Sequence record: MH595538.1
Reading direction: 5' to 3' (one strand)
Length of the DNA: 64,000 bases
Shown here: piece after piece, positions 1 to 64,000 of the stretch
Layout: each line of letters begins with the position of its first letter
How positions within the stretch are numbered: the stretch's first letter is position 1
Translations under genes and position numbers: made by a program
The notes under the pieces: generated by a model
What the model saw: the letters and a program-made list of their open reading frames with translations, nothing else
Database searches by the model: none
Told to the model about the DNA's origin: nothing

Positions 1-38
1 GCGTACTGAAATGCGTTTTCTACGCGACTAATAGTATC

Positions 39-66
39 TGTAACTGTGGCTTTTGTCACAGTTACA
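39..66 (+). terminator. Hairpin, probable terminator of upstream unit
   Basis: TGTAACTGTGGC-TTTT-GTCACAGTTACA inverted repeat just before the first ORF. Confidence 0.55.
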
Positions 67-85
67 ATAACTTACAGGAATAATT

Positions 86-1018
86 ATGTCTCAGCAGCAA
101 TCTTTCGATAAAAGAAAAAATTATCATCTCTACGCACCTTATTTCAAAATTATTAATTTCCGACAGTTTAAAAATGCGGCTGATCACGCTAAAACAAACA
201 GAGGCATATACCATGCCAAGCGAGTGGAAGGTCTTTTACCTCCTTATGCGGCCTGTATGCTAGACGTACATCCCGTTGTGTCTTTATATCGGGGCATCAA
301 GGTAGGTCCCTATATTTACGCCCAGCTATGGGACAAAGATCTAAACTTGTTTTACGCCAGAATAAAATGCGGAGTTAACGATGAGCCTTCTATATCTGAA
401 CGCAGTCGCAGGAATAGCCGCGACTGGGAACAGGTTCATTACGAGCGTCTATTCCACTATATGCGAACGGGCCGAATACTAGGCTATGGCGAAACTCTTA
501 CTCATACAGTCGGATTCCACAGCAATCGATACTATAACGAGGAAACATGGAAAACCATCTCTAAAGAAGAACGTAATTTCTTCCGTCGCAATGTCTATGC
601 AAATGAAACCGCTTTTCCTGTTAAACTCACCAATAGTTATTTTGAGCGCACGGAAGAATTGGTCTGGAGTAAATATCGTCGATATCGAGGTAAAGTTTGG
701 TTAACCCGAGGAATGATGCATCTCATCATTAATTGCTTCATGCTTCACATGCGGAGACTGAGGAAAACTTGTCCTCAGAAAAAAGCATTTGGCAGAATGA
801 TTGGCACTGCTATATCATGGGCGGCTTCCGGCTATAGCATGACTTACACTAATATGGAATTGGATGGTTCAGGTCGACTAAGTCATCTTCCTTACCTTTC
901 AAAAGAAGATAGGATTCACATATATTCATGCGTTGAAGATATTCCTGAAGGAACGTTCTTTCATGATAAAAAATACGACGAAGTACTCGGTCTATTAGAA
1001 AAGCAGTTAAGTAAATAA
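86..1018 (+). CDS. Hypothetical basic protein (310 aa)
   Basis: Long ORF, AGGA-type RBS, followed by a terminator; no motif recognised. Confidence 0.8.
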   Translation: MSQQQSFDKRKNYHLYAPYFKIINFRQFKNAADHAKTNRGIYHAKRVEGLLPPYAACMLDVHPVVSLYRGIKVGPYIYAQLWDKDLNLFYARIKCGVNDEPSISERSRRNSRDWEQVHYERLFHYMRTGRILGYGETLTHTVGFHSNRYYNEETWKTISKEERNFFRRNVYANETAFPVKLTNSYFERTEELVWSKYRRYRGKVWLTRGMMHLIINCFMLHMRRLRKTCPQKKAFGRMIGTAISWAASGYSMTYTNMELDGSGRLSHLPYLSKEDRIHIYSCVEDIPEGTFFHDKKYDEVLGLLEKQLSK

Positions 1019-1022
1019 CCAT

Positions 1023-1048
1023 TGCCTGTGTCCATATGGACACAGGCA
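1023..1048 (+). terminator. Intrinsic terminator
   Basis: Perfect palindrome TGCCTGTGTCCATATGGACACAGGCA after the stop, T-rich tract downstream. Confidence 0.7.
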
Positions 1049-1118
1049 TAGGAGTCCTTTTTTATTTTTTAGGAAATCCTTTAGGCCTGGCCTATATCCC
1101 TAGAGAAAGGAATTAACT

Positions 1119-2954
1119 ATGTATGATAATCTCATCACTCGCCTACTGCTTAAATCAGACGGCGGAGAAACATTGTTGCCTTGGTTATTAACTGCCGGTA
1201 ACACGATCACACAAGAGCGCATCTTGCCTTGGGATCAAACAAATGCTTATGCTGAAAATGAACTGGTTATTAACCCGTCTGACAATCACGTTTACCATGC
1301 TAATGCCGCTATCGTTGCCAATACCGCATGGAACGCTGCAGACTGGACACAGGTCGATACTCACGTAGGTTACGTTCAGCCTTATGATGAAAACCGTCAA
1401 TATGAACCTGATGATCTTGTTCACTTCAATGACAAACTGTTCGTAAGTAACAAAGCAACTACTGGCACGTTTGTTGTTGCGGACTGGGTTGAACTATCTA
1501 ATGACGGACAGATGCAAGACATCTTCGTTTACGATGACGACTCGGAAACAGGTACACGCAATGTTACCGACATCTATTTTGTAACTGCTGTTCCTGCTCC
1601 GTATGTACACATCCTTTACGATACAATCGTAGGTGTCGGTTCATCTTTAATGTCATCTATCGTGAAACTCAACAGTGTTTGGATTGATGCCGATGACAGC
1701 CCATTCCCATTCCGTGGTGTTGATATCCTAGGTCAAGCAAACCCTGGCGTCACACTACAGAATGTAAAAGACCGCATCGCGGATGACATCGCTCTAGCCA
1801 ACGGCAATACGCTATTCATAGTCATGGCAGGTACTAGTGACTGTAACACTTATCTAGCACCAGGCGGCATTGATGATAGCGACACAGGCGATATTCTGTC
1901 ATGGGAATCAATGACTACCGAACAGAAAACGACTGCTGAAGGTTTAATGCGTGACATCGTCACTGCGCTACAGCCTCATGGCGACGTAGCTATCGCATCA
2001 ATCCCTTATGTGGATCCACGTAGTGCTTTGTCCATTATGGCCGATAAAGGCCGTAACTTGCATGCAGGTTCATGGAATGACAATCTAGTTAGTCCGCTAT
2101 GTGAAGAACTAACACCTAACTGGTATGATGCAGGTAACGGAGCTCCCGTATTCGACTTCTACTCTGTAGGCTATGCAGACCCATCTATTCTAGATGACGA
2201 TAACCTGCACTACTATATGGATTACGATTACGACGCGACTGAGATCGGCTATGCCGATGGCGACGGTACGTTCTCAATGCGTGAATACATGATCAAGCGA
2301 CTTGCTGATATGGGTAACATTCCTGCTGCTCCGTTCGATACTGATAAGTATGAGAACCGTATCATTATCAACCTGGCTGATGATCCTACGTATACGCAGC
2401 GTCCAGCGATCCGTCGCAAGGCAAACAACATTGCTGTAGACAAAGACGCAGGCAACCAAGAAAACCTCACTGTGGGTTTCCTAGAAGGCGGTACGGTACC
2501 TGCTGGCTTAGCATTGGCTATCGAGTTCACTAGCCCTGGCGTTATTCGCCGAGGCATTACTGCCGATTCGATGCACTATGATGAAGGCATTCGTGATCCG
2601 AATATCCTAAATACCAGCATTAACATTATCAACAGTCGCACAATGACGATCAAGATTGCTAATGCAGGTAAAGGCCGTATTCAGATGGCTGGCCTATATC
2701 AGTCTACTGCTGAAAACGGAATGGAGACCGAAGTCACTTTCACTGATGACAATGGCGCTAAAACCATTACGTACAAGAACACACTAGACAACTCTGGCAG
2801 CTACACAGTAGAAGACTACTTTGGTGAAGCAGAGTATGACGTGCGTGTTGCTGGCGAGCTGGTATTGTCGTTTAACGGCATTGGCACCGATAATGCTTCT
2901 GACGACAGCAAATATTCTGGTGTTTCTGGCATCCTATTGGACATCGAAAAATAA
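1119..2954 (+). CDS. SGNH/GDSL-family hydrolase (esterase/deacetylase) with two N-terminal CBM5/12-like modules and a C-terminal beta domain; probable virion appendage
   Basis: SGNH blocks IVGVGSS (I), GQANPG (II), IVMAGTSD (III), DDDNLH (V); N-terminal repeats Y..D.V...LY.A.......W shared with the chitinase at 10541. Confidence 0.7.
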   Translation: MYDNLITRLLLKSDGGETLLPWLLTAGNTITQERILPWDQTNAYAENELVINPSDNHVYHANAAIVANTAWNAADWTQVDTHVGYVQPYDENRQYEPDDLVHFNDKLFVSNKATTGTFVVADWVELSNDGQMQDIFVYDDDSETGTRNVTDIYFVTAVPAPYVHILYDTIVGVGSSLMSSIVKLNSVWIDADDSPFPFRGVDILGQANPGVTLQNVKDRIADDIALANGNTLFIVMAGTSDCNTYLAPGGIDDSDTGDILSWESMTTEQKTTAEGLMRDIVTALQPHGDVAIASIPYVDPRSALSIMADKGRNLHAGSWNDNLVSPLCEELTPNWYDAGNGAPVFDFYSVGYADPSILDDDNLHYYMDYDYDATEIGYADGDGTFSMREYMIKRLADMGNIPAAPFDTDKYENRIIINLADDPTYTQRPAIRRKANNIAVDKDAGNQENLTVGFLEGGTVPAGLALAIEFTSPGVIRRGITADSMHYDEGIRDPNILNTSINIINSRTMTIKIANAGKGRIQMAGLYQSTAENGMETEVTFTDDNGAKTITYKNTLDNSGSYTVEDYFGEAEYDVRVAGELVLSFNGIGTDNASDDSKYSGVSGILLDIEK

Positions 2955-2958
2955 TACC

Positions 2959-2986
2959 TATACCTGGGGCAATTGCCCCAGGTATA
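2959..2986. terminator. Bidirectional terminator between convergent genes
   Basis: Perfect 28-nt palindrome TATACCTGGGGCAATTGCCCCAGGTATA. Confidence 0.75.
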
Positions 2987-2989
2987 TAT

Positions 2990-3724
2990 TTATGTTACTC
3001 TGACGATCAAGAAACCTTTCTCATCCACGATCATGTCAGTGCCCGGCAAGAACTCCTGGCTGGATGTAAAGACCAGTTCACCATTATCATTAACTGAAAA
3101 AGAAGAAGGACTATCTATCGGAACCGATAACTCTAGCTTACCTTCGGGACTAGATATTACATCAATTGAAAAGATAAGTTCATCAGGATTGATGTACTGA
3201 ATAACATCAGGAGATGACACATCTGCTCTTAGATTGTTATCATTAAGCTCGATAACTACAGCTTCTTCAATCTGTACATATTCTTGATCGCCATCAACTT
3301 GCTTATACCAGATCTCAGTAATTAAGTCACCAGTCTCTAGTTCAATCCAGTCATCCGCATTAAACTCCTGTACAGCCCCTGCGGCGGTTTTAACGTAAAT
3401 CTTATCCTCTTCTACCACCACATCTTCTTTTGCGTAACCACGGCTGAATACGGGCTTCGAAACAGTAGCATCAGGAACTGTGATTATTTCAGTATCGCTA
3501 GGTTGATGGACAACCGATATTGAACCGTCATCATCAAGATAAAGCGTTCCTGTTTTCACTCCTGTTGTAGAGTCTGATATCATCGGTACCAGTTCGCCAT
3601 GTTCTGTAAACATAGAACTGCGAATAGCAAGATAAGAGTCCTTGTCAATTAAGAACAAGTTAGTGGGGATTTTCGTTTCGCTAACCAGGGATATAATCCT
3701 GGCAAAAAAGGATGGCTTATCCAT
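2990..3724 (-). CDS. Hypothetical acidic beta-rich protein with C-terminal (D/N)xxGxL repeats; probable virion adaptor
   Basis: Start reassigned to 3724 (AGGAG RBS, MDKPSFF); C-terminus VNDNGELVF..IVDEKGFLIV resembles the C-terminus of 19930..20424. Confidence 0.7.
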   Translation of the reverse strand: MDKPSFFARIISLVSETKIPTNLFLIDKDSYLAIRSSMFTEHGELVPMISDSTTGVKTGTLYLDDDGSISVVHQPSDTEIITVPDATVSKPVFSRGYAKEDVVVEEDKIYVKTAAGAVQEFNADDWIELETGDLITEIWYKQVDGDQEYVQIEEAVVIELNDNNLRADVSSPDVIQYINPDELIFSIDVISSPEGKLELSVPIDSPSSFSVNDNGELVFTSSQEFLPGTDMIVDEKGFLIVRVT

Positions 3725-3828
3725 AGTTACTCCTAAGTACATCTTAACATAAGATTTCATCTAACTTAAATATGACAGGGATGATTCATGATGTAGGTAA
3801 AACTGCCATTGATCAAAAGAGAACGGAA

Positions 3829-4491
3829 ATGACAACCAAATTTATTGCCATCGAAGGCGTTGATTCAGTCGGTAAGGAAACCCAGACAAAACTACTCAAA
3901 GAGTGGCTTGGTACTTTCCTTGATTCTAAAAACATACATACTTATAGTTATCCTGATTATTCAAGTAAAACAGGCAAGCTAGTTAGATCTTATCTAAACG
4001 GTGAATTCGGAGATGCCGTTACAATGGATCCTCGTTTATCTGGGGCTCTATATTCCCTAGATCGTGTTAAAGCAAAAGGTGAATTTGATAACCTTATTGG
4101 CGCAGGCGATCAGGTCGTGCTACTGGATCGTTATGTCCACAGTAATTGTGCTCTGCAAGGCGCTAAAATAGAAGAAGCTGCAGAGCGTGAAGCGTTCTAT
4201 CGTCACTGTGAATCTCTGGAGTTCTTAGATCTAGGATTACCTCGTCCAGATATGATTATCTTCCTAGATGCCGACCCAGAAACCGCACAAGAACTCATGA
4301 AGAAGCGTACTGGCCAAGATAGAGATCAGCATGAGTCTAACTTGCCATTCTTAAAAGCAGCGCATCGCAATTACAAAGAGTTAGCCACTGATGATTCATG
4401 GGTAACGATTCCTTGTATAGCAGGCGGTGAAATGCGCTCTATTGAAGCAATCTCACTGAATATAAGAGCAGCTGTAAAACAACTATTCTAA
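3829..4491 (+). CDS. tmk: Thymidylate (dTMP) kinase
   Basis: P-loop IAIEGVDSVGKETQ, LLDRY motif, PDMIIFLD; start reassigned to MTTKFIAIEG. Confidence 0.92.
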   Translation: MTTKFIAIEGVDSVGKETQTKLLKEWLGTFLDSKNIHTYSYPDYSSKTGKLVRSYLNGEFGDAVTMDPRLSGALYSLDRVKAKGEFDNLIGAGDQVVLLDRYVHSNCALQGAKIEEAAEREAFYRHCESLEFLDLGLPRPDMIIFLDADPETAQELMKKRTGQDRDQHESNLPFLKAAHRNYKELATDDSWVTIPCIAGGEMRSIEAISLNIRAAVKQLF

Positions 4492-4567
4492 ATTAGTCTA
4501 TTGGATAGAAATAGGCAATAACCAATATTATACCTAGAGTAAAAATGTCATTAAGAGGAAAGATAAA

Positions 4568-5461
4568 ATGACGCAAACATTAGATGATATTCGAGTACTT
4601 AAACGCAATGGTAAATTGGAACCAGTAGACCTGGATAAGATTCACCGCGTATTACATTGGGCTGCTGAAGGCCTAGCCGGTATCTCAATATCCGACGTCG
4701 AATTAAAAGCTCACGTACAGTTCTTTGACGGCATCGAGACTAAAGACATCCATGATCTGTTAGTCAAAGCGGCAGCTGAGCTCATTACCGCAGAAGAACC
4801 AGACTATCAGTACTTCGCTGCACGCCTAAAGCTATTCTCATTGCGCAAAGAAGCATACGGTCAGTTTGAACCACCCAAACTGGTTGACCACATTAAAAAC
4901 ATGATTGACATTGGCAAGTATGACATGGAAATACTTGGCATGTATACGCCAGAAGATTTTGAATACTATGAAGGCATCATCAATCACTGGAATGACATGA
5001 ATTATGCTTACGCAGCCATGGAACAATTCTCTGGTAAATACTTAGTCAAGAACCGTGATACTGGCCGTATATATGAGACCCCTCAATTTATCAATATCAT
5101 GGCCCCTTTGACCATGTTTGGTAAATATCCAGAGCCTCAGCGTCGTGAACTTGTAACGGATTTCTATCAAGCTTTGGTTGACGGTAAGTTATCTCTACCA
5201 ACACCTATTATGTCAGGTGTGCGAACACCTACTCGCCAATTCAGCAGCTGTACTCTTATCGATTGTGATGATACTCTAGAGTCTATTATTGCGACCACTG
5301 GCGCTATTGTCCGCTATGCGGCTAAGCGAGCAGGCATTGGTATCAACGCAGGTCGTATTCGCGGTATTGGCTCTCCTATCCGTGATGGAGAAGCAGTATC
5401 GACAGGGGAAGTTGGTTTCCTTAAATTGTTTAACTCGGCAGTGGGATGCTGCTCACAGGGT
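4568..5461 (+). CDS. nrdA: Ribonucleotide reductase class Ia alpha subunit, exon 1 (with ATP cone)
   Basis: ATP cone VLKRNGKLEPVDLDKI; PTPIMSGVRTPTRQFSSC; ends CSQG at the U of the splice site. Confidence 0.95.
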
Positions 5462-5915
5462 GAATATTGCCCCGCATAGAGGTAACTCTATGTTGTAAAC
5501 TCCTTTAATTGCTGGGACTCCCTAAAGCTTGCTTGCCTCTTTGAGGAGCCGAAAGGCAGAAACAAGTAGCAAGATGGGCTAAGACGATAGTAAGTCTAAG
5601 GTCTTGATAATGGGACATCAGCCTTCGCATCAAGTAATGTGATTCAACGACTATCGAAAGCTTAACCTGAGAAGAAATATCTCGGGGGATGATAAGCTTA
5701 CCTGTGGGTAAGTGAAGCGAGTAGAGTACGGCCCAAGCGGGTGGGTTCCCAATCCCTTAAATGGAAACAAGGAGGGTCCTTGATTTGGTAACAGAATCAA
5801 GGATCGTGATATAGTCTCGTCAGTCAAACTTATCCCTTTCGGTTTGACATTCTATGGAAACATAGAGCTGCAGGTAATGCTGCGGACTGGTCTAGCGAAC
5901 CAGTTGAAGATTACG
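5462..5915 (+). mobile_element. Group I intron (IA-like, no ORF, 454 nt) in nrdA
   Basis: Removal restores CSQG|GVRKGSAT and a 762-aa NrdA; 5' exon ends in U, intron ends in G; P1 GGGU/GCCC with U.G pair; core elements AATTGCTGGGA (P), CAACGACTA (R), GATATAGTCT (S). Confidence 0.93.
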
Positions 5916-7310
5916 GGTGTAAGAAAGGGATCAGCAACTACCTTTTTCCCGATATGGCACATCGAAGCCCGTCAATTAATGGAACTTAAAAACAACCGTG
6001 GTGTTGAAGAAAACCGTGTTCGTACTATGGACTATGGTTTCCAGATTAACCGTTTCTTCTACGAGCGCCTACAGCGTGGTAAGACTATTCGTTTATTCTG
6101 TCCTTCAGAAGTTCCTGGGCTATACGAAGCATTCTTCCAAGATCAAGCTGAGTTTGCAAGACTGTATGAAAAGTATGAAAAGATGCCTCACTTGCGTCAT
6201 CATGATGTTGCCGCTAAAGATCTATTCGGTACATTGATGCAGGAGCGCGCTGGTACAGGCCGTATCTATATACAGCACGTCGACCATACAAACATGTACG
6301 GTAATTTCATTGAAGAAGAAGCGCCAACGTTCATGTCTAACCTGTGTGTAGAAATCACACTGCCTACTAAGCCACTCAAGTTTGATAACGACCCAGAAGG
6401 TGAAATTGCTCTATGTACTTTAGCGGCATTTAACCTTGGCGTGATTACACTCGAAGAGTTCCCTCGTTTGGCTGAACTGGTTGTGCGTTTCCTAGATGCG
6501 CTATTAGACTATCAAGATTATCCTTCTGAAGCAGCACGTAATTCATCGATGAAGCGCCGTACTTTAGGGGTTGGCATCATCAACTATGCATACTGGATCG
6601 CTAAGAATGGATTTAAGTATTCAGACGGCAGTGCAAACAACATGACTCACCTTTGGATTGAGAACATGCAGTACAGCCTAATGAAAGCATCAGTTCAGTT
6701 GGCAAAAGAGAAAGGTGCTTGTCCTGCGTTCAATCAAACTAAGATGGCCAAAGGTATTCTCCCGATTGATAATTACAAGCGTGAAGTCGATGAACTGCAT
6801 ACCCAAGAACTAACTTGCGATTGGGAAGGTCTGCGTGCCGATATCGCTAAGTATGGTATGCGTAACTCTACTATGTCTGCGTTCATGCCTTCTGAAACAT
6901 CATCTCAGATTGCTAATGCAACAAACGGCATTGAGCCACCTAACAAGCTTATGACTCGTAAGGCATCTAAAGACGGTATTCTTTCCCAGGTTGTACCTGA
7001 CGTCGAGAACTTACGTGACTCTTATGAGCTTCGTTGGAACATGCCAGACAACATTGGTTATATTCACCTAGTTGGCATTATGCAGAAGTTCGTATGTCAG
7101 GCAATATCTGCGAATACGAACTACGATCCTGCTAAGTTCCCAGGCGGAAAAGTGCCAATGAACGTTATGCTTAAAGAACTCATGACGTGTTATAAATATG
7201 GTGTTAAAACTCTGTACTATCATAACACGGAAGACGGTAGCAACGACCCAGTAGCTAACGCTATTGAGAAAGAAGACGAAAGCTGCGGCGGTGGTGGCTG
7301 TAAGATTTAA
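5916..7310 (+). CDS. nrdA: Ribonucleotide reductase class Ia alpha subunit, exon 2
   Basis: SNLCVEI (thiyl-radical Cys), LCTL, PSETSSQ, KTLYY, C-terminal CGGGGCKI redox tail. Confidence 0.95.
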   Translation, partial: GVRKGSATTFFPIWHIEARQLMELKNNRGVEENRVRTMDYGFQINRFFYERLQRGKTIRLFCPSEVPGLYEAFFQDQAEFARLYEKYEKMPHLRHHDVAAKDLFGTLMQERAGTGRIYIQHVDHTNMYGNFIEEEAPTFMSNLCVEITLPTKPLKFDNDPEGEIALCTLAAFNLGVITLEEFPRLAELVVRFLDALLDYQDYPSEAARNSSMKRRTLGVGIINYAYWIAKNGFKYSDGSANNMTHLWIENMQYSLMKASVQLAKEKGACPAFNQTKMAKGILPIDNYKREVDELHTQELTCDWEGLRADIAKYGMRNSTMSAFMPSETSSQIANATNGIEPPNKLMTRKASKDGILSQVVPDVENLRDSYELRWNMPDNIGYIHLVGIMQKFVCQAISANTNYDPAKFPGGKVPMNVMLKELMTCYKYGVKTLYYHNTEDGSNDPVANAIEKEDESCGGGGCKI

Positions 7311-7321
7311 TCCGGCACCAT

Positions 7322-7350
7322 AAGGGGAGGTGTGAATACTTCCCCTTTTT
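7322..7350 (+). terminator. Intrinsic terminator after nrdA
   Basis: AAGGGGAG...CTTCCCCTT hairpin plus T run. Confidence 0.7.
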
Positions 7351-7387
7351 TTAACTTATTAAAAATTGAATTTATCAGGAGACTAAA

Positions 7388-8092
7388 GTGTCTAAACAGG
7401 TTATCTTCAAAGCAGGTCCAACAAACTACCTTAATCAACCAATGTTCTTCGGCGACTCTGTATCAACCGCTCGCTATGATCAGCAGACATATCCGTTCTT
7501 TGAAAAGCTTATCGAAAAGCAGCTTTCATTCTTTTGGCGACCTGAAGAAGTAGATGTCTCTGCAGACCGTCGCGATTGGCAAGGACTCTCTAAAGCGGAG
7601 AAACATATCTTTATCTCTAATCTTCAGTATCAGACACTGCTAGATTCTATCCAAGGCCGTAGCCCCAATATCGCATTCTTGCCAATCACCTCAGTACCTG
7701 AAGTAGAGACATGGATTGAAACCTGGTCATTCTCAGAAACGATTCACTCTCGTTCGTACACGCATATTATGCGTAACATCCTCACAGGTGAAGAAATGGA
7801 CGAGGTGTTTAATGGCATTACTACCATTCCTGAAATCATTGCTCGCGCCGAGCGTTTTGGCCGTGCTTACGAAGAACTGATTGAATGCAACAATGCTCTG
7901 CTGCAGTCTAAAGTAGACGTACCTAACCGAGCTGAATTGGAGCGTGAACAAAAACGTAAGTTCCTGCGTGCCCTTGTAACAGTAAACGGTTTAGAAGCTT
8001 TAGCATTCTACGTATCATTTGCATGCTCATGGGCATTTGCCGAACGTTCTATCATGGAAGGTAACGCTAAGATCATTAGACTCATCGCCCGT
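7388..8092 (+). CDS. nrdB: Ribonucleotide reductase class Ia beta subunit, exon 1
   Basis: [45 protein letters not shown]. Confidence 0.95.
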
Positions 8093-9230
8093 TAATATGG
8101 CGGCTTCATGGAGTGATCCATGAATGCACACCTCGTGAAATCAGGGGACTCCGGTAACAGGAAATCCTGAGGTTGCTCTATATCAAATCACCTCCATATA
8201 AAACGTTTTGGTTTTATAGCGAGAGGTTTTATATGAAATGATTTGTTATGGTGAAATATGGATGGATCATAAAGAAAGACCTGATGATTATATTGTCAGT
8301 AATTTTGGCAGGGTCTTTTCCAGAAAAAGTTGTATGATGTTAAAGCAGTCACTAACCAAGGCAGGATATCTAACTTATGGGAGTAGGTTAGGATCGGTCC
8401 ATCGTTTGATTGTGACGCATTATTTAGGACCCATTCCCAAAGGAATGGTAGTTAATCATAAAAATGGAATTAAGACAGATAACTGGATTGATAACCTAGA
8501 GATAACTACTCATTCTGCTAATACCCAACATGCTTACGATACGGGTTTAGCCAAAGGGAAAAAGGGCGCTGCTAACTCACAGGCTAAAGTAACAGAAGAA
8601 ATCATTCTTGATATTTATAAGATGTTCGAAGCTGGCTTTAGTAACCAAGACATTAGTAAAAGATACGGACTGCATGACCGCTACGTATCTCTCATAAGAC
8701 ATGGAAAAAGATGGAAGTATCTGTATGTAAGATACGGTAAGACTTTCCCACGATCGTATGAATTTGTCTTTCGAAAAGAACAGATTCTTATGGCAAGGGA
8801 ACTATTACTCAAGGGCCATAACAATTTAACTATTGCAATGGCAACCGGAATAGAGAAGTCTAACATATCCAGATTCCGACATGGAAAAATGAATGCTTGG
8901 TGTGAGTGGATGGCAATATACGACAGAGCAACCGCAACGACTATCGAAAGCTTAACTTGAGAAGAAATCTCTCGAGGGATGATAAGCTTACCCGCGGGTA
9001 AGTGAAGCGAGTAGAGTACAGCCACAAGCTTATGGTGGTCCTGAAAGGGATAGCGGAGAAATCCGTAATGGAAGCGCGAGGGGTCTCTTATCTGGTAACA
9101 GGGTAAGAGATCATGATATAGTCTGGCCCGGCCTTAACGGCCTATCTGTGAATACACAGGTATCCTAGGTAATGCTAGGAGCAGTATATGAAACTATACG
9201 GGTGTGTTTTGCGAACACACTGAACATACG
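8093..9230 (+). mobile_element. Group I intron (1138 nt) in nrdB carrying a homing endonuclease
   Basis: Removal restores IAR|DETLHL and a 374-aa NrdB; exon ends in U, intron ends in G; P1 CCGU/GCGG; R (CAACGACTA) and S (GATATAGTCT) elements. Confidence 0.93.
8238..8960 (+). CDS. Intron-encoded HNH homing endonuclease (NUMOD4-HNH plus C-terminal HTH-like DNA-binding region)
   Basis: YIVSNFGRV (NUMOD4), VHRLIVTHY, VNHKNGIKTDNWIDNLE (HNH), HSANTQHA. Confidence 0.9.
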   Translation: MICYGEIWMDHKERPDDYIVSNFGRVFSRKSCMMLKQSLTKAGYLTYGSRLGSVHRLIVTHYLGPIPKGMVVNHKNGIKTDNWIDNLEITTHSANTQHAYDTGLAKGKKGAANSQAKVTEEIILDIYKMFEAGFSNQDISKRYGLHDRYVSLIRHGKRWKYLYVRYGKTFPRSYEFVFRKEQILMARELLLKGHNNLTIAMATGIEKSNISRFRHGKMNAWCEWMAIYDRATATTIESLT

Positions 9231-9650
9231 GATGAAACTTTACATTTAGCCGGCACACAGTACATGATCAATGAACTGGCTAAAGGCGCTCAAGGAGCTG
9301 AATGGAAAGAGCTCTTTGAAGAAATGCGTGATGAGCTAGGTGAGATCATGCTAGCTATTGCCATGCAGGAAAAAGAGTGGGGTCGCTACCTGTTTAAAGA
9401 CGGTACGATGATCGGCCTTAACTCAAACATTATAGACCAGCTTATCGAGTACTTCTGTAATATCCGTTGTGCGGCTATTAAACTAGATAAGCCTTTTGCA
9501 GAACAGAAAAAGAATCCAATTGGATGGTTTAACTCTTGGATTCAATCCGCCGGTGTTCAAGTAGCACCGCAAGAAACAGAGCAGTCTTCTTACCTTGTCG
9601 GTCAAGTAGATTCTACTATTGATGAAGACGCTCTAGACATGGATCTTTAA
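9231..9650 (+). CDS. nrdB: Ribonucleotide reductase class Ia beta subunit, exon 2
   Basis: DETLH iron ligands, EKEWGRYLF, VAPQETEQSSYLVGQ with the conserved Tyr. Confidence 0.95.
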   Translation, partial: DETLHLAGTQYMINELAKGAQGAEWKELFEEMRDELGEIMLAIAMQEKEWGRYLFKDGTMIGLNSNIIDQLIEYFCNIRCAAIKLDKPFAEQKKNPIGWFNSWIQSAGVQVAPQETEQSSYLVGQVDSTIDEDALDMDL

Positions 9651-9671
9651 CCGCACATAAGTGCACAACCC

Positions 9672-9698
9672 GAGTAGCTTTGTTAGACAGAGCTACTC
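9672..9698 (+). terminator. Hairpin/terminator after nrdB
   Basis: GAGTAGCTTTG-TTAGA-CAGAGCTACTC. Confidence 0.55.
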
Positions 9699-9720
9699 AA
9701 CTATTCTTTAGGAGAATATT

Positions 9721-10458
9721 ATGAAATACGAACCAATCTATGTAACCCCGTTAGTCGCTTTATTCTTTCGCCAACTCGTAGACCAGAAGTCTAATTTTAA
9801 GGCATATGCCCATGTTGAAGAAAATACTTATCTTTCTTTCACAATCTCTGACATGGAATGGAGAAATGGTCCCCGATGTTATCTGGCGGATAAGTTTGTC
9901 AAAGTCCATATGAAAAATTCCTCTGTTAATGAACTTCAACATGCCGAAGATAAGCTCTTAGGGAAAGGTTATTGCAACGGACCTATTATCGATGATATTT
10001 ATGAATCCAATGTTATTCCTGCTCTTAAAACAGATGTTGAAGGAAGATATTATCTTGACTCTCCATGTATAAAAGGGTCCCTCACCGATCTTTCATTTAA
10101 GTTTCTTAACGATCGCTCATCCGAAGTTGATGCTGCATGGGCGAGTAAGTTTTCTCCGCTAGTGGAAGCGATGGCCAAAGCTGACATCAATGATCTGGTC
10201 ATGTCTACAGTCTATTATCGCATAGACATACATGGAAACATTGAGATATGCGCTGGATTAAAAGATCTTATTCCAGTACATCGTTATGACTGGGCCTTAA
10301 ATCGATTTGTCGTCTATGAACATCCGCGGGCTGCTCAGGCAACTAAGTACCATATTCCCAGTCAGAACTTAAACTTCATTCTAGGCAAAGGGCCGGATGG
10401 CGAACGAGATATAAGTACGAAATGGTACTTTGACAAGTTTGACCGCATCGAGGATTAA
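9721..10458 (+). CDS. Hypothetical protein (245 aa)
   Basis: AGGAG RBS, long ORF, terminator at 10471-10493. Confidence 0.8.
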   Translation: MKYEPIYVTPLVALFFRQLVDQKSNFKAYAHVEENTYLSFTISDMEWRNGPRCYLADKFVKVHMKNSSVNELQHAEDKLLGKGYCNGPIIDDIYESNVIPALKTDVEGRYYLDSPCIKGSLTDLSFKFLNDRSSEVDAAWASKFSPLVEAMAKADINDLVMSTVYYRIDIHGNIEICAGLKDLIPVHRYDWALNRFVVYEHPRAAQATKYHIPSQNLNFILGKGPDGERDISTKWYFDKFDRIED

Positions 10459-10540
10459 AAAAATAGATACTGCACCGGCTTTTTGCCGGTGCATGTTATT
10501 TTATTGAATCTGATGACTATAAAAACCCAAGGAGTTGATT

Positions 10541-12265
10541 ATGTCACTTATTCGCTTAGTTAAGCTAGTAGACGGCGTTGCAACAGGACTGGGCACTGTC
10601 ATTAGAACACAAGACAGTCCATATCCTGTACAAGCTAGTTATAACGAATTTAGACCCACAGAGAACTATCTTAAAGATCATGTCACTTTCTATAACGGAG
10701 AGTTATATCAGGCCAAGGCAGACATTGCCGCTGGTCAATGGAATATCGATCACTGGACAGCGGTCAACGAGTACGTAGGTTATATACAGGAATATCAAGC
10801 AGGAGAAACTTACAATCTTGATGAGTTTGTTATCCATAATGATCGTCTTTACAAAACCAAAGAGGATGGAATTACAGGCACATGGGATGTAAGTCGATGG
10901 GAAGAACTAACGGCTAATACGACTGTCGAAACCATCAATGCCTACTTAATCGACAACCACCAATTAAATAAACCTTTATCTAGTGCGGTACTAAAAGGGA
11001 ATGTAAGAAAGCTGTACTTAGCAGACGGTTCTATTCCTGGAGAAACTAGTGGAGTAACGGCTAAAATAAAAACACTTATTGGCTATTACCCTACATGGCG
11101 TACAGAGTTCTTTGGCTCAGGTAATACCGACCTAACGATTCGTAAGCCGTCTAATAGTCCTAGTGCTTTTAGCCACGTTAAACTATCCTTTGCTCACACT
11201 AAGCCTGTGTTTGATCCTACTAGTCCCGATTTGACCGGGATTGGTTTTAATACTCAATCTGGATTAGAAGCTGCCTTTAAAGAAGACATCGGTAAACTAA
11301 GAGCTCGTGGTACAAAAGTCTATCTGTCTGTAGGAGGAGCCACTTACGGAAGACCTGACGTTGCTGATGCGTGGACTGGACTTATTGATGAATCCGACAT
11401 TATTGATGCTGGCAGCAATGACTATCCTGCACAGACTCCTTACACTAAAGCTTTAGTTGATGTGATCGAGTACTTAGACTTGGATGGGATTGATCTGGAC
11501 TTTGAAGATGATATGGCCTGGCATACTAACGTTCGAACAACATGGCTAGACAATCAATATAAGCTACTGCGTCTATTTAGGTTCATCGCTGATACAGCAG
11601 GCACTGCTTTAGGAAGACCTATTGCGACAGCTACTGCATGTTGGTCAACCGGATGGGATAGCAGCGCAGGGAGCGTTGCAGACATTGCTACTCCAGACTA
11701 CGATGGAAACAAGGTTTCTTACTTTGGAGGATCGGCTGGTCGAGACAGAAGTCTGTACGGAGGTTACACATCCGTAGACTTAGGTGGCGTGATGAACGCA
11801 TCCAGCTTTGTTGATGTCTTTGTCAATATGACCTATGATGCAATATTTTCAGATTTTGCAGGTAATGAAGATCCTGCTGGGCCTTTCGATTCTAACTACG
11901 ATCCCGTTAAAGCTTATGAGCAGTGCCGCAGCATCATTACCGATCCAAATAAAATCTGTACCATAGGGGTTACTAACAATCCAGGGTTTGGAGATCATGA
12001 ACTTATGGTCTACAGTAACCAGTGTGCTCCCTCAGGGCCTCATCCTACGGTTTTAGACAAGGATCAATACGGTAACGTCATTGACGCTCCTTTCTCTGTT
12101 CAGAGAGTCACTGAGGCGATTGAAGCAAATCTCACCCAGTATCCTAATGACGGAATTATTCAATGGTCGATTTATGCGATTGATCCGACAACGTCATATG
12201 TCCATGAGGGGAATGCCGAAGCATCCTGGAAAGACATCGTGGATTATGTAGCAACTAAAATGTAA
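10541..12265 (+). CDS. GH18 chitinase with two N-terminal CBM5/12-like modules
   Basis: Intact DGIDLDFE (DxxDxDxE), LSVGG (SxGG), NMTYD and GIIQWSI motifs; ATG at 10541 after an AGGAG RBS. Confidence 0.88.
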   Translation: MSLIRLVKLVDGVATGLGTVIRTQDSPYPVQASYNEFRPTENYLKDHVTFYNGELYQAKADIAAGQWNIDHWTAVNEYVGYIQEYQAGETYNLDEFVIHNDRLYKTKEDGITGTWDVSRWEELTANTTVETINAYLIDNHQLNKPLSSAVLKGNVRKLYLADGSIPGETSGVTAKIKTLIGYYPTWRTEFFGSGNTDLTIRKPSNSPSAFSHVKLSFAHTKPVFDPTSPDLTGIGFNTQSGLEAAFKEDIGKLRARGTKVYLSVGGATYGRPDVADAWTGLIDESDIIDAGSNDYPAQTPYTKALVDVIEYLDLDGIDLDFEDDMAWHTNVRTTWLDNQYKLLRLFRFIADTAGTALGRPIATATACWSTGWDSSAGSVADIATPDYDGNKVSYFGGSAGRDRSLYGGYTSVDLGGVMNASSFVDVFVNMTYDAIFSDFAGNEDPAGPFDSNYDPVKAYEQCRSIITDPNKICTIGVTNNPGFGDHELMVYSNQCAPSGPHPTVLDKDQYGNVIDAPFSVQRVTEAIEANLTQYPNDGIIQWSIYAIDPTTSYVHEGNAEASWKDIVDYVATKM

Positions 12266-12293
12266 TATAAGGGCCGGATGTCCGGCCCTTATA
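12266..12293 (+). terminator. Intrinsic terminator
   Basis: TATAAGGGCCGGA-TG-TCCGGCCCTTATA. Confidence 0.7.
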
Positions 12294-12316
12294 TGTATCT
12301 CAATTTCTTTTTATAC

Positions 12317-12335
12317 CTATATAACCATGGTGTAA
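12317..12335 (+). promoter_or_regulatory. Putative phage early-type promoter motif CTATAT-N-A-Y-C-A-T
   Basis: CTATATAACCATGGTGTAA; same motif upstream of several transcription units; resembles the phiKZ early TATATTAC core. Confidence 0.5.
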
Positions 12336-12364
12336 TACATCACTTTAAAAACGAGGAAAGGCTA

Positions 12365-12718
12365 ATGGAATATCTTATTCAAGACTGGCCAGTTGTGTTA
12401 ATGCTAATCGGACTATTCTCAATTCCTTTTATGCTTCCTGGCGGCCCAGTTGACAATTATCAGAAAAAGAAGGCAGCACTTAAGAAATGGGAAACCATTG
12501 AAAAGCAGATTCAGATATTTGAATCTAAGTCTTTATCAATAGACCCGATAGACTTTCTACATGCTAAAGCAAATTACCTTATCTCTTTGCATCGAGCTTC
12601 AATATGCGATCATCCGCTAATTGGGCAAAAGATCATGGAGCGAATAAACGAAGTGGAGCGTGAAGTACGTGAAACACAAATGTTCTTAAAATCAACACCT
12701 AAACAAGGAGTCCAATGA
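12365..12718 (+). CDS. Small membrane-anchored protein
   Basis: Start reassigned to MEYLIQDWP (GAGG RBS); N-terminal hydrophobic helix followed by basic residues. Confidence 0.7.
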   Translation: MEYLIQDWPVVLMLIGLFSIPFMLPGGPVDNYQKKKAALKKWETIEKQIQIFESKSLSIDPIDFLHAKANYLISLHRASICDHPLIGQKIMERINEVEREVRETQMFLKSTPKQGVQ

Positions 12719-13020
12719 TGGACAACATAATGGCTATTATTCTAGTTATTGCAATTACGGTTACTATCACTGTAACCGTAATGAGAAAGTCAGATCGTTC
12801 TAAGGCACATCTATGGAAAAGGAAATACGGGGATGCTTGCGTATATGCCGCGCAGTTAAGTCCTGTTGAAGAAGCACGTTTCCAAGTACATATGTTAGGC
12901 CATGCCCACACTAGTCTGTTGTTTAACGACATTGAGACCTATGACTTCATTTTTGAAAAACTAGACTATTGGACAGCACGGTTAAACGAACTAGAGTCAA
13001 AAGAGGACGCTTCTACCTAA
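12715..13020 (+). CDS. Small membrane-anchored protein
   Basis: N-terminal TM (IMAIILVIAITVTITVTVM), AGGAG RBS, ATGA overlap. Confidence 0.75.
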   Translation: MMDNIMAIILVIAITVTITVTVMRKSDRSKAHLWKRKYGDACVYAAQLSPVEEARFQVHMLGHAHTSLLFNDIETYDFIFEKLDYWTARLNELESKEDAST

Positions 13021-13026
13021 TAGTAT

Positions 13027-13148
13027 AGTAGAACGACCACTGCTTATCGTCTACTTGACATAATTGTCAACTCCTGTATTTAGTCATGGAAGACTTAATC
13101 TGCCGCAAGGATGAGTAGGCACCGAAGCGGAGTTTGGATTAAAGCAGT
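13027..13148 (+). ncRNA. Candidate structured non-coding RNA
   Basis: ~150-nt ORF-free gap before its own terminator, with several complementary segments (ACTGCTT/AAGCAGT, TTGACA/TGTCAA, AACTCC/GGAGTT, TTAATC/GATTAA). Confidence 0.35.
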
Positions 13149-13167
13149 AAATGACATTTTTCATTAT

Positions 13168-13199
13168 TTGAGTCCTCCTTCGGGAGGGCTCAATTTTTT
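13168..13199 (+). terminator. Intrinsic terminator
   Basis: TTGAGTCCTCC-TTCG-GGAGGGCTCAA plus T run. Confidence 0.8.
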
Positions 13200-13217
13200 A
13201 TGTTTTAAGGAAAAGAT

Positions 13218-13673
13218 ATGACTACTGAAGGCTTCCCTTTCATCGACCATGGCAAGATGATTGAAGATGTAGAACGCATAGCAATTACCTATGATGAATC
13301 TACAATAAGAGGAGGGATTAACATGCTAGTCCCTTCAGAAGATGGAAATGAAAACATCCTTGTCTCTATAAATCCGGATGTGGTGAAAGAAGGCCCTGGA
13401 ACTGATCTTCTGTATCGGCGACATAAAAATAAAGGAGAGTATTATTTCGACTATCAGCCAGGTCCTGAAGCATGCAAGGACACTGACATTGGAGCGGTTT
13501 CCCCATTAGCGCTCAGTAGGCAAGCAGAAATTTTTGACTGGAATCACAGAAGGGCAAAAGAACAGGAAGTTAAGCTTCTTACAGAAGCCGACATTATTAA
13601 GCAGATTGCTGAGCATAGCGAGCAAATAAAAGCGCTTACGGAAACTTTAACGAACATGAAAAAGGAAAAGTAA
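13218..13673 (+). CDS. Hypothetical protein with C-terminal coiled coil
   Basis: AAGGA RBS; heptad-like C-terminus. Confidence 0.75.
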   Translation: MTTEGFPFIDHGKMIEDVERIAITYDESTIRGGINMLVPSEDGNENILVSINPDVVKEGPGTDLLYRRHKNKGEYYFDYQPGPEACKDTDIGAVSPLALSRQAEIFDWNHRRAKEQEVKLLTEADIIKQIAEHSEQIKALTETLTNMKKEK

Positions 13674-14138
13674 ATGTGGGAAGAACTACATAGATTTAGT
13701 CCATTAGAAGGACTATTGATAGCCAATGTTATTGCGATGACGCTGACCTTAACTATTGCTCATTTAAAGAAACGACATGGCAAAGACCATAAGTTCCTTC
13801 GGATGCAGTCAATCATTAACGAGGAGCTACCTAAAGAGGCTGAACACCTCCATAACAACGGTCTTAACTTTAACGATGCATGTTGCCTCTCCAGAATCAA
13901 GGTGATCAATTCGGTCTGGGCTGCTTATTGTGATTCATATACTTGTACGGAATACTTGCTTGAAGATCTCGCTAAGGAAGCCTATGATCTGCGCAGACTT
14001 TATGATAACGCACGAAAGGCCGGCAATCAAGATTTCTATTGCAAAGCAGTAATCGAGGCAGTAGATTTTTCAAGAGCAGCGTGTTATTACGCAGAAGAAA
14101 TCCACGGTATACATAAGGAGTCATTAGGATGGCTATAA
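13674..14138 (+). CDS. Membrane-anchored helical protein
   Basis: N-terminal TM (GLLIANVIAMTLTLTIAHL) then KKRHGK; abuts the upstream stop. Confidence 0.7.
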   Translation: MWEELHRFSPLEGLLIANVIAMTLTLTIAHLKKRHGKDHKFLRMQSIINEELPKEAEHLHNNGLNFNDACCLSRIKVINSVWAAYCDSYTCTEYLLEDLAKEAYDLRRLYDNARKAGNQDFYCKAVIEAVDFSRAACYYAEEIHGIHKESLGWL

Positions 14139-14476
14139 CACTTTCATTATTAGACTTTTCCGTACTTGTATTTTTCAATCTAATACTTACGCTGAAGGTC
14201 ATTGGAGACTGGAGAACGAAACGACGCGGCAGTAAATTATGGACAGGGCTTACTTCTCACCTGCAATATGTACGTAACCAGATTCACATTACGTACTTAT
14301 TGAAAATGCCAGTGCATGAGCGTAATCGACATTTGGCTCAAAACATCCGTAAAGTCATCGAGCTAAACACCGTTACTAAAGACCCTTTGTTTAATGTTTT
14401 CGTAGCTAAAGAACTGGCTTACGCAAACAGACTAGAACGCACACTTGATGATCCGTATGGACCAGAGAAATTATAG
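14129..14476 (+). CDS. Small membrane-anchored protein
   Basis: N-terminal TM then RTKRRG; overlaps the previous ORF. Confidence 0.7.
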   Translation: MAITLSLLDFSVLVFFNLILTLKVIGDWRTKRRGSKLWTGLTSHLQYVRNQIHITYLLKMPVHERNRHLAQNIRKVIELNTVTKDPLFNVFVAKELAYANRLERTLDDPYGPEKL

Positions 14477-14485
14477 GAGACTACC

Positions 14486-15073
14486 ATGGGTTCTTTTGCA
14501 GGAATTGCATTTAACTTTAAACTTAAGCCTTGGGATAAACTCAATCCTAAAATGACCGCAGTCGCGGCCTTTATGTCGCACTGTAATGACGGCGTGCCAA
14601 CGAAACCATTCAAGGCAATGCTGGAGTCTCATAAACTCGATGCCAGAATGTTTAATGGCTTCTCAGGCGATCATCTATTTAACTGGGATGCGACAGGCCA
14701 TATGGTTAAAGACGACGAAGATGCCATTACGATATGCAGCGTGGTCTCTTGTCGGTCAGGATATGTTGGTCAATGGCAGAAGTTCTTAGATGAATGCAGC
14801 TGGAGCAGTCAATTTGAATTGCCTGATGAGCCAACGGTAATCATGGTAGCCATTCATGAAACACCTACGTCCCATGCTTACACTAGGCTGACTCTATTGC
14901 CGTGCGGTTTTATAACAACCGAGACACATCCTTTGTCTGCAGAACTTGCAACCAGAGCGATCTGTCCAAGCGAACCATTTAAACCACTAAGGGTTAGTGA
15001 GCTATGGGTCCCGTCCATGCTGACTGTTCCTCGCAAAGAAACACTGGTCAGTAAATCTTGCCAGCTTTCTTAA
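14486..15073 (+). CDS. Hypothetical protein
   Basis: AGGAG RBS, 195 aa, in operon. Confidence 0.75.
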   Translation: MGSFAGIAFNFKLKPWDKLNPKMTAVAAFMSHCNDGVPTKPFKAMLESHKLDARMFNGFSGDHLFNWDATGHMVKDDEDAITICSVVSCRSGYVGQWQKFLDECSWSSQFELPDEPTVIMVAIHETPTSHAYTRLTLLPCGFITTETHPLSAELATRAICPSEPFKPLRVSELWVPSMLTVPRKETLVSKSCQLS

Positions 15074-15120
15074 TGCGTAATTTTACAAAGCATAAACTTT
15101 AACAACAGAGAGTAACAATC

Positions 15121-15462
15121 ATGAAAAAAGAAGTTCTAGATCTACTAGCAAAAGAAGGCGACGTTCTTAAATTCAAAATCCTGGGCTTTCCAGCACAGGG
15201 TAAGATGCGTATCAGTCTTGCGGCCAATAATAGCCTGGGTGCTGAAGACGTGACCGTTGCTCGTCCTAGCGATTTAAACGAAGCGAAGGTTGGCCAGATG
15301 GTTAAGATCATCGATGCCTATGGTGATGCGACCTACGTAACACTAGCCGACAAGAAAACTGCTAAGCCTGCAAAACCTGAAAGAACAGATTCTCGTAAAA
15401 ACGAACGCACTCCTAACTTTAAGCAGGTATCCGGTGTAGCTCGTGAAAAGCGTGAATGGTAA
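15121..15462 (+). CDS. Hypothetical basic protein
   Basis: GAG RBS, 113 aa, followed by palindrome at 15473-15497. Confidence 0.75.
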   Translation: MKKEVLDLLAKEGDVLKFKILGFPAQGKMRISLAANNSLGAEDVTVARPSDLNEAKVGQMVKIIDAYGDATYVTLADKKTAKPAKPERTDSRKNERTPNFKQVSGVAREKREW

Positions 15463-15525
15463 ACTGAACTTATAGAGACTGGCATTGCCAGTCTCTAATC
15501 AATATTTTATTTAAAGGATGATAGT

Positions 15526-16140
15526 ATGACTACAATCGTACTGGCTAGAGGAAACCTTGCATCAGATCGCATGTGCGTTGAATATACGAACCACTTCATG
15601 CATCTACGCAAGAAATCAGCGGTTGGAACAAATGGCACTGTGGGTATCGCTATTGGCGGTAAGGCACGCACTAATGAAATACTAGTTAAATTAGCTGACA
15701 TGTGTGAAGCCTTAGACTGGATTGATATTCATATCGAAGAAAATGAAGAAAAGTATAAATATCTTCGCGACGACGCACTGGCACTTTCTAAATCACTCGC
15801 TGAGTTACTAGATGAAGATTCACTCTTCGTTGTATATCGAAGTCGCGGTAAGGTCAAGATGTGTTATGCCGAAGGACATGTCGGTAATTCGGGAGATCTA
15901 GATCTAAAGTCATTGTTCGATGATTCATATCAGACATATGGGACCGGTGCAGCTATGGCGGAGTTTGAAATACGCCATCAGTACAGTAAAGGCATTGAAG
16001 ACTATGCTGTGCTGTTTGAAGTAGTAAGCTCTATTGAAGAATGCACCAGCAAAGAACACGATGTCATTTATGGCGAAGATCTTAAGGACATTGCCGAAGT
16101 TAAAGAAGTGGATATCAAGATCAAGGAGCTGTTGAAATGA
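15526..16140 (+). CDS. N-terminal-threonine (Ntn) protease, HslV/proteasome-beta-like
   Basis: Starts MTTIV; LASDR (Asp17 equivalent), RKK (Lys33 equivalent), AIGG, YGTGAAMA (GSG-equivalent loop), ECTS. Confidence 0.72.
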   Translation: MTTIVLARGNLASDRMCVEYTNHFMHLRKKSAVGTNGTVGIAIGGKARTNEILVKLADMCEALDWIDIHIEENEEKYKYLRDDALALSKSLAELLDEDSLFVVYRSRGKVKMCYAEGHVGNSGDLDLKSLFDDSYQTYGTGAAMAEFEIRHQYSKGIEDYAVLFEVVSSIEECTSKEHDVIYGEDLKDIAEVKEVDIKIKELLK

Positions 16141-16688
16141 ACAAACCGATTATCTTAAACGGCGATTACATTACGTATCCTACATCGACACTAGCGTATG
16201 GCAATACCGCTATACATGATGGTTACTGTCGAATGACGGAATACGGGATGTTGTTTGCAGATAGCGCAGCAGATCTTACCTACTTTAATGTCCTGCGTAA
16301 AGGTTATCCTATTGAAAACTATTTGACTCTAGCAGGACAGTATGATAAGCGCCGCTTTATACTGATCAATGATCAAGGAGACATCATTGTCCGTACGTTG
16401 ACTACCGGACCTAAGAAAAATAGTTTCAATGAAATAGTCAATGTACACTGCTCTGATATGAAGATGAAGATTGGCTTTTCTGAAAATGCACGCACCGTAG
16501 ATTTTATCTTAACTGGCCTGCATAAAGGAATGGACGGCCCTGAAATCGTAGATTTCCTCAAAGAGCATTCATGTATCGCTACTGACTTTAAAACCGAAAA
16601 GGTCAGTGCTATTGTCAAAAGACTCAAAAAGAAAAAGCTGGGTAACAAACATTTACCTGGCGCTAAATCACTTTTCTCTAATGAATAA
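16137..16688 (+). CDS. Partner of the Ntn protease; possible inactive Ntn-fold subunit
   Basis: ATGA overlap with the upstream gene; strand/helix order resembles Ntn fold but N-terminal Thr and GSG are absent. Confidence 0.5.
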   Translation: MNKPIILNGDYITYPTSTLAYGNTAIHDGYCRMTEYGMLFADSAADLTYFNVLRKGYPIENYLTLAGQYDKRRFILINDQGDIIVRTLTTGPKKNSFNEIVNVHCSDMKMKIGFSENARTVDFILTGLHKGMDGPEIVDFLKEHSCIATDFKTEKVSAIVKRLKKKKLGNKHLPGAKSLFSNE

Positions 16689-16715
16689 CTTCCGCATAAT
16701 TTAAGGAGACGGAAA

Positions 16716-17633
16716 ATGTCAAACACTAAAGAATCTATCATCACTTACAAAACTGGTCCAGCTACAGGTACTTTTGTTCTACTGAACAACTCATTTGCCT
16801 TTCAGGTATTCGCCGCCTTCTGTGAAGAATGGACGGATGCCGACACAGGCATTGCGGCCATCCCAAAAGGCAATATCCATAAAGTCACACGGGATGATAA
16901 ACAGGGGCCGCTGACTGTCAATGACCTTAAAAATCCTAATGGGATCGACTCCTGTGTCTATATCAAGCCAACTCGTCGTGCTGATGGATCGCACTCCCTT
17001 GAAGTACAATTGCCAAATAGCGATAAAGGAATCATAGGCGGTAGTACTTGCTGTCGTGAAAATAACTGGGTTGGTTTCATATCTGTGACTTATGAAGCAG
17101 AATGGTCCAAGCATCGTGCCTTGTACAGTGCTGCTGATCAATGGGTTCTTAGTAATGCTCGTCGACATAAATTGACAGCGCCTAAGTCAAAAGCGATCTA
17201 TATGCGAAAGATCACGAATCCGGCACTGGCGCTACTGACGGCAGCTAAAGATAATCCTGTGTTCGTTACTGGCGATGGCCGTAACTACCAGGCATATACT
17301 TCGGAAAACGTCGCTATGTTGGCTAACGTCCAAGGCATCACTACTAGCAAGCTAGACTATTATAGTATCAGCTATTACGATAAAGGTATGTCGTATACTG
17401 GTGAGCAGCTTGCTCTTGTCAAAGCCATTGCTGATAAACCTCGTTTTGTAGAGTTGGCTGCTTTCACTCCTTATCAGGATAAGTTAGGCCATCCTAACTA
17501 TACTCTGATGCTGCCTAATGCAGAAAGCATTAAAGTAGAGGCGCACAGTGATGTAAGAATGGTCTATGCGACTAAGGAAGGCAAGCTACTTTACGTTGAT
17601 GTCCCAGCTGGCAATCTGTCTTTAATTAAATAA
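16716..17633 (+). CDS. Hypothetical protein (305 aa)
   Basis: AAGGAG RBS, long ORF. Confidence 0.8.
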   Translation: MSNTKESIITYKTGPATGTFVLLNNSFAFQVFAAFCEEWTDADTGIAAIPKGNIHKVTRDDKQGPLTVNDLKNPNGIDSCVYIKPTRRADGSHSLEVQLPNSDKGIIGGSTCCRENNWVGFISVTYEAEWSKHRALYSAADQWVLSNARRHKLTAPKSKAIYMRKITNPALALLTAAKDNPVFVTGDGRNYQAYTSENVAMLANVQGITTSKLDYYSISYYDKGMSYTGEQLALVKAIADKPRFVELAAFTPYQDKLGHPNYTLMLPNAESIKVEAHSDVRMVYATKEGKLLYVDVPAGNLSLIK

Positions 17634-17638
17634 AATAT

Positions 17639-17662
17639 AAAGGAGGGCAAATGCCCTCCTTT
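17639..17662. terminator. Bidirectional terminator
   Basis: AAAGGAGGGCA-AA-TGCCCTCCTTT between convergent genes. Confidence 0.75.
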
Positions 17663-17684
17663 ACTTATTTACTTTTTTATTTTG

Positions 17685-19919
17685 TTAAGTAAGTACAGTA
17701 ACGCCTAGAGCCGCTGTATCGATGTCTGCGTTATCGGAACGTGAAAGCGCAGTATGTCCCTTAGCATAGTTACTATGGCACATATGACTCAATATACGAG
17801 CTCCTGAAGGCACATAAATAGGTCGCCCTGACGTAGTACCGGTATGATCCCATATGTCATTGCCTTTAACCTTCAAGGTACCATTCTCACCTGGTTGTCC
17901 TTCTGCAATGGACGGGTTACCACAGGTTACTGAAATGTGGTTAGAGCCATCATCGCCATTTGGATAAGCCAGTTCGTTATCCGCAACAACTACATGCATT
18001 GCAAAGCCCATATCATCACGGCCTACAACGATGCCTGCCTGGTTTAAGTTAGGTAAGATGTTGTTTCTTACTTCCACTCGCTCAATAGGCCAGCTGTCAG
18101 TAGGCAAAGTCAAACTAACGCCCTTAGTGCACTTGTTGGCGTAGTTATTCTTGATATGTAGCTCAGGAGAGCCGATAGTAGAGTCTGGATCTACTTCATG
18201 CGTCCAATCGATGAAGGTACCTTCATAATCTAAGACCTTATTATCTTCGATGAAGACCGCACTATCACCATGGATGTTACAGTTGTTACGCATCCAGTGA
18301 TCGCCGCCTTTGAAAGTATTGTTCTTGATTACACAGGTCCTAACGATGCTTGCGCGTTGCTTAACAGAGTTCTCACCAGTATATGTATGCGAGAAGAAGC
18401 GAATTGCTTCAGCAGGGTAACTGGCAGGCTGTCCTTCAGCAGCTGAGTTATGTGCTTCATAGTAATTGTCATACATGAACAGATCACCAGGAATCGGATT
18501 AGAGTCCATGTCATTGAGATCCATGCCTCGGTTCTGCAAGAACAAGAATCGTTCACGACCGCCTAAGATAATGTTACCATAGATCTTGATCACTCCATAT
18601 TTAGTAATCGTAGGATAGGTATCGGTAGTACCATCCGTGTTTGACGATAACATGAACGAGATGCCTACATCTCTGATAACATTACCAGCGATAATCATTT
18701 CTTTACCGCCTTGCACCTGGAATGCTTCGCCTTCTTCATAACCAAGGACGATGTTATTGGCAATGATTGCACCCCACGCATCCTCACCCATTCGAGAAGC
18801 TGTTTTAATAGCTGCGCCGTTAGAATCGATAAAGACATTATCTGTCCAGATTTGACGGTTAGTACCACCAGGCGTCATCGTATTCTGATAACAGTACCGG
18901 AAGTAACAGGCGGTCACGCGCACGTCAAATGAAGAAACCGCATCAGGAACTGTAGCGCTATCATAACCGCCTGAGTGAGCACGCAGTCCGGCATCCCCGA
19001 ATGACTCTAGGAAACAGCCATCAGCCACAGGACTCGTACAGGCACGGAAGTAAAGGCCCTGCTCACCCCAGTTATTATTCTTACTGGTTCCGTTAAGTCC
19101 TTTAAGACCAGTGTTCGATAACATCGGAGACACACAGCTATCAAAGCGCACTAGATATTCGCCGCTCCACAATAGGGTGTCTTTAAACAAACGACCATAG
19201 GCCATGCGGAAGTTAGACTTGTTTTCAATTAAGAAGGTAGACTTGCATGCATAGTCGCCATCGATGAATACGGTTGAGCCATCAGGCATAAACTTATTGA
19301 TGCGAATACAAGCATCCTCTACTGACTGAGGATCACCCATTTTAGCGCCAAAGTCAGATAGCTTCACTACGAGGCCATATTCTACATCCATATCCAGAGG
19401 CTTAGACGGCAAGAAGTCATTGGCTGTTAATTCAGCTATTGTTGGACGTTCGGTTTCACCTGCCCATGAGAAACTGACTACTAATGTCTCTGATTCGTCA
19501 ATGACAGTAACCGGAGCCATAACGCCAGATGCGTTAATTGTGATTCCGTTATGGATTGCAGGATCTATTGTAACATCTGTCTGCAAGAAGGTTTTGATCT
19601 CAAGTAGCGCACTGCTATCATAAAAGAGTGCCCGGAAACGAGGAATGGTCAGTACGCCTGTCGATGAGTTATATGACAGATTACCGCCTAGTCTGGAAAT
19701 ACCTTTACTGGAAATCGCCGGTACTGCTTTTGTATCCGATACGGTTTTCACCCAGTACTCAGGGTCCGTGGGAGCTGTACCTAAAGGTACATCTTTTAAT
19801 GCACGATATACGCCGTCGCCGGACACTCGTACTTCGTCAAGGAAACTGTAGACCTCGCTAATGTCATATTCTTCCCTGAACTTACCAAAAACCCTGGCCA
19901 GCTTTTTTGTTTGTGCCAT
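17685..19919 (-). CDS. Tailspike/depolymerase with right-handed parallel beta-helix and an N-terminal CBM5/12-like module
   Basis: VKLSDFGAKMGD..V.DA (pectate-lyase-3-type entry motif); repeated II.NN/I.GN beta-helix rungs; N-terminal Y...DEV..GDGVYRALKD..DPEYW. Confidence 0.8.
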   Translation of the reverse strand: MAQTKKLARVFGKFREEYDISEVYSFLDEVRVSGDGVYRALKDVPLGTAPTDPEYWVKTVSDTKAVPAISSKGISRLGGNLSYNSSTGVLTIPRFRALFYDSSALLEIKTFLQTDVTIDPAIHNGITINASGVMAPVTVIDESETLVVSFSWAGETERPTIAELTANDFLPSKPLDMDVEYGLVVKLSDFGAKMGDPQSVEDACIRINKFMPDGSTVFIDGDYACKSTFLIENKSNFRMAYGRLFKDTLLWSGEYLVRFDSCVSPMLSNTGLKGLNGTSKNNNWGEQGLYFRACTSPVADGCFLESFGDAGLRAHSGGYDSATVPDAVSSFDVRVTACYFRYCYQNTMTPGGTNRQIWTDNVFIDSNGAAIKTASRMGEDAWGAIIANNIVLGYEEGEAFQVQGGKEMIIAGNVIRDVGISFMLSSNTDGTTDTYPTITKYGVIKIYGNIILGGRERFLFLQNRGMDLNDMDSNPIPGDLFMYDNYYEAHNSAAEGQPASYPAEAIRFFSHTYTGENSVKQRASIVRTCVIKNNTFKGGDHWMRNNCNIHGDSAVFIEDNKVLDYEGTFIDWTHEVDPDSTIGSPELHIKNNYANKCTKGVSLTLPTDSWPIERVEVRNNILPNLNQAGIVVGRDDMGFAMHVVVADNELAYPNGDDGSNHISVTCGNPSIAEGQPGENGTLKVKGNDIWDHTGTTSGRPIYVPSGARILSHMCHSNYAKGHTALSRSDNADIDTAALGVTVLT

Positions 19920-19929
19920 GTTAGTGTCC

Positions 19930-20424
19930 TTATAAAACTAAAGTCAAGTAGCCGTCTTCATCGACTATATATTTATCAATGTCTTCACCAGACGTGGTTA
20001 ATTCTAAATAGCCATCATCAGATACTTCGAGAATCCATAAACCTGTTTGAGGATCATAGAAATTCTCCCAGTAAGTGGGATCGGTTAATGCGGCATTAGA
20101 TGCACCAGGGACATCGCTCTTAGCGCGATAGAATCCTGATGCAAGGAATATTTCATCGCCCTTCTGATAGTCTTGTGTTGGATCATGAGACTTATAATAG
20201 GTTGCATCAGACACTGGACCGCCAGGACTGTTGCCGCCTGTCCATAACTGCTTCCAGTATTCTGTATCCGAAAGACTGACGTTACTATTTTCAGGTACGT
20301 CTTTGATGCAGCTATAAATCCCGTTACCGTCGATAAAGACCATGTCTATTTCTGTGTATGCCGCATTGACATCATGCGTGGTCAGTACATCACCTCTGAC
20401 ACGAGCCAAAATTTTATCTATCAT
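19930..20424 (-). CDS. Non-catalytic adaptor: two CBM5/12-like modules plus C-terminal DDGYL repeats
   Basis: Repeats IYSCIKDVP...DTEYW and FYRAKSDVP...DPTYW; VSDDGYL and IVDEDGYL. Confidence 0.72.
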   Translation of the reverse strand: MIDKILARVRGDVLTTHDVNAAYTEIDMVFIDGNGIYSCIKDVPENSNVSLSDTEYWKQLWTGGNSPGGPVSDATYYKSHDPTQDYQKGDEIFLASGFYRAKSDVPGASNAALTDPTYWENFYDPQTGLWILEVSDDGYLELTTSGEDIDKYIVDEDGYLTLVL

Positions 20425-20512
20425 ATACGTCTCGATATTTTAACGGATGGAATGAATCTTACGTAAGATAACTAAATTGCTAGTATCTAAAAGATTCAAT
20501 GTATCTTAATCT

Positions 20513-20529
20513 CTATATAACCATACTGA
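20513..20529 (+). promoter_or_regulatory. Putative early-type promoter motif
   Basis: CTATATAACCATACTGA at the start of a + strand operon. Confidence 0.5.
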
Positions 20530-20550
20530 CTTTAATCAAGGAATGTAACG

Positions 20551-21099
20551 ATGAAGTATGCAATAGGAACCGAATATAATTGTCTTTTAGTGAGAGTACC
20601 AACTCTAGATAGAAAGACAAACGGAGATCTGAAGGTATTGACTGCTCGACGATCGCTTGACTTACACAGTGTAGAAAAAGCTCGCTTTGAACTGATCGCA
20701 TGGCAAACCCGGCGCGGACAGGAAGAATGGGGACGTAACCGATGGGAGCGAATTAAAGAAAAAGGATGTCTGTTATATACCTCACAATGGTTTGGCGTAA
20801 GGGTTGTCCTGGACGATCGTAAGAACGGACCTAGATGGATGACTAAGATGATGATCAAGTCAGAGGGGCAAAGATCCTATCGTGGATTTGGCATTAAAAA
20901 ATACGGTGATGAAACTGCACGTAAGCTTGCTGAGTTTCAAGCTACTCTATGGCGTTGTCATTTATGTCAAACTGATCTGATTCTCCCTGAAGGAATTGTC
21001 AATGATTTAACTGATGGCCACATTGATCTATTCCCTGAGTTAGTTAAAATGACTAACGGCGATGCTATTTACTACGGTTATCTTGGAGATAAAGAATGA
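20551..21099 (+). CDS. AP2-like DNA-binding domain protein
   Basis: FGVRVV...RW...RGFGIKKYGDETARKLA matches the AP2 pattern (GV..W.A...F...KYG.E.A..LA); the N-terminal half looks like a second degenerate copy. Confidence 0.6.
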   Translation: MKYAIGTEYNCLLVRVPTLDRKTNGDLKVLTARRSLDLHSVEKARFELIAWQTRRGQEEWGRNRWERIKEKGCLLYTSQWFGVRVVLDDRKNGPRWMTKMMIKSEGQRSYRGFGIKKYGDETARKLAEFQATLWRCHLCQTDLILPEGIVNDLTDGHIDLFPELVKMTNGDAIYYGYLGDKE

Positions 21100-21410
21100 T
21101 TAAACTAAATACTGGCTTTGTAGAACAAAAAGCATTGATCGAATTTCTTGACACTGTCCTTGAATCGACACACATCCCTGGGCCAAAGACTCCAAGAGGA
21201 CGAATTGCCGAACGAGTAAAAGCAGCCGAAGCAGGAACAGTCGCTGTCTATACAGACAACAAACGAGATCCTATCGTTGTACTGCATCGAGAAAAGGGAC
21301 TGTGTGTCCATGCTGACATGCAGCTTAATTTAACCCATGAACGCATGTTGAGAAAGATAATGATCAAACATGCCGATAAGGAACCATTAGTATGCTTACC
21401 GAAGTCTTAA
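21096..21410 (+). CDS. Hypothetical protein
   Basis: ATGA overlap, in operon. Confidence 0.7.
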   Translation: MIKLNTGFVEQKALIEFLDTVLESTHIPGPKTPRGRIAERVKAAEAGTVAVYTDNKRDPIVVLHREKGLCVHADMQLNLTHERMLRKIMIKHADKEPLVCLPKS

Positions 21411-22048
21411 TCCAGTTAGAACCTGGTATCTTAATTAAAGAACATGGCTATGGCACCACCATTGTCAGTCGTGTACTGGACTATCCTGTTAAAGACAGTA
21501 ACGGGAATGTCAAATTTAAAGCCAAGGTTGTTGATTCAGACAGAATTATTGACTATGTCGCTGGCGGGACATATGGACCTAATATAGAGGTCGTTAATCG
21601 CTTAAACTTTAAAGATGGCGATATCTTTAAATTCTATAATGAACATGACGTATTTATTCACCAAGCAAATTGTCAATGTCGAATTAAGTCTGGTGTTGCT
21701 AAGGGCGTAAGTATCCATATGCCGGAACTGGTAGAAGCTGACAACCTTACGATCAAGGGCGATCCTCGTAAGTTAGGGACTTTCTCTACAGCAACGATAA
21801 ATGATACGATTTGTATTAACTTGTATGGACAGTTCTATTACGGGACTGATGAAGTACAAACTGACTATGCGGCAATTAGTCGCGCATTAAAAGCCATAGG
21901 CATTATGTATCGCGGATTAAACATCTGCATGCCTAAAATAGGATCCGGTCTTGCAGGCGGCCATTGGCCAATTATTCAAGACCTTATTAATATTCACCTA
22001 AGACATTGCAGTGTAACAGTGTATTGTTATGAAGAGGAATCAGTATGA
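21392..22048 (+). CDS. Macrodomain ADP-ribosylhydrolase (T4 Tk.4/TARG1/DarG-like) with an extra N-terminal domain
   Basis: GDIF..FIHQANC...SGVAKG, INLYGQ, MPKIGSGLAGGHW. Confidence 0.88.
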   Translation: MLTEVLIQLEPGILIKEHGYGTTIVSRVLDYPVKDSNGNVKFKAKVVDSDRIIDYVAGGTYGPNIEVVNRLNFKDGDIFKFYNEHDVFIHQANCQCRIKSGVAKGVSIHMPELVEADNLTIKGDPRKLGTFSTATINDTICINLYGQFYYGTDEVQTDYAAISRALKAIGIMYRGLNICMPKIGSGLAGGHWPIIQDLINIHLRHCSVTVYCYEEESV

Positions 22049-22875
22049 CTTTAAGAATTGTAAGTGCGGATTTTGAAACCGACTGTTTTGACGGCCCTTA
22101 TGTATATGGCGATAAAGAATCGGGCTATCGTGTACAGACCGACATCACCGGAGGCGTGCTAACGGGAGCCCGTAATGGCCATATCTTAGAGGCGTCCTTT
22201 CGTCTATTAGACCGGGATATGAATTATCTTGATGACGTGAGTGTATTGATTCGCCATCCTAAATCCGTATGGAATGACATGAATGAAAGTGTGCGTGAAT
22301 TTCACTCTAAATGTCACGAAGGTAAAGAATACAGCTTCCAAGAACGTTACTTTAAGTTCGTTTACGGGACGGATACCTTTGTTGATCAAACAGAATATCC
22401 GGGCATTGAAATTCACGAAGATGAAAACGGCAATGAAGAGTGGGTAGCTGAATCAGTTGAGTGCTTAGAAAAAGCGATTATCCAGATGCTTAAGAATGAT
22501 AATCCGGATCTTGAACTCTATGATATGCGCTCTGAAGACCAGTTATTCCTGCTCGGTAAATCGGTTCGCTTTGACCGTAATTTCATGGATGCGCAGATGC
22601 CTATCGTATCTCGAATGCTCAATCATCAGATCCTAGATCCTTCGGTGCTCAAATTAGCAGGTCGTCTATGGGGACCAGCTTATGAAATTCAGCCGCGTCG
22701 TTCTACACACGATGCTTATGAAGATTGTTTGGCTGCGGAAAAAGACATGGAAGTTCTCATGACTTTCTATAAGTCATTACCTAAAGTCAAATATCAGAAA
22801 GATGCTTATCGTGCCGTGCGTAATCCACTTTACCGCACTTGGCTATGGATAAAGCGTCATTTAATAGGGGTGTAA
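22045..22875 (+). CDS. orn: Oligoribonuclease-like DEDDh exonuclease
   Basis: SADFET, ILEASFRLLD, GKSVRFDRNFM..QMP, HQILDPS, HDAYEDC. Confidence 0.75.
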   Translation: MTLRIVSADFETDCFDGPYVYGDKESGYRVQTDITGGVLTGARNGHILEASFRLLDRDMNYLDDVSVLIRHPKSVWNDMNESVREFHSKCHEGKEYSFQERYFKFVYGTDTFVDQTEYPGIEIHEDENGNEEWVAESVECLEKAIIQMLKNDNPDLELYDMRSEDQLFLLGKSVRFDRNFMDAQMPIVSRMLNHQILDPSVLKLAGRLWGPAYEIQPRRSTHDAYEDCLAAEKDMEVLMTFYKSLPKVKYQKDAYRAVRNPLYRTWLWIKRHLIGV

Positions 22876-22902
22876 TGCCCCTTCTTTTTTTGAGGAAAAA
22901 CC

Positions 22903-23586
22903 ATGCGTAATATGATTGTCCTTAATGGACCGCCTGGCTGTGGCAAGGATGAAGCAGCTAAGATGATCATGGAAATGTTTTCTGGCACCGATCATAATCT
23001 TGTTGCCAAGCAGCACATGAACAAGTCTTCCATCATTCGGATTGCTTGTAGTATTATCGGAATCACTGTTGAAGAATTCATGGATGGTTATTTTGATCTA
23101 ACTGAAGATCGTTCATTGAAAGAGCGTGAACATGCGATTCGAATGGAAAGCTTGACGGGTAAACGCTATCGTCGGTATAAAGAAGTGCCTTTATATCAGA
23201 TCGATAAGAACTGGTACTCTAAGCGCACATTACTGATTCATGTTTCAGAAATCGTTGTTAAACCATACTTTGGCGAAGATGCATTTGGCCATATCTTTGC
23301 AAACACGATTCCAGAATGTGACCTAGTGGTTGTGCCGGATAGCGGATTCCCTGATGAGCTTAAGCCATCCATTGAATTGCTAGGTGCGGAAAACATTGCT
23401 GTTGTCAAGATCTTCCGTGAAGGCTATGATTTTGAAGAAACTGAAGGTCAAGAAAAAGACAGTCGCCGTTACTTAGAGCGTGAAGACTTTGATTACAAGT
23501 TAATGTTCTGTGAAGTGCAAAACGTAGAGGGTGATCTGTCTGTACTGCGTGGGCAACTCGAGACAGTACTTGCCAATTTTCTTTAA
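22903..23586 (+). CDS. Deoxynucleoside monophosphate kinase (T4 gp1-like)
   Basis: IVLNGPPGCGKD P-loop, VVPDSGFPDE, VVKIFR. Confidence 0.8.
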   Translation: MRNMIVLNGPPGCGKDEAAKMIMEMFSGTDHNLVAKQHMNKSSIIRIACSIIGITVEEFMDGYFDLTEDRSLKEREHAIRMESLTGKRYRRYKEVPLYQIDKNWYSKRTLLIHVSEIVVKPYFGEDAFGHIFANTIPECDLVVVPDSGFPDELKPSIELLGAENIAVVKIFREGYDFEETEGQEKDSRRYLEREDFDYKLMFCEVQNVEGDLSVLRGQLETVLANFL

Positions 23587-23597
23587 AAGATAATATG

Positions 23598-23621
23598 CTC
23601 CTCTCCCTTGCGGGAGAGGAG
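23598..23621. terminator. Bidirectional terminator
   Basis: CTCCTCTCCC-TTGC-GGGAGAGGAG between convergent genes. Confidence 0.75.
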
Positions 23622-23640
23622 GTGTTTTTAGTTTTTATTT

Positions 23641-25512
23641 TTATCTACGCCAACGAACATTGCCGAATTCGTCTATCTTCATTGTCACAATAGTACGCTT
23701 GCCGTTATTGTAAATAAGCGTATGTGACCAAGACCATGAAGAAGGGCCTTTTGCATAATCAGGGTCTTTCTTACAGGTTATGCCTGATTGATAAACGCCT
23801 GACTTAATACCTGCCTTGTGTGAATGCCCGATACACATTTTGATACCTAGTTTCTTGAATGCAAGCAAGCCACCTCTAGCTCCATCCAATCCGGTATCGC
23901 CATGGTAGCCACATTCAACATCCACAACAGGAAATGACTCATCTTGCTTTAAGAAGATAGAACGAAGCTCTGGTCTGGACAAACGAATGTTCCACTCTAG
24001 AGGATCCACTTCTCTGTTTTCTTCGATGCCTTTATATATCTCTGCTTGCGTCTCTAAGAAGAATCTCGCGTTAATTGGATCACGATGCCAATCTTTGACT
24101 TGTTCAAGCATATAACGCATTGTAGCGCGATCATGATTAGAATTCACAACAACAGGAGTCACAAACTGATGTTGTTCAACGGCATGCAGTAAATTACCTA
24201 CATTATCAATCTCATCCCGTATAGACTCTTCCCCGTGGATAAACTGGCGATAGCGGAAATGAGGGTTATTGATATTGTGATGGTTTCTTGGTTTAAAGTC
24301 ACAGATATCGTGTCCCATTACAAAACAGGGCTTAAGATCTAACATTAAGGATTTAGCTTCAGAAGGACTAAAGCTCATTCGGCCATTGCCTAAATAGGCC
24401 ACATCGATACCTAGTGTTGCTCTTGCGATATCTGGATGGATTTGGTTCGTATGAATATCACCAGGAACCAATCCTGCAATGGTTTGGTTTTCAAATGCAC
24501 CATCAGCGGTATAGTAAGTATCATAATCAAAGAAATTACCGGTATCAGATTCTGCATTGACCTGTCTGACATGCACCATGCCTACTTCGTCAATTTCCAA
24601 TACGAGACCCCCGATGATATGATCGAACTCTGCCTTCTGCCCTGCTTTCTGTTGACGATAGTTAGGTAAACTGATTGTTCCTGTCGTATACATCATGACA
24701 GGCTCTTCGCCTTTAGGCTGTGCAATAGACTGCAGTTCTTGCTTAACATGCCCAAAGATAGCCGAGTGTCCACGACAGAAACCTTCCATGCCAGTAAGGG
24801 GATTAACTGCAGACGGAGAAATATTAAGGTTACCGCGCATGACCATTTCCTTAGAGAAACGAATCACGTCATCATTGATGTACGGCTTTATATCCCTGTC
24901 ATATTGTCCCTGTCCCTTCTGAGAGGGCTGTCCTGCCATTTTGGCATAGGTGAACGTCGTAGTGATAAAGTCGGCGTCATTGCGCTTACAGAACGTTTTA
25001 ATGGCATTTAAGAACCCTTTGTGGATATGGGTATTGTTTTGTGCTGAGGTAATGAATATTGTTCGCTTACCATTCCATGGCACTTCATGATCAGATGGCT
25101 GTCTAGGAGAACCGCCAATAGGATCCTTATCGAACTTTTCCCAAAACTCCTTATGGGTCTTTCTTGCAAATAACGAAATGATCGCAGATTTAGACACACC
25201 CAGTCTGTTTGCAATCTTTTCATGCGATAACTCTTCTACATTACGCAATCGTATTGCTTCACAGAATTGATCCCAGTCAATCTTTCGCCCGTTAACGGAT
25301 TCTTTAGTCACTAAAGTACCGTTTGCTTTCTTGTAATAGCCAACTATCTTCTCAATACAGTTCATAACCGTTACACGAGAAACGCCTAGTTCTTTACTGG
25401 CCTTTGTCGCGTTCTGACCATGACTGATGTATGCCTTAAGGACAACCCTTTGTCTTTCGGTTCGACATACGGAGAGATACTCAGGTCTACTTACATCGAT
25501 ATCCTTAATCAT
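23641..25512 (-). CDS. Calcineurin-like metallophosphoesterase/nuclease with two N-terminal HTH motifs (T5 A1-like)
   Basis: GDIH, GHDICD, NSNHD, YHGD, IGHSH metal-binding motifs; HTH motifs ASKELGVSRVTV and IANRLGVSKSAI; FITSAQNNT. Confidence 0.72.
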   Translation of the reverse strand: MIKDIDVSRPEYLSVCRTERQRVVLKAYISHGQNATKASKELGVSRVTVMNCIEKIVGYYKKANGTLVTKESVNGRKIDWDQFCEAIRLRNVEELSHEKIANRLGVSKSAIISLFARKTHKEFWEKFDKDPIGGSPRQPSDHEVPWNGKRTIFITSAQNNTHIHKGFLNAIKTFCKRNDADFITTTFTYAKMAGQPSQKGQGQYDRDIKPYINDDVIRFSKEMVMRGNLNISPSAVNPLTGMEGFCRGHSAIFGHVKQELQSIAQPKGEEPVMMYTTGTISLPNYRQQKAGQKAEFDHIIGGLVLEIDEVGMVHVRQVNAESDTGNFFDYDTYYTADGAFENQTIAGLVPGDIHTNQIHPDIARATLGIDVAYLGNGRMSFSPSEAKSLMLDLKPCFVMGHDICDFKPRNHHNINNPHFRYRQFIHGEESIRDEIDNVGNLLHAVEQHQFVTPVVVNSNHDRATMRYMLEQVKDWHRDPINARFFLETQAEIYKGIEENREVDPLEWNIRLSRPELRSIFLKQDESFPVVDVECGYHGDTGLDGARGGLLAFKKLGIKMCIGHSHKAGIKSGVYQSGITCKKDPDYAKGPSSWSWSHTLIYNNGKRTIVTMKIDEFGNVRWRR

Positions 25513-25516
25513 GTTA

Positions 25517-25960
25517 CTATCCTTGTTTTAAGGGATGGCCATCCGGTAGCCACACCTGGAGAACATCTATATCCAAACTACGCACATGCTCACATACTCG
25601 AGGATCATCATCGACCCATAACTGAATGTCTTCCTTGTTTTCAGCTATCCATTGTTTCTTGTATGCACTAGGACTTAGATCACAATCTAGAGGACGCTCA
25701 TAGATTGCATCAGGCTCCGGTATTCCGTTAATCTCTAACCACTTAGCCGTACCCATTGAAGAACTGGTTAAGATAATAACTCTTTGTCCAGAATTCAAAA
25801 GGGCTTTATAGATAGTGATCATTCTAGGAATAGCAGGTGAGCGTTCGGAAACGTACTTGGTCCACGGTATCCAATTTTCAGCGCGCGTCATGTCCTCTGG
25901 AACCATATGGCCAGAATCCGTATTGTCACGCAAGGTTTGGTCTAGATCAAACACATACAT
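25517..25960 (-). CDS. HAD-family phosphatase (PseT/Pnkp 3'-phosphatase-like)
   Basis: VFDLDQTL (DxDxT), ILTS, K, WVDDDP. Confidence 0.85.
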   Translation of the reverse strand: MYVFDLDQTLRDNTDSGHMVPEDMTRAENWIPWTKYVSERSPAIPRMITIYKALLNSGQRVIILTSSSMGTAKWLEINGIPEPDAIYERPLDCDLSPSAYKKQWIAENKEDIQLWVDDDPRVCEHVRSLDIDVLQVWLPDGHPLKQG

Positions 25961-26057
25961 TTTAAGACTCCCTATTATGTCTTTAATAAAAATGCTTCCA
26001 GCCTATTAATCCTGAGTATGTTCACTCTAATTCATGGCTTTCAAATTATCTATAGAT

Positions 26058-26075
26058 CTATATCACCATAATGAA
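26058..26075 (+). promoter_or_regulatory. Putative early-type promoter motif
   Basis: CTATATCACCATAATGAA upstream of the AAA+ genes. Confidence 0.5.
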
Positions 26076-26119
26076 TTCGTGCCTTTAAGGCAAACATTGA
26101 ACATAAAGGAAACATTAAT

Positions 26120-27625
26120 ATGAAAGACAGTAATGCAATTGATCGCTATAACCACAGCCTAGATATGCAATCACTTTTGCCAGATTCGCCACAGACAAAG
26201 ATATCGCTGATGAAATGGGCAGGTCCATCTGACTTTAGCTATGATTTAGGGTTCGCCTTTGCCTGCAAAAACCCTGACGTCAATGCGGTTACTGATAAGT
26301 TTCTTCAGAAACTATGTGCAATCTATGGCGAAGATAATGTACAGGTATGTGATCGCCGAGATACCGTGGTAGAAAAACACCCTAATCCTGAGTATAAGGA
26401 TCATGAAATGAAAATGATGTGGACATATGTGAAAACACCAAATGCTGTTTTTCGCTTCTCTGCTGAAAATCTAAGGGATGTAAGTCAAGAGCTCCATACC
26501 GCAGTTACGTGCGGTGCTGGCGGATGCAACATGCATGGCCGCGAACATATCTCCATGATCTGCGATGAGATGAATGAACATATCCAGGGCACGCAAATGA
26601 TGGACAATGAAGATAAGCCTATGCAGACGGTTAACTTTGTTACATTGACAATGGGCAATGACGGCAATATTCTTCCGATTACCGAGGTTATTAATAGCAA
26701 TGAGTTGATAGATTCTAAATCATACATGTATCCGTTTATCGACACCGAAATGATGTATGACTTATATCACGAAGGCACAGAAAATGTTCTTGTGTTATCT
26801 GGTAAATCCGGAACCGGGAAAACATCATTGGCAAGAAGAATCATTCTGGAGCTAGCGCGACGTGAGTCAAAGGGTATTGTTACGGACATGATGCATAACC
26901 AACCCTATCGTCCGGTAAGGAACGTAGTCTATATCAAGGACGAAAGTATCTTAAAGCTAGACGCTGTTTATGCACAGCTTCAGCAGCTCAAGCCTTTGGC
27001 TATCTTGCTTGACGACATGGATCAGGGACTGCAGCCCCGCTTCCTTGATGATATGTCTGAGGAGGTGAGAGAACTTGTCCTCAACGGTGCAAACAACGGA
27101 GTCAATAATTTTCAGGCAAACCATAATGAAACCATGAATAAGTTACTTTCTTATTCTGATGGCGCATTAAAGCATAAAACGCGCATTATCATTACAACGA
27201 ACCGAGGAGTAAAGAAAGGTAACATCGAACCAGCTTTAGTTCGTACTGGTCGTTGTTTTGAAGTACTGGATATTCCAGAGCTTACTTACGACGAGGCATT
27301 AGAGGTATGGACAGTACATCTCCAGAAGCCAACAGAAGGGTTTGTTGCTTTGTTTGGTGATGCTGAACAATCACCTACTATCTGCCAAGCTGAACTTAAG
27401 CGCGAGAGTGACTTATGGACCAAGGTCGGTAAGCGCGGGTTCCTGAAACGCAATGACATCTCTATTCGCAGCCACATCGGCGGCGATGCTGTTCGTCGCG
27501 CGCGACGTGATGAATACAACGAGGCGGTTGTCTTTGAAGATAAAAGCCAGGGCATGTCAAGACCAGGAGAACGACTTCCAATTGGCGGCGGATGGAACGC
27601 TATGAACGCCAAGCCTACTCACTAA
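26120..27625 (+). CDS. AAA+ ATPase (classical clade with SRH), paralog 1
   Basis: Walker A GKSGTGKT, Walker B ILLDD, sensor IIITTN, SRH ALVRTGRCF. Confidence 0.9.
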   Translation: MKDSNAIDRYNHSLDMQSLLPDSPQTKISLMKWAGPSDFSYDLGFAFACKNPDVNAVTDKFLQKLCAIYGEDNVQVCDRRDTVVEKHPNPEYKDHEMKMMWTYVKTPNAVFRFSAENLRDVSQELHTAVTCGAGGCNMHGREHISMICDEMNEHIQGTQMMDNEDKPMQTVNFVTLTMGNDGNILPITEVINSNELIDSKSYMYPFIDTEMMYDLYHEGTENVLVLSGKSGTGKTSLARRIILELARRESKGIVTDMMHNQPYRPVRNVVYIKDESILKLDAVYAQLQQLKPLAILLDDMDQGLQPRFLDDMSEEVRELVLNGANNGVNNFQANHNETMNKLLSYSDGALKHKTRIIITTNRGVKKGNIEPALVRTGRCFEVLDIPELTYDEALEVWTVHLQKPTEGFVALFGDAEQSPTICQAELKRESDLWTKVGKRGFLKRNDISIRSHIGGDAVRRARRDEYNEAVVFEDKSQGMSRPGERLPIGGGWNAMNAKPTH

Positions 27626-27632
27626 TTAAACC

Positions 27633-27654
27633 TACTGCCCCTGCAGGGGCAGTA
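27633..27654 (+). terminator. Hairpin between the AAA+ paralogs
   Basis: TACTGCCCCT-GC-AGGGGCAGTA. Confidence 0.6.
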
Positions 27655-27687
27655 ACTATTTATATTTAACCAAAAGAGAACATTAAT

Positions 27688-29001
27688 ATGTATATTAACG
27701 CAACACGCATTGAAGAAGTGATTGAAAAGCACAACAATCCCGAATCTTTAGAAATGATGAAAGAGATCATCTCTAACCCAGGCGATCTTCCTATGTTTCC
27801 TGTTTACTCGATGTTGGCGAGAAAGGCCTTGCCTGGAATGACATCACTCCCATTGCCGGATGTTACTATTAAAGGAACCCTAGGGGAAGTCCAGGAAAAG
27901 ATCGCGCGATACCTGGATATCGAGGACATGCCGGGTGCAGTAAATATAACGCCTGAATCAAGCAAGATGGGTGATTATAATGCCTATGGCTTTATCGACC
28001 ATCCATGGGGTACCGTGAGGCTAGAATGGGAAAACCATATAGTGGAAGGCATTCCATGCATCAAACTAGATATTAGCGCTGCTATTGGCTTTATTGAGTT
28101 CTCGGATCTTATGGTCGGAATGCTCAGAGATCTGCAGATGAAGCCAGCTAAAGCTAAGGAAGAAGTTGACCGTGACGGCGAAAAGAACTACAGGGTCGAT
28201 GTTATCTCTTTGAGTTATGAAAATAATGAACTAGGTGCAGAGCAATCTAAGCACATGACTGATGAGTTTAAAGACATTCGTTATGAGCTATATCCTCGTA
28301 TTAACGTTCCGTTAATGATGGATCAATATACGCATCCGGATTCAGCTAACGTACTGATTCTTGTCGGTCCCCCAGGTACAGGTAAGACATCACTGCTCCG
28401 ACGTGCTATCGCAGATGTTGCTGTTCGACGTGAACATGACATCACCGCGGTCTATATTAAGAACCCAGATATCCTTGTTAATGATGCCGTACTTAATAAG
28501 ATCGGTAAAGTTAACCCTGATTTCTTGATTCTAGATGACATGGATGAAGGCCTTAAATGCCGTGAAGTTCATGGCGAGAATCCTCTCATGAATAAACTGC
28601 TGTCATTCTCCAACGGTGCGATCAAAAACAATATCAAAATTATCATCACTACTAACCGCAGTATTGATAATAAAGGCGATATTGACGGTGCGCTGGTAAG
28701 ACGCGGTCGTTGTTTTAATGTGCTTAAACTACCTCGCTTAACTTATGGCGAAGCAATGAGTGCTTGGATTGACGCATTCAATCGTCCTGTCGAAGGCTTT
28801 CGTGAATTGTTCCGTGATGAAACGATAGAGATCGATCAAGCTACTTTGGCGGCTGAAGCTCTCCTCTACGGAGAATTCGGAGGATCAGATTACCTGCTGG
28901 ACCCTACTATTTCAGTACGTGAACAACTTGCCCCTGACACAGTTAATGTGGAGAAGGCGGCTCCTGCTATGATGGGAAAGCACCAGGCGACCCTGAACTA
29001 G
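27688..29001 (+). CDS. AAA+ ATPase, paralog 2 (0-frame product 437 aa)
   Basis: GPPGTGKT, LILDD, IIITTN, ALVRRGRCF. Confidence 0.9.
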   Translation: MYINATRIEEVIEKHNNPESLEMMKEIISNPGDLPMFPVYSMLARKALPGMTSLPLPDVTIKGTLGEVQEKIARYLDIEDMPGAVNITPESSKMGDYNAYGFIDHPWGTVRLEWENHIVEGIPCIKLDISAAIGFIEFSDLMVGMLRDLQMKPAKAKEEVDRDGEKNYRVDVISLSYENNELGAEQSKHMTDEFKDIRYELYPRINVPLMMDQYTHPDSANVLILVGPPGTGKTSLLRRAIADVAVRREHDITAVYIKNPDILVNDAVLNKIGKVNPDFLILDDMDEGLKCREVHGENPLMNKLLSFSNGAIKNNIKIIITTNRSIDNKGDIDGALVRRGRCFNVLKLPRLTYGEAMSAWIDAFNRPVEGFRELFRDETIEIDQATLAAEALLYGEFGGSDYLLDPTISVREQLAPDTVNVEKAAPAMMGKHQATLN

Positions 29002-29186
29002 AGGAGGACTCAGTAGACGGTATTGTAGCGGCGTTGAAGGAATCACTTCCCCAATATTTACTGAGTACTCCCACTGGGCCTGGACGTGGACTAAAAACAC
29101 GTATAATTCATGCCGAAGATGATCCCAGGCCATTAACGCCAGTAATAGCTGCTCATGTTCTCCATCGGTCTAAAAAGAAACACTAA
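28974..29186 (+). CDS. -1 frame extension of AAA+ paralog 2 via putative programmed frameshift
   Basis: G GGA AAG heptamer in phase at 28974-28980; the -1 frame stays open 70 codons to TAA at 29184, just before the terminator; no own start codon. Confidence 0.55.
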   Translation, partial: GKAPGDPELEEDSVDGIVAALKESLPQYLLSTPTGPGRGLKTRIIHAEDDPRPLTPVIAAHVLHRSKKKH

Positions 29187-29190
29187 CCAC

Positions 29191-29210
29191 ATGGCCTCTT
29201 CGGAGGCCAT
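29191..29210 (+). terminator. Intrinsic terminator
   Basis: ATGGCCTC-TTCG-GAGGCCAT plus T-rich tail. Confidence 0.8.
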
Positions 29211-29244
29211 TATCTTTTAATTTTATTTTTTAATTGGAGGTTAC

Positions 29245-29631
29245 ATGCCTGGCGCATATGAAGTATTTACTTGGCTATTAAGGGCACTAGTTTGCTTTGG
29301 CGCATTAACATGCTGGGGCCATATCGCAAGATCGGTCAACTATAGCTATATCGTATATTGCACGCCGAGCAATGTCAATTCACAAACCTTTTATGGCAAG
29401 GTATTGCTTAATCTGGGCGGCTATGGGGTTGCGCTATCGATGATATTAAGCACTCCGATGACAATGACATTGGAAATAATCATCGCCTTTCTAGTGCTCA
29501 TTCCTGTATGGAAGCCTAAACACAGGATACCTAAAAAGAAATGGATGGCTGCATATAACTCGACGGTTTTAATATTGTCAGTAATGCTTGCTTATAAAAC
29601 CTATATTGTAATTTCTTACTTATCGATCTGA
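29245..29631 (+). CDS. Multi-pass membrane protein
   Basis: GGAGG RBS; about four hydrophobic segments. Confidence 0.75.
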   Translation: MPGAYEVFTWLLRALVCFGALTCWGHIARSVNYSYIVYCTPSNVNSQTFYGKVLLNLGGYGVALSMILSTPMTMTLEIIIAFLVLIPVWKPKHRIPKKKWMAAYNSTVLILSVMLAYKTYIVISYLSI

Positions 29632-29664
29632 ATCTTATGACGATCCCTCTATAAGGAAAACTAC

Positions 29665-30660
29665 ATGGATGAAAATACTCCTGGCGTACACAAAGTAACC
29701 AAGGTTGATTTACTGAAAGAAGATTTACCTAGGGTAGATATACGAACGTTGTTTGGTCCTGATGACTATAACCTCAAGTGCATTGATGAATATCTCGGTA
29801 CCAGTTCGCACTATATTGACGGCACCGTTGTGTTCCAAGGTCCAACTAAGGAAGCAGCTAAACACGCTAAGAAAGCATTTTACGATATCTTGTTTCATTT
29901 GAAAGATCACAAGGATATCGATCAAGATACTTTAAAAGCGCTTGTATCCGCTTCTAAGAACAAGGAACATAAATTTGGTGCAACTACTCAAGTGCAGATA
30001 CTTGAAGGCACTCTGAAGCTTGTCAACAGCGAACAGCAGGCATTATGGGATGCGTTCCATAACAATGATATTATTATCGTCAATGGACCTGCTGGCACAG
30101 GCAAAACATTATTGTCAATCGGTTATGCGATAATGGGCCTTACTGAAGAAAGATTTAAGAAGATTATCTTTAGTAGACCAGCTGTTGAAACCAGTGAATC
30201 GATAGGTGCATTGCCAGGAGATGAATCTCAAAAGATCGCACCTTTCCTAAGACCAATTTATGACAACCTCAGTTTCTATGTCAGCGATCCTAAATGGGCA
30301 GTGCAGAATATCGACGACGGTAATCTGGAAACAAACCATGTCGGATATATGCGAGGACGTAGTCTGCGTGATACATTCATGTTCTTTGATGAAGTACAGA
30401 ATATGACCGTGTCCGAAGCGAAAATGGCGGTTACTCGCATCGCTAATGGGTCTAAGGTTGTTCTAGCAGGAGATCGAGCCCAATGTGACTTAGGGCGCAA
30501 CTACCGAGATCCCGAATCTGGATATACCAATGGCCTGGATTATCTTTATGATAAGCTGGTTAATGAACAATCCAAGATCAAAGGGGTTGCTGTCATAGAG
30601 CTTACTGAAAGCTCTGTCATGCGCCATCCTACAGTTAAAAACTTACTTCCTTATATTTAA
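29665..30660 (+). CDS. phoH: PhoH-family ATPase
   Basis: GPAGTGKT, SRPAVE, GALPGD, YMRGRSL, DEVQN, TRI..GSK.V..GD..QCD. Confidence 0.95.
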   Translation: MDENTPGVHKVTKVDLLKEDLPRVDIRTLFGPDDYNLKCIDEYLGTSSHYIDGTVVFQGPTKEAAKHAKKAFYDILFHLKDHKDIDQDTLKALVSASKNKEHKFGATTQVQILEGTLKLVNSEQQALWDAFHNNDIIIVNGPAGTGKTLLSIGYAIMGLTEERFKKIIFSRPAVETSESIGALPGDESQKIAPFLRPIYDNLSFYVSDPKWAVQNIDDGNLETNHVGYMRGRSLRDTFMFFDEVQNMTVSEAKMAVTRIANGSKVVLAGDRAQCDLGRNYRDPESGYTNGLDYLYDKLVNEQSKIKGVAVIELTESSVMRHPTVKNLLPYI

Positions 30661-30664
30661 AACA

Positions 30665-30697
30665 GTTATTCCCATGGCGTCTGCCATGGGAAATAAC
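30665..30697 (+). terminator. Intrinsic terminator
   Basis: TTCCCATGGC-GTCT-GCCATGGGAA. Confidence 0.7.
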
Positions 30698-30699
30698 AT

Positions 30700-30716
30700 C
30701 TATATCATATTGGTTA
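30700..30716 (+). promoter_or_regulatory. Putative early-type promoter motif
   Basis: CTATATCATATTGGTTA immediately after a terminator. Confidence 0.4.
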
Positions 30717-30729
30717 GCGGAGGCATGCT

Positions 30730-31089
30730 ATGAACCCAGTAATCAATCGAATCATCAAAAGAGGTCTAGATGACAAGTATCCGGAATTCGGAGATATTCT
30801 AGATCTATATAACTTGTATGGTACAAGGCTTACTGCCAACCATTATCTTATTGCTGCACTAGGACGTGGATCCAATGATCTTTATGGTGACGTATCCAAT
30901 ATTGAATACGGACTTCATAACTATACTAACAACCAATTGTTAGTGGTGAGCATCGGCTTAGGTTCTGAAGAGACCGTAAAGGACGTTAGTCATTTGAGTC
31001 CGCATACTAATTGCATTAACAATTTCCGTTCTGATGCTAATTTCAACAGCATCCCATTCCCAATGATACATGAATACATTAAGGATTAA
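30730..31089 (+). CDS. Hypothetical protein
   Basis: GGAGG RBS, 119 aa. Confidence 0.75.
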   Translation: MNPVINRIIKRGLDDKYPEFGDILDLYNLYGTRLTANHYLIAALGRGSNDLYGDVSNIEYGLHNYTNNQLLVVSIGLGSEETVKDVSHLSPHTNCINNFRSDANFNSIPFPMIHEYIKD

Positions 31090-31091
31090 CA

Positions 31092-32294
31092 ATGAGTGAT
31101 TTACACGATCGTTTAAACGCCCTTATCGCCCACGGTAAAGAATTTCAACTTGTTCTAGGTGATCTGCCTGTCGGCATTGCTAAGAAAGTATGTCGCGGTA
31201 ACTACGAAGGAGAATATGTCGTTGAAGTAGAGTCCAAAGAATTCTCACGCCCAATTGATGTTCGCATGAACCAATTCACAATGGCTTTGTTCGGTGCGAC
31301 TGAAGCTGAAATTGAACTAGTGGCTCCTAATGACTTCTTTGGTGATGAATTCCAAGAAGAAGCAGAGAATGCTAAAGGAATTCGCAACCAACATCTAGGC
31401 ATTATTGTGAAGGATGAAATGGGAGTTCATGTATCTTCAGACATGGATCTTATCCGAGCAGCTAATTTTGACGACTATGTTCTTTATGACATCAGCGGCG
31501 CTATCTGGCTTCACCATAAAGTAATGGATCTAGAATACATCGATCCTAACGTTAACACTATTGAGAAAATGGAAGAAGCGGATTCTGGCTGGAAGCTATT
31601 AGGCGCAGAGAACATCATTCGCTGGGATCATCCTACTGTCGATCCAGACAGTTATGCTGTACTGATTCCTAAAACAATGGTCCAAATGCCATGGGAGTAT
31701 ATTGATACAGAAGGCAATACACTTACTCATGACACCAAGGTATTCCAGTCTGAAGGCGGATTCTTTAAGATTGTTCTTTCGAAGCAAGTGCGTGAAAGCT
31801 TAGATGAGCAAACTGCGGCAATGGCAGAACAAAGCCTGGTACCTCACAGCATTCTACTGGGCAAAAAGGCTACCGGTCCAACCATGGATCAGTATACGGA
31901 TTTCCTTAAGCGTGTTGTTGAGTTTACATTCACTCCAGAAACCCTGAGTTCTATCCTAGGCGATAGTTTAAAAGAAGGCATTGATACTAATCAAGCTATT
32001 TCTGCGGTAAAGACCTGGGCAGTAACGCATCTGTCTCGAATCCATGCAGACTTCAAATACTCCGATAATGCAGAGTTTGAAGGATGGCTAAACGACTATA
32101 TCGACGATGCCATAAGTCCAGAAACTGACGTTCAGATTGCAGTTAATGAAAATGGTGGTGCTCGAGAAGACGAAGACCAATGGGATGCATACAAGCGAAT
32201 TCTTAAAGAAAAGATCTTCGAGTATCGTGAAAGCGACAATCCTCAAATCATGGTCTATCGCGCATCATCGATCGACCCAATCAAACCTGAATAA
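31092..32294 (+). CDS. Hypothetical acidic protein (400 aa)
   Basis: Long ORF, AAGGA RBS. Confidence 0.8.
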   Translation: MSDLHDRLNALIAHGKEFQLVLGDLPVGIAKKVCRGNYEGEYVVEVESKEFSRPIDVRMNQFTMALFGATEAEIELVAPNDFFGDEFQEEAENAKGIRNQHLGIIVKDEMGVHVSSDMDLIRAANFDDYVLYDISGAIWLHHKVMDLEYIDPNVNTIEKMEEADSGWKLLGAENIIRWDHPTVDPDSYAVLIPKTMVQMPWEYIDTEGNTLTHDTKVFQSEGGFFKIVLSKQVRESLDEQTAAMAEQSLVPHSILLGKKATGPTMDQYTDFLKRVVEFTFTPETLSSILGDSLKEGIDTNQAISAVKTWAVTHLSRIHADFKYSDNAEFEGWLNDYIDDAISPETDVQIAVNENGGAREDEDQWDAYKRILKEKIFEYRESDNPQIMVYRASSIDPIKPE

Positions 32295-32314
32295 ATTCAC
32301 AAAGAGATAATATT

Positions 32315-32740
32315 ATGTCAATAATTGTAAAGCAACAAAACGATAACGCTCTAGTATTAGATAAAGCAAAGTTCTTACTTACCATGGGTCCTGCCTTTTT
32401 ATCGATTGACTTTCCATTTGAAGTCGATTTAAAGGCGGATTCACGGTTCTTCACGGCAACGTTTGAAATTGGAATTGTTCCAGAAGCGACCACTCTGATT
32501 CCTGAAAATCATCCAATGGCCAGAAAGTTTGGCTTAAATGAAGATCAGTTACGAGCACTAGCAGTCGATGTTGTCGTCACTGGTACAAAGATCGACGAAG
32601 ACGATGCATGGGTATGTTCTGTTGCTGACTATTTGTTTACTTGCAGTGATCGTGAAATTGCGAATAAGTTCTCGCAAGAGCGTGGTGCACTTATTCAAAA
32701 TATCCTGAGTAATAACATCAAATTTACCTTAATGGACTAG
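32315..32740 (+). CDS. Hypothetical protein
   Basis: AGAG RBS, 141 aa. Confidence 0.75.
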   Translation: MSIIVKQQNDNALVLDKAKFLLTMGPAFLSIDFPFEVDLKADSRFFTATFEIGIVPEATTLIPENHPMARKFGLNEDQLRALAVDVVVTGTKIDEDDAWVCSVADYLFTCSDREIANKFSQERGALIQNILSNNIKFTLMD

Positions 32741-32889
32741 CAGTTTAATAAATCTGTTAGTTGGTAGATTTAAAAGCATTATGACCTAGGACCGTTAGCC
32801 GTTATGGCATTCTAGGAGAGGGGACTGGCCGAACCCTCGTCGCACTCGCTACCGCGACCATAGGCCAAATTTCTTATCAGGAGATAACA

Positions 32890-33303
32890 ATGGCACAATC
32901 TAAGATTTTTAGCGTGGAGACCAAAAAGTACGTCGGTCTGGGAATTGATTTCGATGAAGAATGGGATGCCTGGAAAGAGTATCGCGATAAACTGACAACA
33001 ACAGGAGCCAGCGTCGATGTTTATGAAGCAGATGGTACTCCAGTTACGGTTACGTTTACTTCTATAGCTCTCGTCCACAGTACGGCAGGTAAACATGTGT
33101 TACTAGAAGTCGCACCGGGCAGTGTCGCTGATGCTGACACCTACAGTGCTCAAATAGCGTCGATTACTCCCGTGATACATCAGACTGCCCAGAATACTTA
33201 TGATACGTTCCTATATACACGGAACGCAGAGTCACTAAGTAAAGATGGAAATGCGCCTATTAATCATATCTATCGTGCACTACAGCACTTGAACAAAATT
33301 TAA
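32890..33303 (+). CDS. Hypothetical protein
   Basis: AGGAG RBS; terminator at 33310-33329. Confidence 0.75.
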   Translation: MAQSKIFSVETKKYVGLGIDFDEEWDAWKEYRDKLTTTGASVDVYEADGTPVTVTFTSIALVHSTAGKHVLLEVAPGSVADADTYSAQIASITPVIHQTAQNTYDTFLYTRNAESLSKDGNAPINHIYRALQHLNKI

Positions 33304-33359
33304 TATCTAGTCTCTCCTTCGGGAGAGACCTTACTTTTTTATTTATTTGGAGAACTATT

Positions 33360-33629
33360 ATGTGGTTAACATACAGTGAACTCATGCGATGGCAACGTGC
33401 ATGGAACAAAACCTTTCCAGAGCAAAATATCTATATTTCCTCCAATAGAGATAAAAGCACTATTGTTGCAGCTAAATATGACGTCCATCATTACATCGGC
33501 GAGGACCTTGATAACACCCTTGCCTTTACAGGAAAGATCAGTTGCTGCATTTCTTATATGAAGGGCATGTTAGCACAAAAGACACCGGAACAACGCACTT
33601 GCTTCTATCTGGTTAAAACGGAACAGTAG
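33360..33629 (+). CDS. Hypothetical protein
   Basis: GGAG RBS, 89 aa. Confidence 0.65.
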   Translation: MWLTYSELMRWQRAWNKTFPEQNIYISSNRDKSTIVAAKYDVHHYIGEDLDNTLAFTGKISCCISYMKGMLAQKTPEQRTCFYLVKTEQ

Positions 33630-33639
33630 GAACTAAACT

Positions 33640-34614
33640 ATGTTTAAGTGGATAAAGAAATACATTTCTTTCAGCGGATGGAAGAATGATGGCGCGATCG
33701 TAGGCATGGTCCATCTTAGAGAATCCAGCAATCTATCGGCAAGACTAGGTCAATATAGCACAGACAGCATTGATCCATGGCGGTCAGTAGGTCTACTTTG
33801 GGACGTTAATCATGACGATGTAGGGCATCGACTTGAAATCAGCCTCTGGAAATTCTTCCTAGAAATAGAAATCAATGTACGATGGATCAATGCACTGACG
33901 TATAAGCTTACTCGAAGCAGCAGACGCCTAGGTTTAGAGATTTCCAAATCTCGCTTTGAATTGTCTCTGTTTAACATCGACAATGATTATGCGGATGAAT
34001 ACAGCTGGCTAAAACGAAAAGGGATGAATACCGACAATAGGGGTAAATGGTGGTTTAAGTTATTTTGGCGAGTGCGTCGCGGATATAACTATAGCTTCTG
34101 GTGGGATAGATTACAAGGAGATACGGTATATCAGCCCAAGAAGATAGTCGGTCATGAAATTGAAGCCTGTTATGAATTAGAACATGCCGGAAAGACCCAT
34201 AGTTATCGTCTGCCATTTACAGTAGATTTAGAAATAGGTCAATATACTCGAACCAGTATCTTTGGTTTTGTTAAAGAAGACAAGCAATGCCACAAGATGA
34301 GCATTCAGATAAATAGGAATGAACTGGACAGTCGACGGTTCTTCCATATCCCAACTCGCTACGGTAAAGGAGAGAACTCATGGGACTGTGATGACTGTCC
34401 GATTCTCTATGCTGGAACCGGATTGCTATTTGGGGATTTGCCCAAGCCTTTAACTAGACATGGAACACTGGCGAAATGCGATCTCGTTAAAGAGACTCCA
34501 GAGTTCAGACAGGCTGTTCGTTACATGGTTGAGCAATACGCTGAACATGTCTTGCATGAATGGAAAAAGTATGGTCGTGCCAACGATACTGATTCCAGTA
34601 AAATGAACTTTTAA
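33640..34614 (+). CDS. Hypothetical Trp/Tyr-rich protein (324 aa)
   Basis: AGGA RBS; terminator at 34624-34648. Confidence 0.8.
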   Translation: MFKWIKKYISFSGWKNDGAIVGMVHLRESSNLSARLGQYSTDSIDPWRSVGLLWDVNHDDVGHRLEISLWKFFLEIEINVRWINALTYKLTRSSRRLGLEISKSRFELSLFNIDNDYADEYSWLKRKGMNTDNRGKWWFKLFWRVRRGYNYSFWWDRLQGDTVYQPKKIVGHEIEACYELEHAGKTHSYRLPFTVDLEIGQYTRTSIFGFVKEDKQCHKMSIQINRNELDSRRFFHIPTRYGKGENSWDCDDCPILYAGTGLLFGDLPKPLTRHGTLAKCDLVKETPEFRQAVRYMVEQYAEHVLHEWKKYGRANDTDSSKMNF

Positions 34615-34674
34615 GTTCCGCTTATAAGAGGGGTTTTACCCCTCTTATTTTTTTGTTTCAAGCAAGTTGAAAAC

Positions 34675-34692
34675 CTATATCACCATAGTGTA
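34675..34692 (+). promoter_or_regulatory. Putative early-type promoter motif
   Basis: CTATATCACCATAGTGTA after a terminator, before an operon. Confidence 0.5.
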
Positions 34693-34720
34693 TTGAGACT
34701 ATAAAGAAAGGAGCATTATT

Positions 34721-35119
34721 ATGCAAATCATCGATTATTCTAAAAAAGGATGGATGGAATCTCGCAAAAACGAGATCATTATTCCAGTCATTGTGGACAT
34801 GCCAATGGAGATCAAAATTAATGGACTTAGCCGTGACACTGCAGGCTATTATCTTGAAGCACCTGGAAGCGCACAGCTTATCAATGAGGATTCAGCAATG
34901 TATGCTCATGGGAATAAACGCATCTATGATGGAATCATGGACGGCGTTAAGGCTTACTGCACACATCATGGCTATGGACTTAATGAAAAAGAACTCGAGG
35001 AAATAACTGAAATTGTCAACAAGGGGTTTATTCTATGTGACAGCACTTATGGCAGTGAAACTAAAAACTGGGCAGAGCATGAATGCGATGCTTACATTCT
35101 AATCAAAGGATCAAATTAA
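34721..35119 (+). CDS. Hypothetical protein
   Basis: AAGGAG RBS, 132 aa. Confidence 0.75.
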   Translation: MQIIDYSKKGWMESRKNEIIIPVIVDMPMEIKINGLSRDTAGYYLEAPGSAQLINEDSAMYAHGNKRIYDGIMDGVKAYCTHHGYGLNEKELEEITEIVNKGFILCDSTYGSETKNWAEHECDAYILIKGSN

Positions 35120-35658
35120 TGAAAACTGATTTTATTGATGTACCTACCGTAACCGGACCGCGAGATATTTCGCTTAAAATAATTCGCGGTGCTAAAACCC
35201 TGATGACCTTCGGCACAAAAGACTTATGGGCTTTTGACCGTAAAGGGAATTTCTTTATTCCTCCGTCAGATCATTTGTTTAAGTTCAAAGCAAAGCATTA
35301 TGCGACGCTGACCATGGTGTCTGCGGCGACTCTTAAAGTTAGAGTAGATAAAATGCTTGCTGCTAATTCCGCTCAAATAATGTCTGTAGAATCACAAGGA
35401 GAGCAGTGGAGTGCATCATACATTGCAAAAGAACAGGCGATTGTTTTCACCTGCTTAAATTCTGAGCTCCCTACGTTCTACACTAAGATGACTGGCGATA
35501 AATCATTGAGCATGGGCTTTCAGCGAGAAGCGGGAATTACCTTCCCTGTGTTCTTTAAGGTTCATGTCGATGAATGGAAAATCATCGCTAAACATATCCA
35601 AGAATTTGCTGACCAAGGGACGTTTTTTAATAACGCCCCTGAGTCATCTTCTGAATAA
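35119..35658 (+). CDS. Hypothetical protein
   Basis: Start reassigned to MKTDFIDV (TAATG overlap, AAGGA RBS). Confidence 0.75.
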   Translation: MKTDFIDVPTVTGPRDISLKIIRGAKTLMTFGTKDLWAFDRKGNFFIPPSDHLFKFKAKHYATLTMVSAATLKVRVDKMLAANSAQIMSVESQGEQWSASYIAKEQAIVFTCLNSELPTFYTKMTGDKSLSMGFQREAGITFPVFFKVHVDEWKIIAKHIQEFADQGTFFNNAPESSSE

Positions 35659-35685
35659 GCCACCTAACAAAAAGAGTAACAGTAA

Positions 35686-37128
35686 ATGTTAAATGAATTA
35701 AAAATCCACGTTCTTGATTGTCGCGATATTGAATACTTCATGCGCCATGGCGAGATGGCCAAAGAGCCTTCTCATCTGGGCTATGTTGACGCATTGACCC
35801 CTGCAATGATGGGTGCCCTCAAATCACGCAGTGCAGCTGGCATCATGGAAGATCTTAAGAAGATCCGTGATAAAGGCGCTGACCATATCATCGGTCAGTT
35901 CTTCAAGAAGTACGGTCATGCATCCATTGGCCAAAACTCTGGCATCGTACAGATCTACATCGAAGGCTGTTCTATGCAGGCAGCAAAAGCCATACAGGAC
36001 TTTGTCTTCTATAACGGCCAAGAGTGTAGCACTCGTTATATCGACTTCACTGAATTCACTGGTGTCTATCCTCAGACAATGACGGATGAAATCAAAGAAG
36101 CGTTTGATGCTGCTTATGGTTATGCGAAGAACTTTTATACTGACGCACTAGAGTGGAAGAAAGAGGAACTAAAGAAGGAGATTCCTAACTATCCTTCTGT
36201 CTTTGGTAATGCCAGTGATGCTAAACGAGATAACATCATCAATGCAAAGGCATTCGATGTATGTCGCTCACTATTACCTACTGGTGCTCGCACCATGGTT
36301 GCATGGCATTCGCTGATTGAAACATTGACGTATCGCCTACCAGAACTAATGGCACATGAGCTTGAAGAAGTCGTCTATATTGCAGCGGCGCTTCATAAAG
36401 AACTCAGAAATAAATATCCTGATGCGATCAGTCAAGTTAACCCTGAAGTGCTTCTATACAACCAGGACAATCGTCAAGAACGAGAGTCTGCAGAAATCCA
36501 ACCTATCGAAGATTGCATTCTGGATACGTCTTTGCTAACTCCAAATGCACTAGGTAAACTGGCATTAGCGCGCAAGATGTCTAAACAGCGTTTATCCAAT
36601 CATTTAAAGTTGGAAGGCGTTGTTCGTTGGTCAATGAACATAGATTACGGCAGCTGGCGTGATCTGCAGAGACATCGCGAGATCTATACAAGCGAACCAA
36701 TCTTGACAGCTACGAATGGCTTCCATGAATGGTACTATGATGAACTCAAAGACATGCCTGGCTTTGATGCACGAATGAAAACAATGCGTCATCATATCAA
36801 CACTGTGAACAAGCTGGTTGGCCGCAATACCCGCACTGCTGCTTATGTCATTCCAATGGGCTTCAAAGTCAGTGCGACCATCGTATGTACGCTACCTCAG
36901 CTGGTTTATATCGGTGAATTGCGCAGTGGGCACACTGTACATCCTACGGCACGTAAAGCAGTGCTTGACATGATCGATCAGTTAACTGAAAAGACCAAGG
37001 AGACATTCCGCGAATTAGATCCTAGTTTTAATTTCAATGCATTCCTTCAGTTCAATTTTACTACAGACGCCCCTCGCTTATTCTACGCTAAGCGCGGCGA
37101 TCAAAACTTTGATGAAATACTCAAGTAA
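35686..37128 (+). CDS. thyX: Flavin-dependent thymidylate synthase, tandem two-domain form
   Basis: YGHASI, QECSTRY, RSLLP, WRDLQRHR, YVIPMG, ELRS..TVHP. Confidence 0.88.
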   Translation: MLNELKIHVLDCRDIEYFMRHGEMAKEPSHLGYVDALTPAMMGALKSRSAAGIMEDLKKIRDKGADHIIGQFFKKYGHASIGQNSGIVQIYIEGCSMQAAKAIQDFVFYNGQECSTRYIDFTEFTGVYPQTMTDEIKEAFDAAYGYAKNFYTDALEWKKEELKKEIPNYPSVFGNASDAKRDNIINAKAFDVCRSLLPTGARTMVAWHSLIETLTYRLPELMAHELEEVVYIAAALHKELRNKYPDAISQVNPEVLLYNQDNRQERESAEIQPIEDCILDTSLLTPNALGKLALARKMSKQRLSNHLKLEGVVRWSMNIDYGSWRDLQRHREIYTSEPILTATNGFHEWYYDELKDMPGFDARMKTMRHHINTVNKLVGRNTRTAAYVIPMGFKVSATIVCTLPQLVYIGELRSGHTVHPTARKAVLDMIDQLTEKTKETFRELDPSFNFNAFLQFNFTTDAPRLFYAKRGDQNFDEILK

Positions 37129-37189
37129 CCTAAACCAGGAGGGGTAAAACCCTCCTTTACTTTTATCTTATTTTAAAGAGAGCAATATT

Positions 37190-37540
37190 ATGCATGAAGA
37201 TTTTGAAATCATAGATTTAAGAGATGAACAAATTGCAAGTCATATCGACTTCCCCGATTTAGAAAATGTCAAGTTCACTTACGACAGTAACGACGACCTT
37301 TACTTTATCATCGGCGATGAGTGCATCAAATTCTATCTAAGCGAAGATCCTAATACAGACCCGCTAGGTCATTGCGAAGACGATTTAGACGCACTAGAAG
37401 TCATTTCTCAGTCATGGGGACTGGAAGGCGCACAAGAGTTCGCCATTGAATTCGAAAACACTGGCATCTTTGACTTAGCTAAACACGACGGAATTATTAT
37501 TCATTACCGTGATGAACATATGACACAGGAGTTATTCTAA
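37190..37540 (+). CDS. Hypothetical acidic protein
   Basis: After terminator at 37137-37156; 116 aa. Confidence 0.75.
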   Translation: MHEDFEIIDLRDEQIASHIDFPDLENVKFTYDSNDDLYFIIGDECIKFYLSEDPNTDPLGHCEDDLDALEVISQSWGLEGAQEFAIEFENTGIFDLAKHDGIIIHYRDEHMTQELF

Positions 37541-38226
37541 TGATCGGTACTTTAATTATTGCAGGCTGCCTACTAGTTTGCGCATTCATTGTTTTTCAAG
37601 GCATTAAATCCAATCGTCCTGAACTAACTGAAGATGAACTAGCTCAGAAAAGATGGCAGAAGATGGTTGAAGAGTCAGATGCTGAACTCGAAGAAGTCAT
37701 GGACAAACTAGACCGCGTCATTCATCATCGCACTGAGGAAGAGGGCTATTCGGACGGTGACTTCGATAAACAGGAACTTATGGGTCAGTATTTAGTTGAC
37801 CATCCCGATTCTGCTAAAGAAGAACCTGGCGATAAATCCTTGCAGATAGAGGTCAGTGACATAGAAGTTGTCTTCCACACGTTTAGCAATCAGTACGAAT
37901 CGGTAACGGTGAAAGGAGCTTTCAATGAGCCTATTGAAGGAGCGGAGCTAATCGAAAACGTATTCCCTGATCTACATAAGCATATCGTAAACGGCATGCG
38001 CATAAACAAACTAGCTCCTGGCGAAGATCCCAATGCTTACTTTGCTGGACCTGGCGCTCGAGGAAAAACCGTCTATCGCTATACGGTTATTAAGAAAGAA
38101 AATCCTCGTTTAATCAAACGTGACGATTACTATTATGGGCTACAGAGCTTTAGCACAAAACCAGTGAGTAAAGACAGTCCATTGATGAGTGCTGAAATCG
38201 TTATTGAGCTCACTCCTTATAATTAA
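37540..38226 (+). CDS. Membrane-anchored protein
   Basis: N-terminal TM (IGTLIIAGCLLVCAFIVF); TAATG overlap. Confidence 0.75.
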   Translation: MIGTLIIAGCLLVCAFIVFQGIKSNRPELTEDELAQKRWQKMVEESDAELEEVMDKLDRVIHHRTEEEGYSDGDFDKQELMGQYLVDHPDSAKEEPGDKSLQIEVSDIEVVFHTFSNQYESVTVKGAFNEPIEGAELIENVFPDLHKHIVNGMRINKLAPGEDPNAYFAGPGARGKTVYRYTVIKKENPRLIKRDDYYYGLQSFSTKPVSKDSPLMSAEIVIELTPYN

Positions 38227-38237
38227 AGGGTTTACTT

Positions 38238-38756
38238 ATGTTCCTTCCTCAAACAGAAGGCGTTGATCATATCAATATCTATACAAAGAGCAATACGGAA
38301 TTAGGTCGTATACTCACTAACATGTACTGGATGGACCCTCCAGTGAGGATGGGACATCATGGTTTATTTAGAACAATAGAAGGATGGTGGTACTATGTGA
38401 AGATAACGCAGTTGCTAGGAGATAAATATTGGAATGATAAAAGAGAGGTCTTATTTGACATGCAGGTCGGAAAAGGATTTGAAGTTAAAAAGATTGCTCG
38501 AAAGATTATCTCCAATATAGATCCAAAGAAACTTAAGCGATGGGATCATCATAAACATAAGAGCATGATGCTCATGGCTTTTCAAGCGAAGCTAAACGCA
38601 CTTCCTGAATTACAAAGACTACTAAAAGAGTCGACGTTACCCTTTGATCATTATTATGTCTATGGGACAGGAGAGAAAGCTATTCGTCGAGAAGCAGATG
38701 AACGCCATGCATGGCAAATTGCTGCTTGGACAAAACTCAGAGAGGGGCTTCAATAG
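38238..38756 (+). CDS. NADAR-superfamily protein
   Basis: ILTNMY...G..FRTIEGWWYYVK resembles LSNFY..F.S.EH.Y...K; MMLMAFQAKL..LPELQRLL resembles M..AL.AKF.Q...L...L. Confidence 0.65.
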   Translation: MFLPQTEGVDHINIYTKSNTELGRILTNMYWMDPPVRMGHHGLFRTIEGWWYYVKITQLLGDKYWNDKREVLFDMQVGKGFEVKKIARKIISNIDPKKLKRWDHHKHKSMMLMAFQAKLNALPELQRLLKESTLPFDHYYVYGTGEKAIRREADERHAWQIAAWTKLREGLQ

Positions 38757-38787
38757 TCCCTTTTATTAATGCACTAAAGGAAATATC

Positions 38788-39657
38788 ATGAAAACTATTC
38801 TTACGGTACTGCTTGCAACACTGACTTTGGTTGGTTGCGGGGATGCAATCAATCTGCCTGCTAACTATAAGGCTATCGTAATCGATAAAGATACAGGTCC
38901 TGACTTCAACAGGACATACAGCGGTACCAGTCTATACATTCCATATGGATTCCTTGAACGAGATCGTGCGCTATCAGTTGAAACATCACAAGGGGCTTAT
39001 TCGTTCAGTGCCGATGTTCCGATCAATGCATCTAATGGCCTGCCGGTTACGTTTAAATTCAACCTGGTTTTCCGTTTGCGCGAAGATATGGCATCATATC
39101 AAAAGGCAGTGGCGGGATATCGTTCTCAGCCATCTAAACTTAGCAGCTACTTGCGCTACATAAGCACTGAGAATATGGCACGTATTACACTAGCGCCTAT
39201 TGCAGTAGATACGGCAAGCAATGTCATTAACGGCCTAAACATGAGCATTGAAGATATCATGCTTAACATGCCAGCTGTGCGCGACTCCGTGCGTACTCAG
39301 TTTGATCAGATTGTTGCTGAATCACCTATTGAGATCATGCACCTGACCATGGATAATCCAATCTGGCCAGAGTCTGTTATTTCTCGCAAGCAAGATTTAC
39401 AAAAGATCAAGGATGATGAAAAGATTCAGCTTGATCGCCTAGCTATGGAAAAACGCCAGTTGGATAAAGAACATGCATTTGCTCTTGTCAAGGCAACTAA
39501 ACAGCTAGAACTGGATGAGAAATATGCAACTCGTTACGACGGTCCTAATGGCGAAATGTTATTGAAACAGCAGGTCGTTAAAGTCATGGAAACCTGCGCT
39601 GAAAAAGAGACAGGCTGCAACATTGTCATCACTGAAGGACTTGCTCCATGGAAGTAA
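38788..39657 (+). CDS. SPFH/band-7 family lipoprotein
   Basis: Lipobox LVGC after a hydrophobic signal; SPFH-like core and C-terminal coiled coil (NPIWPESVISRK...). Confidence 0.75.
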   Translation: MKTILTVLLATLTLVGCGDAINLPANYKAIVIDKDTGPDFNRTYSGTSLYIPYGFLERDRALSVETSQGAYSFSADVPINASNGLPVTFKFNLVFRLREDMASYQKAVAGYRSQPSKLSSYLRYISTENMARITLAPIAVDTASNVINGLNMSIEDIMLNMPAVRDSVRTQFDQIVAESPIEIMHLTMDNPIWPESVISRKQDLQKIKDDEKIQLDRLAMEKRQLDKEHAFALVKATKQLELDEKYATRYDGPNGEMLLKQQVVKVMETCAEKETGCNIVITEGLAPWK

Positions 39658-39944
39658 AGAAGAAGTACGCCCCTTGGTTTATCATCTTCTGTGCAGCAAT
39701 TGCAATGGGTCCTATTGGGGCTCTTTACATGTACGCTGCCGGACATATCTTTGCAGACAAGATTGTCAATCCTACGGTTGATTTTGTTGCCGGTGAAGAA
39801 GAACAGGTCATCGTCATTGATCATAATGAGAAACCAGATCTAACGCAGATCAAAACCGATACTACTAATTTTGTTCGCAAAGAAGAAAGGAACTTAGACG
39901 ATGAATTCAAGAAAAGCCTTGTCGAGTATACCGAAAGCCAATAA
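39648..39944 (+). CDS. Small membrane protein
   Basis: N-terminal TM; overlaps the SPFH gene. Confidence 0.65.
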   Translation: MEVKKKYAPWFIIFCAAIAMGPIGALYMYAAGHIFADKIVNPTVDFVAGEEEQVIVIDHNEKPDLTQIKTDTTNFVRKEERNLDDEFKKSLVEYTESQ

Positions 39945-40314
39945 GGAAGGACTCGGACAAATAAAGTTCGTAGCCGCTGTTATCATTATGGTTGTCTTAC
40001 TTGGAGTATTTGCAGGATTTGCTAAAGCACATACCTTGGAAGATAACCTGCCTGATTTCTATAGCTGTGACATTCTTATGAACGACCATCGTTATACGCC
40101 CGAAAAGGTTTATCAGGTCATGGATGTATTTAACTTAGAAACTGAAAAGTCGATGCACAATTTCATCAGAGATTGTGACATGTTAAATACCGGCAAGGGA
40201 TACTGGGATCAGTACATGGAAGATACCCGATATTATCATCGCCTCATGGAAGGACTGAGAGACTGGCGTGGTAACAAAGAACCAATCACAATTATCATTA
40301 AACCACCACTATAA
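39901..40314 (+). CDS. Membrane-anchored/exported protein
   Basis: Hydrophobic segment FVAAVIIMVVLLGVFAGFAKA; terminator at 40317-40339. Confidence 0.65.
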   Translation: MNSRKALSSIPKANKEGLGQIKFVAAVIIMVVLLGVFAGFAKAHTLEDNLPDFYSCDILMNDHRYTPEKVYQVMDVFNLETEKSMHNFIRDCDMLNTGKGYWDQYMEDTRYYHRLMEGLRDWRGNKEPITIIIKPPL

Positions 40315-40356
40315 TAATGAGGGGCGTGAAGCCCCTCATGCAAAGGACTTATTATT

Positions 40357-41343
40357 ATGAGACAAGAAAAACTAACTCTATTATCTGATATTCGATTCAC
40401 AGCAGCATGGCTTGCTATTGTTCCAGGCCGCGATGTCAATAGCCGTATTGTATTATCCTCTACGGGCATTCTAGATGGCCGTTATTCATTAAAGGATGTC
40501 TATAATGGCCTTTTCCATGGGAACGCTACATGGGCTTTAGAGCGCGATTTAAAGAACTTGCAAGATATCTATTGCCGTGAAGAAAAAGGTAATAAAATCA
40601 CTACGCTTGTATTTAAGAGACAACAGCCTAAAGCAGGTGAAGTAGTCATGGAAGTCGATTGCTGTCATGTTGACGATACTCTAAAGATAACCGAAACCTG
40701 GAAATCAGGCACTCACCAGAAACTGATCATGAGTGACGGTATATGCAAACAGAAACGTTTCTTTAATGCTGCAGGTACAATTGTCAAAGCAGAGAATCGC
40801 TGGTACGGCCTTAATGAACTCGGCGACGTCAGAGTGCGTGATGACAAAACCTATGATCCGGAAACTGGAGAAATGGTTCATTTTGGCAAGTCAATGAAAG
40901 TCATCGAACGCGACGATAAGAACCGTCCTATCTGTGTAGACATCATCTCTGATGAAAACTACAGGCAGAAGGAAACTAAGCGGTTTAAGGTATCTTACGT
41001 TAGCAATGGCAATGGCCTGACTGTGCAGCGCATGAAACACATTGACGAGCACGGTAAGAAAACCAGTATGGCATTCTATGTCGAAACATCACAGCTTATC
41101 TTCAATAACACAGATATGATGGCGGACGTGAAGATCAAATTCAAGCGCTTGCCAGACGGCAGTAATGTAATTGAAGAAAAAGTCAATGGTAACGGATCAG
41201 TTGAAACTTACCGTTATATTCTGGGTCGAAATAATGAGATTGCTAAGATCAAGAAAAAGCTAGTAACTCATCATGGCTCTGTTAATGAATTCCTGTTATT
41301 CAAACTAAAGAATACAAAGGGAGTGAATTCTGTAAGTAAGTAA
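40357..41343 (+). CDS. Beta-rich protein with degenerate YD/RHS-like strands
   Basis: KTYDPETGE, ERDDKNRP, TYRYILGRNNEI patterns. Confidence 0.6.
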   Translation: MRQEKLTLLSDIRFTAAWLAIVPGRDVNSRIVLSSTGILDGRYSLKDVYNGLFHGNATWALERDLKNLQDIYCREEKGNKITTLVFKRQQPKAGEVVMEVDCCHVDDTLKITETWKSGTHQKLIMSDGICKQKRFFNAAGTIVKAENRWYGLNELGDVRVRDDKTYDPETGEMVHFGKSMKVIERDDKNRPICVDIISDENYRQKETKRFKVSYVSNGNGLTVQRMKHIDEHGKKTSMAFYVETSQLIFNNTDMMADVKIKFKRLPDGSNVIEEKVNGNGSVETYRYILGRNNEIAKIKKKLVTHHGSVNEFLLFKLKNTKGVNSVSK

Positions 41344-41363
41344 AATAATAACTGGAGTAGACT

Positions 41364-41873
41364 ATGACAGCTTTGTATGAATATAACCTCATAAGGGCTG
41401 CGATGAGGCAATCTAAATATGTAGATGAGTCCATACGGGAAATTTATGCCTCGCATCTGATGGAAGGTTTTCACTCAGTCAAGTTTAAGTTCTTGGTGCG
41501 ATATACAGAAGGAAATCAATGGAAGGATATTGCTGACGGACTCGTATACTCAGACAACATGCTGATGATTCATAATGCGATCTATCAGACGGTTGACGTA
41601 GAATTAGGTTATAAAGGCTACTTGCCTAATTTCCTTGTCGAACGCAACGACATGTATTTCATGGATGTTGTCATAGATGACGAGCTAATGTTCTCTGCGC
41701 CCTTGAATTACGTGCTGACTATGTCATTTATCTATCGGGACCAAAGAGAACCACTAGTTTATGAGATGATCCCTAGACCATTCATCCTTGCTAATCGATC
41801 AGGAGGGACAATGAATATTCCTCAGTGTCTAGAATTGATAACTCATCCAGAGACTAACGAGAACATGCACTAA
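41364..41873 (+). CDS. Hypothetical protein
   Basis: GGAG RBS; bidirectional hairpin at 41875-41906. Confidence 0.75.
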   Translation: MTALYEYNLIRAAMRQSKYVDESIREIYASHLMEGFHSVKFKFLVRYTEGNQWKDIADGLVYSDNMLMIHNAIYQTVDVELGYKGYLPNFLVERNDMYFMDVVIDDELMFSAPLNYVLTMSFIYRDQREPLVYEMIPRPFILANRSGGTMNIPQCLELITHPETNENMH

Positions 41874-41929
41874 ATATACTCTGTAGCCTTTCGGCTACAG
41901 AGTATAAGTTTTAACGCTAAAAATGAATC

Positions 41930-42148
41930 CTACAGGACACAGCCGCCGCTTTCACAGCCGCCTAAATCTAGATCAGACAAATCTAGCTCGTCAAGCTCTT
42001 TCTTATTCTCCAAGACATCTTTTGCCTCGGTATAAAGACTCAGTACTGGCGAGTCTTCTTCTAGAAAGACACTGGCATCTTTGGCAATATGGCCGCAGAT
42101 AGCCTCTAGTTCATCGACAGAAAAATCTGCAAAGCGTCCGTTACTCAT
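41930..42148 (-). CDS. Small acidic protein ending in an NrdA-like CX4C tail
   Basis: GGAG RBS on the minus strand; ends LDLSDLDLGGCESGGCVL; own terminator. Confidence 0.75.
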   Translation of the reverse strand: MSNGRFADFSVDELEAICGHIAKDASVFLEEDSPVLSLYTEAKDVLENKKELDELDLSDLDLGGCESGGCVL

Positions 42149-42234
42149 TTCGTTTACTCCGGTTATTCAGTTTTAATTTTTAAGTTCTGGCAAAAGATTT
42201 ATATGACAGAACATCACACTAATGGAGATAGTTT

Positions 42235-42762
42235 ATGACCACATTGGTTGTTACAAAAGAAGCAGTCTATATAGACCATCGTGCAACCCGAGGACCTATG
42301 ATGGAAGACGGGCATGTCAAGTATGTTCGCTGGCCTAAAAAGGATCAGATTTTCTTCATCGTAGGCAAAGCTCAAACATCCAGGGACGCCATCAATTTCC
42401 TGATTACCGGGGAATGGAGGGATGAGGAAACCAAAAATAAATTCGTCGGTATGGAACATGGCTGCGAAGTCATCGTTTTAGACAGTGAAGGATTCGTTAA
42501 ATTTTCCGAACTGGAATGGAACGATGAAAAACAGACCGTAGTAGTTAAATCTATCGGAGATGTCTTTACTCCCGAAATGGAAAGCATTTATTGCTTAGGG
42601 TCTGGATCCCCATTTGCATACGGGGCTTATCATGCGAGCAATGGAAACATGGACATTGTGTATCGCACTATAAATATGATTAGTGGCTGTACCAGCGCAA
42701 GCTACGATCGAGTATGTCGCGCAACACGCAAAATTAAAACACATAAGGGTATCGCATGTTAA
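42235..42762 (+). CDS. Second N-terminal-threonine protease, HslV/proteasome-beta-like
   Basis: MTTLV, YIDHR, HVK, IVGK, LGSGSPFAYGA, GCTS. Confidence 0.75.
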   Translation: MTTLVVTKEAVYIDHRATRGPMMEDGHVKYVRWPKKDQIFFIVGKAQTSRDAINFLITGEWRDEETKNKFVGMEHGCEVIVLDSEGFVKFSELEWNDEKQTVVVKSIGDVFTPEMESIYCLGSGSPFAYGAYHASNGNMDIVYRTINMISGCTSASYDRVCRATRKIKTHKGIAC

Positions 42763-43352
42763 TTCTACTAGATCAAACGGTTTATGTCTTCGCCAATAAA
42801 AAGAATAACCCTCTAGATAAAGACAATGTCCTTTCGGTAAATGAAAGCGATAACTTCATTATGATTACTGAAGCTCCTAAGAAAATACAGGAACATACAA
42901 GACTACTGGATCAGCATGGCTTCAAGATAGAAGGAGAGATACGAAGAGAGCGTCGTGAAAATAAAAGGCGTCCCTTTAGTGATGAAGACATCGCATTTAC
43001 TGATGACTCAGACACCATTGTTTTCTGCTTAAATAAAAACCAAGACTTTCGTCATGGACTGCAGTTTCACGGAATTCTATTTTCTAAAGGAACCATTGCG
43101 TGCGCTAAGATAGCGGCAGGTGACACCAGTGCACAGTCGGCATTTGTAGACCGTTTCTTTAAAGGATGGGCTGTTGCTAAACTAATGGACAGCAAAGGCA
43201 AATTAAGGGATCTGGATGCCGATAAGATCATGACCGAGTTCTCTGAAGTGGCTAATAGTCAGTTGAAAGAACCTGCAAGGCTGATCGGCAAATATGTCTT
43301 TACTATCGACAAAGAAGGCAAGCCTAAATACGAGTTTGTGGAGATCAAGTAA
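42756..43352 (+). CDS. Partner of the second Ntn protease; possible inactive Ntn-fold subunit
   Basis: Overlapping start; similar size and secondary-structure order, no catalytic Thr. Confidence 0.5.
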   Translation: MLILLDQTVYVFANKKNNPLDKDNVLSVNESDNFIMITEAPKKIQEHTRLLDQHGFKIEGEIRRERRENKRRPFSDEDIAFTDDSDTIVFCLNKNQDFRHGLQFHGILFSKGTIACAKIAAGDTSAQSAFVDRFFKGWAVAKLMDSKGKLRDLDADKIMTEFSEVANSQLKEPARLIGKYVFTIDKEGKPKYEFVEIK

Positions 43353-43978
43353 TGTGGACACCAAACCCTATTCGTATCACTAATGGAAAGGTTTTTACTG
43401 AGCAAGTAATCAATAATCAAAAGCTCACACTCAATGGTGTTGACCAAGGTATATTCCTGGGTGCTCTTGCAGATTTTATAATAGATTACTTTCGTATAGA
43501 AGGGACAGTAGAGCATAATTCAGCTGAAGAGATGTTCGAATGCATACGACAGTTCTATCTTGGCGCAATGCGATGGAAGGATGAAGGTCTTGCGACGCCT
43601 AAGCACAAGGTCCTGTATGTGCGCGATTCTGATGACAGATTAAGCTTTAGAGTAAAACCAAAAACCATGCTAGATTTGACCTTTCATGAACTTGGCTTTA
43701 TCAATAACAAATTTGGTCTCAGTTTCGATTATCCTCCTGTCCTTCAAAAAGAAGAGGAGTATATCATTAGTGACAATCGAAATAATAACCCGTTTGTAAT
43801 CAAGGCCCTTGTAAAATGCTACTTGCCAGATGGAGCTTATGTTGAATTTACTGATCATCCTGAAAGCAAAGATAAATGGCTAGCCGAAAACAAACATCTT
43901 ATTATAGAAGTTAAAAAGCACCATATTGTACATTCCGGCTATTTCCACAGCATTCAAGCAACTGCTAAATCCATGTAA
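43352..43978 (+). CDS. Hypothetical protein
   Basis: TAATG overlap; terminator at 43984-44006. Confidence 0.75.
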   Translation: MWTPNPIRITNGKVFTEQVINNQKLTLNGVDQGIFLGALADFIIDYFRIEGTVEHNSAEEMFECIRQFYLGAMRWKDEGLATPKHKVLYVRDSDDRLSFRVKPKTMLDLTFHELGFINNKFGLSFDYPPVLQKEEEYIISDNRNNNPFVIKALVKCYLPDGAYVEFTDHPESKDKWLAENKHLIIEVKKHHIVHSGYFHSIQATAKSM

Positions 43979-44021
43979 CTAATAAGGGTCTCCTTCGGGA
44001 GACCTTAACTTATTTTTAAAT

Positions 44022-44040
44022 CTATATTATCTGAGTGTAA
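44022..44040 (+). promoter_or_regulatory. Putative early-type promoter motif
   Basis: CTATATTATCTGAGTGTAA after a terminator. Confidence 0.5.
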
Positions 44041-44060
44041 TAAACCAAGGAGACAATAGT

Positions 44061-44561
44061 ATGTCTAAGTTAAATGTAATTCAATTCTGTATCACACGAT
44101 GCCTGGATGTCAAGCCAATGACACTTAACCAGCTTCACTCTATTCTGACTCTATTCAATGATATCTGGAGTAAACAAACCATTCGTCAATGGCTAAATAA
44201 AACATCGGACGTGGAATGCAACGAGTCTTATGCCAAAGCTAGTCCAACGTATTACTATAAGCACGGCAATGTTGCTATAGGCAATGTTCCGGAAGATCTA
44301 CCTATCGACATGGCATTACTGCTTTGTACAAGATATGAACTGGATCGAATGTATACCGGAATGACGGTTAAGACCAATCAGCTCAGATCAAAGATTATGA
44401 GCATTGCTCCTGCAAGTGCCATCGAAAGTCGATTGACTGAATTAAAGGTCAGTCAACTAATCGCCAATCAAGAAAAAATAATCTCAGTCTATCGTGAAAT
44501 GAACAAAGAAGATGAAGCTTTCTTCCTAGCAAGGAAACTGCTTGAAGACCATAATTTTTAA
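44061..44561 (+). CDS. Hypothetical protein, possible winged-helix N-terminus
   Basis: AAGGAG RBS; helix-helix-strand pattern (weak). Confidence 0.7.
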   Translation: MSKLNVIQFCITRCLDVKPMTLNQLHSILTLFNDIWSKQTIRQWLNKTSDVECNESYAKASPTYYYKHGNVAIGNVPEDLPIDMALLLCTRYELDRMYTGMTVKTNQLRSKIMSIAPASAIESRLTELKVSQLIANQEKIISVYREMNKEDEAFFLARKLLEDHNF

Positions 44562-45083
44562 ATGTACTTAATATCCGAGGAGACGATGATGCGTCAATTA
44601 AGAATGGATAAACAACCGAAAGATTCTTCCTATTGTATGGCCAGTTGTGTCGCTGCTATCATAGGACAGGACATCAATATCACTTGTCGCGAAATAGGTG
44701 ATAAGTATTTAGAAATTGCTAACTATGATCATCACAAGGCATTGATGGCAGTTACGGCATATGCGCAAGCTAAAAACTGTGAGCTTCAGCCTACGACAGA
44801 AATACTGCTCAATAAGACCGGATACTGGATAATCTCAGTGCCTTCTATTAACGTGCCTAATGCACGTCATGCGGTAGTCGTCCAGGTCGAAGTACATTAC
44901 GGACATATGACAATGATTGTTCATGACCCTCAGCGAAACACGGGCAAGTTCTATTATGGCAATGAACTACAAGCTGACTTTGATCCAGGCATGTGTCGTC
45001 GCTTAGACCTGCGAGAATCGTCTCCTCTACTGTACATCAGTCACAAAGATTTTAACAAAGGCCCATTTAATCCGGGCAAATAA
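44562..45083 (+). CDS. C39-like papain-fold cysteine peptidase
   Basis: QPKDSSYCMASC (Q..C), HAVVV, VHDP catalytic triad pattern. Confidence 0.75.
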   Translation: MYLISEETMMRQLRMDKQPKDSSYCMASCVAAIIGQDINITCREIGDKYLEIANYDHHKALMAVTAYAQAKNCELQPTTEILLNKTGYWIISVPSINVPNARHAVVVQVEVHYGHMTMIVHDPQRNTGKFYYGNELQADFDPGMCRRLDLRESSPLLYISHKDFNKGPFNPGK

Positions 45084-45099
45084 CCAAGGGAACATTAAT

Positions 45100-45438
45100 A
45101 TGCGAAACGAAGTATCACGCGCTCCAGCGAACAACCCAAACGAAATGACAGTGATTCTAAAAACGAATCATTATCGTATCGATAAACGCACTGGCAATAA
45201 AGAAATTATCAGTACTGAGTTTACCGGACCTTATTATCCAGATTTCCTAGAAGACTGGATTATGCGCGTTACAGAGCGTTCTGGCCAGGTATACGTCGGC
45301 TATGAAATTATGGATGTTAAAAGTGTACGTAAGACTGCACTAAACAATGGTCTGATTCAACGCCCTTATGACCGCTGGCTTGTCACTTACGATGATGGCA
45401 GTACTGGCTTTGCTTACACAATCCCTAAGCGAGGATAA
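45100..45438 (+). CDS. Hypothetical protein
   Basis: AAGG RBS, 112 aa. Confidence 0.72.
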   Translation: MRNEVSRAPANNPNEMTVILKTNHYRIDKRTGNKEIISTEFTGPYYPDFLEDWIMRVTERSGQVYVGYEIMDVKSVRKTALNNGLIQRPYDRWLVTYDDGSTGFAYTIPKRG

Positions 45439-45441
45439 GTT

Positions 45442-45813
45442 ATGACCTTAGAAGAAATGTTTGATTTCCTGTGTGAAAATGTAAACAGCGCTAGCGTTGT
45501 ATATCTTCCAGATTCTGGAATTGCCGACGAAGAATTCTTTGAAGAGTTTGTTCGCCATCAGAACACGATGGATGACGCCTCTTGCATTACTCTCATTCCA
45601 TGCACTAAGACCGCCTGTACTGGCCGTGCGCTTGCAGAGTATGCACAGACAACTGCAAAGAACAGCCTCTTTGTAGTTTACTATGACAAACTCTATGGAG
45701 TCATGCCTCGCATAAGAGATGATCAATTTGATCCTTATGAGATCGACGGCGTATTCAAGTCTTTCGTCTATCATGATAAAGAACGCAAAGTCATTAGCTG
45801 GCCAAACGCTTAA
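45442..45813 (+). CDS. Hypothetical protein
   Basis: GAGG RBS, in operon. Confidence 0.72.
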   Translation: MTLEEMFDFLCENVNSASVVYLPDSGIADEEFFEEFVRHQNTMDDASCITLIPCTKTACTGRALAEYAQTTAKNSLFVVYYDKLYGVMPRIRDDQFDPYEIDGVFKSFVYHDKERKVISWPNA

Positions 45814-45878
45814 CATAAAACGTCCATGAGTAATCGCTTGTGGACGTTACCATTTAACTAAACAAAGGACACGTAAAA

Positions 45879-46589
45879 ATGAATAACGGAGTTTACGACC
45901 ATAAGAAAAACCTAGCATCGGTTTCTCTATTCAATCGCATCGCCTACAACTGGCCAATCAAGCACGATGAAGCTGACTATGATGACTTCATGGCAGTTGT
46001 CAATAAGCAAGCTGGTCTTCTAGAAAGCGAGATCGCGGAACTAGATAAGAACCTGGCTGATGGTAAATGCTGCCGAGACGATTATGCTGACATTCTATAT
46101 GTTGCTTACGGTCTAGCTTATCGCGTTAACGGTAACCGTCAATTGCTTCAGAAGCTTGAAGTATGCGAATGCGGTAAAGATAAAAACCTTACTAGCGGTA
46201 ACATCGTCCATACTCTGCGCACTGAACTAAGCCATGCAGTGACTGCTTTCGAAGATCGCCGTTACAATTCAGCAATTAGCAGCATCACATGCCTAATCAA
46301 CATTGTGGAAATCTACGTCATGAACGAAGACGAAGAAACACCACAAGCGGATATTGAGCTTGTCTGTGCGGCTAACCTAGCTAAGTTCGATGACAACCTT
46401 GCAGATGCTGAACTTACTGTAGATGCTTATAAAGCGAAAGGTATTGAAACTGAATATCGCATCAACACTGTCGATGCAGTACAGTACTTCATCAACGTCT
46501 CTAGTAAAGATCAATGGATCGGTAAGAAGGACTTCCCTAAAGACAAAGTTCTTAAGAGCCACAAGTGGTCTGAACCTGTCTTTAATTAA
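45879..46589 (+). CDS. MazG-like (PRA-PH family) nucleoside triphosphate pyrophosphohydrolase
   Basis: ESEIAEL...DDYADILYVAYG and VCAANLAKF motifs. Confidence 0.75.
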   Translation: MNNGVYDHKKNLASVSLFNRIAYNWPIKHDEADYDDFMAVVNKQAGLLESEIAELDKNLADGKCCRDDYADILYVAYGLAYRVNGNRQLLQKLEVCECGKDKNLTSGNIVHTLRTELSHAVTAFEDRRYNSAISSITCLINIVEIYVMNEDEETPQADIELVCAANLAKFDDNLADAELTVDAYKAKGIETEYRINTVDAVQYFINVSSKDQWIGKKDFPKDKVLKSHKWSEPVFN

Positions 46590-46594
46590 TCGCC

Positions 46595-47152
46595 ATGGAC
46601 AGACCAATACTCCTCGCTACAGAGGATCCCGGTGCGATATTCTGGGAAGACTATGCGAATACCAACAGACTCTGTCAGTTACTTGACTTCATCAGAGTGG
46701 TTACAGAGCCAGCTCGATTTAACTCTATCACTCATACCTTGGTAGAAGAAAAGAAGGTGAGTTTTTACGGGGCGGTTAAATATTCCGGTCCTAAGGGTCG
46801 CGGCATTCGCATAATCAAACACCCTAGAAATTTTCAAGAGACTTGTTTTTACGCATCGCCTCGTTACGCCACAATGGATAATGGGACTGAAGTACCATGG
46901 AAAAACTGGACGGGCATTGAAGACGAATTAGACTTTCATGCCTTTCATGTCACTATTCAAGGAATGCACTATACCGAAGCTTTCTTATGTAAAGAGTCCA
47001 TGTCCGAGTCTCTAATCAATCTTGTCTATGAATATGGAATGCAGGACTATACATTGAGTCATCTGCATTCTCTGTCCGTATACAAGAAAATCGAATATGT
47101 TAAATCAGTCGTTGATTACAACGATGAACTTGAAGATCTAATTATTGCATAG
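46595..47152 (+). CDS. Hypothetical protein
   Basis: 185 aa, in operon. Confidence 0.7.
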   Translation: MDRPILLATEDPGAIFWEDYANTNRLCQLLDFIRVVTEPARFNSITHTLVEEKKVSFYGAVKYSGPKGRGIRIIKHPRNFQETCFYASPRYATMDNGTEVPWKNWTGIEDELDFHAFHVTIQGMHYTEAFLCKESMSESLINLVYEYGMQDYTLSHLHSLSVYKKIEYVKSVVDYNDELEDLIIA

Positions 47153-47161
47153 GAGCATAAA

Positions 47162-48040
47162 ATGAAGATCACTGAAACTACTCTCCGTCTTGCTGGTATT
47201 ACACCAATGGTTCTTGACCTATTAAAACGAGACGGTATCCTGCCCTTTGAACTAGCAGACTTACCACTGCTCAATATTCATGACTTGAATATGTTGCGCC
47301 CAGTACTTGAAAAAGCTAAGTACGATGAAGATGGCAATATTCTTGAGTTTACTGCGGGAGGCGGTGATGCCGAGACAGTAACTCGATTTACACACAATGC
47401 CGAAAACATCGTAAGTAAAATGGAGTTTAACCATGGCGTTGTGATCACCTGTGTCTATCGCCCGAACGGACTGCTGTTGCATGAATCGGTAATCGACTCT
47501 AAAGGCAATCGTACTCTGCGCGGTGAGTTTATTTACCATCAAACACATCGCGATACATTGGCCAAGGTCATCCAGTATCCCGTAGAGCAAGAAGTAGAAG
47601 AACTAGGCAAAGACGAACAGGGTAAGCCTCAATATAGCATAACTATGAAAGCTTCTGAGGAGAACAAGCCTACGATTCAAACTTCAGTCATTAACGAAGA
47701 AGGACTGGTTATCTCCACTTCGGATATCGATGGCATTAAACATTACGAATACGAACCAGGTACAACAATGTTTAAGAAGATCATTGAACAAATGACTTCT
47801 GGCTTCGATGAAAATGAAACTCTGCGCCGTGTCACGGAAAATGAATTTGATGAACATGGCCTGATGACTGCATCTAAGATGTACATCGATCCAAATAATC
47901 CAATTCAGAAAGCTACATTCCGTAATGAATACGATGCGAAAGGTCGTTTCGTTGCAATGTATCGAACCGATGGTGATCTCCAAGCAGAAGAGAAAACCAT
48001 TGACTTCAGCAAGTACTGGGAAAAGGTTGATGCTGCTTAA
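47162..48040 (+). CDS. YD/RHS-repeat-like protein
   Basis: KYDEDGNI, RFTHNAEN, YEYEPGT, EFDEHGL, EYDAKGR repeats. Confidence 0.7.
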   Translation: MKITETTLRLAGITPMVLDLLKRDGILPFELADLPLLNIHDLNMLRPVLEKAKYDEDGNILEFTAGGGDAETVTRFTHNAENIVSKMEFNHGVVITCVYRPNGLLLHESVIDSKGNRTLRGEFIYHQTHRDTLAKVIQYPVEQEVEELGKDEQGKPQYSITMKASEENKPTIQTSVINEEGLVISTSDIDGIKHYEYEPGTTMFKKIIEQMTSGFDENETLRRVTENEFDEHGLMTASKMYIDPNNPIQKATFRNEYDAKGRFVAMYRTDGDLQAEEKTIDFSKYWEKVDAA

Positions 48041-48091
48041 TTAACATTCCTGTACAGTTTCAGGTAATATATTGAAGTAAGGATACTTTTT

Positions 48092-48111
48092 GAGCTCCCG
48101 CCAGGGGGCTC
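48092..48111 (+). terminator. Intrinsic terminator
   Basis: GAGCTCCC-GCCA-GGGGGCTC plus long T run. Confidence 0.7.
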
Positions 48112-48209
48112 TATATTTTTTTTTACTTCAGCAATTACAAAACATGTTATTTACTCCGAGATAACATGCACGTAAATATAACCATTTAAACTATATAGGA
48201 CAAGCAATT

Positions 48210-48950
48210 ATGATCAAGCAATTCACTGCTTTTATTTTACTGGCATTTATGTCACTAACCGTATCAGCAGTTACACTAGAACACACTGTGCATCACGGCA
48301 CATCTCAAGCAGTAACCCAAGTAAACAAGATCGCTGAAATTGAAGGTGAAAGCCATGCGTTCAAATTCGTAAAAGATCGAGATGTGTTTGCAGGTGACAA
48401 TACTGGTGGCGCTGCTGATGTCGATAACTATGTTGTATCAGCCGGCATGACTCTATCGCATTCTGTCATGGATCTCACTCAAGAAAGCACGGGAGTGAGT
48501 AAACAGAACACGTATACTAACTATACCGCTATCTCAGCTGGTGACCTGACAGCAGTGGAAGGTACGCGTAACGTAACTGGGAAGTCTAACATCAATACGG
48601 TTAACGAGGGTTATACGCTAACAACGACTGCAGAGTATGAAGTTAGTACTTCTGCCGATAAAGAGTATACACACGGTGGTTCTAAACCAGGCAACGATGT
48701 TGTTGTGAAAATTAACGACTTCCAGTTTGGTACTGAAGACAGTCAGATCGATATTTCCAAGGCGTTTGACCAGGCACTGGCACACGTTGATCCAGAAGAT
48801 ATCTCTGTCATTGGACAGGATCTTAACCACGCCGATGAAAACGGCATTGAACTTAATTGGGCCTACAGGGAAGCGGGCGTAACAGATGAGTCTAGTACAC
48901 GTACTAAGGCGAACTCTAATACGTATACGATCTTCTCTTCAATAGAATAA
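48210..48950 (+). CDS. Secreted beta-strand-rich protein
   Basis: Sec signal peptide ending VSA; Thr/Ser-rich strands; terminator at 48971-48994. Confidence 0.75.
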   Translation: MIKQFTAFILLAFMSLTVSAVTLEHTVHHGTSQAVTQVNKIAEIEGESHAFKFVKDRDVFAGDNTGGAADVDNYVVSAGMTLSHSVMDLTQESTGVSKQNTYTNYTAISAGDLTAVEGTRNVTGKSNINTVNEGYTLTTTAEYEVSTSADKEYTHGGSKPGNDVVVKINDFQFGTEDSQIDISKAFDQALAHVDPEDISVIGQDLNHADENGIELNWAYREAGVTDESSTRTKANSNTYTIFSSIE

Positions 48951-49029
48951 TAAATATTTGAAAAGATCGTGATGTCGGCCGAAAGGCCGGCATCTATATT
49001 ACTGTTTTATTTTTTAGAGGATCAGGACA

Positions 49030-49698
49030 ATGATAAGCAGATTGTTAACAATAACTCTATTACTCTATACTGGCTCAATTTTTGCAAATACCAGTGTGGT
49101 CAATAACTCTACAAACGAATCTTCCATTAGCCAATCTCCGGTATTGTCATTGGGAGGCAGTGCAACGAACACCATCATAGATAATGAAACCGTGGCATCC
49201 ACCAGGTTCGACTACCGTAAAAAAGACGGAACGATGGTTTCTTATGCCGGTACCTGTCCAAGTGCTACTCTTTACTTTACAGGTTCTTATGGGCAAAACG
49301 ATATTGAAACTAGACCAACATGGTCCGAGTCAAGAGGGGATAGTGCCGCTGTCGTTGCTGGCGTTGCAATACCTTTTGGTCCTGTTGTCAATAGCTGTGA
49401 AGAAATGATTGATCTAGGCTCTCGTTCCGCATCTATTAGTTTTAGTCAATTGTTGATCGATAGCTGTATTGCCATGGCTAAATCTGGATTAAGCTATGAG
49501 GTCATTGCAATGATGAATGATGAATTCAAACAGTGCGAAAGAATCTATCAAGAAGCTGCAGAAGGCTTCCATGGTCCAGAGCGTCAGACTATCGTATTGC
49601 AGTCTAAGGCAATTGAAAACTTAGAAAAGAAAAACGAGGAACTAAAACATAAGAATGACCATTATCGTAACCAGCTTGCAGCATTCATGGTCAAATAG
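49030..49698 (+). CDS. Secreted Cys-containing protein with C-terminal coiled coil
   Basis: Signal peptide ending IFA; four Cys; coiled-coil tail. Confidence 0.75.
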   Translation: MISRLLTITLLLYTGSIFANTSVVNNSTNESSISQSPVLSLGGSATNTIIDNETVASTRFDYRKKDGTMVSYAGTCPSATLYFTGSYGQNDIETRPTWSESRGDSAAVVAGVAIPFGPVVNSCEEMIDLGSRSASISFSQLLIDSCIAMAKSGLSYEVIAMMNDEFKQCERIYQEAAEGFHGPERQTIVLQSKAIENLEKKNEELKHKNDHYRNQLAAFMVK

Positions 49699-49722
49699 AC
49701 GTTGCTCAAGACAATTTCAGAT

Positions 49723-49739
49723 CTATATTATCTAGGTGA
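49723..49739 (+). promoter_or_regulatory. Putative early-type promoter motif
   Basis: CTATATTATCTAGGTGA. Confidence 0.45.
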
Positions 49740-49843
49740 GTGTACTTAATGAAGTACAAATCTAGGTCATGCCAGAACCTATTATCCCTGGCCAAATGGC
49801 CAGGGATATATACTGAATTTTTATTTTGCAAGGAATCAATATT

Positions 49844-49996
49844 ATGATTAAATATCTTATCACTAAAAACGGTAAACCAACTAACGGCCTATTTTCAATC
49901 ATCATTGCGATGTCACTGGCAGTAGCTGTGAACGTAGCAACTACAGGCGATGATGAAAAACACGATGCTCAAATCCAGCAAGTTCAAGTTAAATAA
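49844..49996 (+). CDS. 50-aa single-TM protein missing from the ORF track
   Basis: AAGGA RBS; MIKYLITKNGKPTNGLFSIIIAMSLAVAVNVATTGDDEKHDAQIQQVQVK; stop overlaps the next RBS. Confidence 0.7.
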   Translation: MIKYLITKNGKPTNGLFSIIIAMSLAVAVNVATTGDDEKHDAQIQQVQVK

Positions 49997-50006
49997 GGAG
50001 ATTTTC

Positions 50007-50390
50007 ATGAACGCTAAACTATTTACATTGACTACCGTATCAATCACTGCTGTATGTTTCGCTATCTGGACTGTTGGATTAACTATCGCTCCATGGTTAA
50101 CGACAGAAGATATCCTAGACAACATGATCATGGGTTCTCCATTCTGTGCCGTGATCGGAGTTATCTTAACTCTATTCATTATCGAAACTGGAATCAATCG
50201 ACTGAACGTTGTGATCTACATGATGGTCGCCGGTAGCCCTATTGTTTATATAGGGATACTACCTTCTCGCATTGGCGTATTCAGAGATCCTATCATTGAG
50301 CTTGCTGAATACACTGCAATGCTAGGATTCGGTCTCATCATCACGACGCTGGTGCTGCTTGCATTCAATTTCAAGAAAGAGAATCTTTAA
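50007..50390 (+). CDS. Four-TM membrane protein
   Basis: Start reassigned to MNAKLF (AAGGAG RBS); hairpin at 50401-50427. Confidence 0.75.
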   Translation: MNAKLFTLTTVSITAVCFAIWTVGLTIAPWLTTEDILDNMIMGSPFCAVIGVILTLFIIETGINRLNVVIYMMVAGSPIVYIGILPSRIGVFRDPIIELAEYTAMLGFGLIITTLVLLAFNFKKENL

Positions 50391-50444
50391 CTATATGAAT
50401 TATATCTGCCCCAGTCGGGGCAGATATAATTATTTTTTTTCTTT

Positions 50445-50879
50445 TTAAAGTTCTTCAATCGGAACAAGATGTTGTGCATGATCATTAAAATCTTGTTCCA
50501 TGATGAATGACTTCATTTCATCAATAAACCAATCTTCGCTATAAGGATTCTCATCCAGTGCCTTACGAAGGTCTGAGACGCATTCTAAGGACATCCAATC
50601 GTACTCGGAGTACATTGGTCCATCTTCATCGCCATTGCTCTCAGAAACGGCTTCAGCAACGATTCTGTTAAACTCTGCACATGCTGTTTCTGGATCAGTT
50701 ACAACACGCATATAAGTAAGCAGCATACCTATTCTGATATTTTGTCTACCTACCCATTCGACGCCAATTTCGTTGTGTAAATTTTCGCTGTAATGGCTAG
50801 CTATGTGAATTGAAAGTTCATCGGCTTGAAAAATGTTAATAAGTATACTTGTTATTATCATAGGGTCATCCTTACCCAA
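50445..50879 (-). CDS. Hypothetical acidic protein
   Basis: AAGGA RBS on the minus strand, 144 aa. Confidence 0.7.
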   Translation of the reverse strand: MGKDDPMIITSILINIFQADELSIHIASHYSENLHNEIGVEWVGRQNIRIGMLLTYMRVVTDPETACAEFNRIVAEAVSESNGDEDGPMYSEYDWMSLECVSDLRKALDENPYSEDWFIDEMKSFIMEQDFNDHAQHLVPIEEL

Positions 50880-50894
50880 TAAGACTAATTCCTT

Positions 50895-51359
50895 TTAGTC
50901 TTTAGCAGAAAGAAGCATATACATTTCCGCCATGATACGAAGCTCATGCGGAGCACATAACTTAGGCCACTTCAAGCGATGACCTGTTGCTTCTTCAAAT
51001 ACACCACGGCCAATCTCACTACAGAAGAATGCATCATCATTCTGCACTTTTCGACCCACGAAGAAACCTAGGATAGCCGTGAAGTCATACTTCTTATTCT
51101 GGTTACTACGGATGTATTTTAATGCTTTTTCATATCCTTCATTTGTGACCCATACTTCTACGGAATCTACAGATGCGTGGCTTTTTAGATAGTTTCTATC
51201 CGAGATGACGCCAGTTGTAAATGTGCTGTGCCAAAACTCATCATCTTCGAACTCCATGCCCACGTGCGAAACAGTACTGCCAAGACGCCACTTAATTAAA
51301 GAGCCGCCTATGCCAGGGTTGTCGAAGAAATGAAACTTTATTAATCGCCGGTTTGTCAT
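50895..51359 (-). CDS. Permuted papain-like NlpC/P60 (YiiX-like) enzyme
   Basis: SHVGM (His first), YDFTAILG, FFCSE (Cys last). Confidence 0.8.
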   Translation of the reverse strand: MTNRRLIKFHFFDNPGIGGSLIKWRLGSTVSHVGMEFEDDEFWHSTFTTGVISDRNYLKSHASVDSVEVWVTNEGYEKALKYIRSNQNKKYDFTAILGFFVGRKVQNDDAFFCSEIGRGVFEEATGHRLKWPKLCAPHELRIMAEMYMLLSAKD

Positions 51360-51401
51360 AGTTAAAATCCCTTATGCCTAACTAACACTCACAAATGGCG
51401 G

Positions 51402-52403
51402 TTAGAGTGCCGCCAACACTTTTGCTTTCACCGTACCTGCCAATTGACAAGTACAGCTAATTCTTAACATCGTGCCTACTCGGGTCGCTGTAATTTCAGT
51501 AACCGGTGCATTCGCAGTAATCAGTCTTGATGAATACGTAATCTTAGGCAGTGCATCGCTGCGACAGATTACATTAAAATCCATCGCCTCAGTTGCGGTC
51601 GCTCCTTGGAAAGCAGCAAAACCTTTTACTGCTGTGACCTTAGTAAGATCATATTCAACAATCAAAGTAGAAGCACCTGCGGTGGCCGCAACTTCCGCTG
51701 TCGCTACCGTTTCAATATTATCCAGTGCATCTAAAAGATCCTGAATCTCAGTAGCCGAACCTTGTACTGCAACCACTTGGTTTACAGAGGAACGGATACT
51801 ACCTATGATACCCAAGATGCGATCTATTTGCTGCTGGAGATTATTAGCAGAATGCTGCATTGGTATGCGGTTAATCAATGCGTTGTGTACATCACGCAGT
51901 GCCTGGTTCAATAGGTCGATTTGCTCCATAGACTCTAACGGGTGACCATGAGGCTCCGGCGGAAAAGCAATCGGCAAATTGATTATGTCTGTGCGGAAAT
52001 CTAAGGCTGGGTTTGCAGTCGCTGCATTAATCGCATCTAGCAAGTCACTGACCATGCCAATAGGCTGTCCTTCTGCACCACCCACTGCTTGGTATGTAAC
52101 TAAGAACGTACCTGTGTCTGCTTTATCAACAATATTGATAACCGCTGCGTTTTCTTTACCGGTTAATGAATGCACCCAGGTATCCAGGCCATCAAATGTA
52201 TAATCGGTGCCAACAACTAACGGCGTTGGATCACCTTGTTTTGTCACAACGACTCCTTCGGTATAAAAGAGTCCTTCGTTCACAGGGAACGGTAAATGCC
52301 CTGATGAATTTAATTCATGAGGCTCTTCAGTGATGAGGTTGGATGTTTTAGCACCCGTCTCATCGAACTGATACTTCCATGGCGATACAAATCTGCTAGT
52401 CAT
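51402..52403 (-). CDS. phiKZ-like virion structural protein (baseplate/fibre paralog family)
   Basis: YQFDETG...NLITEEPH, GLFY, YQAVGG and FPPEPHGH shared with 60753 and 61681; resembles a phiKZ-family virion protein group recalled from memory. Confidence 0.7.
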   Translation of the reverse strand: MTSRFVSPWKYQFDETGAKTSNLITEEPHELNSSGHLPFPVNEGLFYTEGVVVTKQGDPTPLVVGTDYTFDGLDTWVHSLTGKENAAVINIVDKADTGTFLVTYQAVGGAEGQPIGMVSDLLDAINAATANPALDFRTDIINLPIAFPPEPHGHPLESMEQIDLLNQALRDVHNALINRIPMQHSANNLQQQIDRILGIIGSIRSSVNQVVAVQGSATEIQDLLDALDNIETVATAEVAATAGASTLIVEYDLTKVTAVKGFAAFQGATATEAMDFNVICRSDALPKITYSSRLITANAPVTEITATRVGTMLRISCTCQLAGTVKAKVLAAL

Positions 52404-52450
52404 TGGAATACCTTTATAAAATAGTTAATGCGCGCTCATTAGATTCGTAA

Positions 52451-52481
52451 TATACCTAACGCCCATTGGGCGTTAGGTATA
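52451..52481 (-). terminator. Hairpin/terminator after the tail-fibre operon
   Basis: TATACCTAACGCCCA-T-TGGGCGTTAGGTATA. Confidence 0.65.
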
Positions 52482-52483
52482 AG

Positions 52484-53188
52484 TTAGTTAGCACGATATT
52501 CAAAGTTAGCGATCTTTTTGATCTGGTTGGCCAATGAAGTCTCTAGCTTAGCAGTAGTAAAACCACCTGCTTCTAATAAAGCATCCAGCTTCTCAAAGGC
52601 ATCGGCTTGTTTATTTTCAAGCTCTAGCTGATAAGTAAAACCTAGCTTACTAAGGACATTTGCATCTTCCTTTGTACTGAGCTTCACATATCGTCCATTG
52701 CCGATGTGATATAGATGGCTTTCTATCTCTCCTGATTCCAGAGCATCTCCAATAAGACCTATACGCGTGCGATCAATATCGGTGAGTCTAAAGCCTCGGT
52801 GATCAGGATCAGCGAGCTCCTCTCCTTGGCGACTATAGAGTTTGCCAGGCCAAATACATCCGTCGGCTAAAGCATTATTCATTTCAGTTGCGACCAAAGA
52901 CTTCGCTTTCGCAATAGCCTCAGTTGGCGGCATTGCCTTTATAAGATATTGAGGAGTTAACGTCATGTCCTCCTTATCCATTATTGGCGTTGATTCCTCG
53001 AAAACTTGAAATCGTTCTACCTTTGGAATATCTGCCGACTTAAGAACAAAGAGGCCTATATCGCGTCTCTCTTCAACACTCAATAAAGAGGCATCCGAAA
53101 TACGTCGACCATCCTTAGCTCTATAGTTCTTAGGACTTACTCTAACTAGCGTACCCTTGTCAGGGTCAACATGCATATAAGTACTCAT
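52484..53188 (-). CDS. Probable tail-fibre assembly/chaperone protein
   Basis: Directly downstream of the large fibre; IGLF-type N-terminus and helical C-terminus like DUF4376-type chaperones. Confidence 0.55.
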   Translation of the reverse strand: MSTYMHVDPDKGTLVRVSPKNYRAKDGRRISDASLLSVEERRDIGLFVLKSADIPKVERFQVFEESTPIMDKEDMTLTPQYLIKAMPPTEAIAKAKSLVATEMNNALADGCIWPGKLYSRQGEELADPDHRGFRLTDIDRTRIGLIGDALESGEIESHLYHIGNGRYVKLSTKEDANVLSKLGFTYQLELENKQADAFEKLDALLEAGGFTTAKLETSLANQIKKIANFEYRAN

Positions 53189-53227
53189 TCCTTTATCCTG
53201 TGTTCAAAGGGACCGAAGCCCCTTATA

Positions 53228-56200
53228 TTAAGCTTTTCTTCCGTAAGCAAGACCCCATGCGGCATCTGCCCAAGCCCATACCATACCAGTGTCGTAATAT
53301 GCCCCACCAGATTCATACGTGGTTTTCAGTCCATATCCCTTTGTATGATATTCTAGTGGATCACTCGCAGCCTGTAGCGTATATGGATCTTTAGCAAAGA
53401 AGCATTTCGCTGAGGTGTTACCACGGCGATGCAAGTTACCTATCATCGCACTATACTGCTGATCTGCCATATGGAATGCAACTTCTGGTTTAAATGACAT
53501 CGGAGTAAAGGCCCCTCTGTTTCCGGTAACCAGGTGGTTATTTACGCCATAATGACTAAATCCGAATACCGACTTAAAGGCAATCAAGGTATACTCTTTT
53601 CCAAACACATTGTGGTCAATACCAGTCTGTGACTTAAGGGTAATCTTGTTTTCTGCCCATTCGATGACATCCGCAGTTCCTTGAGATTCATTCTTAGAGC
53701 GATAGACCTGTTGTCCGCCGTTGCCATTCATGATTCGCGTAAAGAACTGTGCTGGCTTAGAGCCGTCATGATGAATGATCATTGCTGCATCAGGGATGCC
53801 GCCAACATCAACATCGAGAACCAACTCTTCTTCTTTAACCGAAGTAAATATATCGGTTTCTTCAGTGAACGTATAGCCGGAGCTGCCGCCAGTGCCAACA
53901 CGATAACTAGGAACAATTAGCGTCTTATCAGGCTCATCATAGAAATCCTCAAAGATAGAGAGTCCGATTAACTGCTTGTTCTTGGTCCGGGTGTATACTA
54001 CATCACTCAACTTATTCTTAACATCGATGTTACGTATAACGTAATCCTTTCCTGCTATTGGCGTGTTAGGAATAAAGGCAATGAACTGCTGCCCATTTGC
54101 TTTAAAGGCCTTTACATATCCGCATCGAGCCGCTGAAAACGCCTGATGGGCAACCAAGGTCTCTGTTGCCGGATCGAACTTATAGATTTCGATGGTATCC
54201 GAATAAGTACTATCGGCCTTAGCTTCCCCTGTCGCTACGACATATATATTGCCTTCGACTTCAAACATGTCCATTGAGTCAATTGCCAAATCGCTGTCCG
54301 TAGTGGCAGCGGCAGTGATTTCATGCGTTGATTCATCCAATGTAAATATTTGAACATGATGATGGTCGACGGATCTTCCAGCGGCTAAATACACCTTATC
54401 GTTATACTCAAACCATACGGATCCTTTAAATGCCTTAGACGTACCGATTGTCTGCGTTGAAACAGAATCGCCGTTAGCATGGTCGATATGCACCAGGTAA
54501 CTATTAAAGACAATAGACCCTGAACCACACCCGAAGAAGAGATAAGAATGGTCTCCTTTACGATAATGCGAAACAGATCCAAGCTGTCCAACGCTGGTTA
54601 TGTGACTTACATGTATGTCGTAACTGTTATTGTAAGCACCAGAAGGTGTCTTCTCAATCTCAATGCCCTGATTACCACTTTGCATATAGCGAGCAATATA
54701 AATATATCCGCCATAGCCAAACATCGTCAATTTACCATAGATGTTTGAAGGACCAGAGTTAAAATCTTGCTGTGCAGTAATTATGCTGAAGCGATTATCC
54801 GGTATTGACCATGTCTTAATGGGAATGACCTTGGTTGCGTTCACATAGTTCTCTGCTTCCGCAATATAAAACGCACCATTATAAGAAAGACTCGCTGATG
54901 CATTGCAGTTAGTTTTACCATCTACCACAATAGGACTGACTGCGATATCCAGGGCATTAGCACGTTCATCATTCTCAGATGTTGTATCAAACACCAGGCC
55001 TTCAGAAACTAACTCTGTCGGTCTCTTGACGCCGAAGAAATGAGCATCGCTGTAAGCACCTTCTAGAGGAATAAGGTCCGTATTCGTCGCCGGGTCTATA
55101 AGGACCTCCTTGGGTCCTAAAGCATCCGTGATGTATTCCATAGTGAACGGCTTAAGGTCTACTTTATGGATGTATGCTTTCGTATCTGTTCCTGAAGAAA
55201 CATCCTGACTCAGGTTATATGTATCTCCCATATATAGATATTGAGAACCATCTTTGCCTTTAAAGAATTCTGTATGTCCAGAGCCTTGGGCAGGTAGAGA
55301 ATAGTCATACTCTATTTCTTCCGTATCCATATTAAGGGTCACAATCCAGTGGGTAGACGTATATGCATTTCGATCCGGATAGTTAGAACCCGGCATTCTT
55401 CCTGCATAACTGATCACCATGCGATTGCCAATCTTGACAGAATCTAAAGCATTGATTGAGATGTTAACTCGGGTGAAGCTGTTTCCATAAACCAGTTCTT
55501 GATGGATCAATTCTGGGGTTACTGTTCCAGAGACATGCATTTTATATATTCTCAGACTGCCCATTCGTCGATCAGCATTCGAATCTACATTACAGTGTAT
55601 GGCAAAGAAGATATGGCTTCCGTATCTAACAACAGTGGCCGCGTTAGCATACGGAGCTTGGACTGTTTGCAGGCCGGTTACGTCCAGGCCAGTGTCATTG
55701 TCTCCTCTGCCGCTGAAACGAGCAATAAATACATCTCTCGGATCAGTTGCATCTGCTCCAGTAGGAGCGTTACGATCAGGTTCTCTTGGGAATACGCCGA
55801 TGAACTCCTGAGAGTAAGTCGTATCCTCGATCTCAACAAACGCAGCATGACCTAGTTTATCGTCGCTGCTTGTACGGTCATCGACGATGTTTGTCAGTGT
55901 CTGGTTAACCGGGTCCCAGTAATCTACCATAATGTTACCTACGATAAAATCACGATAAGCCTGACCAGACCAGAAAATCCAAAATCCCCCGGCCTTAGAT
56001 CTAAATGCTGTTGACCCCATGTATCCATAGTCTGTCGCTCCTGTATGGACATTGTTCAACGCCCCTGTAGACATATCATAACGCCAAATGCCTCTGGGTT
56101 GCTGTGCATCCAAACTAGCCGCAGGAATAGCCAAGTCTACATAAGACTCTCCGTCTACTTGCATGGCAGAGACATCACCGATCGTCCTATAGTTCATCGT

Positions 56201-59200
56201 AGTCAACTGTGTAATTTGCTTGTTATCTTCCTCTAACTCGAACAGTCTTGAATCAGGAGCGGGGTCTGTAGAACCTGATTGCAAGCTCTCCGCTACCATG
56301 AACTGTATTGCACCAGTTTGATAATGGGACCAACTAGCAAAGCCACTACAGCCTTCAGCTTGAAATACGTTAACCAATTCAAACTGAGGAGAACCTGGAC
56401 TGAGATCAAACACGACCGATTTGTGACGGTATTTTACAAGCAGTCGGTCCTTACCTAGTCGTCTAAACGGAATTGCCCCTCCAGGCACTGGATCCCCATA
56501 GCGGTTGATAAACTCATCAAGAGCAAAGGGAGCTTCGAAAATACCTTCGTGGGTCGGTACAGTAATCTGGAATTTACCCATGTCTTGACCGGGACCGTCT
56601 CCTTCCGTGCTGTCGGTATTTAGATCCCCGTATATCAAAACATAGTCTTTAGAATCATTCGCCAATTGAAAGCTTCTCAAAGACTGAACCACATGTTTAT
56701 AATGAGTAACGGGATACAAGAACTCCTTGTCTGTGAAACTCTCTTGGAGCACATACGTGACGTTATACTCGTTTTCAGTAGGTGCTGGAAGAGCATTCTC
56801 GTTATATCCATGATGACAAATTACCAGAGTGGTAACAGCCCCGCGCTTGAAACTATTCACATAGACATTCTTGCCTTTAGGAACAACGCCCATGAAGCCA
56901 TAAAGTTCTTTGTTCTTAATGATAGAACCAGAGTTAGAAGCAATGCGATACTCGTTTAGGTATTGCTGATAAGTACCTGTGGCGCTACCTAGATGACCTG
57001 TGACCAGATAATCTTCATTAAAGGAATCTACGAGATGGATCGTACCGTCGAAATGATCGTCTACTACACTGAGGGCTTCGTTAGTGAAGGTACCCGTAGT
57101 AGAGAACGTATATGTCGATATACGATAATCGCCGATGACGCCGCCCATGATAAGAATCTCGCCGTCTCTAGCGATCGCAGAACAGCGGAAGTCTTTGGGA
57201 ACTTCCTCAGTAGAAGTAGCAATCAGATCGACATTGCCGTTGGCAGGATTATTCTTATACAGGCTAAAGTGCTTATGGACATGAACGATGTATTCATCTC
57301 CGTAAAGCGTCATTGTAAATACCTGGTCTAAATATTCCTGTTCTGCCTCACCAGTACCATAAGCGTAATTATCAGTGATGTCATAAGACGTCGTTAGCTT
57401 CCTTGAGCCTACGTAACGGTTAACGTCGATGCCGGAACACTCAGATTGCTTAAGTGCGAGAAACACATCTCGATGACTACTGGTATTGAAACCATCATCT
57501 CGAACAGAGTTGGTAAAACGCAAACCATTTTCCGTCCATTCGAACATAGTGTCAGCGGAAGAGTCATAAACTAACCATCCGTCTTCATCGAAGTCTGCTT
57601 TGAGATCATAGAGCGTGTCATCGCCCCATTGGCGAAGCATCAAGCGCATACCGTTCCATTTTGTGGAACCTGCAAAGACGATATCCGGAGAAAACCCAAA
57701 ATCTATCTCAGCGCCATTAACTCCGTTGTTGATCTGGTTCTTAACCGCGACATAATCAGAAGGACGCAATACATTATAGAAATCTATGAGGTCAGACGCC
57801 ATGAATGTATTTGCATCGCTAGGAGCATGCACAAATGGCTTATGTCCAAAGTTCCAATCCAGGATTTGATCATAATCGCTGGCACCTAATCCCAATGTCA
57901 CACATAGAGTCAAATCCCCCACTGCTTCCGATAAAGGAAGATTAACGGCAGTAGTGTCCAAGCTGCCATTAATTGATAGCGACCATGTATTAGCATCATA
58001 GTCAAAAAGGAATCCCAGGTAATATCCATTTCTATAATGTCCGGTATTTGAACCACCTGTTGCGTTACGAGTCAAGTTAACGCGAGACTGCTGACGACTA
58101 TCTAAGAAAGAAATAATTGGATATATAGACCCTGTTACGTTGGTTGTGATGTCGGTAGTGAACTTAGCCTCAAAATAATAGCGTCCTTTACTGCGATTAT
58201 TAGGAGCAGGAATCTTACAATCCAGAGTATAATATTGAACCCCAGGATCGCCGATTACTCGGACTAATTTACGGCCTCCTCTGCGCATTCTCGTCTTGGC
58301 GACCGTCTGGTTAGTATCTCCATTAGGCTCATGTACCTTTTCGGCAATAAAACGAGGGGCGATATTCAAAGGCGACATATACATGAGGACTTCGTCGTCG
58401 TCATGGTTAGAAGCCCAGTTGTTGATAGTGAAATTATCGGCGTTGTTAGCCCAGTTAACCCCAAAGGTATCGGCCCCTTCATTGTTACGTCCCGCTATGA
58501 CAAAGCTAGGTCCTGTAAAACCAGAGTAATCAGGAATTTGCAAGATATACTGGTCATTGAGCGTATCCCAGAATCCGAAGTGTAGAACATCATCGATAGC
58601 TTGGTCATGAATACAAATAGCACCATACATAGTGCCGTCAAACGACAATGCACTTGATCCTCCGTTGTATCCGATGTAAGAATATTTACCTTGTCCAAAA
58701 AGGGCTCTTGCTTCTTTGGCAGCTATCGAGCCTGGGTCCACTGATGTGTCACTCACATATTCTGTTTGGAAGCCGTTGATATATACTTTGATCGCTCGCT
58801 CAGACGTAGCCTCGTCCATGTCTATAACTACTTGAAGGTTAGTGACCGCGCCGGCATCACCAACACCCTCTGATCTAAAAAAGTGTCGATACAGCTTGGT
58901 GTCAGATCCTTCTTTAAAAGCACAGACTTCGATGAGGAGACTGTCGGTATCGTAATCGTTTCGAATATATACACCTTCAGCCAAAGATCCTTCAGCAGAA
59001 CCGGATCTTTCTCCTGCGAGCAATGGCATTGAAGCACGAGTGTCTGTAGGATTCAATTCGAAACAGAACCAATATGTTCTTTGGTTATTGATTTGTGTTG
59101 CTGTGTTATTGCGATAGAGGAAATAGACGGTATCGCGAATGTTGATTCCGTGAGTTATCTGATAACCTTTTTTAAGAGCGTGAGTAGTAGGGACCGTACG

Positions 59201-59254
59201 GCCCCCACAGCGTTCCTCTTTACCGCCCGGATTGGTTCTGATAAAAGGATACAT
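53228..59254 (-). CDS. Giant tail fibre/receptor-binding protein: LamG-like, SPRY, split marine-phage fibre domain, and beta-propeller insertion
   Basis: VVIDMDE...IKVYING..YIG..FDG (LamG); YYFEAKF..GFLFD..DWNFGHKPF (SPRY); GFSPDIV..GIDVNRYVG / GGIPDAAMI..FKPEVAF; EPTP-like blades in between. Confidence 0.8.
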   Translation of the reverse strand: MYPFIRTNPGGKEERCGGRTVPTTHALKKGYQITHGINIRDTVYFLYRNNTATQINNQRTYWFCFELNPTDTRASMPLLAGERSGSAEGSLAEGVYIRNDYDTDSLLIEVCAFKEGSDTKLYRHFFRSEGVGDAGAVTNLQVVIDMDEATSERAIKVYINGFQTEYVSDTSVDPGSIAAKEARALFGQGKYSYIGYNGGSSALSFDGTMYGAICIHDQAIDDVLHFGFWDTLNDQYILQIPDYSGFTGPSFVIAGRNNEGADTFGVNWANNADNFTINNWASNHDDDEVLMYMSPLNIAPRFIAEKVHEPNGDTNQTVAKTRMRRGGRKLVRVIGDPGVQYYTLDCKIPAPNNRSKGRYYFEAKFTTDITTNVTGSIYPIISFLDSRQQSRVNLTRNATGGSNTGHYRNGYYLGFLFDYDANTWSLSINGSLDTTAVNLPLSEAVGDLTLCVTLGLGASDYDQILDWNFGHKPFVHAPSDANTFMASDLIDFYNVLRPSDYVAVKNQINNGVNGAEIDFGFSPDIVFAGSTKWNGMRLMLRQWGDDTLYDLKADFDEDGWLVYDSSADTMFEWTENGLRFTNSVRDDGFNTSSHRDVFLALKQSECSGIDVNRYVGSRKLTTSYDITDNYAYGTGEAEQEYLDQVFTMTLYGDEYIVHVHKHFSLYKNNPANGNVDLIATSTEEVPKDFRCSAIARDGEILIMGGVIGDYRISTYTFSTTGTFTNEALSVVDDHFDGTIHLVDSFNEDYLVTGHLGSATGTYQQYLNEYRIASNSGSIIKNKELYGFMGVVPKGKNVYVNSFKRGAVTTLVICHHGYNENALPAPTENEYNVTYVLQESFTDKEFLYPVTHYKHVVQSLRSFQLANDSKDYVLIYGDLNTDSTEGDGPGQDMGKFQITVPTHEGIFEAPFALDEFINRYGDPVPGGAIPFRRLGKDRLLVKYRHKSVVFDLSPGSPQFELVNVFQAEGCSGFASWSHYQTGAIQFMVAESLQSGSTDPAPDSRLFELEEDNKQITQLTTMNYRTIGDVSAMQVDGESYVDLAIPAASLDAQQPRGIWRYDMSTGALNNVHTGATDYGYMGSTAFRSKAGGFWIFWSGQAYRDFIVGNIMVDYWDPVNQTLTNIVDDRTSSDDKLGHAAFVEIEDTTYSQEFIGVFPREPDRNAPTGADATDPRDVFIARFSGRGDNDTGLDVTGLQTVQAPYANAATVVRYGSHIFFAIHCNVDSNADRRMGSLRIYKMHVSGTVTPELIHQELVYGNSFTRVNISINALDSVKIGNRMVISYAGRMPGSNYPDRNAYTSTHWIVTLNMDTEEIEYDYSLPAQGSGHTEFFKGKDGSQYLYMGDTYNLSQDVSSGTDTKAYIHKVDLKPFTMEYITDALGPKEVLIDPATNTDLIPLEGAYSDAHFFGVKRPTELVSEGLVFDTTSENDERANALDIAVSPIVVDGKTNCNASASLSYNGAFYIAEAENYVNATKVIPIKTWSIPDNRFSIITAQQDFNSGPSNIYGKLTMFGYGGYIYIARYMQSGNQGIEIEKTPSGAYNNSYDIHVSHITSVGQLGSVSHYRKGDHSYLFFGCGSGSIVFNSYLVHIDHANGDSVSTQTIGTSKAFKGSVWFEYNDKVYLAAGRSVDHHHVQIFTLDESTHEITAAATTDSDLAIDSMDMFEVEGNIYVVATGEAKADSTYSDTIEIYKFDPATETLVAHQAFSAARCGYVKAFKANGQQFIAFIPNTPIAGKDYVIRNIDVKNKLSDVVYTRTKNKQLIGLSIFEDFYDEPDKTLIVPSYRVGTGGSSGYTFTEETDIFTSVKEEELVLDVDVGGIPDAAMIIHHDGSKPAQFFTRIMNGNGGQQVYRSKNESQGTADVIEWAENKITLKSQTGIDHNVFGKEYTLIAFKSVFGFSHYGVNNHLVTGNRGAFTPMSFKPEVAFHMADQQYSAMIGNLHRRGNTSAKCFFAKDPYTLQAASDPLEYHTKGYGLKTTYESGGAYYDTGMVWAWADAAWGLAYGRKA

Positions 59255-59272
59255 ATCCTCTCCTTTATAAAT

Positions 59273-60739
59273 CTAGTTATAGGCTGTGATACTGTAGTAG
59301 GTTTTACCATTAAGTATCAGGCCCTGCACAACGGTTGTTCCATTGGGAGAACTATTTACTTCTCCGCTGCCCTCTGCAAGTAGCCATCCTGCCGGGAACG
59401 TAATTGAATGCCCGCCAGTGCTATCTTGTATGAATACCACATAGAAAGTGACGGCTTGGTCTTCTTGAACAAGAGGGTCCAGGAGATTAACATTGCCCGT
59501 CATGATAAACTCATGGGACTTTACATCTCCAGTAAAGTCTGGAGTCACATTACCTGAGCCGGTATCTAGGTATTGACTTACATGCCCCCACATTCTACTT
59601 TCAGCACTGAATACCCAGCCTGGATTATCAGCGCCAGACCATGTGATAAGAACCGCCATGCCTCTGCGTCTAAGTACATAAGTACCCACGTTCTTACCAT
59701 CGAAGTAATGAGCGGAATCTCCACGGATCAGCGTTAATGGCTTGCTGTCAAAAGTATGGGCTTTATCAATAATCCAAATACTATCGCCTACTTTAGGGTT
59801 AGACGGCAGAGTAGCGGAAGACTGAGCAGCAGATGTATCGATCATATACGAGTTGCCGGCTTTCAGTACATTGCCGCTGCCGTTAAGATCGACTTCTGAC
59901 CAGTTATCAAGTGCACTGCCTGGGTCCGAACCGACGTTACCGCCTGTGATGACCCAATCAACTCGAGAGGTTACAATCGCAGTAAGTTCAATAGCACTTC
60001 CGTTCTTTATAAGATCGACGTCGGCATTCTTAAGATTAATCGTGGAGCCGCCATTGGCGATCTTAATAGGTTTACTATCTAGATTACCGGCATAATCCGC
60101 GAAGAAAATTTTCTGTCCTGTTCTGACTCCATTAACATCACTAGGTAGATTAATTGTCATGTTATCGGTAGTGACGCTGGATGTATCGCAGAAATAGAAC
60201 GTATCTATCGTTACATTGTGCGTATTACCGGTAAGGAATGCCCAGCGATTATACTGTCCTCTTGCTGTAGCAATGCCATTGATATCGACCCATCCTACGT
60301 CATCGAACCAGATGAACTCAGCAGCAGATCCTGATTTAGAAAGCAGGATATCATTAGCATACCCGTTAATATTGTCAGGAGACGTAACCGTACAGCGATT
60401 GGAATGCCATGCGCCATGTGCGTCAAAGATGATGATTCTGTCACCATTGGCATGGATGTTAGGCAGAGTGACAGTGATTCCCCCTGAGCGGGTATCGACC
60501 GGATATATCTTACCTGTTTCTGCTGTAAAGCCAGTCGCCTGCATCCCTGCAATTGTTAGGCCTGACCGGCCGATTTGAACCCAACTGCCGTCAATAAAGA
60601 AGTCAACAGTGTTTGTCTGATTATTAGAAAACGCTTGACCGTTCTTAGGGCTAGATGGTCTGTCTGAAGTATTCCCTGATGGTATCTGAAGATCGTTTCC
60701 TTCGATAATCAGTCCAGGAACGCGATTTGATTCAGTCAT
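59273..60739 (-). CDS. Tail-fibre protein with three T4 gp34 N-terminal-like repeats
   Basis: Three repeats of Y..DT....T..LP....GD.I...D..G......I; N-terminal PSGNTSDRP..P..G..F.N. Confidence 0.75.
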   Translation of the reverse strand: MTESNRVPGLIIEGNDLQIPSGNTSDRPSSPKNGQAFSNNQTNTVDFFIDGSWVQIGRSGLTIAGMQATGFTAETGKIYPVDTRSGGITVTLPNIHANGDRIIIFDAHGAWHSNRCTVTSPDNINGYANDILLSKSGSAAEFIWFDDVGWVDINGIATARGQYNRWAFLTGNTHNVTIDTFYFCDTSSVTTDNMTINLPSDVNGVRTGQKIFFADYAGNLDSKPIKIANGGSTINLKNADVDLIKNGSAIELTAIVTSRVDWVITGGNVGSDPGSALDNWSEVDLNGSGNVLKAGNSYMIDTSAAQSSATLPSNPKVGDSIWIIDKAHTFDSKPLTLIRGDSAHYFDGKNVGTYVLRRRGMAVLITWSGADNPGWVFSAESRMWGHVSQYLDTGSGNVTPDFTGDVKSHEFIMTGNVNLLDPLVQEDQAVTFYVVFIQDSTGGHSITFPAGWLLAEGSGEVNSSPNGTTVVQGLILNGKTYYSITAYN

Positions 60740-60752
60740 TATTTAGTCCTTT

Positions 60753-61670
60753 TTAAAATTGCGACAGTAGCTTAAATTTAACCGTTCCTGCAAGAGGCGA
60801 ATAAACGCGCATGCGAAGGTTAGGTCCAGAGATATCCCCAGACACGACAATGTCTTCCGAGTCATCTGTAGAGGCGTAAGGCCCTGTGCTTATCTTGATG
60901 ATACCATTAATGTAACTCAAGAGAATCATTTTTGTTTCTTGACGCAAGCCATCATCAGATACAAAACTCATCACGCCTGATATGGAATTGGTTGACGCAA
61001 AAGGCGCATCCATTAAAGTAGTAATGCTGGTTGCCGGCAGGACAATGCTATAAGTTGGTTCTGCAACCATCGCTCTGAATTCGGCAAGAGTTGGAATGGC
61101 ATTGACGGCTACCTCTAATTGAGATACCAGCGGACCCAGATTGATGCTGGCGCTATAAGGATCAGCGATGGCCTCCTTAATCCCAGTGCACTGATCCACT
61201 AAGATTTCTAGCATACTAGAGGAAGCAAGCGCTGGGTTTCTTGTGATTGCACCCCAGTTAACCGCATCACCTTTAAGTCGCATCCATTCAAAGATTTTCG
61301 TGCGATCTAGTCCTGATTCAACAATCTCGGCTAGTAATTTGGAGTCTTCATACTTACCAAGTACATGATATGAGTAGCGTACTTGCTGAGGGTTAGAACT
61401 TGGCGTTAAGATAAAGAAGGTTGTGATTTCTTGGCCTGTGGCTGCCGAAGCGCCCATGTAGCTAGGGCCAAATAAATAATCGGTGCCTGGATTCAACTCA
61501 GTCCAAGTTGCACCGTCGAATCCTTCGACAGTAAGGCTGTCTAGAAAGAATGGACCATGCTGGGGAAAGACGGAGATGTCCACGGCTTTATTGATCGTTA
61601 TAACTTCACCGGTAATTTGGTTGGCGGCAAGTTCTCGTTTAGGATCGTAATCGTAATCAATAGCTGGCAT
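60753..61670 (-). CDS. phiKZ-like virion structural protein (paralog)
   Basis: YDYDP...ANQITGE, GPFF, YHVLG. Confidence 0.72.
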   Translation of the reverse strand: MPAIDYDYDPKRELAANQITGEVITINKAVDISVFPQHGPFFLDSLTVEGFDGATWTELNPGTDYLFGPSYMGASAATGQEITTFFILTPSSNPQQVRYSYHVLGKYEDSKLLAEIVESGLDRTKIFEWMRLKGDAVNWGAITRNPALASSSMLEILVDQCTGIKEAIADPYSASINLGPLVSQLEVAVNAIPTLAEFRAMVAEPTYSIVLPATSITTLMDAPFASTNSISGVMSFVSDDGLRQETKMILLSYINGIIKISTGPYASTDDSEDIVVSGDISGPNLRMRVYSPLAGTVKFKLLSQF

Positions 61671-61680
61671 TGTTTTTCTC

Positions 61681-62664
61681 CTACAAGCCTATTCTTAGAC
61701 ATTGCAAAATTGTTGGTGTTTTGTAACGAGAGAGGTAGAAGTTCGACGAGTTACCTGAGAGTACTCGTGCTTGAAGCTTGACTACCTGTCCCTGAGCTAG
61801 TGCTCTGGCGCTGTTGTTCTTATAGCCGTCGTCTATTTCGACATCATCGACCATAAAACGCCATTGTGTTTTTAGGTCTTCGTCAATGACTGTTGACGGA
61901 TGAGACCACGAAGTCAGATAAGTTCCGTTAGAAGGAATGACGACAGACAGGCCTGTATCAAACCAAGTGCCGGCAACTTGTGCGCCGAGATCCGAATCAT
62001 CTTTACCGCTATCAGTACGAACAACAGGTAAAGTTACTGCGGTGTCGCGAGCTTGTATCGATGCTTTGATATCATTGAGTACGGTAAGAAGAGGGGTAAT
62101 GAAAACCGTATTAAGGTCAGTGACGTCATCCAGAGTAAAGCTGTTATTAGGATCAACCACGCCTTCTTCAATCTGGTTCATTACATCCAGGAACTGCTGG
62201 ACACCAAGAATATCCGTTACGGGCTGTGTATGCGCAGTTACCGGGAATTCAGGAGGAACGCCCACTAAGTCTGCCCAGTCCGCAGTTCTCAATGCAGCTA
62301 GCGTAGCCATGCCGTTTGCAATTACCTGTGTAAGGTTAGTAACAAAGTCTCCGCCTAGTGTCTGATACTCTATCTTAAACGTACCAGTGCGGTTAGCGTC
62401 TAAAAGAGTAATAGAGCCATAGACCTTACGAGCTAAGGCATCATCACCTGCTGAGAAATGGTGCGTACATTCAAATTCATCATCTTCTAAAAACTCGCCA
62501 GTAGCGGTATCGATGATAGAAATAGATTCTTTAAAGAACGGAGCATTTTTAGGAACAATATAGTTATGGTCGCTACCGTTAATTGTATTGATCACGTGTT
62601 CTTCATTCGTGATCTTGTTTGCCGGGTTAAACCCCGTTTGATCAAACGGATATAAGGTTGACAT
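61681..62664 (-). CDS. phiKZ-like virion structural protein (paralog)
   Basis: YPFDQTG..PANKITNEEH, APFF, YQTLGG, FPVTAHTQ. Confidence 0.75.
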   Translation of the reverse strand: MSTLYPFDQTGFNPANKITNEEHVINTINGSDHNYIVPKNAPFFKESISIIDTATGEFLEDDEFECTHHFSAGDDALARKVYGSITLLDANRTGTFKIEYQTLGGDFVTNLTQVIANGMATLAALRTADWADLVGVPPEFPVTAHTQPVTDILGVQQFLDVMNQIEEGVVDPNNSFTLDDVTDLNTVFITPLLTVLNDIKASIQARDTAVTLPVVRTDSGKDDSDLGAQVAGTWFDTGLSVVIPSNGTYLTSWSHPSTVIDEDLKTQWRFMVDDVEIDDGYKNNSARALAQGQVVKLQARVLSGNSSNFYLSRYKTPTILQCLRIGL

Positions 62665-62758
62665 TTTCAGTTCCTTATTTAAGGTTAAAAATTAGAGTAC
62701 TCAATGGATTTGCTGAGGTTAATCAAGTAGCACATGCTTCCTGACTAAAGGTTTTATC

Positions 62759-64000
62759 ATGTATCAATTCAAGAAAAGCTATTTCCAACAGGCCAAACAA
62801 TGGCACGAAGTAGACGTCAAGTCCCAAACCCTAGCAGTGCTTTTAACTGCGTACCAAAATGTCTATTTCGTTTTATCAAACAATGAAGATTCTTTCCTGT
62901 ATCTTTATGATCTGAAAGAACAGCGTAGCCATATTGAACCGGATGACCAATCCAAAACTTTAGAAACATGGCTAGGGGAATTCACAACCAATGTACTTAC
63001 TCCTAGTTCTGATCTAATCTATCCTTCTGCTTCAAAAACGGTTTTAATGCGTGATGCTTCTCACTATAAGTTTAAGACTGAAAAGGGCAATGCCGGCTAC
63101 GGCGTAGGCGTACCTGTCCCTAAAGGACTAGATAAGGATCTCATCATTACATCTCCGACACTCAATGACTCGGATAGTCGCCATGTTAAGAATTTGGCTG
63201 TTAATGGATTGTTTGTTATCAATGGTCAAATCTGTAAGCATGCCTATCTTAATGACCAAATTTACATTATTGATGGCGTTGCTAAGTTCGGTGATTCGGT
63301 AGACAATGTTATTTCTGTTATTGACTTTACAAACGTAGGCGGTTTTGATCTTGTTAACTTTACTGAAGACAATATCGTAATAGCCCCTCAAGATGCCTCA
63401 GATCTCTCCAGAGAAAGAACGCGTGTAAGTGTTGCCATCAATGGCAATGTGAATGATTACACGCCTATCGTCGTTATTGACGGCCATATCCATATCATGG
63501 ATGAAACTTACGAGGTCATCTCTTCAGATCGCCTTAAAATAAATCTTGATCATAAATCAATCATTCGTAAAGCTATTCGTTATCCTTTCAATGCTTTGGA
63601 CTATCTTGAGCCTGCTAACGTAAGAGATGAGGGATATCGAAGAGACAGCATTAAGGTAGAAGAGCTATTGACTCAGACCGATAGTTTTGTTTTGTTAGTA
63701 AAGAACAAAAAGCTAGCGATACACCGAGAGTTAATGACTCGCTCCAGCATGCCTGGCTGCTATACTCATTACCGCATGCCAAAAGGCATTATGTTGTTTG
63801 AGGATAAAACAATAGCGCCTTATTATACTGACGGATACAATCAATACCGTGTATCTATTCGGACGATTGATAACCGTAAGCCTAACTATGCGATTGATAA
63901 TCAAGACATAGGTAGTGTAAATGCACCAACGTCCTCTCATACCAGAAGAGGTCCTAATCATTTACTTGAAGCTCACGTCATCGACATCTATGAATTTTAA
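62759..64000 (+). CDS. phiKZ-like virion structural protein
   Basis: Divergent from the paralog cluster; LFVING..C, IDFT.VG and PIVVIDG.IH motifs of phiKZ-like structural proteins (recalled, not searched); complete at the window end. Confidence 0.6.
   Translation: MYQFKKSYFQQAKQWHEVDVKSQTLAVLLTAYQNVYFVLSNNEDSFLYLYDLKEQRSHIEPDDQSKTLETWLGEFTTNVLTPSSDLIYPSASKTVLMRDASHYKFKTEKGNAGYGVGVPVPKGLDKDLIITSPTLNDSDSRHVKNLAVNGLFVINGQICKHAYLNDQIYIIDGVAKFGDSVDNVISVIDFTNVGGFDLVNFTEDNIVIAPQDASDLSRERTRVSVAINGNVNDYTPIVVIDGHIHIMDETYEVISSDRLKINLDHKSIIRKAIRYPFNALDYLEPANVRDEGYRRDSIKVEELLTQTDSFVLLVKNKKLAIHRELMTRSSMPGCYTHYRMPKGIMLFEDKTIAPYYTDGYNQYRVSIRTIDNRKPNYAIDNQDIGSVNAPTSSHTRRGPNHLLEAHVIDIYEF

Follow-up and report, generated by a model that had tools for sequence, protein, structure and literature searches.

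We describe a family of small modules in Vibrio phage BONAISHI which most probably serves as a shared anchor and trimerisation unit, of CBM5/12 fold, for interchangeable receptor-binding enzymes on the virion; we assign this reading a probability of roughly 0.7. Our data demonstrate the homology and the fold of the modules, identify their nearest solved relatives, define the domain architectures of the proteins that carry them and reveal N-terminus swapping among relatives of these proteins. Rather than a chitin binder, the module is most likely a docking and fibre unit of the virion, of a kind already known.

Carriers and copies of the module

The window analysed here is the final 64 kb of the genome of BONAISHI, a phiKZ-like jumbo phage of V. 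coralliilyticus. Four module-bearing open reading frames, at 1119-2954 and 10541-12265 on the plus strand and at 17685-19919 and 19930-20424 on the minus strand, are present as a preliminary description of this DNA had reported. They correspond to BONAISHI ORF229, ORF238, ORF249c and ORF250c, all of which are labelled 'hypothetical protein' in GenBank. The features of these genes and of the neighbouring ORF230c are as follows.

1119-2954, plus strand: ORF229, 611 aa; N-terminal arm, two type-A modules, SGNH-type esterase, C-terminal jelly-roll domain
1221-1499, plus strand: tandem module of ORF229, residues 35-79 and 80-127
1611-2318, plus strand: putative SGNH esterase domain of ORF229, residues ~165-400
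2346-2951, plus strand: C-terminal beta-sandwich of ORF229, tentatively a candidate glycan-binding domain, residues ~410-611
2990-3724, minus strand: ORF230c, 244 aa, adjoining ORF229; one diverged module, residues ~93-130, at 3335-3448 of the window
10541-12265, plus strand: ORF238, 574 aa; N-terminal arm, two type-A modules, GH18 catalytic domain
10631-10912, plus strand: tandem module of ORF238, residues 31-75 and 76-124
11066-12175, plus strand: GH18 domain of ORF238, residues ~176-545
17685-19919, minus strand: ORF249c, 744 aa; type-B arm, one module, right-handed beta-helix related to polysaccharide lyase
19740-19901, minus strand: module of ORF249c, residues 7-60
18462-19355, minus strand: beta-helix domain of ORF249c, residues 189-486, related to V. 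cholerae RbmB
19930-20424, minus strand: ORF250c, 164 aa; type-B arm, two modules, ~40-aa tail
20242-20409 and 20056-20211, minus strand: modules of ORF250c, residues 6-61 and 72-123

The module is ~45-50 aa long, and only two columns are invariant among its seven copies in ORF229, ORF238, ORF249c and ORF250c. Searches of a six-frame database of the window showed that the module HMM of ORF229 matches ORF238 at 1.6e-7, in agreement with the close alignment of these two tandems noted earlier, that the HMM of ORF250c matches ORF249c at 5.5e-10 and that the HMM of ORF249c matches ORF250c at 7e-13. The modules fall into two subgroups, A (ORF229 and ORF238) and B (ORF249c and ORF250c), which are linked weakly by direct HMM search (E 0.03-0.1); profile-profile comparison of A with B by hhalign, with added relatives, gave a probability of 93.8% and a P of 1.8e-7 over 43 columns. 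A MAFFT alignment of three tandems was mis-registered, and single-module alignments were used instead. Judged by sequence, all seven modules are homologous, with a similarity beyond chance.

The preliminary description had counted seven modules in four genes. Their places and homology are confirmed, but more copies exist than were counted. ORF230c contains an eighth, diverged one (group-A HMM, E 2.4e-6 in the window), and ~31 further copies occur outside the window in nine further genes, which brings the whole BONAISHI genome to ~39 copies in 14 proteins. ORF141, a fibre-like protein of 1043 aa, contains 17 copies and is matched by the HMMs of both subgroups. Together with their arms, the modules form a type A, found in ORF229, ORF238, ORF168c and ORF169, and a type B, found in ORF249c, ORF250c and ORF192c, which suggests two kinds of docking site. 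ORF168c is a full-length paralog of ORF229 (45% identity). ORF249c and ORF192c are 41% identical over the arm and the first module, whereas their remaining parts are unrelated; no solved relative of ORF192c was found.

Taken by themselves, the four proteins yield little in PHROGs and Pfam; ten additional genes around ORF143-166, scanned against PHROGs, received no structural assignment, and Rfam and tRNA scans of the window returned no matches. The word-based homolog searches recovered only 5, 7 and 1 proteins; their index contains no close relative of ORF250c of similar length. In phage Yong XC31, a cluster containing a 652-aa type-B protein includes a conserved 184-aa counterpart of ORF250c, and a 243-aa counterpart of ORF230c is encoded directly upstream of the ORF250c-like gene. 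The BFVD entry A0A6B7EU81 (243 aa), assumed here to be this Yong XC31 protein, matches the arm-plus-modules model with a TMq of 0.64. No catalytic domain was detected in ORF250c, consistent with its earlier label as an empty adaptor. A C-terminal tail common to ORF250c, ORF230c and ORF169 is plausible by eye and not significant (best E 0.09). ORF250c and the C-terminus of ORF229 also matched antibody V domains in the PDB, which we dismissed as motif-level noise.

Nearest solved relatives and the CBM5/12 fold

When all PDB sequences were searched with a profile built from the seven modules, phage and pyocin fibres came out on top. Two stretches matched in the N-terminus of the 7-7-1 long tail fibre (1.8e-10) and two in the Milano tailspike gp124 (2e-8); next came residues 47-90 of a 1289-aa proximal subunit of a long tail fibre (3.8e-6), the F2 pyocin fibre (8.6e-6) and residues 48-91 of the proximal fibre of Klebsiella phage KP1 (8e-4). 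Chitinase binding domains were marginal in this search (E 0.021 and 0.082). In ORF229, residues 38-133 align with the tail-binding region at the N-terminus of both 7-7-1 gp015 (9rkv_M, 5.5e-7) and Milano gp124 (8fqc_P1, 3.3e-4), and the ORF238 family profile independently matched the same Milano and 7-7-1 region (3e-4). Type-B modules alone match only the F2 pyocin fibre (3.1e-5). Structural comparison points in the same direction. An AF2 monomer model of ORF238 residues 1-135 (pLDDT 84.4, pTM 0.68) has a beta-hairpin arm at residues 3-22, and the top five Foldseek matches of the ORF238 N-terminus model were chains of 9rkv and 8fqc (3.6e-7 to 1.7e-5), with best values of 3.6e-7 for 9rkv and 1e-6 for 8fqc. 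Among 79 distant relatives, phrog_9851 was present in 41, phrog_5073 in 32 and phrog_972 in 15, all of them tail-fibre families, and no glycosidase family occurred among the matches of these relatives; phrog_972 also matches ORF229 (5e-4) and ORF141 (4e-18).

The Milano gp124 'N-terminal tail-binding module' is wedged between baseplate wedge proteins, with contacts made by loops 55-60 and 100-115 (PMC10811340), and residues 1-120 of the 7-7-1 fibre anchor to the baseplate core (PMC12796354). Like the BONAISHI proteins, Milano gp124 and 7-7-1 gp015 (8fqc and 9rkv) have two ~45-aa modules after a ~25-residue N-terminal arm, followed by a beta-helix or another distal part. These units have been seen in situ on baseplate wedge proteins. 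The modules share only 21-25% identity with those of Milano and 7-7-1, the disulfide cross-links of the Milano arm have no counterpart in BONAISHI, and the module-to-module orientation differs (tandem rmsd 14-21 A). Moreover, BONAISHI, unlike Milano and 7-7-1, spreads the anchor unit over at least seven N-termini of two types.

Other phages offer more distant parallels. The N-terminus of T4-type gp34 (phrog_972; 9x3r, 9f4a) holds a module copy at residues ~47-90, at the phage-proximal end; in contrast to the BONAISHI carriers, gp34 is a long structural fibre without an enzyme, and its copy is single, not tandem. Attachment of gp34 is through gp9. As proposed here for BONAISHI, CBA120 (Ackermannviridae) carries tailspikes with different enzymatic parts (TSP1-4) on one tail via their N-terminal domains, and the virion-binding subdomain D2 of its TSP1 is folded like the chitin-binding domain of ChiA1 (1ED7, rmsd 2.1 A; PMC3966878). 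No direct sequence match to CBA120 proteins was obtained, and the CBA120 anchors include T4 gp10-like domains, none of which was detected in the window. The fibres of phiKZ are anchored via paralogous gp131-like N-terminal segments (gp131, 133, 134, 135) at the baseplate periphery (PMC13250141). The logic of paralogous N-termini that plug different C-terminal domains into the baseplate periphery is common to phiKZ and our proposal, but the phiKZ anchor is a six-helix bundle unrelated to the CBM5/12-like beta module. The cellulosome, to which the modules had been likened, resembles the proposed arrangement in having one scaffold, several enzymes and a repeated tag. Cellulosomal docking is extracellular, bacterial and calcium-dependent. 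Homology to the cohesin-dockerin system was rejected, the fold being different and none of the searches giving dockerin or cohesin similarity, and the comparison is an analogy only.

The modules have the same small beta fold as the CBM5/12 domains of chitinases and of a Vibrio deacetylase, and tandems occur in both. Single ORF238 modules of the AF2 model superpose on the chitin-binding domains of ChiB (1ogg), ChiC (2d49, 1wvv) and ChiA1 (1ed7) over 41-47 residues, with an rmsd of 1.3-1.9 A and 21-28% identity (Foldseek), and the tandem model resembles the tandem CBM12 of the Vibrio chitin oligosaccharide deacetylase (2e-4). The Pfam CBM_5_12 model (PF02839), the search of which had been suggested as a check, is matched by 76 of the 79 distant relatives and by ORF141 at 94.5 bits summed over repeats. 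However, ORF229 (12.8 bits) and ORF238 (21.0 bits) score below its gathering threshold of 26.2 bits, and the Pfam search found no match in ORF249c or ORF250c. CBM5/12 membership, as first claimed, holds for fold and family, with the four window proteins below the Pfam threshold.

Because the fold is truly CBM5/12, glycan binding by the modules is conceivable. Nevertheless, it seems unlikely that they are working CBM5/12 domains which hold the enzymes or the virion on chitin, or on the GlcNAc-rich matrix of a chitin-colonising host. The family-level Pfam matches and the superpositions on chitinase and deacetylase domains fit such a role, but the closest solved relatives are baseplate-proximal fibre ends, with the chitinase domains marginal, and the Pfam and PDB matches leave roughly the last third of the CBM5/12 model uncovered, ending at ~position 30 of 44. 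An intact GH18 is among the module carriers (ORF238); the module is also carried, however, by the RbmB-like lyase and SGNH esterases, by the fibre-like ORF141 in 17 copies, and by phage and tailocin fibres of Agrobacterium, E. coli, Klebsiella, Pseudomonas and cyanobacteria, including hosts without a chitin ecology. Unlike CBM5/12 domains on secreted enzymes, the BONAISHI modules are N-terminal, lie behind a conserved arm, where tailspikes keep their particle-binding part, and come without a signal peptide. In relatives of the carriers, the tail-fibre domain PF12571 takes the place of the module, and, according to the CBA120 authors (PMC3966878), no head-binding domain has ever been reported to bind polysaccharide. 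Phage proteins with this fold are often automatically named CBM5/12 or ChiC_BD, but on phage proteins such 'CBM5/12' or 'chitin-binding' labels usually denote a fibre or anchor module and should not be taken as a sign of chitin handling. Of the two functions first put forward, binding and digestion of chitin by the virion is not favoured, whereas a shared docking tag for interchangeable enzymes is, in keeping with the known principle of N-terminal anchor domains in tailspikes.

Distal parts and their probable substrates

The labels first given to the three distal parts were supported. In ORF238, the catalytic motifs of GH18 are invariant (alignment A4): DGIDLDFE (D315, G316, D318, D320, F321, E322), SxGG (G265, G266) and MxYD (M430, Y432, D433). 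PF00704 is found in six of six ORF238 relatives, ORF238 alone scoring 23.2 bits against a gathering score of 29.6, and the family profile matches several GH18 chitinases (best 3ebv, 2.4e-8). These data support an intact GH18 domain. A bacterial relative of the GH18 part (P0012) has a hydrophobic leader and ChiA N-terminal domains where ORF238 has the module.

The SGNH assignment of ORF229 rests on motifs and a weak fold match. Alignment A1 shows an invariant Ser176 (block I), G238, D241 and N243 (block III) and D361-x-x-H364 (block V); the block III Asn of GxND is Ser in ORF229 alone. Lipase_GDSL_2 was matched weakly, in three of six relatives (best E 0.012). The full-length model is poor (pLDDT 49); its best Foldseek match is the two-domain acetyl-mannan SGNH esterase 6hh9 (1.2e-5). 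The C-terminal part (model pLDDT 52-85) matches the jelly rolls of CBM6, CBM32, CBM35 and CBM61 in Foldseek, and on this model we tentatively regard the beta-sandwich as a candidate glycan-binding domain. The C-terminal two thirds of ORF229 are common to phages of V. coralliilyticus and V. cholerae. In Kuja_1840 and P0005, relatives of the enzyme part from other Vibrio phages, a P2-type tail-fibre N-terminus (PF12571) replaces the module.

Residues 189-486 of ORF249c match the 'Polysaccharide lyase' 9ozd_A (phmmer, 4.3e-12), which is RbmB, a lyase that cleaves Vibrio polysaccharide, VPS (PMC12993940). The proposed catalytic Lys227 of RbmB corresponds to Ala in ORF249c, with a Lys two positions upstream, and Glu253 to Gln; this comparison comes from a pairwise alignment at ~20-25% identity, with the chain index assumed to be shifted by 28 from the published numbering, and its register is uncertain. 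Two Ackermannviridae phages of V. coralliilyticus, YC (gp103) and GR28A, encode full-length homologs of ORF249c, and in YC this homolog is found close to that of ORF229. V. coralliilyticus possesses vps and rbm clusters, and Vibrio phage tail proteins are among the relatives of RbmB. Host biofilm polysaccharide is a likely target of ORF249c. More generally, because the enzymes are an SGNH esterase with a jelly roll, a GH18 and an RbmB-related beta-helix, the substrates are likely to be host surface or biofilm polysaccharides rather than chitin.

A proposed host-recognition apparatus

We hypothesize that the N-terminal arm and the one or two CBM5/12-fold beta modules that follow it in each of the four proteins would form the virion-proximal part of a tail fibre or tailspike, responsible for attachment and trimerisation. 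On the baseplate or fibre network of BONAISHI, this anchor unit may carry interchangeable distal parts, namely the SGNH esterase with its jelly roll (ORF229), the GH18 glycosidase (ORF238) and the RbmB-like beta-helix lyase (ORF249c). ORF250c would be a small protein of the anchor only, and the 17 module repeats would form the shaft of the fibre-like ORF141. In this proposal, the four proteins would be present in the virion as trimers, and the module would dock to baseplate proteins of BONAISHI. The enzymes would act on polysaccharides such as an acetylated, GlcNAc-containing Vibrio polysaccharide, capsule or LPS.

Alternatively, the proteins may not be virion parts at all but soluble enzymes that are produced in the course of infection and freed at lysis, which for example clear matrix for the progeny, with a module that only trimerises. 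All four genes have nucleotide-metabolism and unknown genes as neighbours and are outside the recognised structural clusters; a crude hydropathy scan found neither a signal peptide, as reported earlier, nor a transmembrane segment in the four proteins; the module also serves as a repeated structural bead; and the BONAISHI paper contains no virion proteomics (PMC6207643). These points are compatible with release at lysis, yet we consider it improbable, given the direct similarity of the modules to anchors bound to the baseplate in situ, the classical tail-fibre N-termini on relatives of the enzyme parts, which are annotated as tail fibre or tail collar fibre, and the conserved N-terminal arms, the two types of which fit docking sites. 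Slightly fainter still is the chance of a dual role, in which the modules would hold fibres together and on the tail while exposed copies, for example the second module of each tandem or the 17 of ORF141, could retain a weak affinity for chitin or GlcNAc-rich polymers. Finally, the notion that the seven stretches are a short aromatic motif which unrelated beta-rich proteins acquired by convergence, without a shared origin or function, was tested and can practically be set aside: the modules are short with few invariant columns, the direct links between subgroups are weak and the spurious antibody matches show that the motif is easily matched, but cross-protein E-values within subgroups reach 1e-7 to 1e-13, the hhalign comparison joins the subgroups, ORF141 is matched by HMMs of both, a confident common fold is predicted, and, among 1.84 billion representatives, the family comprises 2253 clusters with a cutoff of E<=1e-3 and still 421 with one of E<=1e-10.

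The anchor principle is already known from Milano, 7-7-1, CBA120 and T4, and the general advance of the anchor reading is small. Capsid-borne Ig-like domains have been proposed to make phages adhere to mucus. If the dual role were true, the modules would be a fibre-borne parallel to these domains, and the jumbo virion would stick to chitin particles or coral mucus where its chitin-colonising Vibrio host settles. For BONAISHI itself, a phage that has been suggested for the control of a coral pathogen, the shared-anchor reading proposes a function for at least 14 'hypothetical' proteins and outlines a host-recognition apparatus in which several enzymes would be mounted on two shared types of anchor.

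Module copies in the window and across the BONAISHI genome

BONAISHI is a phiKZ-like jumbo phage with Vibrio coralliilyticus as its host (PMC6207643), and the window extends to the end of its 288,967-bp record (MH595538.1), its first 22 kb being 100% identical to positions 224968-246967. The preliminary description placed seven copies of a module of about 45 residues in four genes, and both genes and modules lie where it put them. GenBank annotates all four as "hypothetical protein", and the BLAST table of the BONAISHI paper lists only ORF229 among them, with Vibrio phage RYC as its match (PMC6207643). A six-frame scan added an eighth, diverged copy in ORF230c.

Module carriers in the window
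1119-2954, plus strand: ORF229, type-A modules at residues 35-79 and 80-127
2990-3724, minus strand: ORF230c, diverged module (six-frame scan)
10541-12265, plus strand: ORF238, type-A modules at residues 31-75 and 76-124
17685-19919, minus strand: ORF249c, type-B module at residues 7-60
19930-20424, minus strand: ORF250c, type-B modules at residues 6-61 and 72-123

Within each subgroup, the module HMM of one protein recovered the other protein at 1e-5 to 1e-13 when the window was searched in all six frames; between type A and type B the direct HMM link was weak (E 0.03-0.1). Once relatives were added to the subgroups (14 type-A modules, 7 type-B modules), profile-profile comparison aligned the two over 43 columns with a probability of 93.8% (P 1.8e-7). 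Because of the within-subgroup HMM matches and this P value, we conclude that the seven copies form one family and did not arise by chance resemblance. A hydropathy scan detected no signal peptide in the proteins, in line with the preliminary description, and no transmembrane segment either.

We then fetched the remainder of the genome and scanned all six frames, obtaining a genome-wide total of 14 carrier proteins and about 39 module copies. The seven copies in four genes are thus real, but their count was too low and the family is larger than described.

Module carriers outside the window (genome coordinates)
145070-148201: ORF141, 1043 aa, about 17 tandem copies
169856-175835: ORF160, ORF162, ORF164 and ORF165, one copy each
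180839-181306: ORF169, 155 aa, two copies
ORF168c: two copies
ORF192c: three copies
ORF142: module carrier

ORF141 is matched by both subgroup HMMs and therefore bridges the subgroups. With scores of 94.5 bits against Pfam CBM_5_12 and 4e-18 against phrog_972 (T4 gp34 type), it is probably a long fibre. The short arm before the module also comes in two types, one common to ORF229, ORF168c, ORF238 and ORF169, the other to ORF249c, ORF250c and ORF192c. ORF168c is a paralog of ORF229 over its full length (45% identity); ORF249c and ORF192c are 41% identical in arm and first module and unrelated in the remainder. In ORF160, ORF162, ORF164 and ORF165, alike N-termini of about 75 residues precede the module, and these proteins may represent a separate anchor class. 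PHROG scans gave no structural assignment for ten other genes in the ORF143-166 region.

Three small carriers, ORF250c (164 aa), ORF230c (244 aa) and ORF169, bear modules without a catalytic domain, and none was detected in ORF250c, as expected from its description as an adaptor. The arm is also present in ORF250c and ORF169. Each small carrier adjoins a module-bearing enzyme gene (ORF250c/ORF249c, ORF230c/ORF229 and ORF169/ORF168c). Phage Yong XC31 groups a conserved 184-aa ORF250c counterpart, a 243-aa ORF230c-like protein and a 652-aa type-B protein in one cluster, where counterparts of two of the three small carriers sit side by side. The small carriers may serve as adaptors, caps or assembly factors. 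A C-terminal tail seemingly common to the three was a by-eye impression and is statistically not significant.

The window also holds split ribonucleotide reductase genes, which, together with an HNH gene, suggests the insertion of homing elements or introns. No intron family matched Rfam at gathering score at 4568-9650, and the whole window (1-64000) contains neither Rfam families at that score nor tRNA genes in a tRNA scan.

Ribonucleotide reductase region (annotation)
4568-5479 and 5877-7310: alpha subunit, two ORFs
7388-8095 and 9264-9650: beta subunit, two ORFs
8238-8960: HNH endonuclease gene between the beta-subunit ORFs

Structural relatives of the module

The decisive test of module identity was a search of solved structures with the seven-module profile. 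The best-scoring entries were the long tail fibre gp015 of phage 7-7-1 (1.8e-10) and the Milano tailspike gp124 (2e-8), followed by residues 47-90 of a 1289-aa long-tail-fibre proximal subunit (3.8e-6; T4 gp34 has a length of 1289 aa (PMC5537660)), the F2 pyocin fibre (8.6e-6) and the proximal fibre of Klebsiella phage KP1 (8e-4). True chitinase binding domains scored 0.021 (2rts) and 0.082 (1ed7). ORF229 alone and the ORF238 family profile independently found the same Milano and 7-7-1 region.

In the AF2 model of ORF238 residues 1-135 (pLDDT 84.4), a beta-hairpin arm leads into a pair of small beta modules. Foldseek ranked chains of the 7-7-1 (9rkv) and Milano (8fqc) structures first (3.6e-7 to 1.7e-5), and the tandem CBM12 of a Vibrio chitin oligosaccharide deacetylase next (2e-4). 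Single modules of the model superpose on the binding domains of ChiB, ChiC and ChiA1 at 1.3-1.9 A with 21-28% identity. A viral structure library returned the same fold in ORF169, ORF141 and ORF168c, in entries length-matched to Yong proteins, and in many fibrous proteins of uncultured phages whose automatic names are CBM5/12, ChiC_BD, ChiA1-BD or collagen-like.

Among 1.84 billion representatives, the profile matched 2253 clusters at E<=1e-3, many with 5-24 repeats. CBM_5_12 was matched in 76 of 79 proteins taken from among the best matches, which also carried tail-fibre PHROGs (phrog_9851 in 41, phrog_5073 in 32, phrog_972 in 15) and no glycosidase family. The proposed CBM5/12 match holds at the level of fold and family, but all four window proteins fall short of the gathering score of Pfam CBM_5_12. 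As modelled, the module adopts the CBM5/12 fold; it is probably distantly related to that family. Chitin binding, one of the two roles first proposed, is an unlikely reading; it is not needed as an explanation, and several observations count against it. In phage CBA120, the virion-binding subdomain D2 of TSP1 has already been shown to adopt the ChiA1 chitin-binding domain fold, and its authors noted that polysaccharide binding by head-binding domains had never been reported (PMC3966878).

Distal domains carried by the modules

ORF238 is a GH18 protein, as first assigned: DGIDLDFE, SxGG and MxYD are invariant among its relatives, all of which contain PF00704, and its family profile matches GH18 chitinases at 2.4e-8. 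The tandem module is retained in relatives from other jumbo Vibrio phages, but replaced by ChiA N-terminal domains in a relative from a bacterium.

In ORF229, the SGNH blocks are present, with Ser176, Asp361 and His364 invariant in the alignment with relatives; Pfam GDSL signals for this family are weak. A poor model gave a two-domain acetyl-mannan esterase as best fold match and, for the C-terminus, CBM6/32/35-like jelly rolls as next matches. At residue ~240, Ser occupies the block III Asn position of GxND, which is kept in ORF168c and four other relatives; this substitution may alter activity. Four V. coralliilyticus phages (YC, RYC, GR28A and GR11A) share the C-terminal two thirds of ORF229, as does V. 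cholerae phage Kuja, in which this part stands behind a P2-type tail-fibre domain (PF12571).

Residues 189-486 of ORF249c match V. cholerae RbmB (4.3e-12), a lyase cleaving Vibrio polysaccharide that has been reported as related to Vibrio phage tail proteins; vps and rbm clusters are present in V. coralliilyticus. Retention of the proposed catalytic Lys and Glu in the ORF249c sequence is uncertain. Full-length homologs occur in the Ackermannviridae phages YC (gp103) and GR28A. In the 59753-79957 stretch of YC, which infects the same host species, gp108 (the ORF229 homolog) lies within 4 kb of gp103, with two further large proteins, gp102 and gp096, nearby. This neighbourhood looks like a tailspike cluster, and gp103 alone among its proteins carries the module.

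Known anchors and a proposed docking role

[quoted passage not shown] A 25-residue arm touches the sheath as well as wedge proteins, the globular domains sit wedged between BW2 and BW3, and contacts are made by loops 55-60 and 100-115 (PMC10811340). In ORF229 alignments, the contact loops correspond to the variable part that separates the conserved Tyr-x-Ala from the final Trp in each BONAISHI module. Residues 1-120 likewise anchor the 7-7-1 fibre to the baseplate core (PMC12796354). In phiKZ, paralogous gp131-like N-termini plug different C-terminal domains into the baseplate periphery (PMC13250141); the docking proposed for BONAISHI would follow the same plug-in logic with an unrelated domain.

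The best-supported reading combines a trimerising and docking anchor, a shaft-building module and enzymes for surface or biofilm polysaccharide. The presence of these proteins in the virion, their trimeric state, their docking partner and their substrates are inferred. The arm and tandem module would trimerise and dock interchangeable receptor-binding enzymes on the tail, repeated forms of the module would build fibre shafts, and the enzymes would target polysaccharide of the host's surface or biofilm. Such a module-based anchor belongs to an already known kind: phages routinely use the CBM5/12 fold as a building block for fibres and for the virion-proximal ends of these.

Follow-up and report, generated by a model that had tools for sequence, protein, structure and literature searches.

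Two overlapping genes of Vibrio phage BONAISHI (MH595538), ORF246 and ORF247, both annotated as hypothetical, raise the question whether this phage makes a proteasome-like peptidase of its own, and whether such a peptidase would be built from one catalytic and one catalytically dead subunit. BONAISHI is a nucleus-forming jumbo phage and possesses a gene for chimallin, the shell protein of the phage nucleus. The window analyzed here is the terminal 64 kb of its genome, and its features relevant to the question are collected in Table 1.

Table 1. Features of the two gene pairs and their surroundings in the BONAISHI window.
Feature	Coordinates	Strand	Description
ORF245	15121..15462	+	113 aa, no assigned function; directly 5' of the pair in all three lineages (BONAISHI, pir03, metagenome contig)
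Hairpin and T-rich tract between ORF245 and ORF246	15474..15512	+	10-bp stem 15474-15496; T-rich 15504-15512
ORF246	15526..16140	+	204 aa; divergent HslV/proteasome-beta-type Ntn peptidase subunit, predicted catalytic
ORF247	16137..16688	+	183 aa; predicted non-catalytic Ntn/proteasome-fold partner
ORF248	16716..17633	+	305 aa, no assigned function; start 28 nt past ORF247
Bidirectional intrinsic terminator	17638..17663	.	Between convergent ORF248 and ORF249c; from terminator scan
ORF279	42235..42762	+	175 aa; second, less divergent HslV-like paralogue; MTTLV start, D14, GSG
ORF280	42756..43352	+	198 aa; 7-nt overlap with ORF279; location as for a partner subunit

The first-pass annotation of the window had placed two open reading frames with an ATGA overlap at this locus, and both are real, with the coordinates it gave. 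An AAGGAG ribosome-binding site inside ORF246, 8 nt 5' of the ATG of ORF247, and the overlap itself predict that ORF247 is translationally coupled to ORF246. The genes upstream of the pair in Vibrio phage pir03 and in a metagenome contig match ORF245 by BLASTP (E 2e-7 and E 1e-4, respectively) and could also be aligned with it; ORF245 found no match in Pfam or PHROG. The hairpin between ORF245 and ORF246 looks like a terminator or attenuator, and reading the sequences of pir03 and the metagenome contig revealed a corresponding hairpin, GC-rich and with a T-run, at the same place. A simple terminator scan missed the BONAISHI hairpin because its T-run begins 8 nt past the stem. ORF248 follows ORF247 at short distance and is itself followed by a terminator, so that ORF248 and the pair probably share a transcript, and this terminator probably marks the end of an ORF246-248 transcription unit. 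In pir03 and the metagenome contig ORF248 is not kept beside the pair.

For ORF246 an MTTIV start and the motifs of an Ntn catalytic site had been claimed, which is borne out by alignment, by invariance among orthologues and by the second rank of the protein among 1503 ORFs in a profile search. Following the MTTIV start the protein possesses D14, K29/K30, G44-G45 and G139-T140-G141, and these positions align with the Thr1, Asp17, Lys33, “AGG” and “GSG” columns of E. coli HslV and of annotated phage HslV-family proteins. The numbering of D14/K30 is offset from that of Asp17/Lys33 because the S1-S2 hairpin is four residues shorter. T2, D14, K30, G45 and GTG are invariant in two distant orthologues of ORF246. 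Thr2, which is found in all three family members (MTT, MTT, MTC), aligns to Thr1 of HslV in sequence as well as in structure. The second glycine motif is G-T-G in three out of three family members compared to GSG in HslV; with Thr replacing Ser124/129 the hydroxyl group is therefore kept.

For the profile search a custom HMM was built from six HslV-family proteins, with the orthologues of ORF246 left out, and run against the BONAISHI ORFs of at least 50 aa, to which the orthologues met_N and pir_N had been added. ORF279 occupied the first rank (E 4.9e-8) and ORF246 the second (E 1.4e-3, full length), followed by met_N (E 0.012) and pir_N (E 0.25), and unrelated ORFs occurred from E 1.2 onwards. 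PHROG 1040, “peptidase HslV family”, was matched by ORF246 with E 0.009 and by ORF279 with 1e-10. ORF246 stays below the curated threshold of Pfam family PF00227, with no match at E up to 1, and sequence and profile searches of the PDB with this protein gave no match. The weakness of these signals to HslV is an argument against an HslV-type reading of ORF246, as is the change of Ser129/124 to Thr.

A further hint arises from structure prediction. The AF2 model of ORF246 is of low confidence (pLDDT 58), and a Foldseek search with it, which had been suggested as a check, returned HslV chains as best matches (3ty6_C with E 5.5e-4). In a comparison by VIA, HslV chains again took the first three places (Z 8.7-9.2), with subunits of 20S and Anbu next; the alignment to E. 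coli HslV (Z 9.2) runs from end to end and pairs residue 2 of the model with residue 1 of the chain. The ESM Atlas model has a pTM of 0.84 and a TM of 0.63-0.67 to HslV-like clusters, and the feature matches were viral “Proteasome subunit” clusters. Compared to HslV the protein carries insertions at residues about 60-95 and 114-133, which together comprise approximately 30-40 extra residues. Taken together, motifs and models indicate that ORF246 is a very divergent HslV/proteasome-beta-type protein with a catalytic set that is predicted to be intact. A role as prohead protease was also considered and rejected; in these phages another gene (pir03 ORF42) encodes the prohead protease of the T4 gp21 type.

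ORF247 begins with MNK and is therefore devoid of a Thr, Ser or Cys as N-terminal nucleophile. The three family members start with MNK, MSK and MNK, and the invariant K3 occupies the structural position of Thr1. The AF2 model, which was built on an alignment of three sequences, has a pLDDT of 78 and a pTM of 0.77, and presents the strand and helix order of the Ntn fold. The top matches of this model in the PDB were all 20S subunits according to Foldseek. VIA reported Z-scores up to 7.9 across residues 2-163, which lie in the range below 8 where the structure-comparison tool warns of non-specific matches, and non-Ntn chains drop to 2.1. In a search of 48,161 PDB chains that was independent of Foldseek, ranks 1-43 were all taken by Ntn-fold proteins; the leading PDB matches were 20S beta, Connectase, Anbu, HslV and BPH (Z 6.4-7.9, with the same caution). 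A shape search of the Atlas led to a viral “20S proteasome” cluster (TM 0.58/0.71). The earlier description of the partner as Ntn-like in order and free of catalytic residues agrees with the AF2 model, with Foldseek and with the chain search, and the models argue for ORF247 having an Ntn/proteasome-like fold that lacks the N-terminal nucleophile.

The position of the alignments provides a distinction between the two types of 20S subunit. Residues 1-3 of ORF247 align at residue 1-2 of beta-type chains, while the alignments to alpha chains (1q5q_A, 7qve_X, 8qyj_D) begin at chain residue 26-35, and the model of ORF247 therefore has no counterpart of the alpha-type N-terminal extension (helix H0). 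In alpha subunits this extension gates the ring and docks activators. Profile-profile comparisons between the ORF246 family, the ORF247 family, ORF279, ORF280, an HslV alignment and ORF117 of phage pSal-SNUABM-04 gave no significant match, so that it is the predicted structure and not the sequence that argues for a kinship of the partner with HslV.

Two further Vibrio phages, pir03 and C-ZP2022, and a single metagenome contig carry the ORF246/247 cassette, and the orthologous pair is retained at a mere 20-29% identity. A gene overlap of 1-4 nt and a ribosome-binding site within the upstream gene are common to BONAISHI, pir03 and the metagenome contig. Word-based and BLAST searches located the family in only these three other genomes. 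Word-based searches of 5.8 billion proteins with ORF246, ORF247 and ORF279 returned just the queries, a complete HMMER run of ORF247 over 1.84 billion representatives yielded one relative (P0004), and pattern scans of IMG/VR and JGI metagenomes with the family alignments had no match. Pfam likewise gave no match for the four proteins of the two gene pairs or for their phage relatives.

The gene order reaches further than these sequence searches. An HslV-like gene directly followed by a partner of approximately 180 aa occurs in every Machina-like and Derbicus-like record from Erwinia, Salmonella and Cronobacter phages that we found: ORF116/117 of pSal-SNUABM-04 and 10 out of 10 Machina-type records have this layout, and so do gp123/124 of Derbicus and nine out of nine Derbicus-type records. 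Derbicus gp123 matches the pir03 orthologue of ORF246 (E 5e-6). The ORF247 model found uncharacterised phage proteins of approximately 180 aa in BFVD (E to 2e-7, TM to 0.71), namely from Derbicus (182 aa), Huxley (182 aa), Bosolaphorus, PhiEaH1 and RSF1, which we equate by phage name and length alone with the genes 3' of the HslV-like genes. The partners of Derbicus gp123 and pSal ORF116 (approximately 182 aa) fall into PHROG 8172 and PHROG 25529, both annotated as unknown, and their Ntn fold seems to have gone unrecognised so far. The two genes strictly co-occur in three phage lineages. The first-pass remark that such a phage system lacks a known functional description stands insofar as the searchable literature gave none for such a pair; its novelty was overstated, as “peptidase HslV family” annotations already exist in more than 60 phage records. 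Phage HslV-family genes are thus already annotated, and it is the obligate dead partner that appears to be undescribed.

The same two-gene layout had been reported a second time in the window, at 42235-43352. Here the genes and their overlap were recovered and ORF279 is clearly HslV-like (E 7e-4 to HslV in the PDB), although the sole Lys near Lys33 sits one column earlier in the alignment. In sequence the two pairs have no detectable similarity to each other. ORF280 gave no signal in family, profile or structure searches and has no phage homologues; ESM gave a poor model for it (pLDDT 0.38), without meaningful neighbours.

We give a little better than an even chance to the explanation that ORF246 and ORF247 are the two subunits of a phage-made HslV-like threonine peptidase, one of them catalytic and the other not. 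Host methionine aminopeptidase would remove Met1 of ORF246 and expose the following Thr as N-terminal nucleophile, and Asp14 and Lys30 would complete the active site in the fashion of HslV. ORF247, whose synthesis would be tied to that of ORF246 by translational coupling, would adopt the same four-layer alpha-beta-beta-alpha fold without a nucleophile. As a pseudo-enzyme subunit it may play a structural or regulatory part and assemble together with ORF246 into rings, either mixed or stacked. Because BONAISHI has no HslU of its own, the particle might act alone on peptides and unfolded proteins, or it might borrow HslU from the host. The hetero-oligomer, its ring architecture, proteolytic activity, substrates and ATPase partner are what we infer from these data. 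It has to be considered that HslV itself is a homo-oligomer; a dead partner is therefore not needed for function, which counts against a two-subunit particle. The first-pass proposal of a protease composed of active and inactive subunits in the manner of 20S alpha/beta is retained here in the sense of an active plus an inactive Ntn subunit only, as ORF247 lacks the extension of alpha subunits. A wider proposal, which we regard as speculative and rather doubtful, is that nucleus-forming jumbo phages independently evolved a two-subunit proteasome-like particle from an HslV-type catalytic and an obligate dead Ntn subunit, parallel to the 20S alpha/beta split, and that the BONAISHI type does without a phage unfoldase and maybe acts in or at the phage nucleus.

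Which ATPase might serve the pair bears on the competing explanations. Two AAA+ ATPases at 26120-29186 had been joined with the two Ntn pairs into a phage-encoded, ATP-dependent proteasome-like machine, a model that we consider highly improbable. The genes exist (ORF258/259, 26120-29001) and belong to the classical AAA clade (PF00004, E 1e-10 and 2e-12) with VAT, Cdc48 and Rpt subunits as best PDB matches, and in Derbicus (gp119) and pir03 a related AAA gene is located 1-6 kb from the pair, all of which would suit such a machine. Their connection to the pair found no support, however. The relatives in pir03 and Derbicus contain a BCS1_N domain above the Pfam threshold and are therefore of the Bcs1 type and not proteasomal unfoldases. 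The C-termini of ORF258/259 (...KPTH, ...ATLN) do not contain the HbYX docking motif, and inspection by eye found no aromatic-hydrophobic-Gly pore-loop motif after Walker A. Both genes lie 10 kb downstream of the first pair with four opposite-strand genes in between, and members of their family are common in small phages of Vibrio, Campylobacter and Pseudomonas, a group that lies outside our comparison of pair presence. The dedicated ATPase beside the pair in its relatives is HslU: in chimalliviruses of Erwinia and Salmonella, of the Machina and Derbicus types, a true homologue is found approximately 2-3 kb away from the pair, with distances of as little as 1.3-2.1 kb in Derbicus, Huxley and Machina and of 2.4 kb for ORF121 of pSal-SNUABM-04, a phage that encodes this homologue though it was reported to be without HslU. 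In the whole BONAISHI genome tblastn and HMM searches for HslU (E. coli HslU, RAY gp116 and pSal ORF121) gave P-loop noise with E of at least 0.059, which makes the use of host HslU or an ATP-independent action more plausible. The nucleus of chimalliviruses largely excludes host proteins. The HslU homologue of the related phage RAY was found inside the phage nucleus (bioRxiv 10.1101/2023.02.24.529968). If the pair works there, host HslU might therefore not reach it. RAY gp117/gp118 (179 aa each), which lie 3' of the RAY HslU homologue, were compared by BLASTP with the set of HslV-like and partner proteins as a candidate pair and dismissed, as no match was obtained.

The lack of an HslU homologue in BONAISHI could also mean that ORF246 forms an ordinary homo-oligomeric HslV-like ring which hijacks host HslU, with ORF247 not a ring subunit at all, but a regulator or decoy of pseudo-enzyme type, which could for instance cap the ring, poison host HslV or titrate host HslU. 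We consider this unlikely, yet it agrees with the homo-oligomeric nature of HslV and with HslV-family genes that stand alone, without a neighbour of the same size, in SPN3US, in pSal-SNUABM-04 (ORF1) and in 49-kb Klebsiella phages. BONAISHI further has two ClpP-like genes (record 87276-88339), nowhere in the text of the BONAISHI paper is an ATPase mentioned, and the searches, which used HslU queries only, gave no ATPase of Clp/HslU type, which would suggest a habit of borrowing host unfoldases. The same paper contains no virion proteomics. On the other hand, strict adjacency, translational coupling and co-conservation in three lineages fit a stoichiometric co-assembly better, and the model of ORF247 has kept the complete subunit fold over residues 2-163. 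Less probable still is that the pair is a small monomeric or dimeric Ntn enzyme, such as a Connectase-like, site-specific transpeptidase/ligase or an amidohydrolase, which processes a particular phage or host protein and is not self-compartmentalised. Connectase (6zw0, 8jtu) is indeed among the best structural matches of ORF247 (Z 7.3 and 6.9, both below the warning limit of 8), many Ntn enzymes do not form rings and such enzymes are also found among these matches, and the large insertions of ORF246 could disturb ring contacts. Against this stand the HslV chains as best matches of ORF246 from end to end, a catalytic set that is the one of HslV and 20S, and the HslU homologues that adjoin relatives of the pair.

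Should the two-subunit explanation be true, chimallin-encoding phages would possess a compartmentalised peptidase of their own. ORF247 and its relatives, by way of the BFVD matches also PHROGs 8172 and 25529, are probable proteasome-fold pseudo-enzymes, judged by the predicted models. With only two small genes ORF246/247 represents a concrete and easily testable system.

Compared to bacterial HslV (ClpQ; MEROPS T1B; E. coli 1NED/4G4E), ORF246 shares the fold, the size class, the MTT(I/L)V start, Asp17 and Lys33, and for ORF246 the exposure of Thr1 by removal of Met is predicted as well. The differences are that HslV is a homo-dodecamer encoded beside hslU, whereas the BONAISHI pair couples a dead subunit of the same predicted fold and has no HslU in its genome, and that ORF246 carries GTG instead of GSG as well as two insertions and falls below the PF00227 threshold. 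The phage proteins of PHROG 1040 (SPN3US gp001, Derbicus gp123, pSal-SNUABM-04 ORF1 and ORF116) also stem mostly from chimallin-encoding jumbo phages, and Derbicus gp123 and pSal ORF116 resemble ORF246 in being followed by a partner of approximately 182 aa; the versions from Erwinia and Salmonella phages differ from BONAISHI by the HslU homologue nearby. To our knowledge no PHROG 1040 protein has a demonstrated function. Anbu, BPH and Connectase are single-domain proteins of the proteasome clan, have no tie to a proteasomal AAA ATPase and rank among the top structural matches. As homo-oligomers (Anbu, BPH) or as a monomeric ligase (Connectase) they differ from an active/inactive pair, and we know of none that is encoded by a phage or as such a gene pair. 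The 20S alpha/beta particle resembles the pair in combining a catalytic Thr1 subunit with a subunit of homologous fold that lacks the nucleophile; it differs by the alpha extension that is missing from ORF247 and by the propeptide that is missing from ORF246, and sequence similarity to the 20S subunits could not be detected. HslV is the textbook example of a homo-oligomeric, ancestor-like form of the proteasome, and distinct subunits of an active and an inactive kind otherwise characterise the 20S particles of archaea, actinobacteria and eukaryotes. A viral pair of an active and a dead Ntn subunit, if true, would be a second and independent case of the subunit split known from 20S.

The sequence is identical to the terminal 64 kb (positions 224968-288967) of record MH595538.1, the genome of the 289-kb jumbo phage BONAISHI of Vibrio coralliilyticus, for which chimallin (ORF71), a PhuZ tubulin (ORF59) and split phiKZ-type RNA polymerase subunits are annotated (PMC6207643) and which was placed with the Chimalliviridae, the nucleus-forming phages, in a phylogeny (PMC10587174). 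The gene pair ORF246 and ORF247 proposed by the first-pass annotation exists, including the ATGA overlap, and an AAGGAG ribosome-binding site lies within the 3' end of ORF246, 8 nt upstream of the ORF247 start. Elsewhere in the window the ribonucleotide reductase (RNR) genes are split (4568-9650); as an HNH gene lies between the beta pieces, this suggests an interruption by a homing element or intron. A long minus-strand ORF is located near the genome end.

Coordinates of the features (window positions unless another numbering is named)
Feature	Position	Size	Remark
RNR alpha-subunit ORFs	4568-5479, 5877-7310		annotation
RNR beta-subunit ORFs	7388-8095, 9264-9650		annotation
HNH endonuclease gene	8238-8960		between RNR beta pieces
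ORF245 and hairpin region	15121-15512	113 aa (ORF245)	relatives' loci: L002 3027-3400, L003 5032-5386 (own numbering)
ORF246	15526-16140	204 aa	annotated 'hypothetical protein'
ORF247	16137-16688	183 aa	annotated 'hypothetical protein'
Bidirectional terminator	17638-17663		closes ORF248
ORF258/ORF259	26120-29001		AAA genes
ORF279	42235-42762		annotated 'hypothetical protein'
ORF280	42756-43352		annotated 'hypothetical protein'
Long ORF	53228-59254	2008 aa	minus strand
BONAISHI ORF86/ORF87	record 87276-88339 (L014 38277-39340)		outside the window
pSal-SNUABM-04 ORF121	L009 18145-19878		annotated 'putative DnaA protein'
RAY gp117/gp118	L012 8078-9164	179 aa each	hypothetical genes

ORF246 starts with MTTIV and contains D14, K29-K30, G44-G45 and G139-T140-G141. 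It was aligned with E. coli HslV (NC_000913), three annotated phage 'peptidase HslV family' proteins (pSal-SNUABM-04 ORF1, SPN3US gp001, BUCT_49532 gp29), ORF279 and two ORF246 orthologues. The only invariant columns of this alignment were Met1, Thr2 (Thr1), Asp18 (Asp17), the Gly of the AGG loop, both Gly of G-S/T-G and the following Ala. K30 occupies the Lys33 column, the numbering being offset because the first hairpin is four residues shorter. The motifs thus match the Thr1, Asp17 and Lys33 columns as had been claimed, with GTG in the place of GSG. ORF246 had no match in Pfam or in PDB sequence and profile searches, and PHROG 1040 ('peptidase HslV family') matched it at E 0.009. Six HslV-family proteins, none of them of the ORF246 type, were used to build a custom HMM, which was run against the 1503 BONAISHI ORFs of 50 aa or more. 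ORF279 had the best score (E 4.9e-8), and ORF246 came next (E 1.4e-3, end-to-end from the initiator Met). The search set also contained the metagenomic and pir03 orthologues, which followed at E 0.012 and 0.25, and unrelated BONAISHI ORFs appeared only from E 1.2; over the whole genome exactly two HslV-like genes, ORF246 and ORF279, were obtained.

The ESM Atlas model of ORF246 (pTM 0.84) has viral 'Proteasome subunit' and HslV-like clusters as neighbours (TM 0.63-0.67). An AF2 model from a three-sequence alignment was weak (pLDDT 58); Foldseek retrieved HslV and 20S chains only (best 3ty6_C, E 5.5e-4), and in VIA-align three HslV structures led (Z 9.2, 9.2 and 8.7), and residue 2 of the model fell on residue 1 of the chain. 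We therefore assign ORF246 to the HslV/proteasome-beta lineage as a strongly diverged member whose catalytic set is complete; the sole substitution is Thr for Ser in the GSG motif. ORF279 of the second pair is clearly HslV-like (PHROG 1040, E 1e-10), its Lys closest to the Lys33 column aligning one position early. Its neighbor ORF280 gave no signal in family, profile, phage-homologue or model-neighbour searches.

For ORF247 no family match was found in Pfam or PHROG, and its ESM model was poor. HMMER, run in full against 1.84 billion representatives, returned one relative, P0004 of a metagenomic contig (E 1.2e-9), and tblastn a second one in the Vibrio phages vB_pir03 and C-ZP2022. The AF2 model from these three sequences was usable (pLDDT 78, pTM 0.77; three of the five models reached at least 71.6), with the element order six strands, two helices, four strands, two helices, strand, helix. 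The top Foldseek ranks in the PDB were all 20S subunits, weakly (E 7e-3), and in VIA-align the best of these candidates reached Z 7.9 over residues 2-163, with a sharp fall to Z 2.1 at non-Ntn chains. As the key control, a Foldseek-independent search of 48,161 PDB representatives placed Ntn-fold chains on all ranks from 1 to 43. The proteasome clan led (20S beta and alpha, Connectase, Anbu, HslV, BPH) at Z 6.3-7.9, values below 8 that by VIA-align's own warning are not decisive alone, followed by acid ceramidase, NAAA, penicillin acylases, TANGO2 and PurO. Because the match list is uniform and the coverage full-length, a proteasome-like Ntn fold of the modelled ORF247 is credible.

ORF247 starts with MNK and its relatives with MSK and MNK, and the invariant Lys3 of the family sits at the structural position of Thr1. 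Having neither nucleophile nor propeptide, ORF247 would therefore be a catalytically dead Ntn protein. Model and N-terminus agree with the earlier description of a same-sized partner with Ntn-like element order and no catalytic residues. The analogy to 20S alpha subunits holds for the role of ORF247 and fails for its form: the N-terminal extension of 20S alpha is missing, alignments to alpha chains starting at chain residue 26-35.

The arrangement recurs in two further lineages. In pir03 a 193-aa gene (start MTTIY) precedes the 177-aa ORF247 homologue with a 4-nt overlap, and in the 76-kb metagenomic contig Logan SRR17165166_154367 a 204-aa gene (start MTCVV) precedes P0004 with a 1-nt overlap. 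Despite just 20-29% identity to the BONAISHI proteins, gene order, coupling and the Thr/Asp/Lys/GG/GTG residues are kept in all three lineages. The small upstream gene ORF245 is conserved as well, and in each lineage a GC-rich hairpin with a T-rich tract lies between it and the pair, although a simple terminator scan did not call the hairpin in BONAISHI. This sequence pattern suggests a separate, possibly abundant ORF245 transcript that may end or be attenuated just upstream of the peptidase genes. ORF248 begins 28 nt past ORF247, is closed by a clear terminator, and is not conserved beside the pair in pir03 or the metagenomic contig.

A search of BFVD with the ORF247 model gave as best matches uncharacterised proteins of about 180 aa from other phiKZ-like jumbo phages: Bosolaphorus (E 2e-7, TM 0.68/0.71), PhiEaH1, RSF1, Derbicus (182 aa), Huxley (182 aa) and Special G, which were equated with partner genes by phage name and length only. 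In pSal-SNUABM-04 (Machinavirus) ORF116 (175 aa, start MTTF, PHROG 23394/1040) overlaps ORF117 (182 aa, PHROG 25529, function unknown) by 4 nt; in Derbicus gp124 (182 aa, PHROG 8172, function unknown) begins 2 nt after gp123, which is annotated 'peptidase HslV family' and matches PHROG 1040 at E 3e-24. Among records having the HslV-like gene the partner lies directly downstream in all 10 of the Machina type and all 9 of the Derbicus type. Derbicus gp123 matches the pir03 orthologue of ORF246 (E 5e-6), and gp124 matches pSal-SNUABM-04 ORF117 (E 4e-5). A second class of phage HslV-family genes is standalone (SPN3US gp001, pSal ORF1, gp29 of a 49-kb Klebsiella phage). RAY gp117 and gp118, directly after the HslU homologue gp116, had no BLASTP match to HslV-like or partner proteins; the proteins matched in BFVD from Bosolaphorus (172 aa) and Special G (182 aa), both relatives of RAY, must be encoded by other genes.

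The best-supported reading is that ORF246 and ORF247 form a predicted two-subunit HslV-like peptidase, in which catalysis would fall to ORF246. ORF247 would be its obligate partner subunit, alike in fold but non-catalytic, and translational coupling would keep its synthesis stoichiometric. Co-assembly, ring architecture, activity, substrates and energy source of such a particle are inferred. Rival readings are a homo-oligomeric ORF246 with ORF247 as regulator or decoy, a non-ring Connectase-like Ntn enzyme, and the machine of the first-pass annotation, driven by the AAA proteins ORF258 and ORF259. These tandem paralogues (39% identity) were correctly labelled as SRH-type AAA+ proteins: they carry a classical AAA domain (PF00004), with VAT, Cdc48 and Rpt as best PDB matches. 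Their Walker B motif reads DD, not DE. The closest phage relatives are the pir03 AAA protein (E 6e-9 to ORF259) and Derbicus gp119 (E 1e-27 to the pir03 protein), both with a BCS1_N domain above the Pfam threshold and therefore Bcs1-type; an N-terminal hydrophobic segment is apparent by eye in gp119. ORF258 and ORF259 have no C-terminal HbYX motif and lie 10 kb from the first pair and 13 kb from the second, with opposite-strand genes between, and their family spans 131 phage records including 48-kb Vibrio phages and Campylobacter phages. That such a gene lies 1-6 kb from the pair in Derbicus and pir03 is weak evidence, the genomes being syntenic. Overall, a link between the pair and ORF258/ORF259 is not supported.

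The true HslU homologue near the pair in Erwinia and Salmonella phages is more telling than AAA-gene proximity. pSal-SNUABM-04 ORF121 (E 1e-26 to E. coli HslU), four genes downstream of ORF116/117, is a clear HslU homologue, contrary to its annotation and to the published statement that the phage has no HslU. In Derbicus, Huxley and Machina the HslU homologue lies within 1.3-2.1 kb of the respective pairs, and RAY gp116 was localized to the phage nucleus by GFP fusion (bioRxiv 10.1101/2023.02.24.529968). Searching the whole BONAISHI genome with three HslU proteins and an HslU HMM yielded P-loop noise only, hence BONAISHI lacks HslU, and the two-subunit particle may therefore be ATP-independent or rely on the HslU of the host; gamma-proteobacteria carry hslVU as standard. 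BONAISHI further carries ORF86 and ORF87, adjacent ClpP-like genes that abut each other and may be a second paired-subunit protease; for one of the two the resemblance to ClpP is weak (reported E 5e-5). That the HslU-based searches found no Clp/HslU-type ATPase fits a habit of borrowing host unfoldases; the text of the BONAISHI paper mentions no ATPase (PMC6207643).

The phage 'peptidase HslV family' is an existing annotation (62 records matched one PHROG 1040 member), and phage HslU homologues are likewise annotated already. A large jumbo-phage survey covers ClpP and other peptidases, not HslV (PMC7824862). In agreement with the first-pass annotation, our literature search found no paper on the function of phage HslV-family genes or on a paired dead subunit. 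While the HslV family is known, the conserved pair of an active and a dead Ntn gene thus appears to be undescribed, and BONAISHI holds an extremely divergent version of it that does without a phage HslU.

What the first reader, a model, noticed from the sequence alone, without database searches (positions are those of the whole stretch)
28950..29210. Lambda-type -1 programmed frameshift giving AAA+ ATPase 2 a hidden 68-aa C-terminal extension
Seen: seven codons before its stop, the AAA+ gene reads atG GGA AAG (28974-28980). This is an X XXY YYZ heptamer in the correct phase and is identical to the lambda G-T slippery site. The -1 frame has no start codon but stays open 70 codons (GKAPGDPELEEDSVDGIVAALKESLPQYLLSTPTGPGRGLKTRIIHAEDDPRPLTPVIAAHVLHRSKKKH). 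It ends at TAA 29184, four bases before the terminator, and so fills the apparent intergenic gap. A purine-rich SD-like tract (GGAGAAGG, 28950-57) lies upstream. Inference: two isoforms (437 and 499 aa; paralog 1 is 501 aa) would form hexamers with a fixed fraction of tailed subunits, for example for docking to a partner protease. Frameshifting in phages is mostly known for tail chaperones and capsid genes.
Basis: partly seen in the sequence, partly recalled or inferred. Interest (0 to 1): 0.8.

Follow-up and report, generated by a model that had tools for sequence, protein, structure and literature searches.

The report
Probable -1 frameshift in phage ATPase gene
A jumbo Vibrio phage AAA+ ATPase gene probably uses ribosomal slippage near its end to make a minority of longer subunits; its one close relative has the same layout, but the added tail does not look like ordinary coding sequence and no protein data exist.

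Summary
The window is the last 64 kb of Vibrio phage BONAISHI. The gene is ORF259 (27688-29001), a classical-clade AAA+ ATPase annotated as a hypothetical protein.

- An in-phase X_XXY_YYZ heptamer lies at 28974-28980.
- The -1 frame stays open for 68 codons, to 29184-29186.
- That stop is 4 nt before the terminator at 29191-29210.

Support for frameshifting:
- Of 29 in-phase heptamers in 64 annotated genes, only this one is followed by a long -1 frame.
- The one close relative (metagenomic contig L003, 48% identity) has a different in-phase heptamer of the same high-efficiency class, two codons before its stop.
- L003 also has a 54-codon -1 frame that ends 13 nt before a terminator, an SD-like hexamer 8 nt upstream and a hairpin 6 nt downstream, as described for dnaX.

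Evidence against:
- The extension has no homologue anywhere, and the two extensions are unrelated.
- Its coding statistics resemble open non-coding DNA.
- More distant relatives lack the feature.
- BONAISHI is a PacBio-only assembly.

Verdict: -1 programmed frameshifting is the best explanation (confidence about 0.6). It would be a new member of a known kind. The protease-docking idea is unsupported.

The parts
27688..29001 (+). ORF259 (AXH71000.1), 0-frame product of 437 aa. Classical-clade AAA+ ATPase: poorly modelled N-terminal region 1-158, AAA core and lid about 159-395, predicted disordered tail 396-437.
   Evidence: PF00004 E=1.6e-12. Nearest solved structures are VCP-like/Cdc48/p97. 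AlphaFold2 model confident only for 159-395.
28950..28957 (+). Purine-rich SD-like tract that ends 16 nt upstream of the heptamer. A weak candidate stimulator at best.
   Evidence: Read directly. The spacing is longer than the 10 nt described for dnaX (PMC11162774).
28974..28980 (+). In-phase X_XXY_YYZ slippery heptamer of the G_GG.A_AA.G class, at codons 429(3rd base)-431 of ORF259. It is the proposed -1 slip site.
   Evidence: This class is one of the three most efficient -1 motifs in E. coli (PMC4066793; PMC6924986).
28947..29186 (+). Open stretch of the -1 frame. It overlaps the 0 frame for 52 nt, has 68 sense codons after the heptamer (28980-29183), and stops at 29184-29186.
   Evidence: Open in 3% of dinucleotide shuffles. 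Single-sequence AlphaFold2 gives one helix at extension residues 12-28 and the rest without predicted secondary structure at low confidence. Coding statistics are weak.
28983..29083 (+). Predicted long irregular RNA hairpin that starts 2 nt after the heptamer. Its inner, most regular stem spans 28998-29077. It is a candidate downstream stimulator.
   Evidence: -31.4 kcal/mol for 28981-29080, z=-1.93, reached by 7 of 200 shuffles; among the most stable 0.8% of 100-nt windows in 24000-34000.
29191..29210 (+). Intrinsic terminator of the ORF259 transcription unit. It lies 4 nt after the -1 stop and 189 nt after the 0-frame stop.
   Evidence: In 11 of 14 comparable + strand cases in the window, the terminator starts 4-21 nt after the stop.
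27633..27654 (+). Terminator after paralog ORF258. It marks the upstream boundary of the ORF259 unit.
26120..27625 (+). ORF258, the tandem AAA+ paralog (501 aa). It has no heptamer near its end and no extension. Given for context only.
   Evidence: (39% identity over the AAA core).

Best explanation
ORF259 of Vibrio phage BONAISHI is expressed as two proteins from one mRNA by -1 programmed ribosomal frameshifting. Most ribosomes read through the heptamer at 28974-28980 and stop six codons later, giving the 437-aa AAA+ ATPase. A fraction slip back one base on the Gly-Lys codons. The Gly and Lys tRNAs can both re-pair in the -1 frame. Those ribosomes then translate 68 more codons to 29184-29186, just before the terminator, giving a 499-aa isoform. 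The added tail is predicted to be mostly disordered, with one short helix and a basic end. The heptamer, its phase, the open -1 frame and the terminator position are shown. The same architecture in the only close relative, with different letters, is also shown. The slippage itself, its efficiency and any role of the tail are inferred. With no strong, canonically spaced stimulator in the window, I would guess a low efficiency of a few percent there. Efficiency may be higher in the relative L003, which has dnaX-like signals. The most likely role is to give AAA+ rings a set minority of tailed subunits that carry a short partner-binding or localisation peptide. That last step is speculation.
For: (1): the heptamer is in phase. 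It is the only one of 29 in-phase heptamers in 64 genes with a long -1 frame after it (68 codons against at most 19). (2): the closest homologue anywhere is P0002 on L003 (48% identity, E=2e-86). It has an in-phase A_AA.A_AA.G heptamer at L003 1350-1356, two codons before its stop, and a -1 frame open for 54 codons to 1520. The letters differ but the class and position are the same. My chance estimate for L003 alone is at most about 3e-4: roughly 7 positions times 1-5e-4 per codon, times 0.08 for the open frame. (3): L003 has GAGGAG 8 nt upstream of the heptamer. It also has a hairpin whose main stem starts 6 nt downstream (-18.9 kcal/mol, z=-3.45). These are close to the dnaX spacings of 10 and 6 nt (PMC11162774). 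(4): in both loci the RNA just 3' of the heptamer is among the most stable local structures, top 0.8% in the window and top 3.3% in L003. (5): the -1 stops lie 4 and 13 nt before the terminators, the usual distance in this genome, whereas the 0-frame stops lie 189 and 171 nt before them. (6) PMC4066793 and PMC6924986: both heptamers are among the three most efficient -1 motifs in E. coli. The host is also a gammaproteobacterium. (7): the slip site lies in a predicted disordered tail after the folded AAA+ module, so either ending is structurally tolerable.
Against: (1) The extension is an orphan. It has no Pfam or PHROG family and no tblastn match in 50,697 phage records. Against 1.84 billion protein representatives it gives only repeat-protein artefacts. 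(2) The extensions of the window and L003 show no similarity. Their genuine 0-frame tails are just as dissimilar, however. (3) Coding statistics are poor. The periodic Markov score is 0.006 per nt, against a mean of 0.09 for genes. That is lower than 99.4% of in-frame gene windows and lower than the last 60 codons of all 47 genes tested, and it falls within the range of open intergenic windows (the codon-usage version is). (4) Support rests on two lineages only. Relatives at 40% identity or less, the paralog ORF258 and the phiKZ-type homologue all lack the heptamer and the extension. (5) In the window the SD-like tract is too far upstream, and the downstream structure starts 2 nt after the heptamer, an atypical spacing. 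(6) BONAISHI was assembled from PacBio RS II reads only (PMC6207643). (7) There are no expression or proteomic data.
Confidence: 0.6

Rival explanations
1. A one-base indel. The real or ancestral gene is a single continuous reading frame of about 499 codons. The deposited sequence carries one frameshift in its 3' end. This would be either a residual homopolymer error of the PacBio-only assembly or a genuine recent mutation that truncates a dispensable tail. Short base runs are hot spots for indels, so a slippery-looking run at the break would not be surprising.
For: BONAISHI was assembled from PacBio RS II reads alone with HGAP (PMC6207643). The frame change falls in a 52-nt overlap that contains short G and A runs. 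In L003 the site is a six-A run, a typical indel hot spot.
Against: It needs two independent events, in two assemblies made from different data, at the same end of the same gene. It does not predict the SD-like hexamer and the hairpin at dnaX-like spacing in L003, nor the unusually stable RNA 3' of both sites. If the tail had recently been ordinary in-frame coding sequence it should score like one, but it scores below all 47 gene tails tested. Coverage was 1,720x.
Confidence: 0.13
2. Coincidence with no programmed function. The 3' UTR happens to be open in the -1 frame and a slippery heptamer happens to lie near the stop. Ribosomes slip only at background level, and the extended product, if any, is noise.
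For: The extension looks like open non-coding DNA by codon and periodic Markov scores. It has no homologue and no similarity to the L003 extension. Another long untranslated stretch before a terminator exists in this genome at 13021-13167. About 0.2 such coincidences are expected per 300-gene genome (my estimate). Without stimulators these heptamers shift at only about 0.3% (PMC4066793).
Against: The same coincidence would have to recur in the single close homologue, which I estimate at 3e-4 or less. There it comes with an SD-like element and a hairpin at the right distances. Both -1 frames end 4-13 nt before the terminator. Both sites are followed by top-percentile RNA structure.
Confidence: 0.2
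3. A separate small gene lies in the gap. It would be translated either from its own start in the -1 frame (TTG at 29034 in the window, GTG at 1356 in L003) or from the antisense ORFs (window 28912-29133, L003 1322-1498).
For: ORFs with start codons exist in both places. In L003 the GTG lies 14 nt after GAGGAG.
Against: In the window no ATG or GTG exists in the frame, and the only strong SD-like run (29001-29008) is 25 nt from the TTG. Start positions are not comparable between the loci. The antisense ORFs share no similarity, score near zero for coding, lie in different frame relations to the sense frame and overlap the AAA+ gene end. The gene caller behind the Logan record called none of them.
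Confidence: 0.04
4. The frame change happens at the RNA level. The RNA polymerase slips on the base run and adds a base to part of the transcripts, rather than the ribosome slipping.
For: L003 has a run of six A. PMC4066793 notes transcriptional slippage on long A or U runs.
Against: The window has only three A and three G in a row, too short for known slippage-prone runs. The flanking SD-like element and hairpin in L003 are ribosomal-frameshift signals.
Confidence: 0.03

Closest known systems
E. coli dnaX tau/gamma -1 programmed frameshift
   Same: The gene encodes an AAA+ ATPase. The heptamer is of the V_VV.A_AA.G class, and in L003 it is the identical class A_AA.A_AA.G. L003 also has an upstream SD-like hexamer and a downstream hairpin at nearly the dnaX spacings: 8 and 6 nt here against 10 and 6 nt (PMC5389563; PMC11162774). 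Two products in a set ratio come from one mRNA.
   Different: In dnaX the shifted ribosome stops almost at once, so the frameshift product is the shorter protein. Here it is the longer one. ORF259 is a classical-clade AAA protein nearest VCP/Cdc48, not a clamp-loader subunit. No Rfam frameshift element matches either locus. The window itself lacks a well-spaced SD.
Phage lambda tail assembly chaperone pair G / G-T
   Same: The heptamer class is the same as in the window. PMC6924986 cites the lambda tail assembly paper for it. The slip site lies a few codons before the 0-frame stop. The frameshift product is a minor, C-terminally extended isoform, and no strong flanking stimulator is evident.
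   Different: The gene is not a tail chaperone and does not sit between tail tube and tape measure genes. It is an AAA+ ATPase in a block of early or metabolic genes. The lambda-type arrangement is conserved across very many phages, whereas this one is seen in two lineages only.
IS3/IS911 transposase orfA-orfB -1 frameshift
   Same: These use the same high-efficiency heptamer classes with a downstream structure (PMC4066793). The frameshift fuses a downstream frame that has no efficient start of its own.
   Different: There the downstream frame is a long, conserved catalytic domain. Here it is a short orphan tail with weak coding statistics.

Membership tests
-1 programmed ribosomal frameshift cassette (bacterial X_XXY_YYZ type) | A heptamer in X_XXY_YYZ phase that lets both P- and A-site tRNAs re-pair in the -1 frame | tested here: met
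   28974-28980 is in phase. The class is among the three best in E. coli (PMC4066793).
-1 programmed ribosomal frameshift cassette (bacterial X_XXY_YYZ type) | A -1 frame open past the site that gives a distinct product and lacks its own efficient start | tested here: met
   68 codons run to 29184-29186. There is only an internal TTG without an SD.
-1 programmed ribosomal frameshift cassette (bacterial X_XXY_YYZ type) | Heptamer and open -1 frame conserved in homologues | tested here: inconclusive
   Present in the only close relative, L003. Absent from the nine more distant homologues examined. No further relatives turned up in six searches of collections.
-1 programmed ribosomal frameshift cassette (bacterial X_XXY_YYZ type) | Stimulatory elements at functional spacing: an upstream SD-like sequence about 10 nt away and a downstream structure about 5-9 nt away | tested here: inconclusive
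   Met in L003. In the window the SD-like tract ends 16 nt upstream. The structure starts 2 nt downstream, or 17 nt for its inner stem, although it is in the top 0.8% for stability.
-1 programmed ribosomal frameshift cassette (bacterial X_XXY_YYZ type) | The trans-frame protein is actually made | not testable with these tools
   No proteomic or ribosome-profiling data are available. The BONAISHI paper reports none for ORF259.
-1 programmed ribosomal frameshift cassette (bacterial X_XXY_YYZ type) | The extension shows signs of being coding (composition or homology) | tested here: not met
   The periodic Markov score of 0.006 per nt is below all 47 gene tails. There is no homologue.
Curated RNA frameshift elements (Rfam) | Match to a covariance model of a described frameshift element | tested here: not met
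   No Rfam match at E<=1 in window 28800-29400 or in L003, and none at gathering score in the whole window.
Classical AAA ATPase (Pfam PF00004) | Match above the curated cut-off that covers the Walker A/B and second-region-of-homology part | tested here: met
   PF00004 scores 48.4 bits against a cut-off of 21.2, over residues 223-349. The best solved relatives are VCP-like ATPase, Cdc48 and p97.
Phage tail assembly chaperone G/G-T type | A tail chaperone protein family, in a gene located between tail tube and tape measure genes | tested here: not met
   The Pfam and PHROG hits are AAA ATPases. The neighbours are a paralogous ATPase, a small membrane protein and PhoH.
Proteasome-type AAA ATPase with C-terminal docking tail (hydrophobic-Tyr-X ending; established knowledge) | Penultimate tyrosine preceded by a hydrophobic residue at the very C-terminus | tested here: not met
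   Neither the 0-frame end nor the -1 frame end has a penultimate Tyr. The -1 end is a Lys/His cluster.

The most novel reading that the evidence does not exclude
The frameshift is an evolved device that gives a jumbo-phage AAA+ unfoldase-like ring a fixed minority of subunits with a fast-evolving, disordered, basic-ended tail recruited from former 3' UTR. BONAISHI is phiKZ-related. In such a phage the tail could direct a subpopulation of the enzyme to a different compartment or partner. That would make recoding a way of splitting one ATPase between two cellular locations.
Probability: 0.1. Interest if true: 0.75.

Novelty: new member of a known kind. Interest (0 to 1): 0.5.

Why it matters
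If real, this adds a non-structural gene, an AAA+ ATPase of a phiKZ-related jumbo phage, to the short list of phage genes expressed by -1 frameshifting. That list is dominated by tail chaperones and capsid proteins. It would also correct the annotation of BONAISHI ORF259 and explain a 243-nt "intergenic" gap. The pair of loci would then be a natural example of the same recoding architecture kept with different heptamers and unrelated tails. That bears on how C-terminal extensions arise from untranslated sequence. The prediction can be tested directly with existing descriptive methods, namely read pile-ups and proteomics or ribosome profiling of infected cells.

Tried and rejected
- **Close relatives in public phage genomes, IMG/VR and JGI metagenomes:** megablast, tblastn and pattern scans found only BONAISHI itself and relatives at 40% identity or less.
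- **Protein database searches:** three searches gave only P0002-P0005.
- **Homologues of the extension alone:** Pfam, PHROGs, tblastn and phmmer against 1.84 billion representatives were tried. The two phmmer hits are repeat proteins whose many weak matches add up, so they are not relatives. The L003 extension also gave nothing.
- **Similarity between the extension and other tails:** I compared it with the paralog's tail, the 107-aa in-frame tail of P0003 and the L003 extension. A short helix-like resemblance to the P0003 C-terminus caught my eye but is not significant (Smith-Waterman P=0.375 against shuffles).
- **Coding-potential tests as positive evidence:** they came out weak or negative.
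- **Antisense ORFs and internal starts as the real genes:** rejected.
- **Known RNA families:** none matched.
- **Stop-to-terminator distance as a decisive argument:** it is only supportive, because 13021-13167 is a genuine 147-nt untranslated stretch.
- **Synteny between L003 or L004 and the window:** none beyond the ATPase gene.
- **Joined trans-frame product:** it was not built, searched or folded. The pieces were handled apart.
Full report
**Identity of the region.** The window matches Vibrio phage BONAISHI (MH595538.1) at 100% identity and corresponds to record positions 224968-288967. BONAISHI is a phiKZ-related jumbo myovirus of Vibrio coralliilyticus. It was sequenced on PacBio RS II only and assembled with HGAP at 1,720x coverage (PMC6207643). 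The gene in question is ORF259 (27688-29001, AXH71000.1, "hypothetical protein"). Its tandem paralog is ORF258 (26120-27625).

**What the protein is.**
- ORF259 is a classical-clade AAA ATPase. PF00004 scores 48.4 bits against a cut-off of 21.2.
- Its best solved relatives are VCP-like ATPase, Cdc48 and p97.
- PHROG families 14322 and 11907 match.
- An AlphaFold2 model from a six-sequence alignment is confident only for residues 159-395. Residues 396-437 fall below pLDDT 50.
- The paralogs share 39% identity over the AAA core, and that alignment ends at ORF259 residue 419.

**Check of the observation.**
- The heptamer at 28974-28980 begins on a third codon position, so it is in X_XXY_YYZ phase. 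Six sense codons and a stop follow it.
- The -1 frame is open from 28947 to the stop at 29184-29186, with 68 codons after the heptamer.
- The terminator at 29191-29210 starts 4 nt after that stop.
- The purine-rich tract at 28950-28957 exists.
- The only correction concerns the claim of no start codon. The -1 frame has an internal TTG at 29034, but no ATG or GTG and no SD at initiation distance.

**Is it more than chance within the window?**
- The 64 annotated genes of window 1-50000 (15,210 codons) hold 29 in-phase XXXYYYZ heptamers. For 28 of them the -1 frame closes within 19 codons. Only this one runs on (68 codons) and passes the 0-frame stop.
- The -1 frame of 29001-29186 stays open in 3.0% of dinucleotide-preserving shuffles.
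- Given the heptamer frequency and the 52-nt overlap, I estimate about 6e-4 per gene. That is about 0.2 expected in a 300-gene genome. The window alone would therefore not convince.

**The relative.**
- Searches of phage genomes, IMG/VR, JGI metagenomes and a 5.8-billion-protein collection found only one homologue above 40% identity. It is P0002, on a 2.8-kb Logan contig from SRR29340339, held here as L003. Identity is 48% over 282 residues, E=2e-86.
- The L003 gene (127-1362) ends with an in-phase A_AA.A_AA.G heptamer at 1350-1356, two codons before the stop.
- The -1 frame then runs 54 codons to 1520. A terminator follows at 1534-1555.
- The hexamer GAGGAG at 1336-1341 lies 8 nt upstream of the heptamer.
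- A hairpin spans 1358-1410. Its main stem starts at 1363, 6 nt downstream of the heptamer. It folds at -18.9 kcal/mol, z=-3.45, reached by 1 of 200 shuffles.
- The literature describes dnaX as a slippery heptamer with an SD-like sequence 10 nt upstream and a hairpin 6 nt downstream (PMC11162774; PMC5389563).
- C_CC.A_AA.G, G_GG.A_AA.G and A_AA.A_AA.G are the three most efficient motifs in E. coli (PMC4066793). The window's heptamer shifts in vivo almost as well as the dnaX one, with the lambda tail assembly paper cited for it (PMC6924986).
- So the two homologues carry different heptamers of the same top class, at the same place in the gene. Each is followed by a -1 frame that ends just before the terminator.
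- For L003 taken as an independent test I estimate a chance probability of about 3e-4 or less, before counting the flanking signals.

**Further support.**
- Sliding-window folding gives a genomic control. The 100 nt after the window's heptamer are among the most stable 0.8% of 100-nt windows in 24000-34000. The 60 nt after the L003 heptamer are among the most stable 3.3% of that contig.
- In the window the structure is a long irregular hairpin at 28983-29083, with an inner stem at 28998-29077. It scores z=-1.9 against shuffles.
- For 14 intergenic + strand terminators with at least 7 stem pairs, the stop-to-stem distances are 4, 4, 6, 6, 7, 8, 9, 11, 11, 12, 21, 51, 147 and 189 nt. The 189 is the ORF259 0-frame stop. 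Measured from the -1 stop the distance is 4 nt. In L003 the figures are 171 and 13 nt.

**Evidence against.**
- The extension has no detectable relative. The two phmmer hits are repeat proteins with many weak matches.
- The window and L003 extensions are unrelated. The bona fide 0-frame tails of the two proteins are equally unrelated, and tails vary in length and sequence across the family. Lack of similarity is therefore weak evidence.
- Composition is more serious. A three-periodic second-order Markov model trained on the window's genes gives the extension 0.006 per nt, and -0.02 for the part beyond the 0-frame stop. Leave-one-out in-frame gene windows average 0.09. Only 0.6% of those windows score as low.
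- None of 47 genes has a last-60-codon segment that low (minimum 0.031). Genuine tails score higher: ORF258 0.157, P0003 0.062, the L003 0-frame tail 0.085. Open intergenic windows score about the same as the extension.
- Codon-usage ratios tell the same story.
- The L003 extension also scores near zero. This is less informative, because L003's own neighbouring genes also score low (one near zero) under the BONAISHI-trained model.
- More distant homologues end shortly after the conserved I-S-[IV]-R motif, without heptamer or extension. These are the Zobellviridae phages, Vibrio phage D69, PA7, P0003-P0005 and ORF258.
- The window's SD-like tract ends 16 nt upstream of the heptamer.

**Weighing the explanations.**
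- Coincidence is disfavoured by the repeat in L003 with its flanking signals.
- A one-base indel, whether assembly error or mutation, would need two independent events in two assemblies. It does not predict the flanking signals. It predicts a tail that until recently was normal coding sequence, which the composition contradicts even more strongly than it contradicts frameshifting.
- A separate gene in the gap, sense or antisense, lacks comparable starts and similarity.
- Transcriptional slippage is implausible for the three-base runs of the window.
- I therefore put -1 programmed ribosomal frameshifting at about 0.6, coincidence or non-functional slippage at 0.2, an indel at 0.13, and the rest on the minor rivals.
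- The weak composition fits a young, fast-evolving, mostly disordered tail recruited from 3' UTR and translated by a minority of ribosomes. Single-sequence AlphaFold2 predicts one helix at extension residues 12-28 (block pLDDT 71-82) and the rest at low confidence with no predicted secondary structure. That reading is an inference, not a finding.

**Function.** Nothing here supports docking to a protease. Neither C-terminus has a hydrophobic-Tyr-X ending. The extension matches no family, and the paralog's tail is unrelated. What can be said is limited: the slip site lies after the folded AAA+ module, so the two isoforms would differ only in a flexible C-terminal appendage.

**Comparison and novelty.** In mechanism this is the known bacterial X_XXY_YYZ -1 frameshift. 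L003 resembles dnaX in its signals. The window resembles the lambda G/G-T case in heptamer class and in giving a longer minor product. It belongs to neither gene family and matches no Rfam element. A full-text search found no paper that links programmed frameshifting to jumbo phage genes of this kind. I rate it a new member of a known kind, of moderate interest.

Noticed in passing
window 33360-33629 (+): An unannotated ATG-initiated ORF of 89 aa fills most of the 336-nt gap between ORF265 and ORF266, just after the terminator at 33310-33329. It is probably a missed small gene.
   Followed up: partly
window 4568-9650: The ribonucleotide reductase genes are annotated in pieces. Alpha is 4568-5479 plus 5877-7310, with a 397-nt gap. 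Beta is 7388-8095 plus 9264-9650, with an HNH endonuclease gene at 8238-8960 in between. This suggests intervening mobile elements. No Rfam intron family reached its gathering score.
   Followed up: partly
window 29001-29008: A strong SD-like purine run overlaps the 0-frame stop codon of ORF259. It forms the 5' arm of the long hairpin at 28998-29077. No start codon follows at initiation distance, so its role, if any, is structural or related to ribosome pausing.
   Followed up: partly
window 13021-13193: A 147-nt stretch with no plausible ORF lies between the stop of ORF240 and a strong terminator at 13168-13193. It shows that long untranslated 3' regions do occur in this genome.
   Followed up: yes
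L008 1117-3690, L009 633-3206, L011 1081-3654: In Zobellviridae Vibrio phages the homologous 370-aa AAA ATPase gene sits directly upstream of the primase/helicase gene, separated by 150-290 nt. This hints at a replication-linked role for the family.
   Followed up: no
L003 72-94 and 1534-1555; window 27633-27654 and 29191-29210: In both phages the ATPase gene is bracketed by intrinsic terminators, so it looks like a single-gene transcription unit. In both it is followed by a small hydrophobic protein gene that starts Met-Pro, but the two small proteins show no significant similarity.
   Followed up: partly
outside the window (BONAISHI AXH70828.1, from a table in PMC7765460): A table in the pir03 paper lists an ORF with ClpP-type annotation (IPR001907; top HHpred hit an E. 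coli structure) whose best BLASTP hit is BONAISHI AXH70828.1. This is a possible lead for anyone pursuing a protease partner. ORF259 is not of the ClpX/ClpA clade.
   Followed up: no
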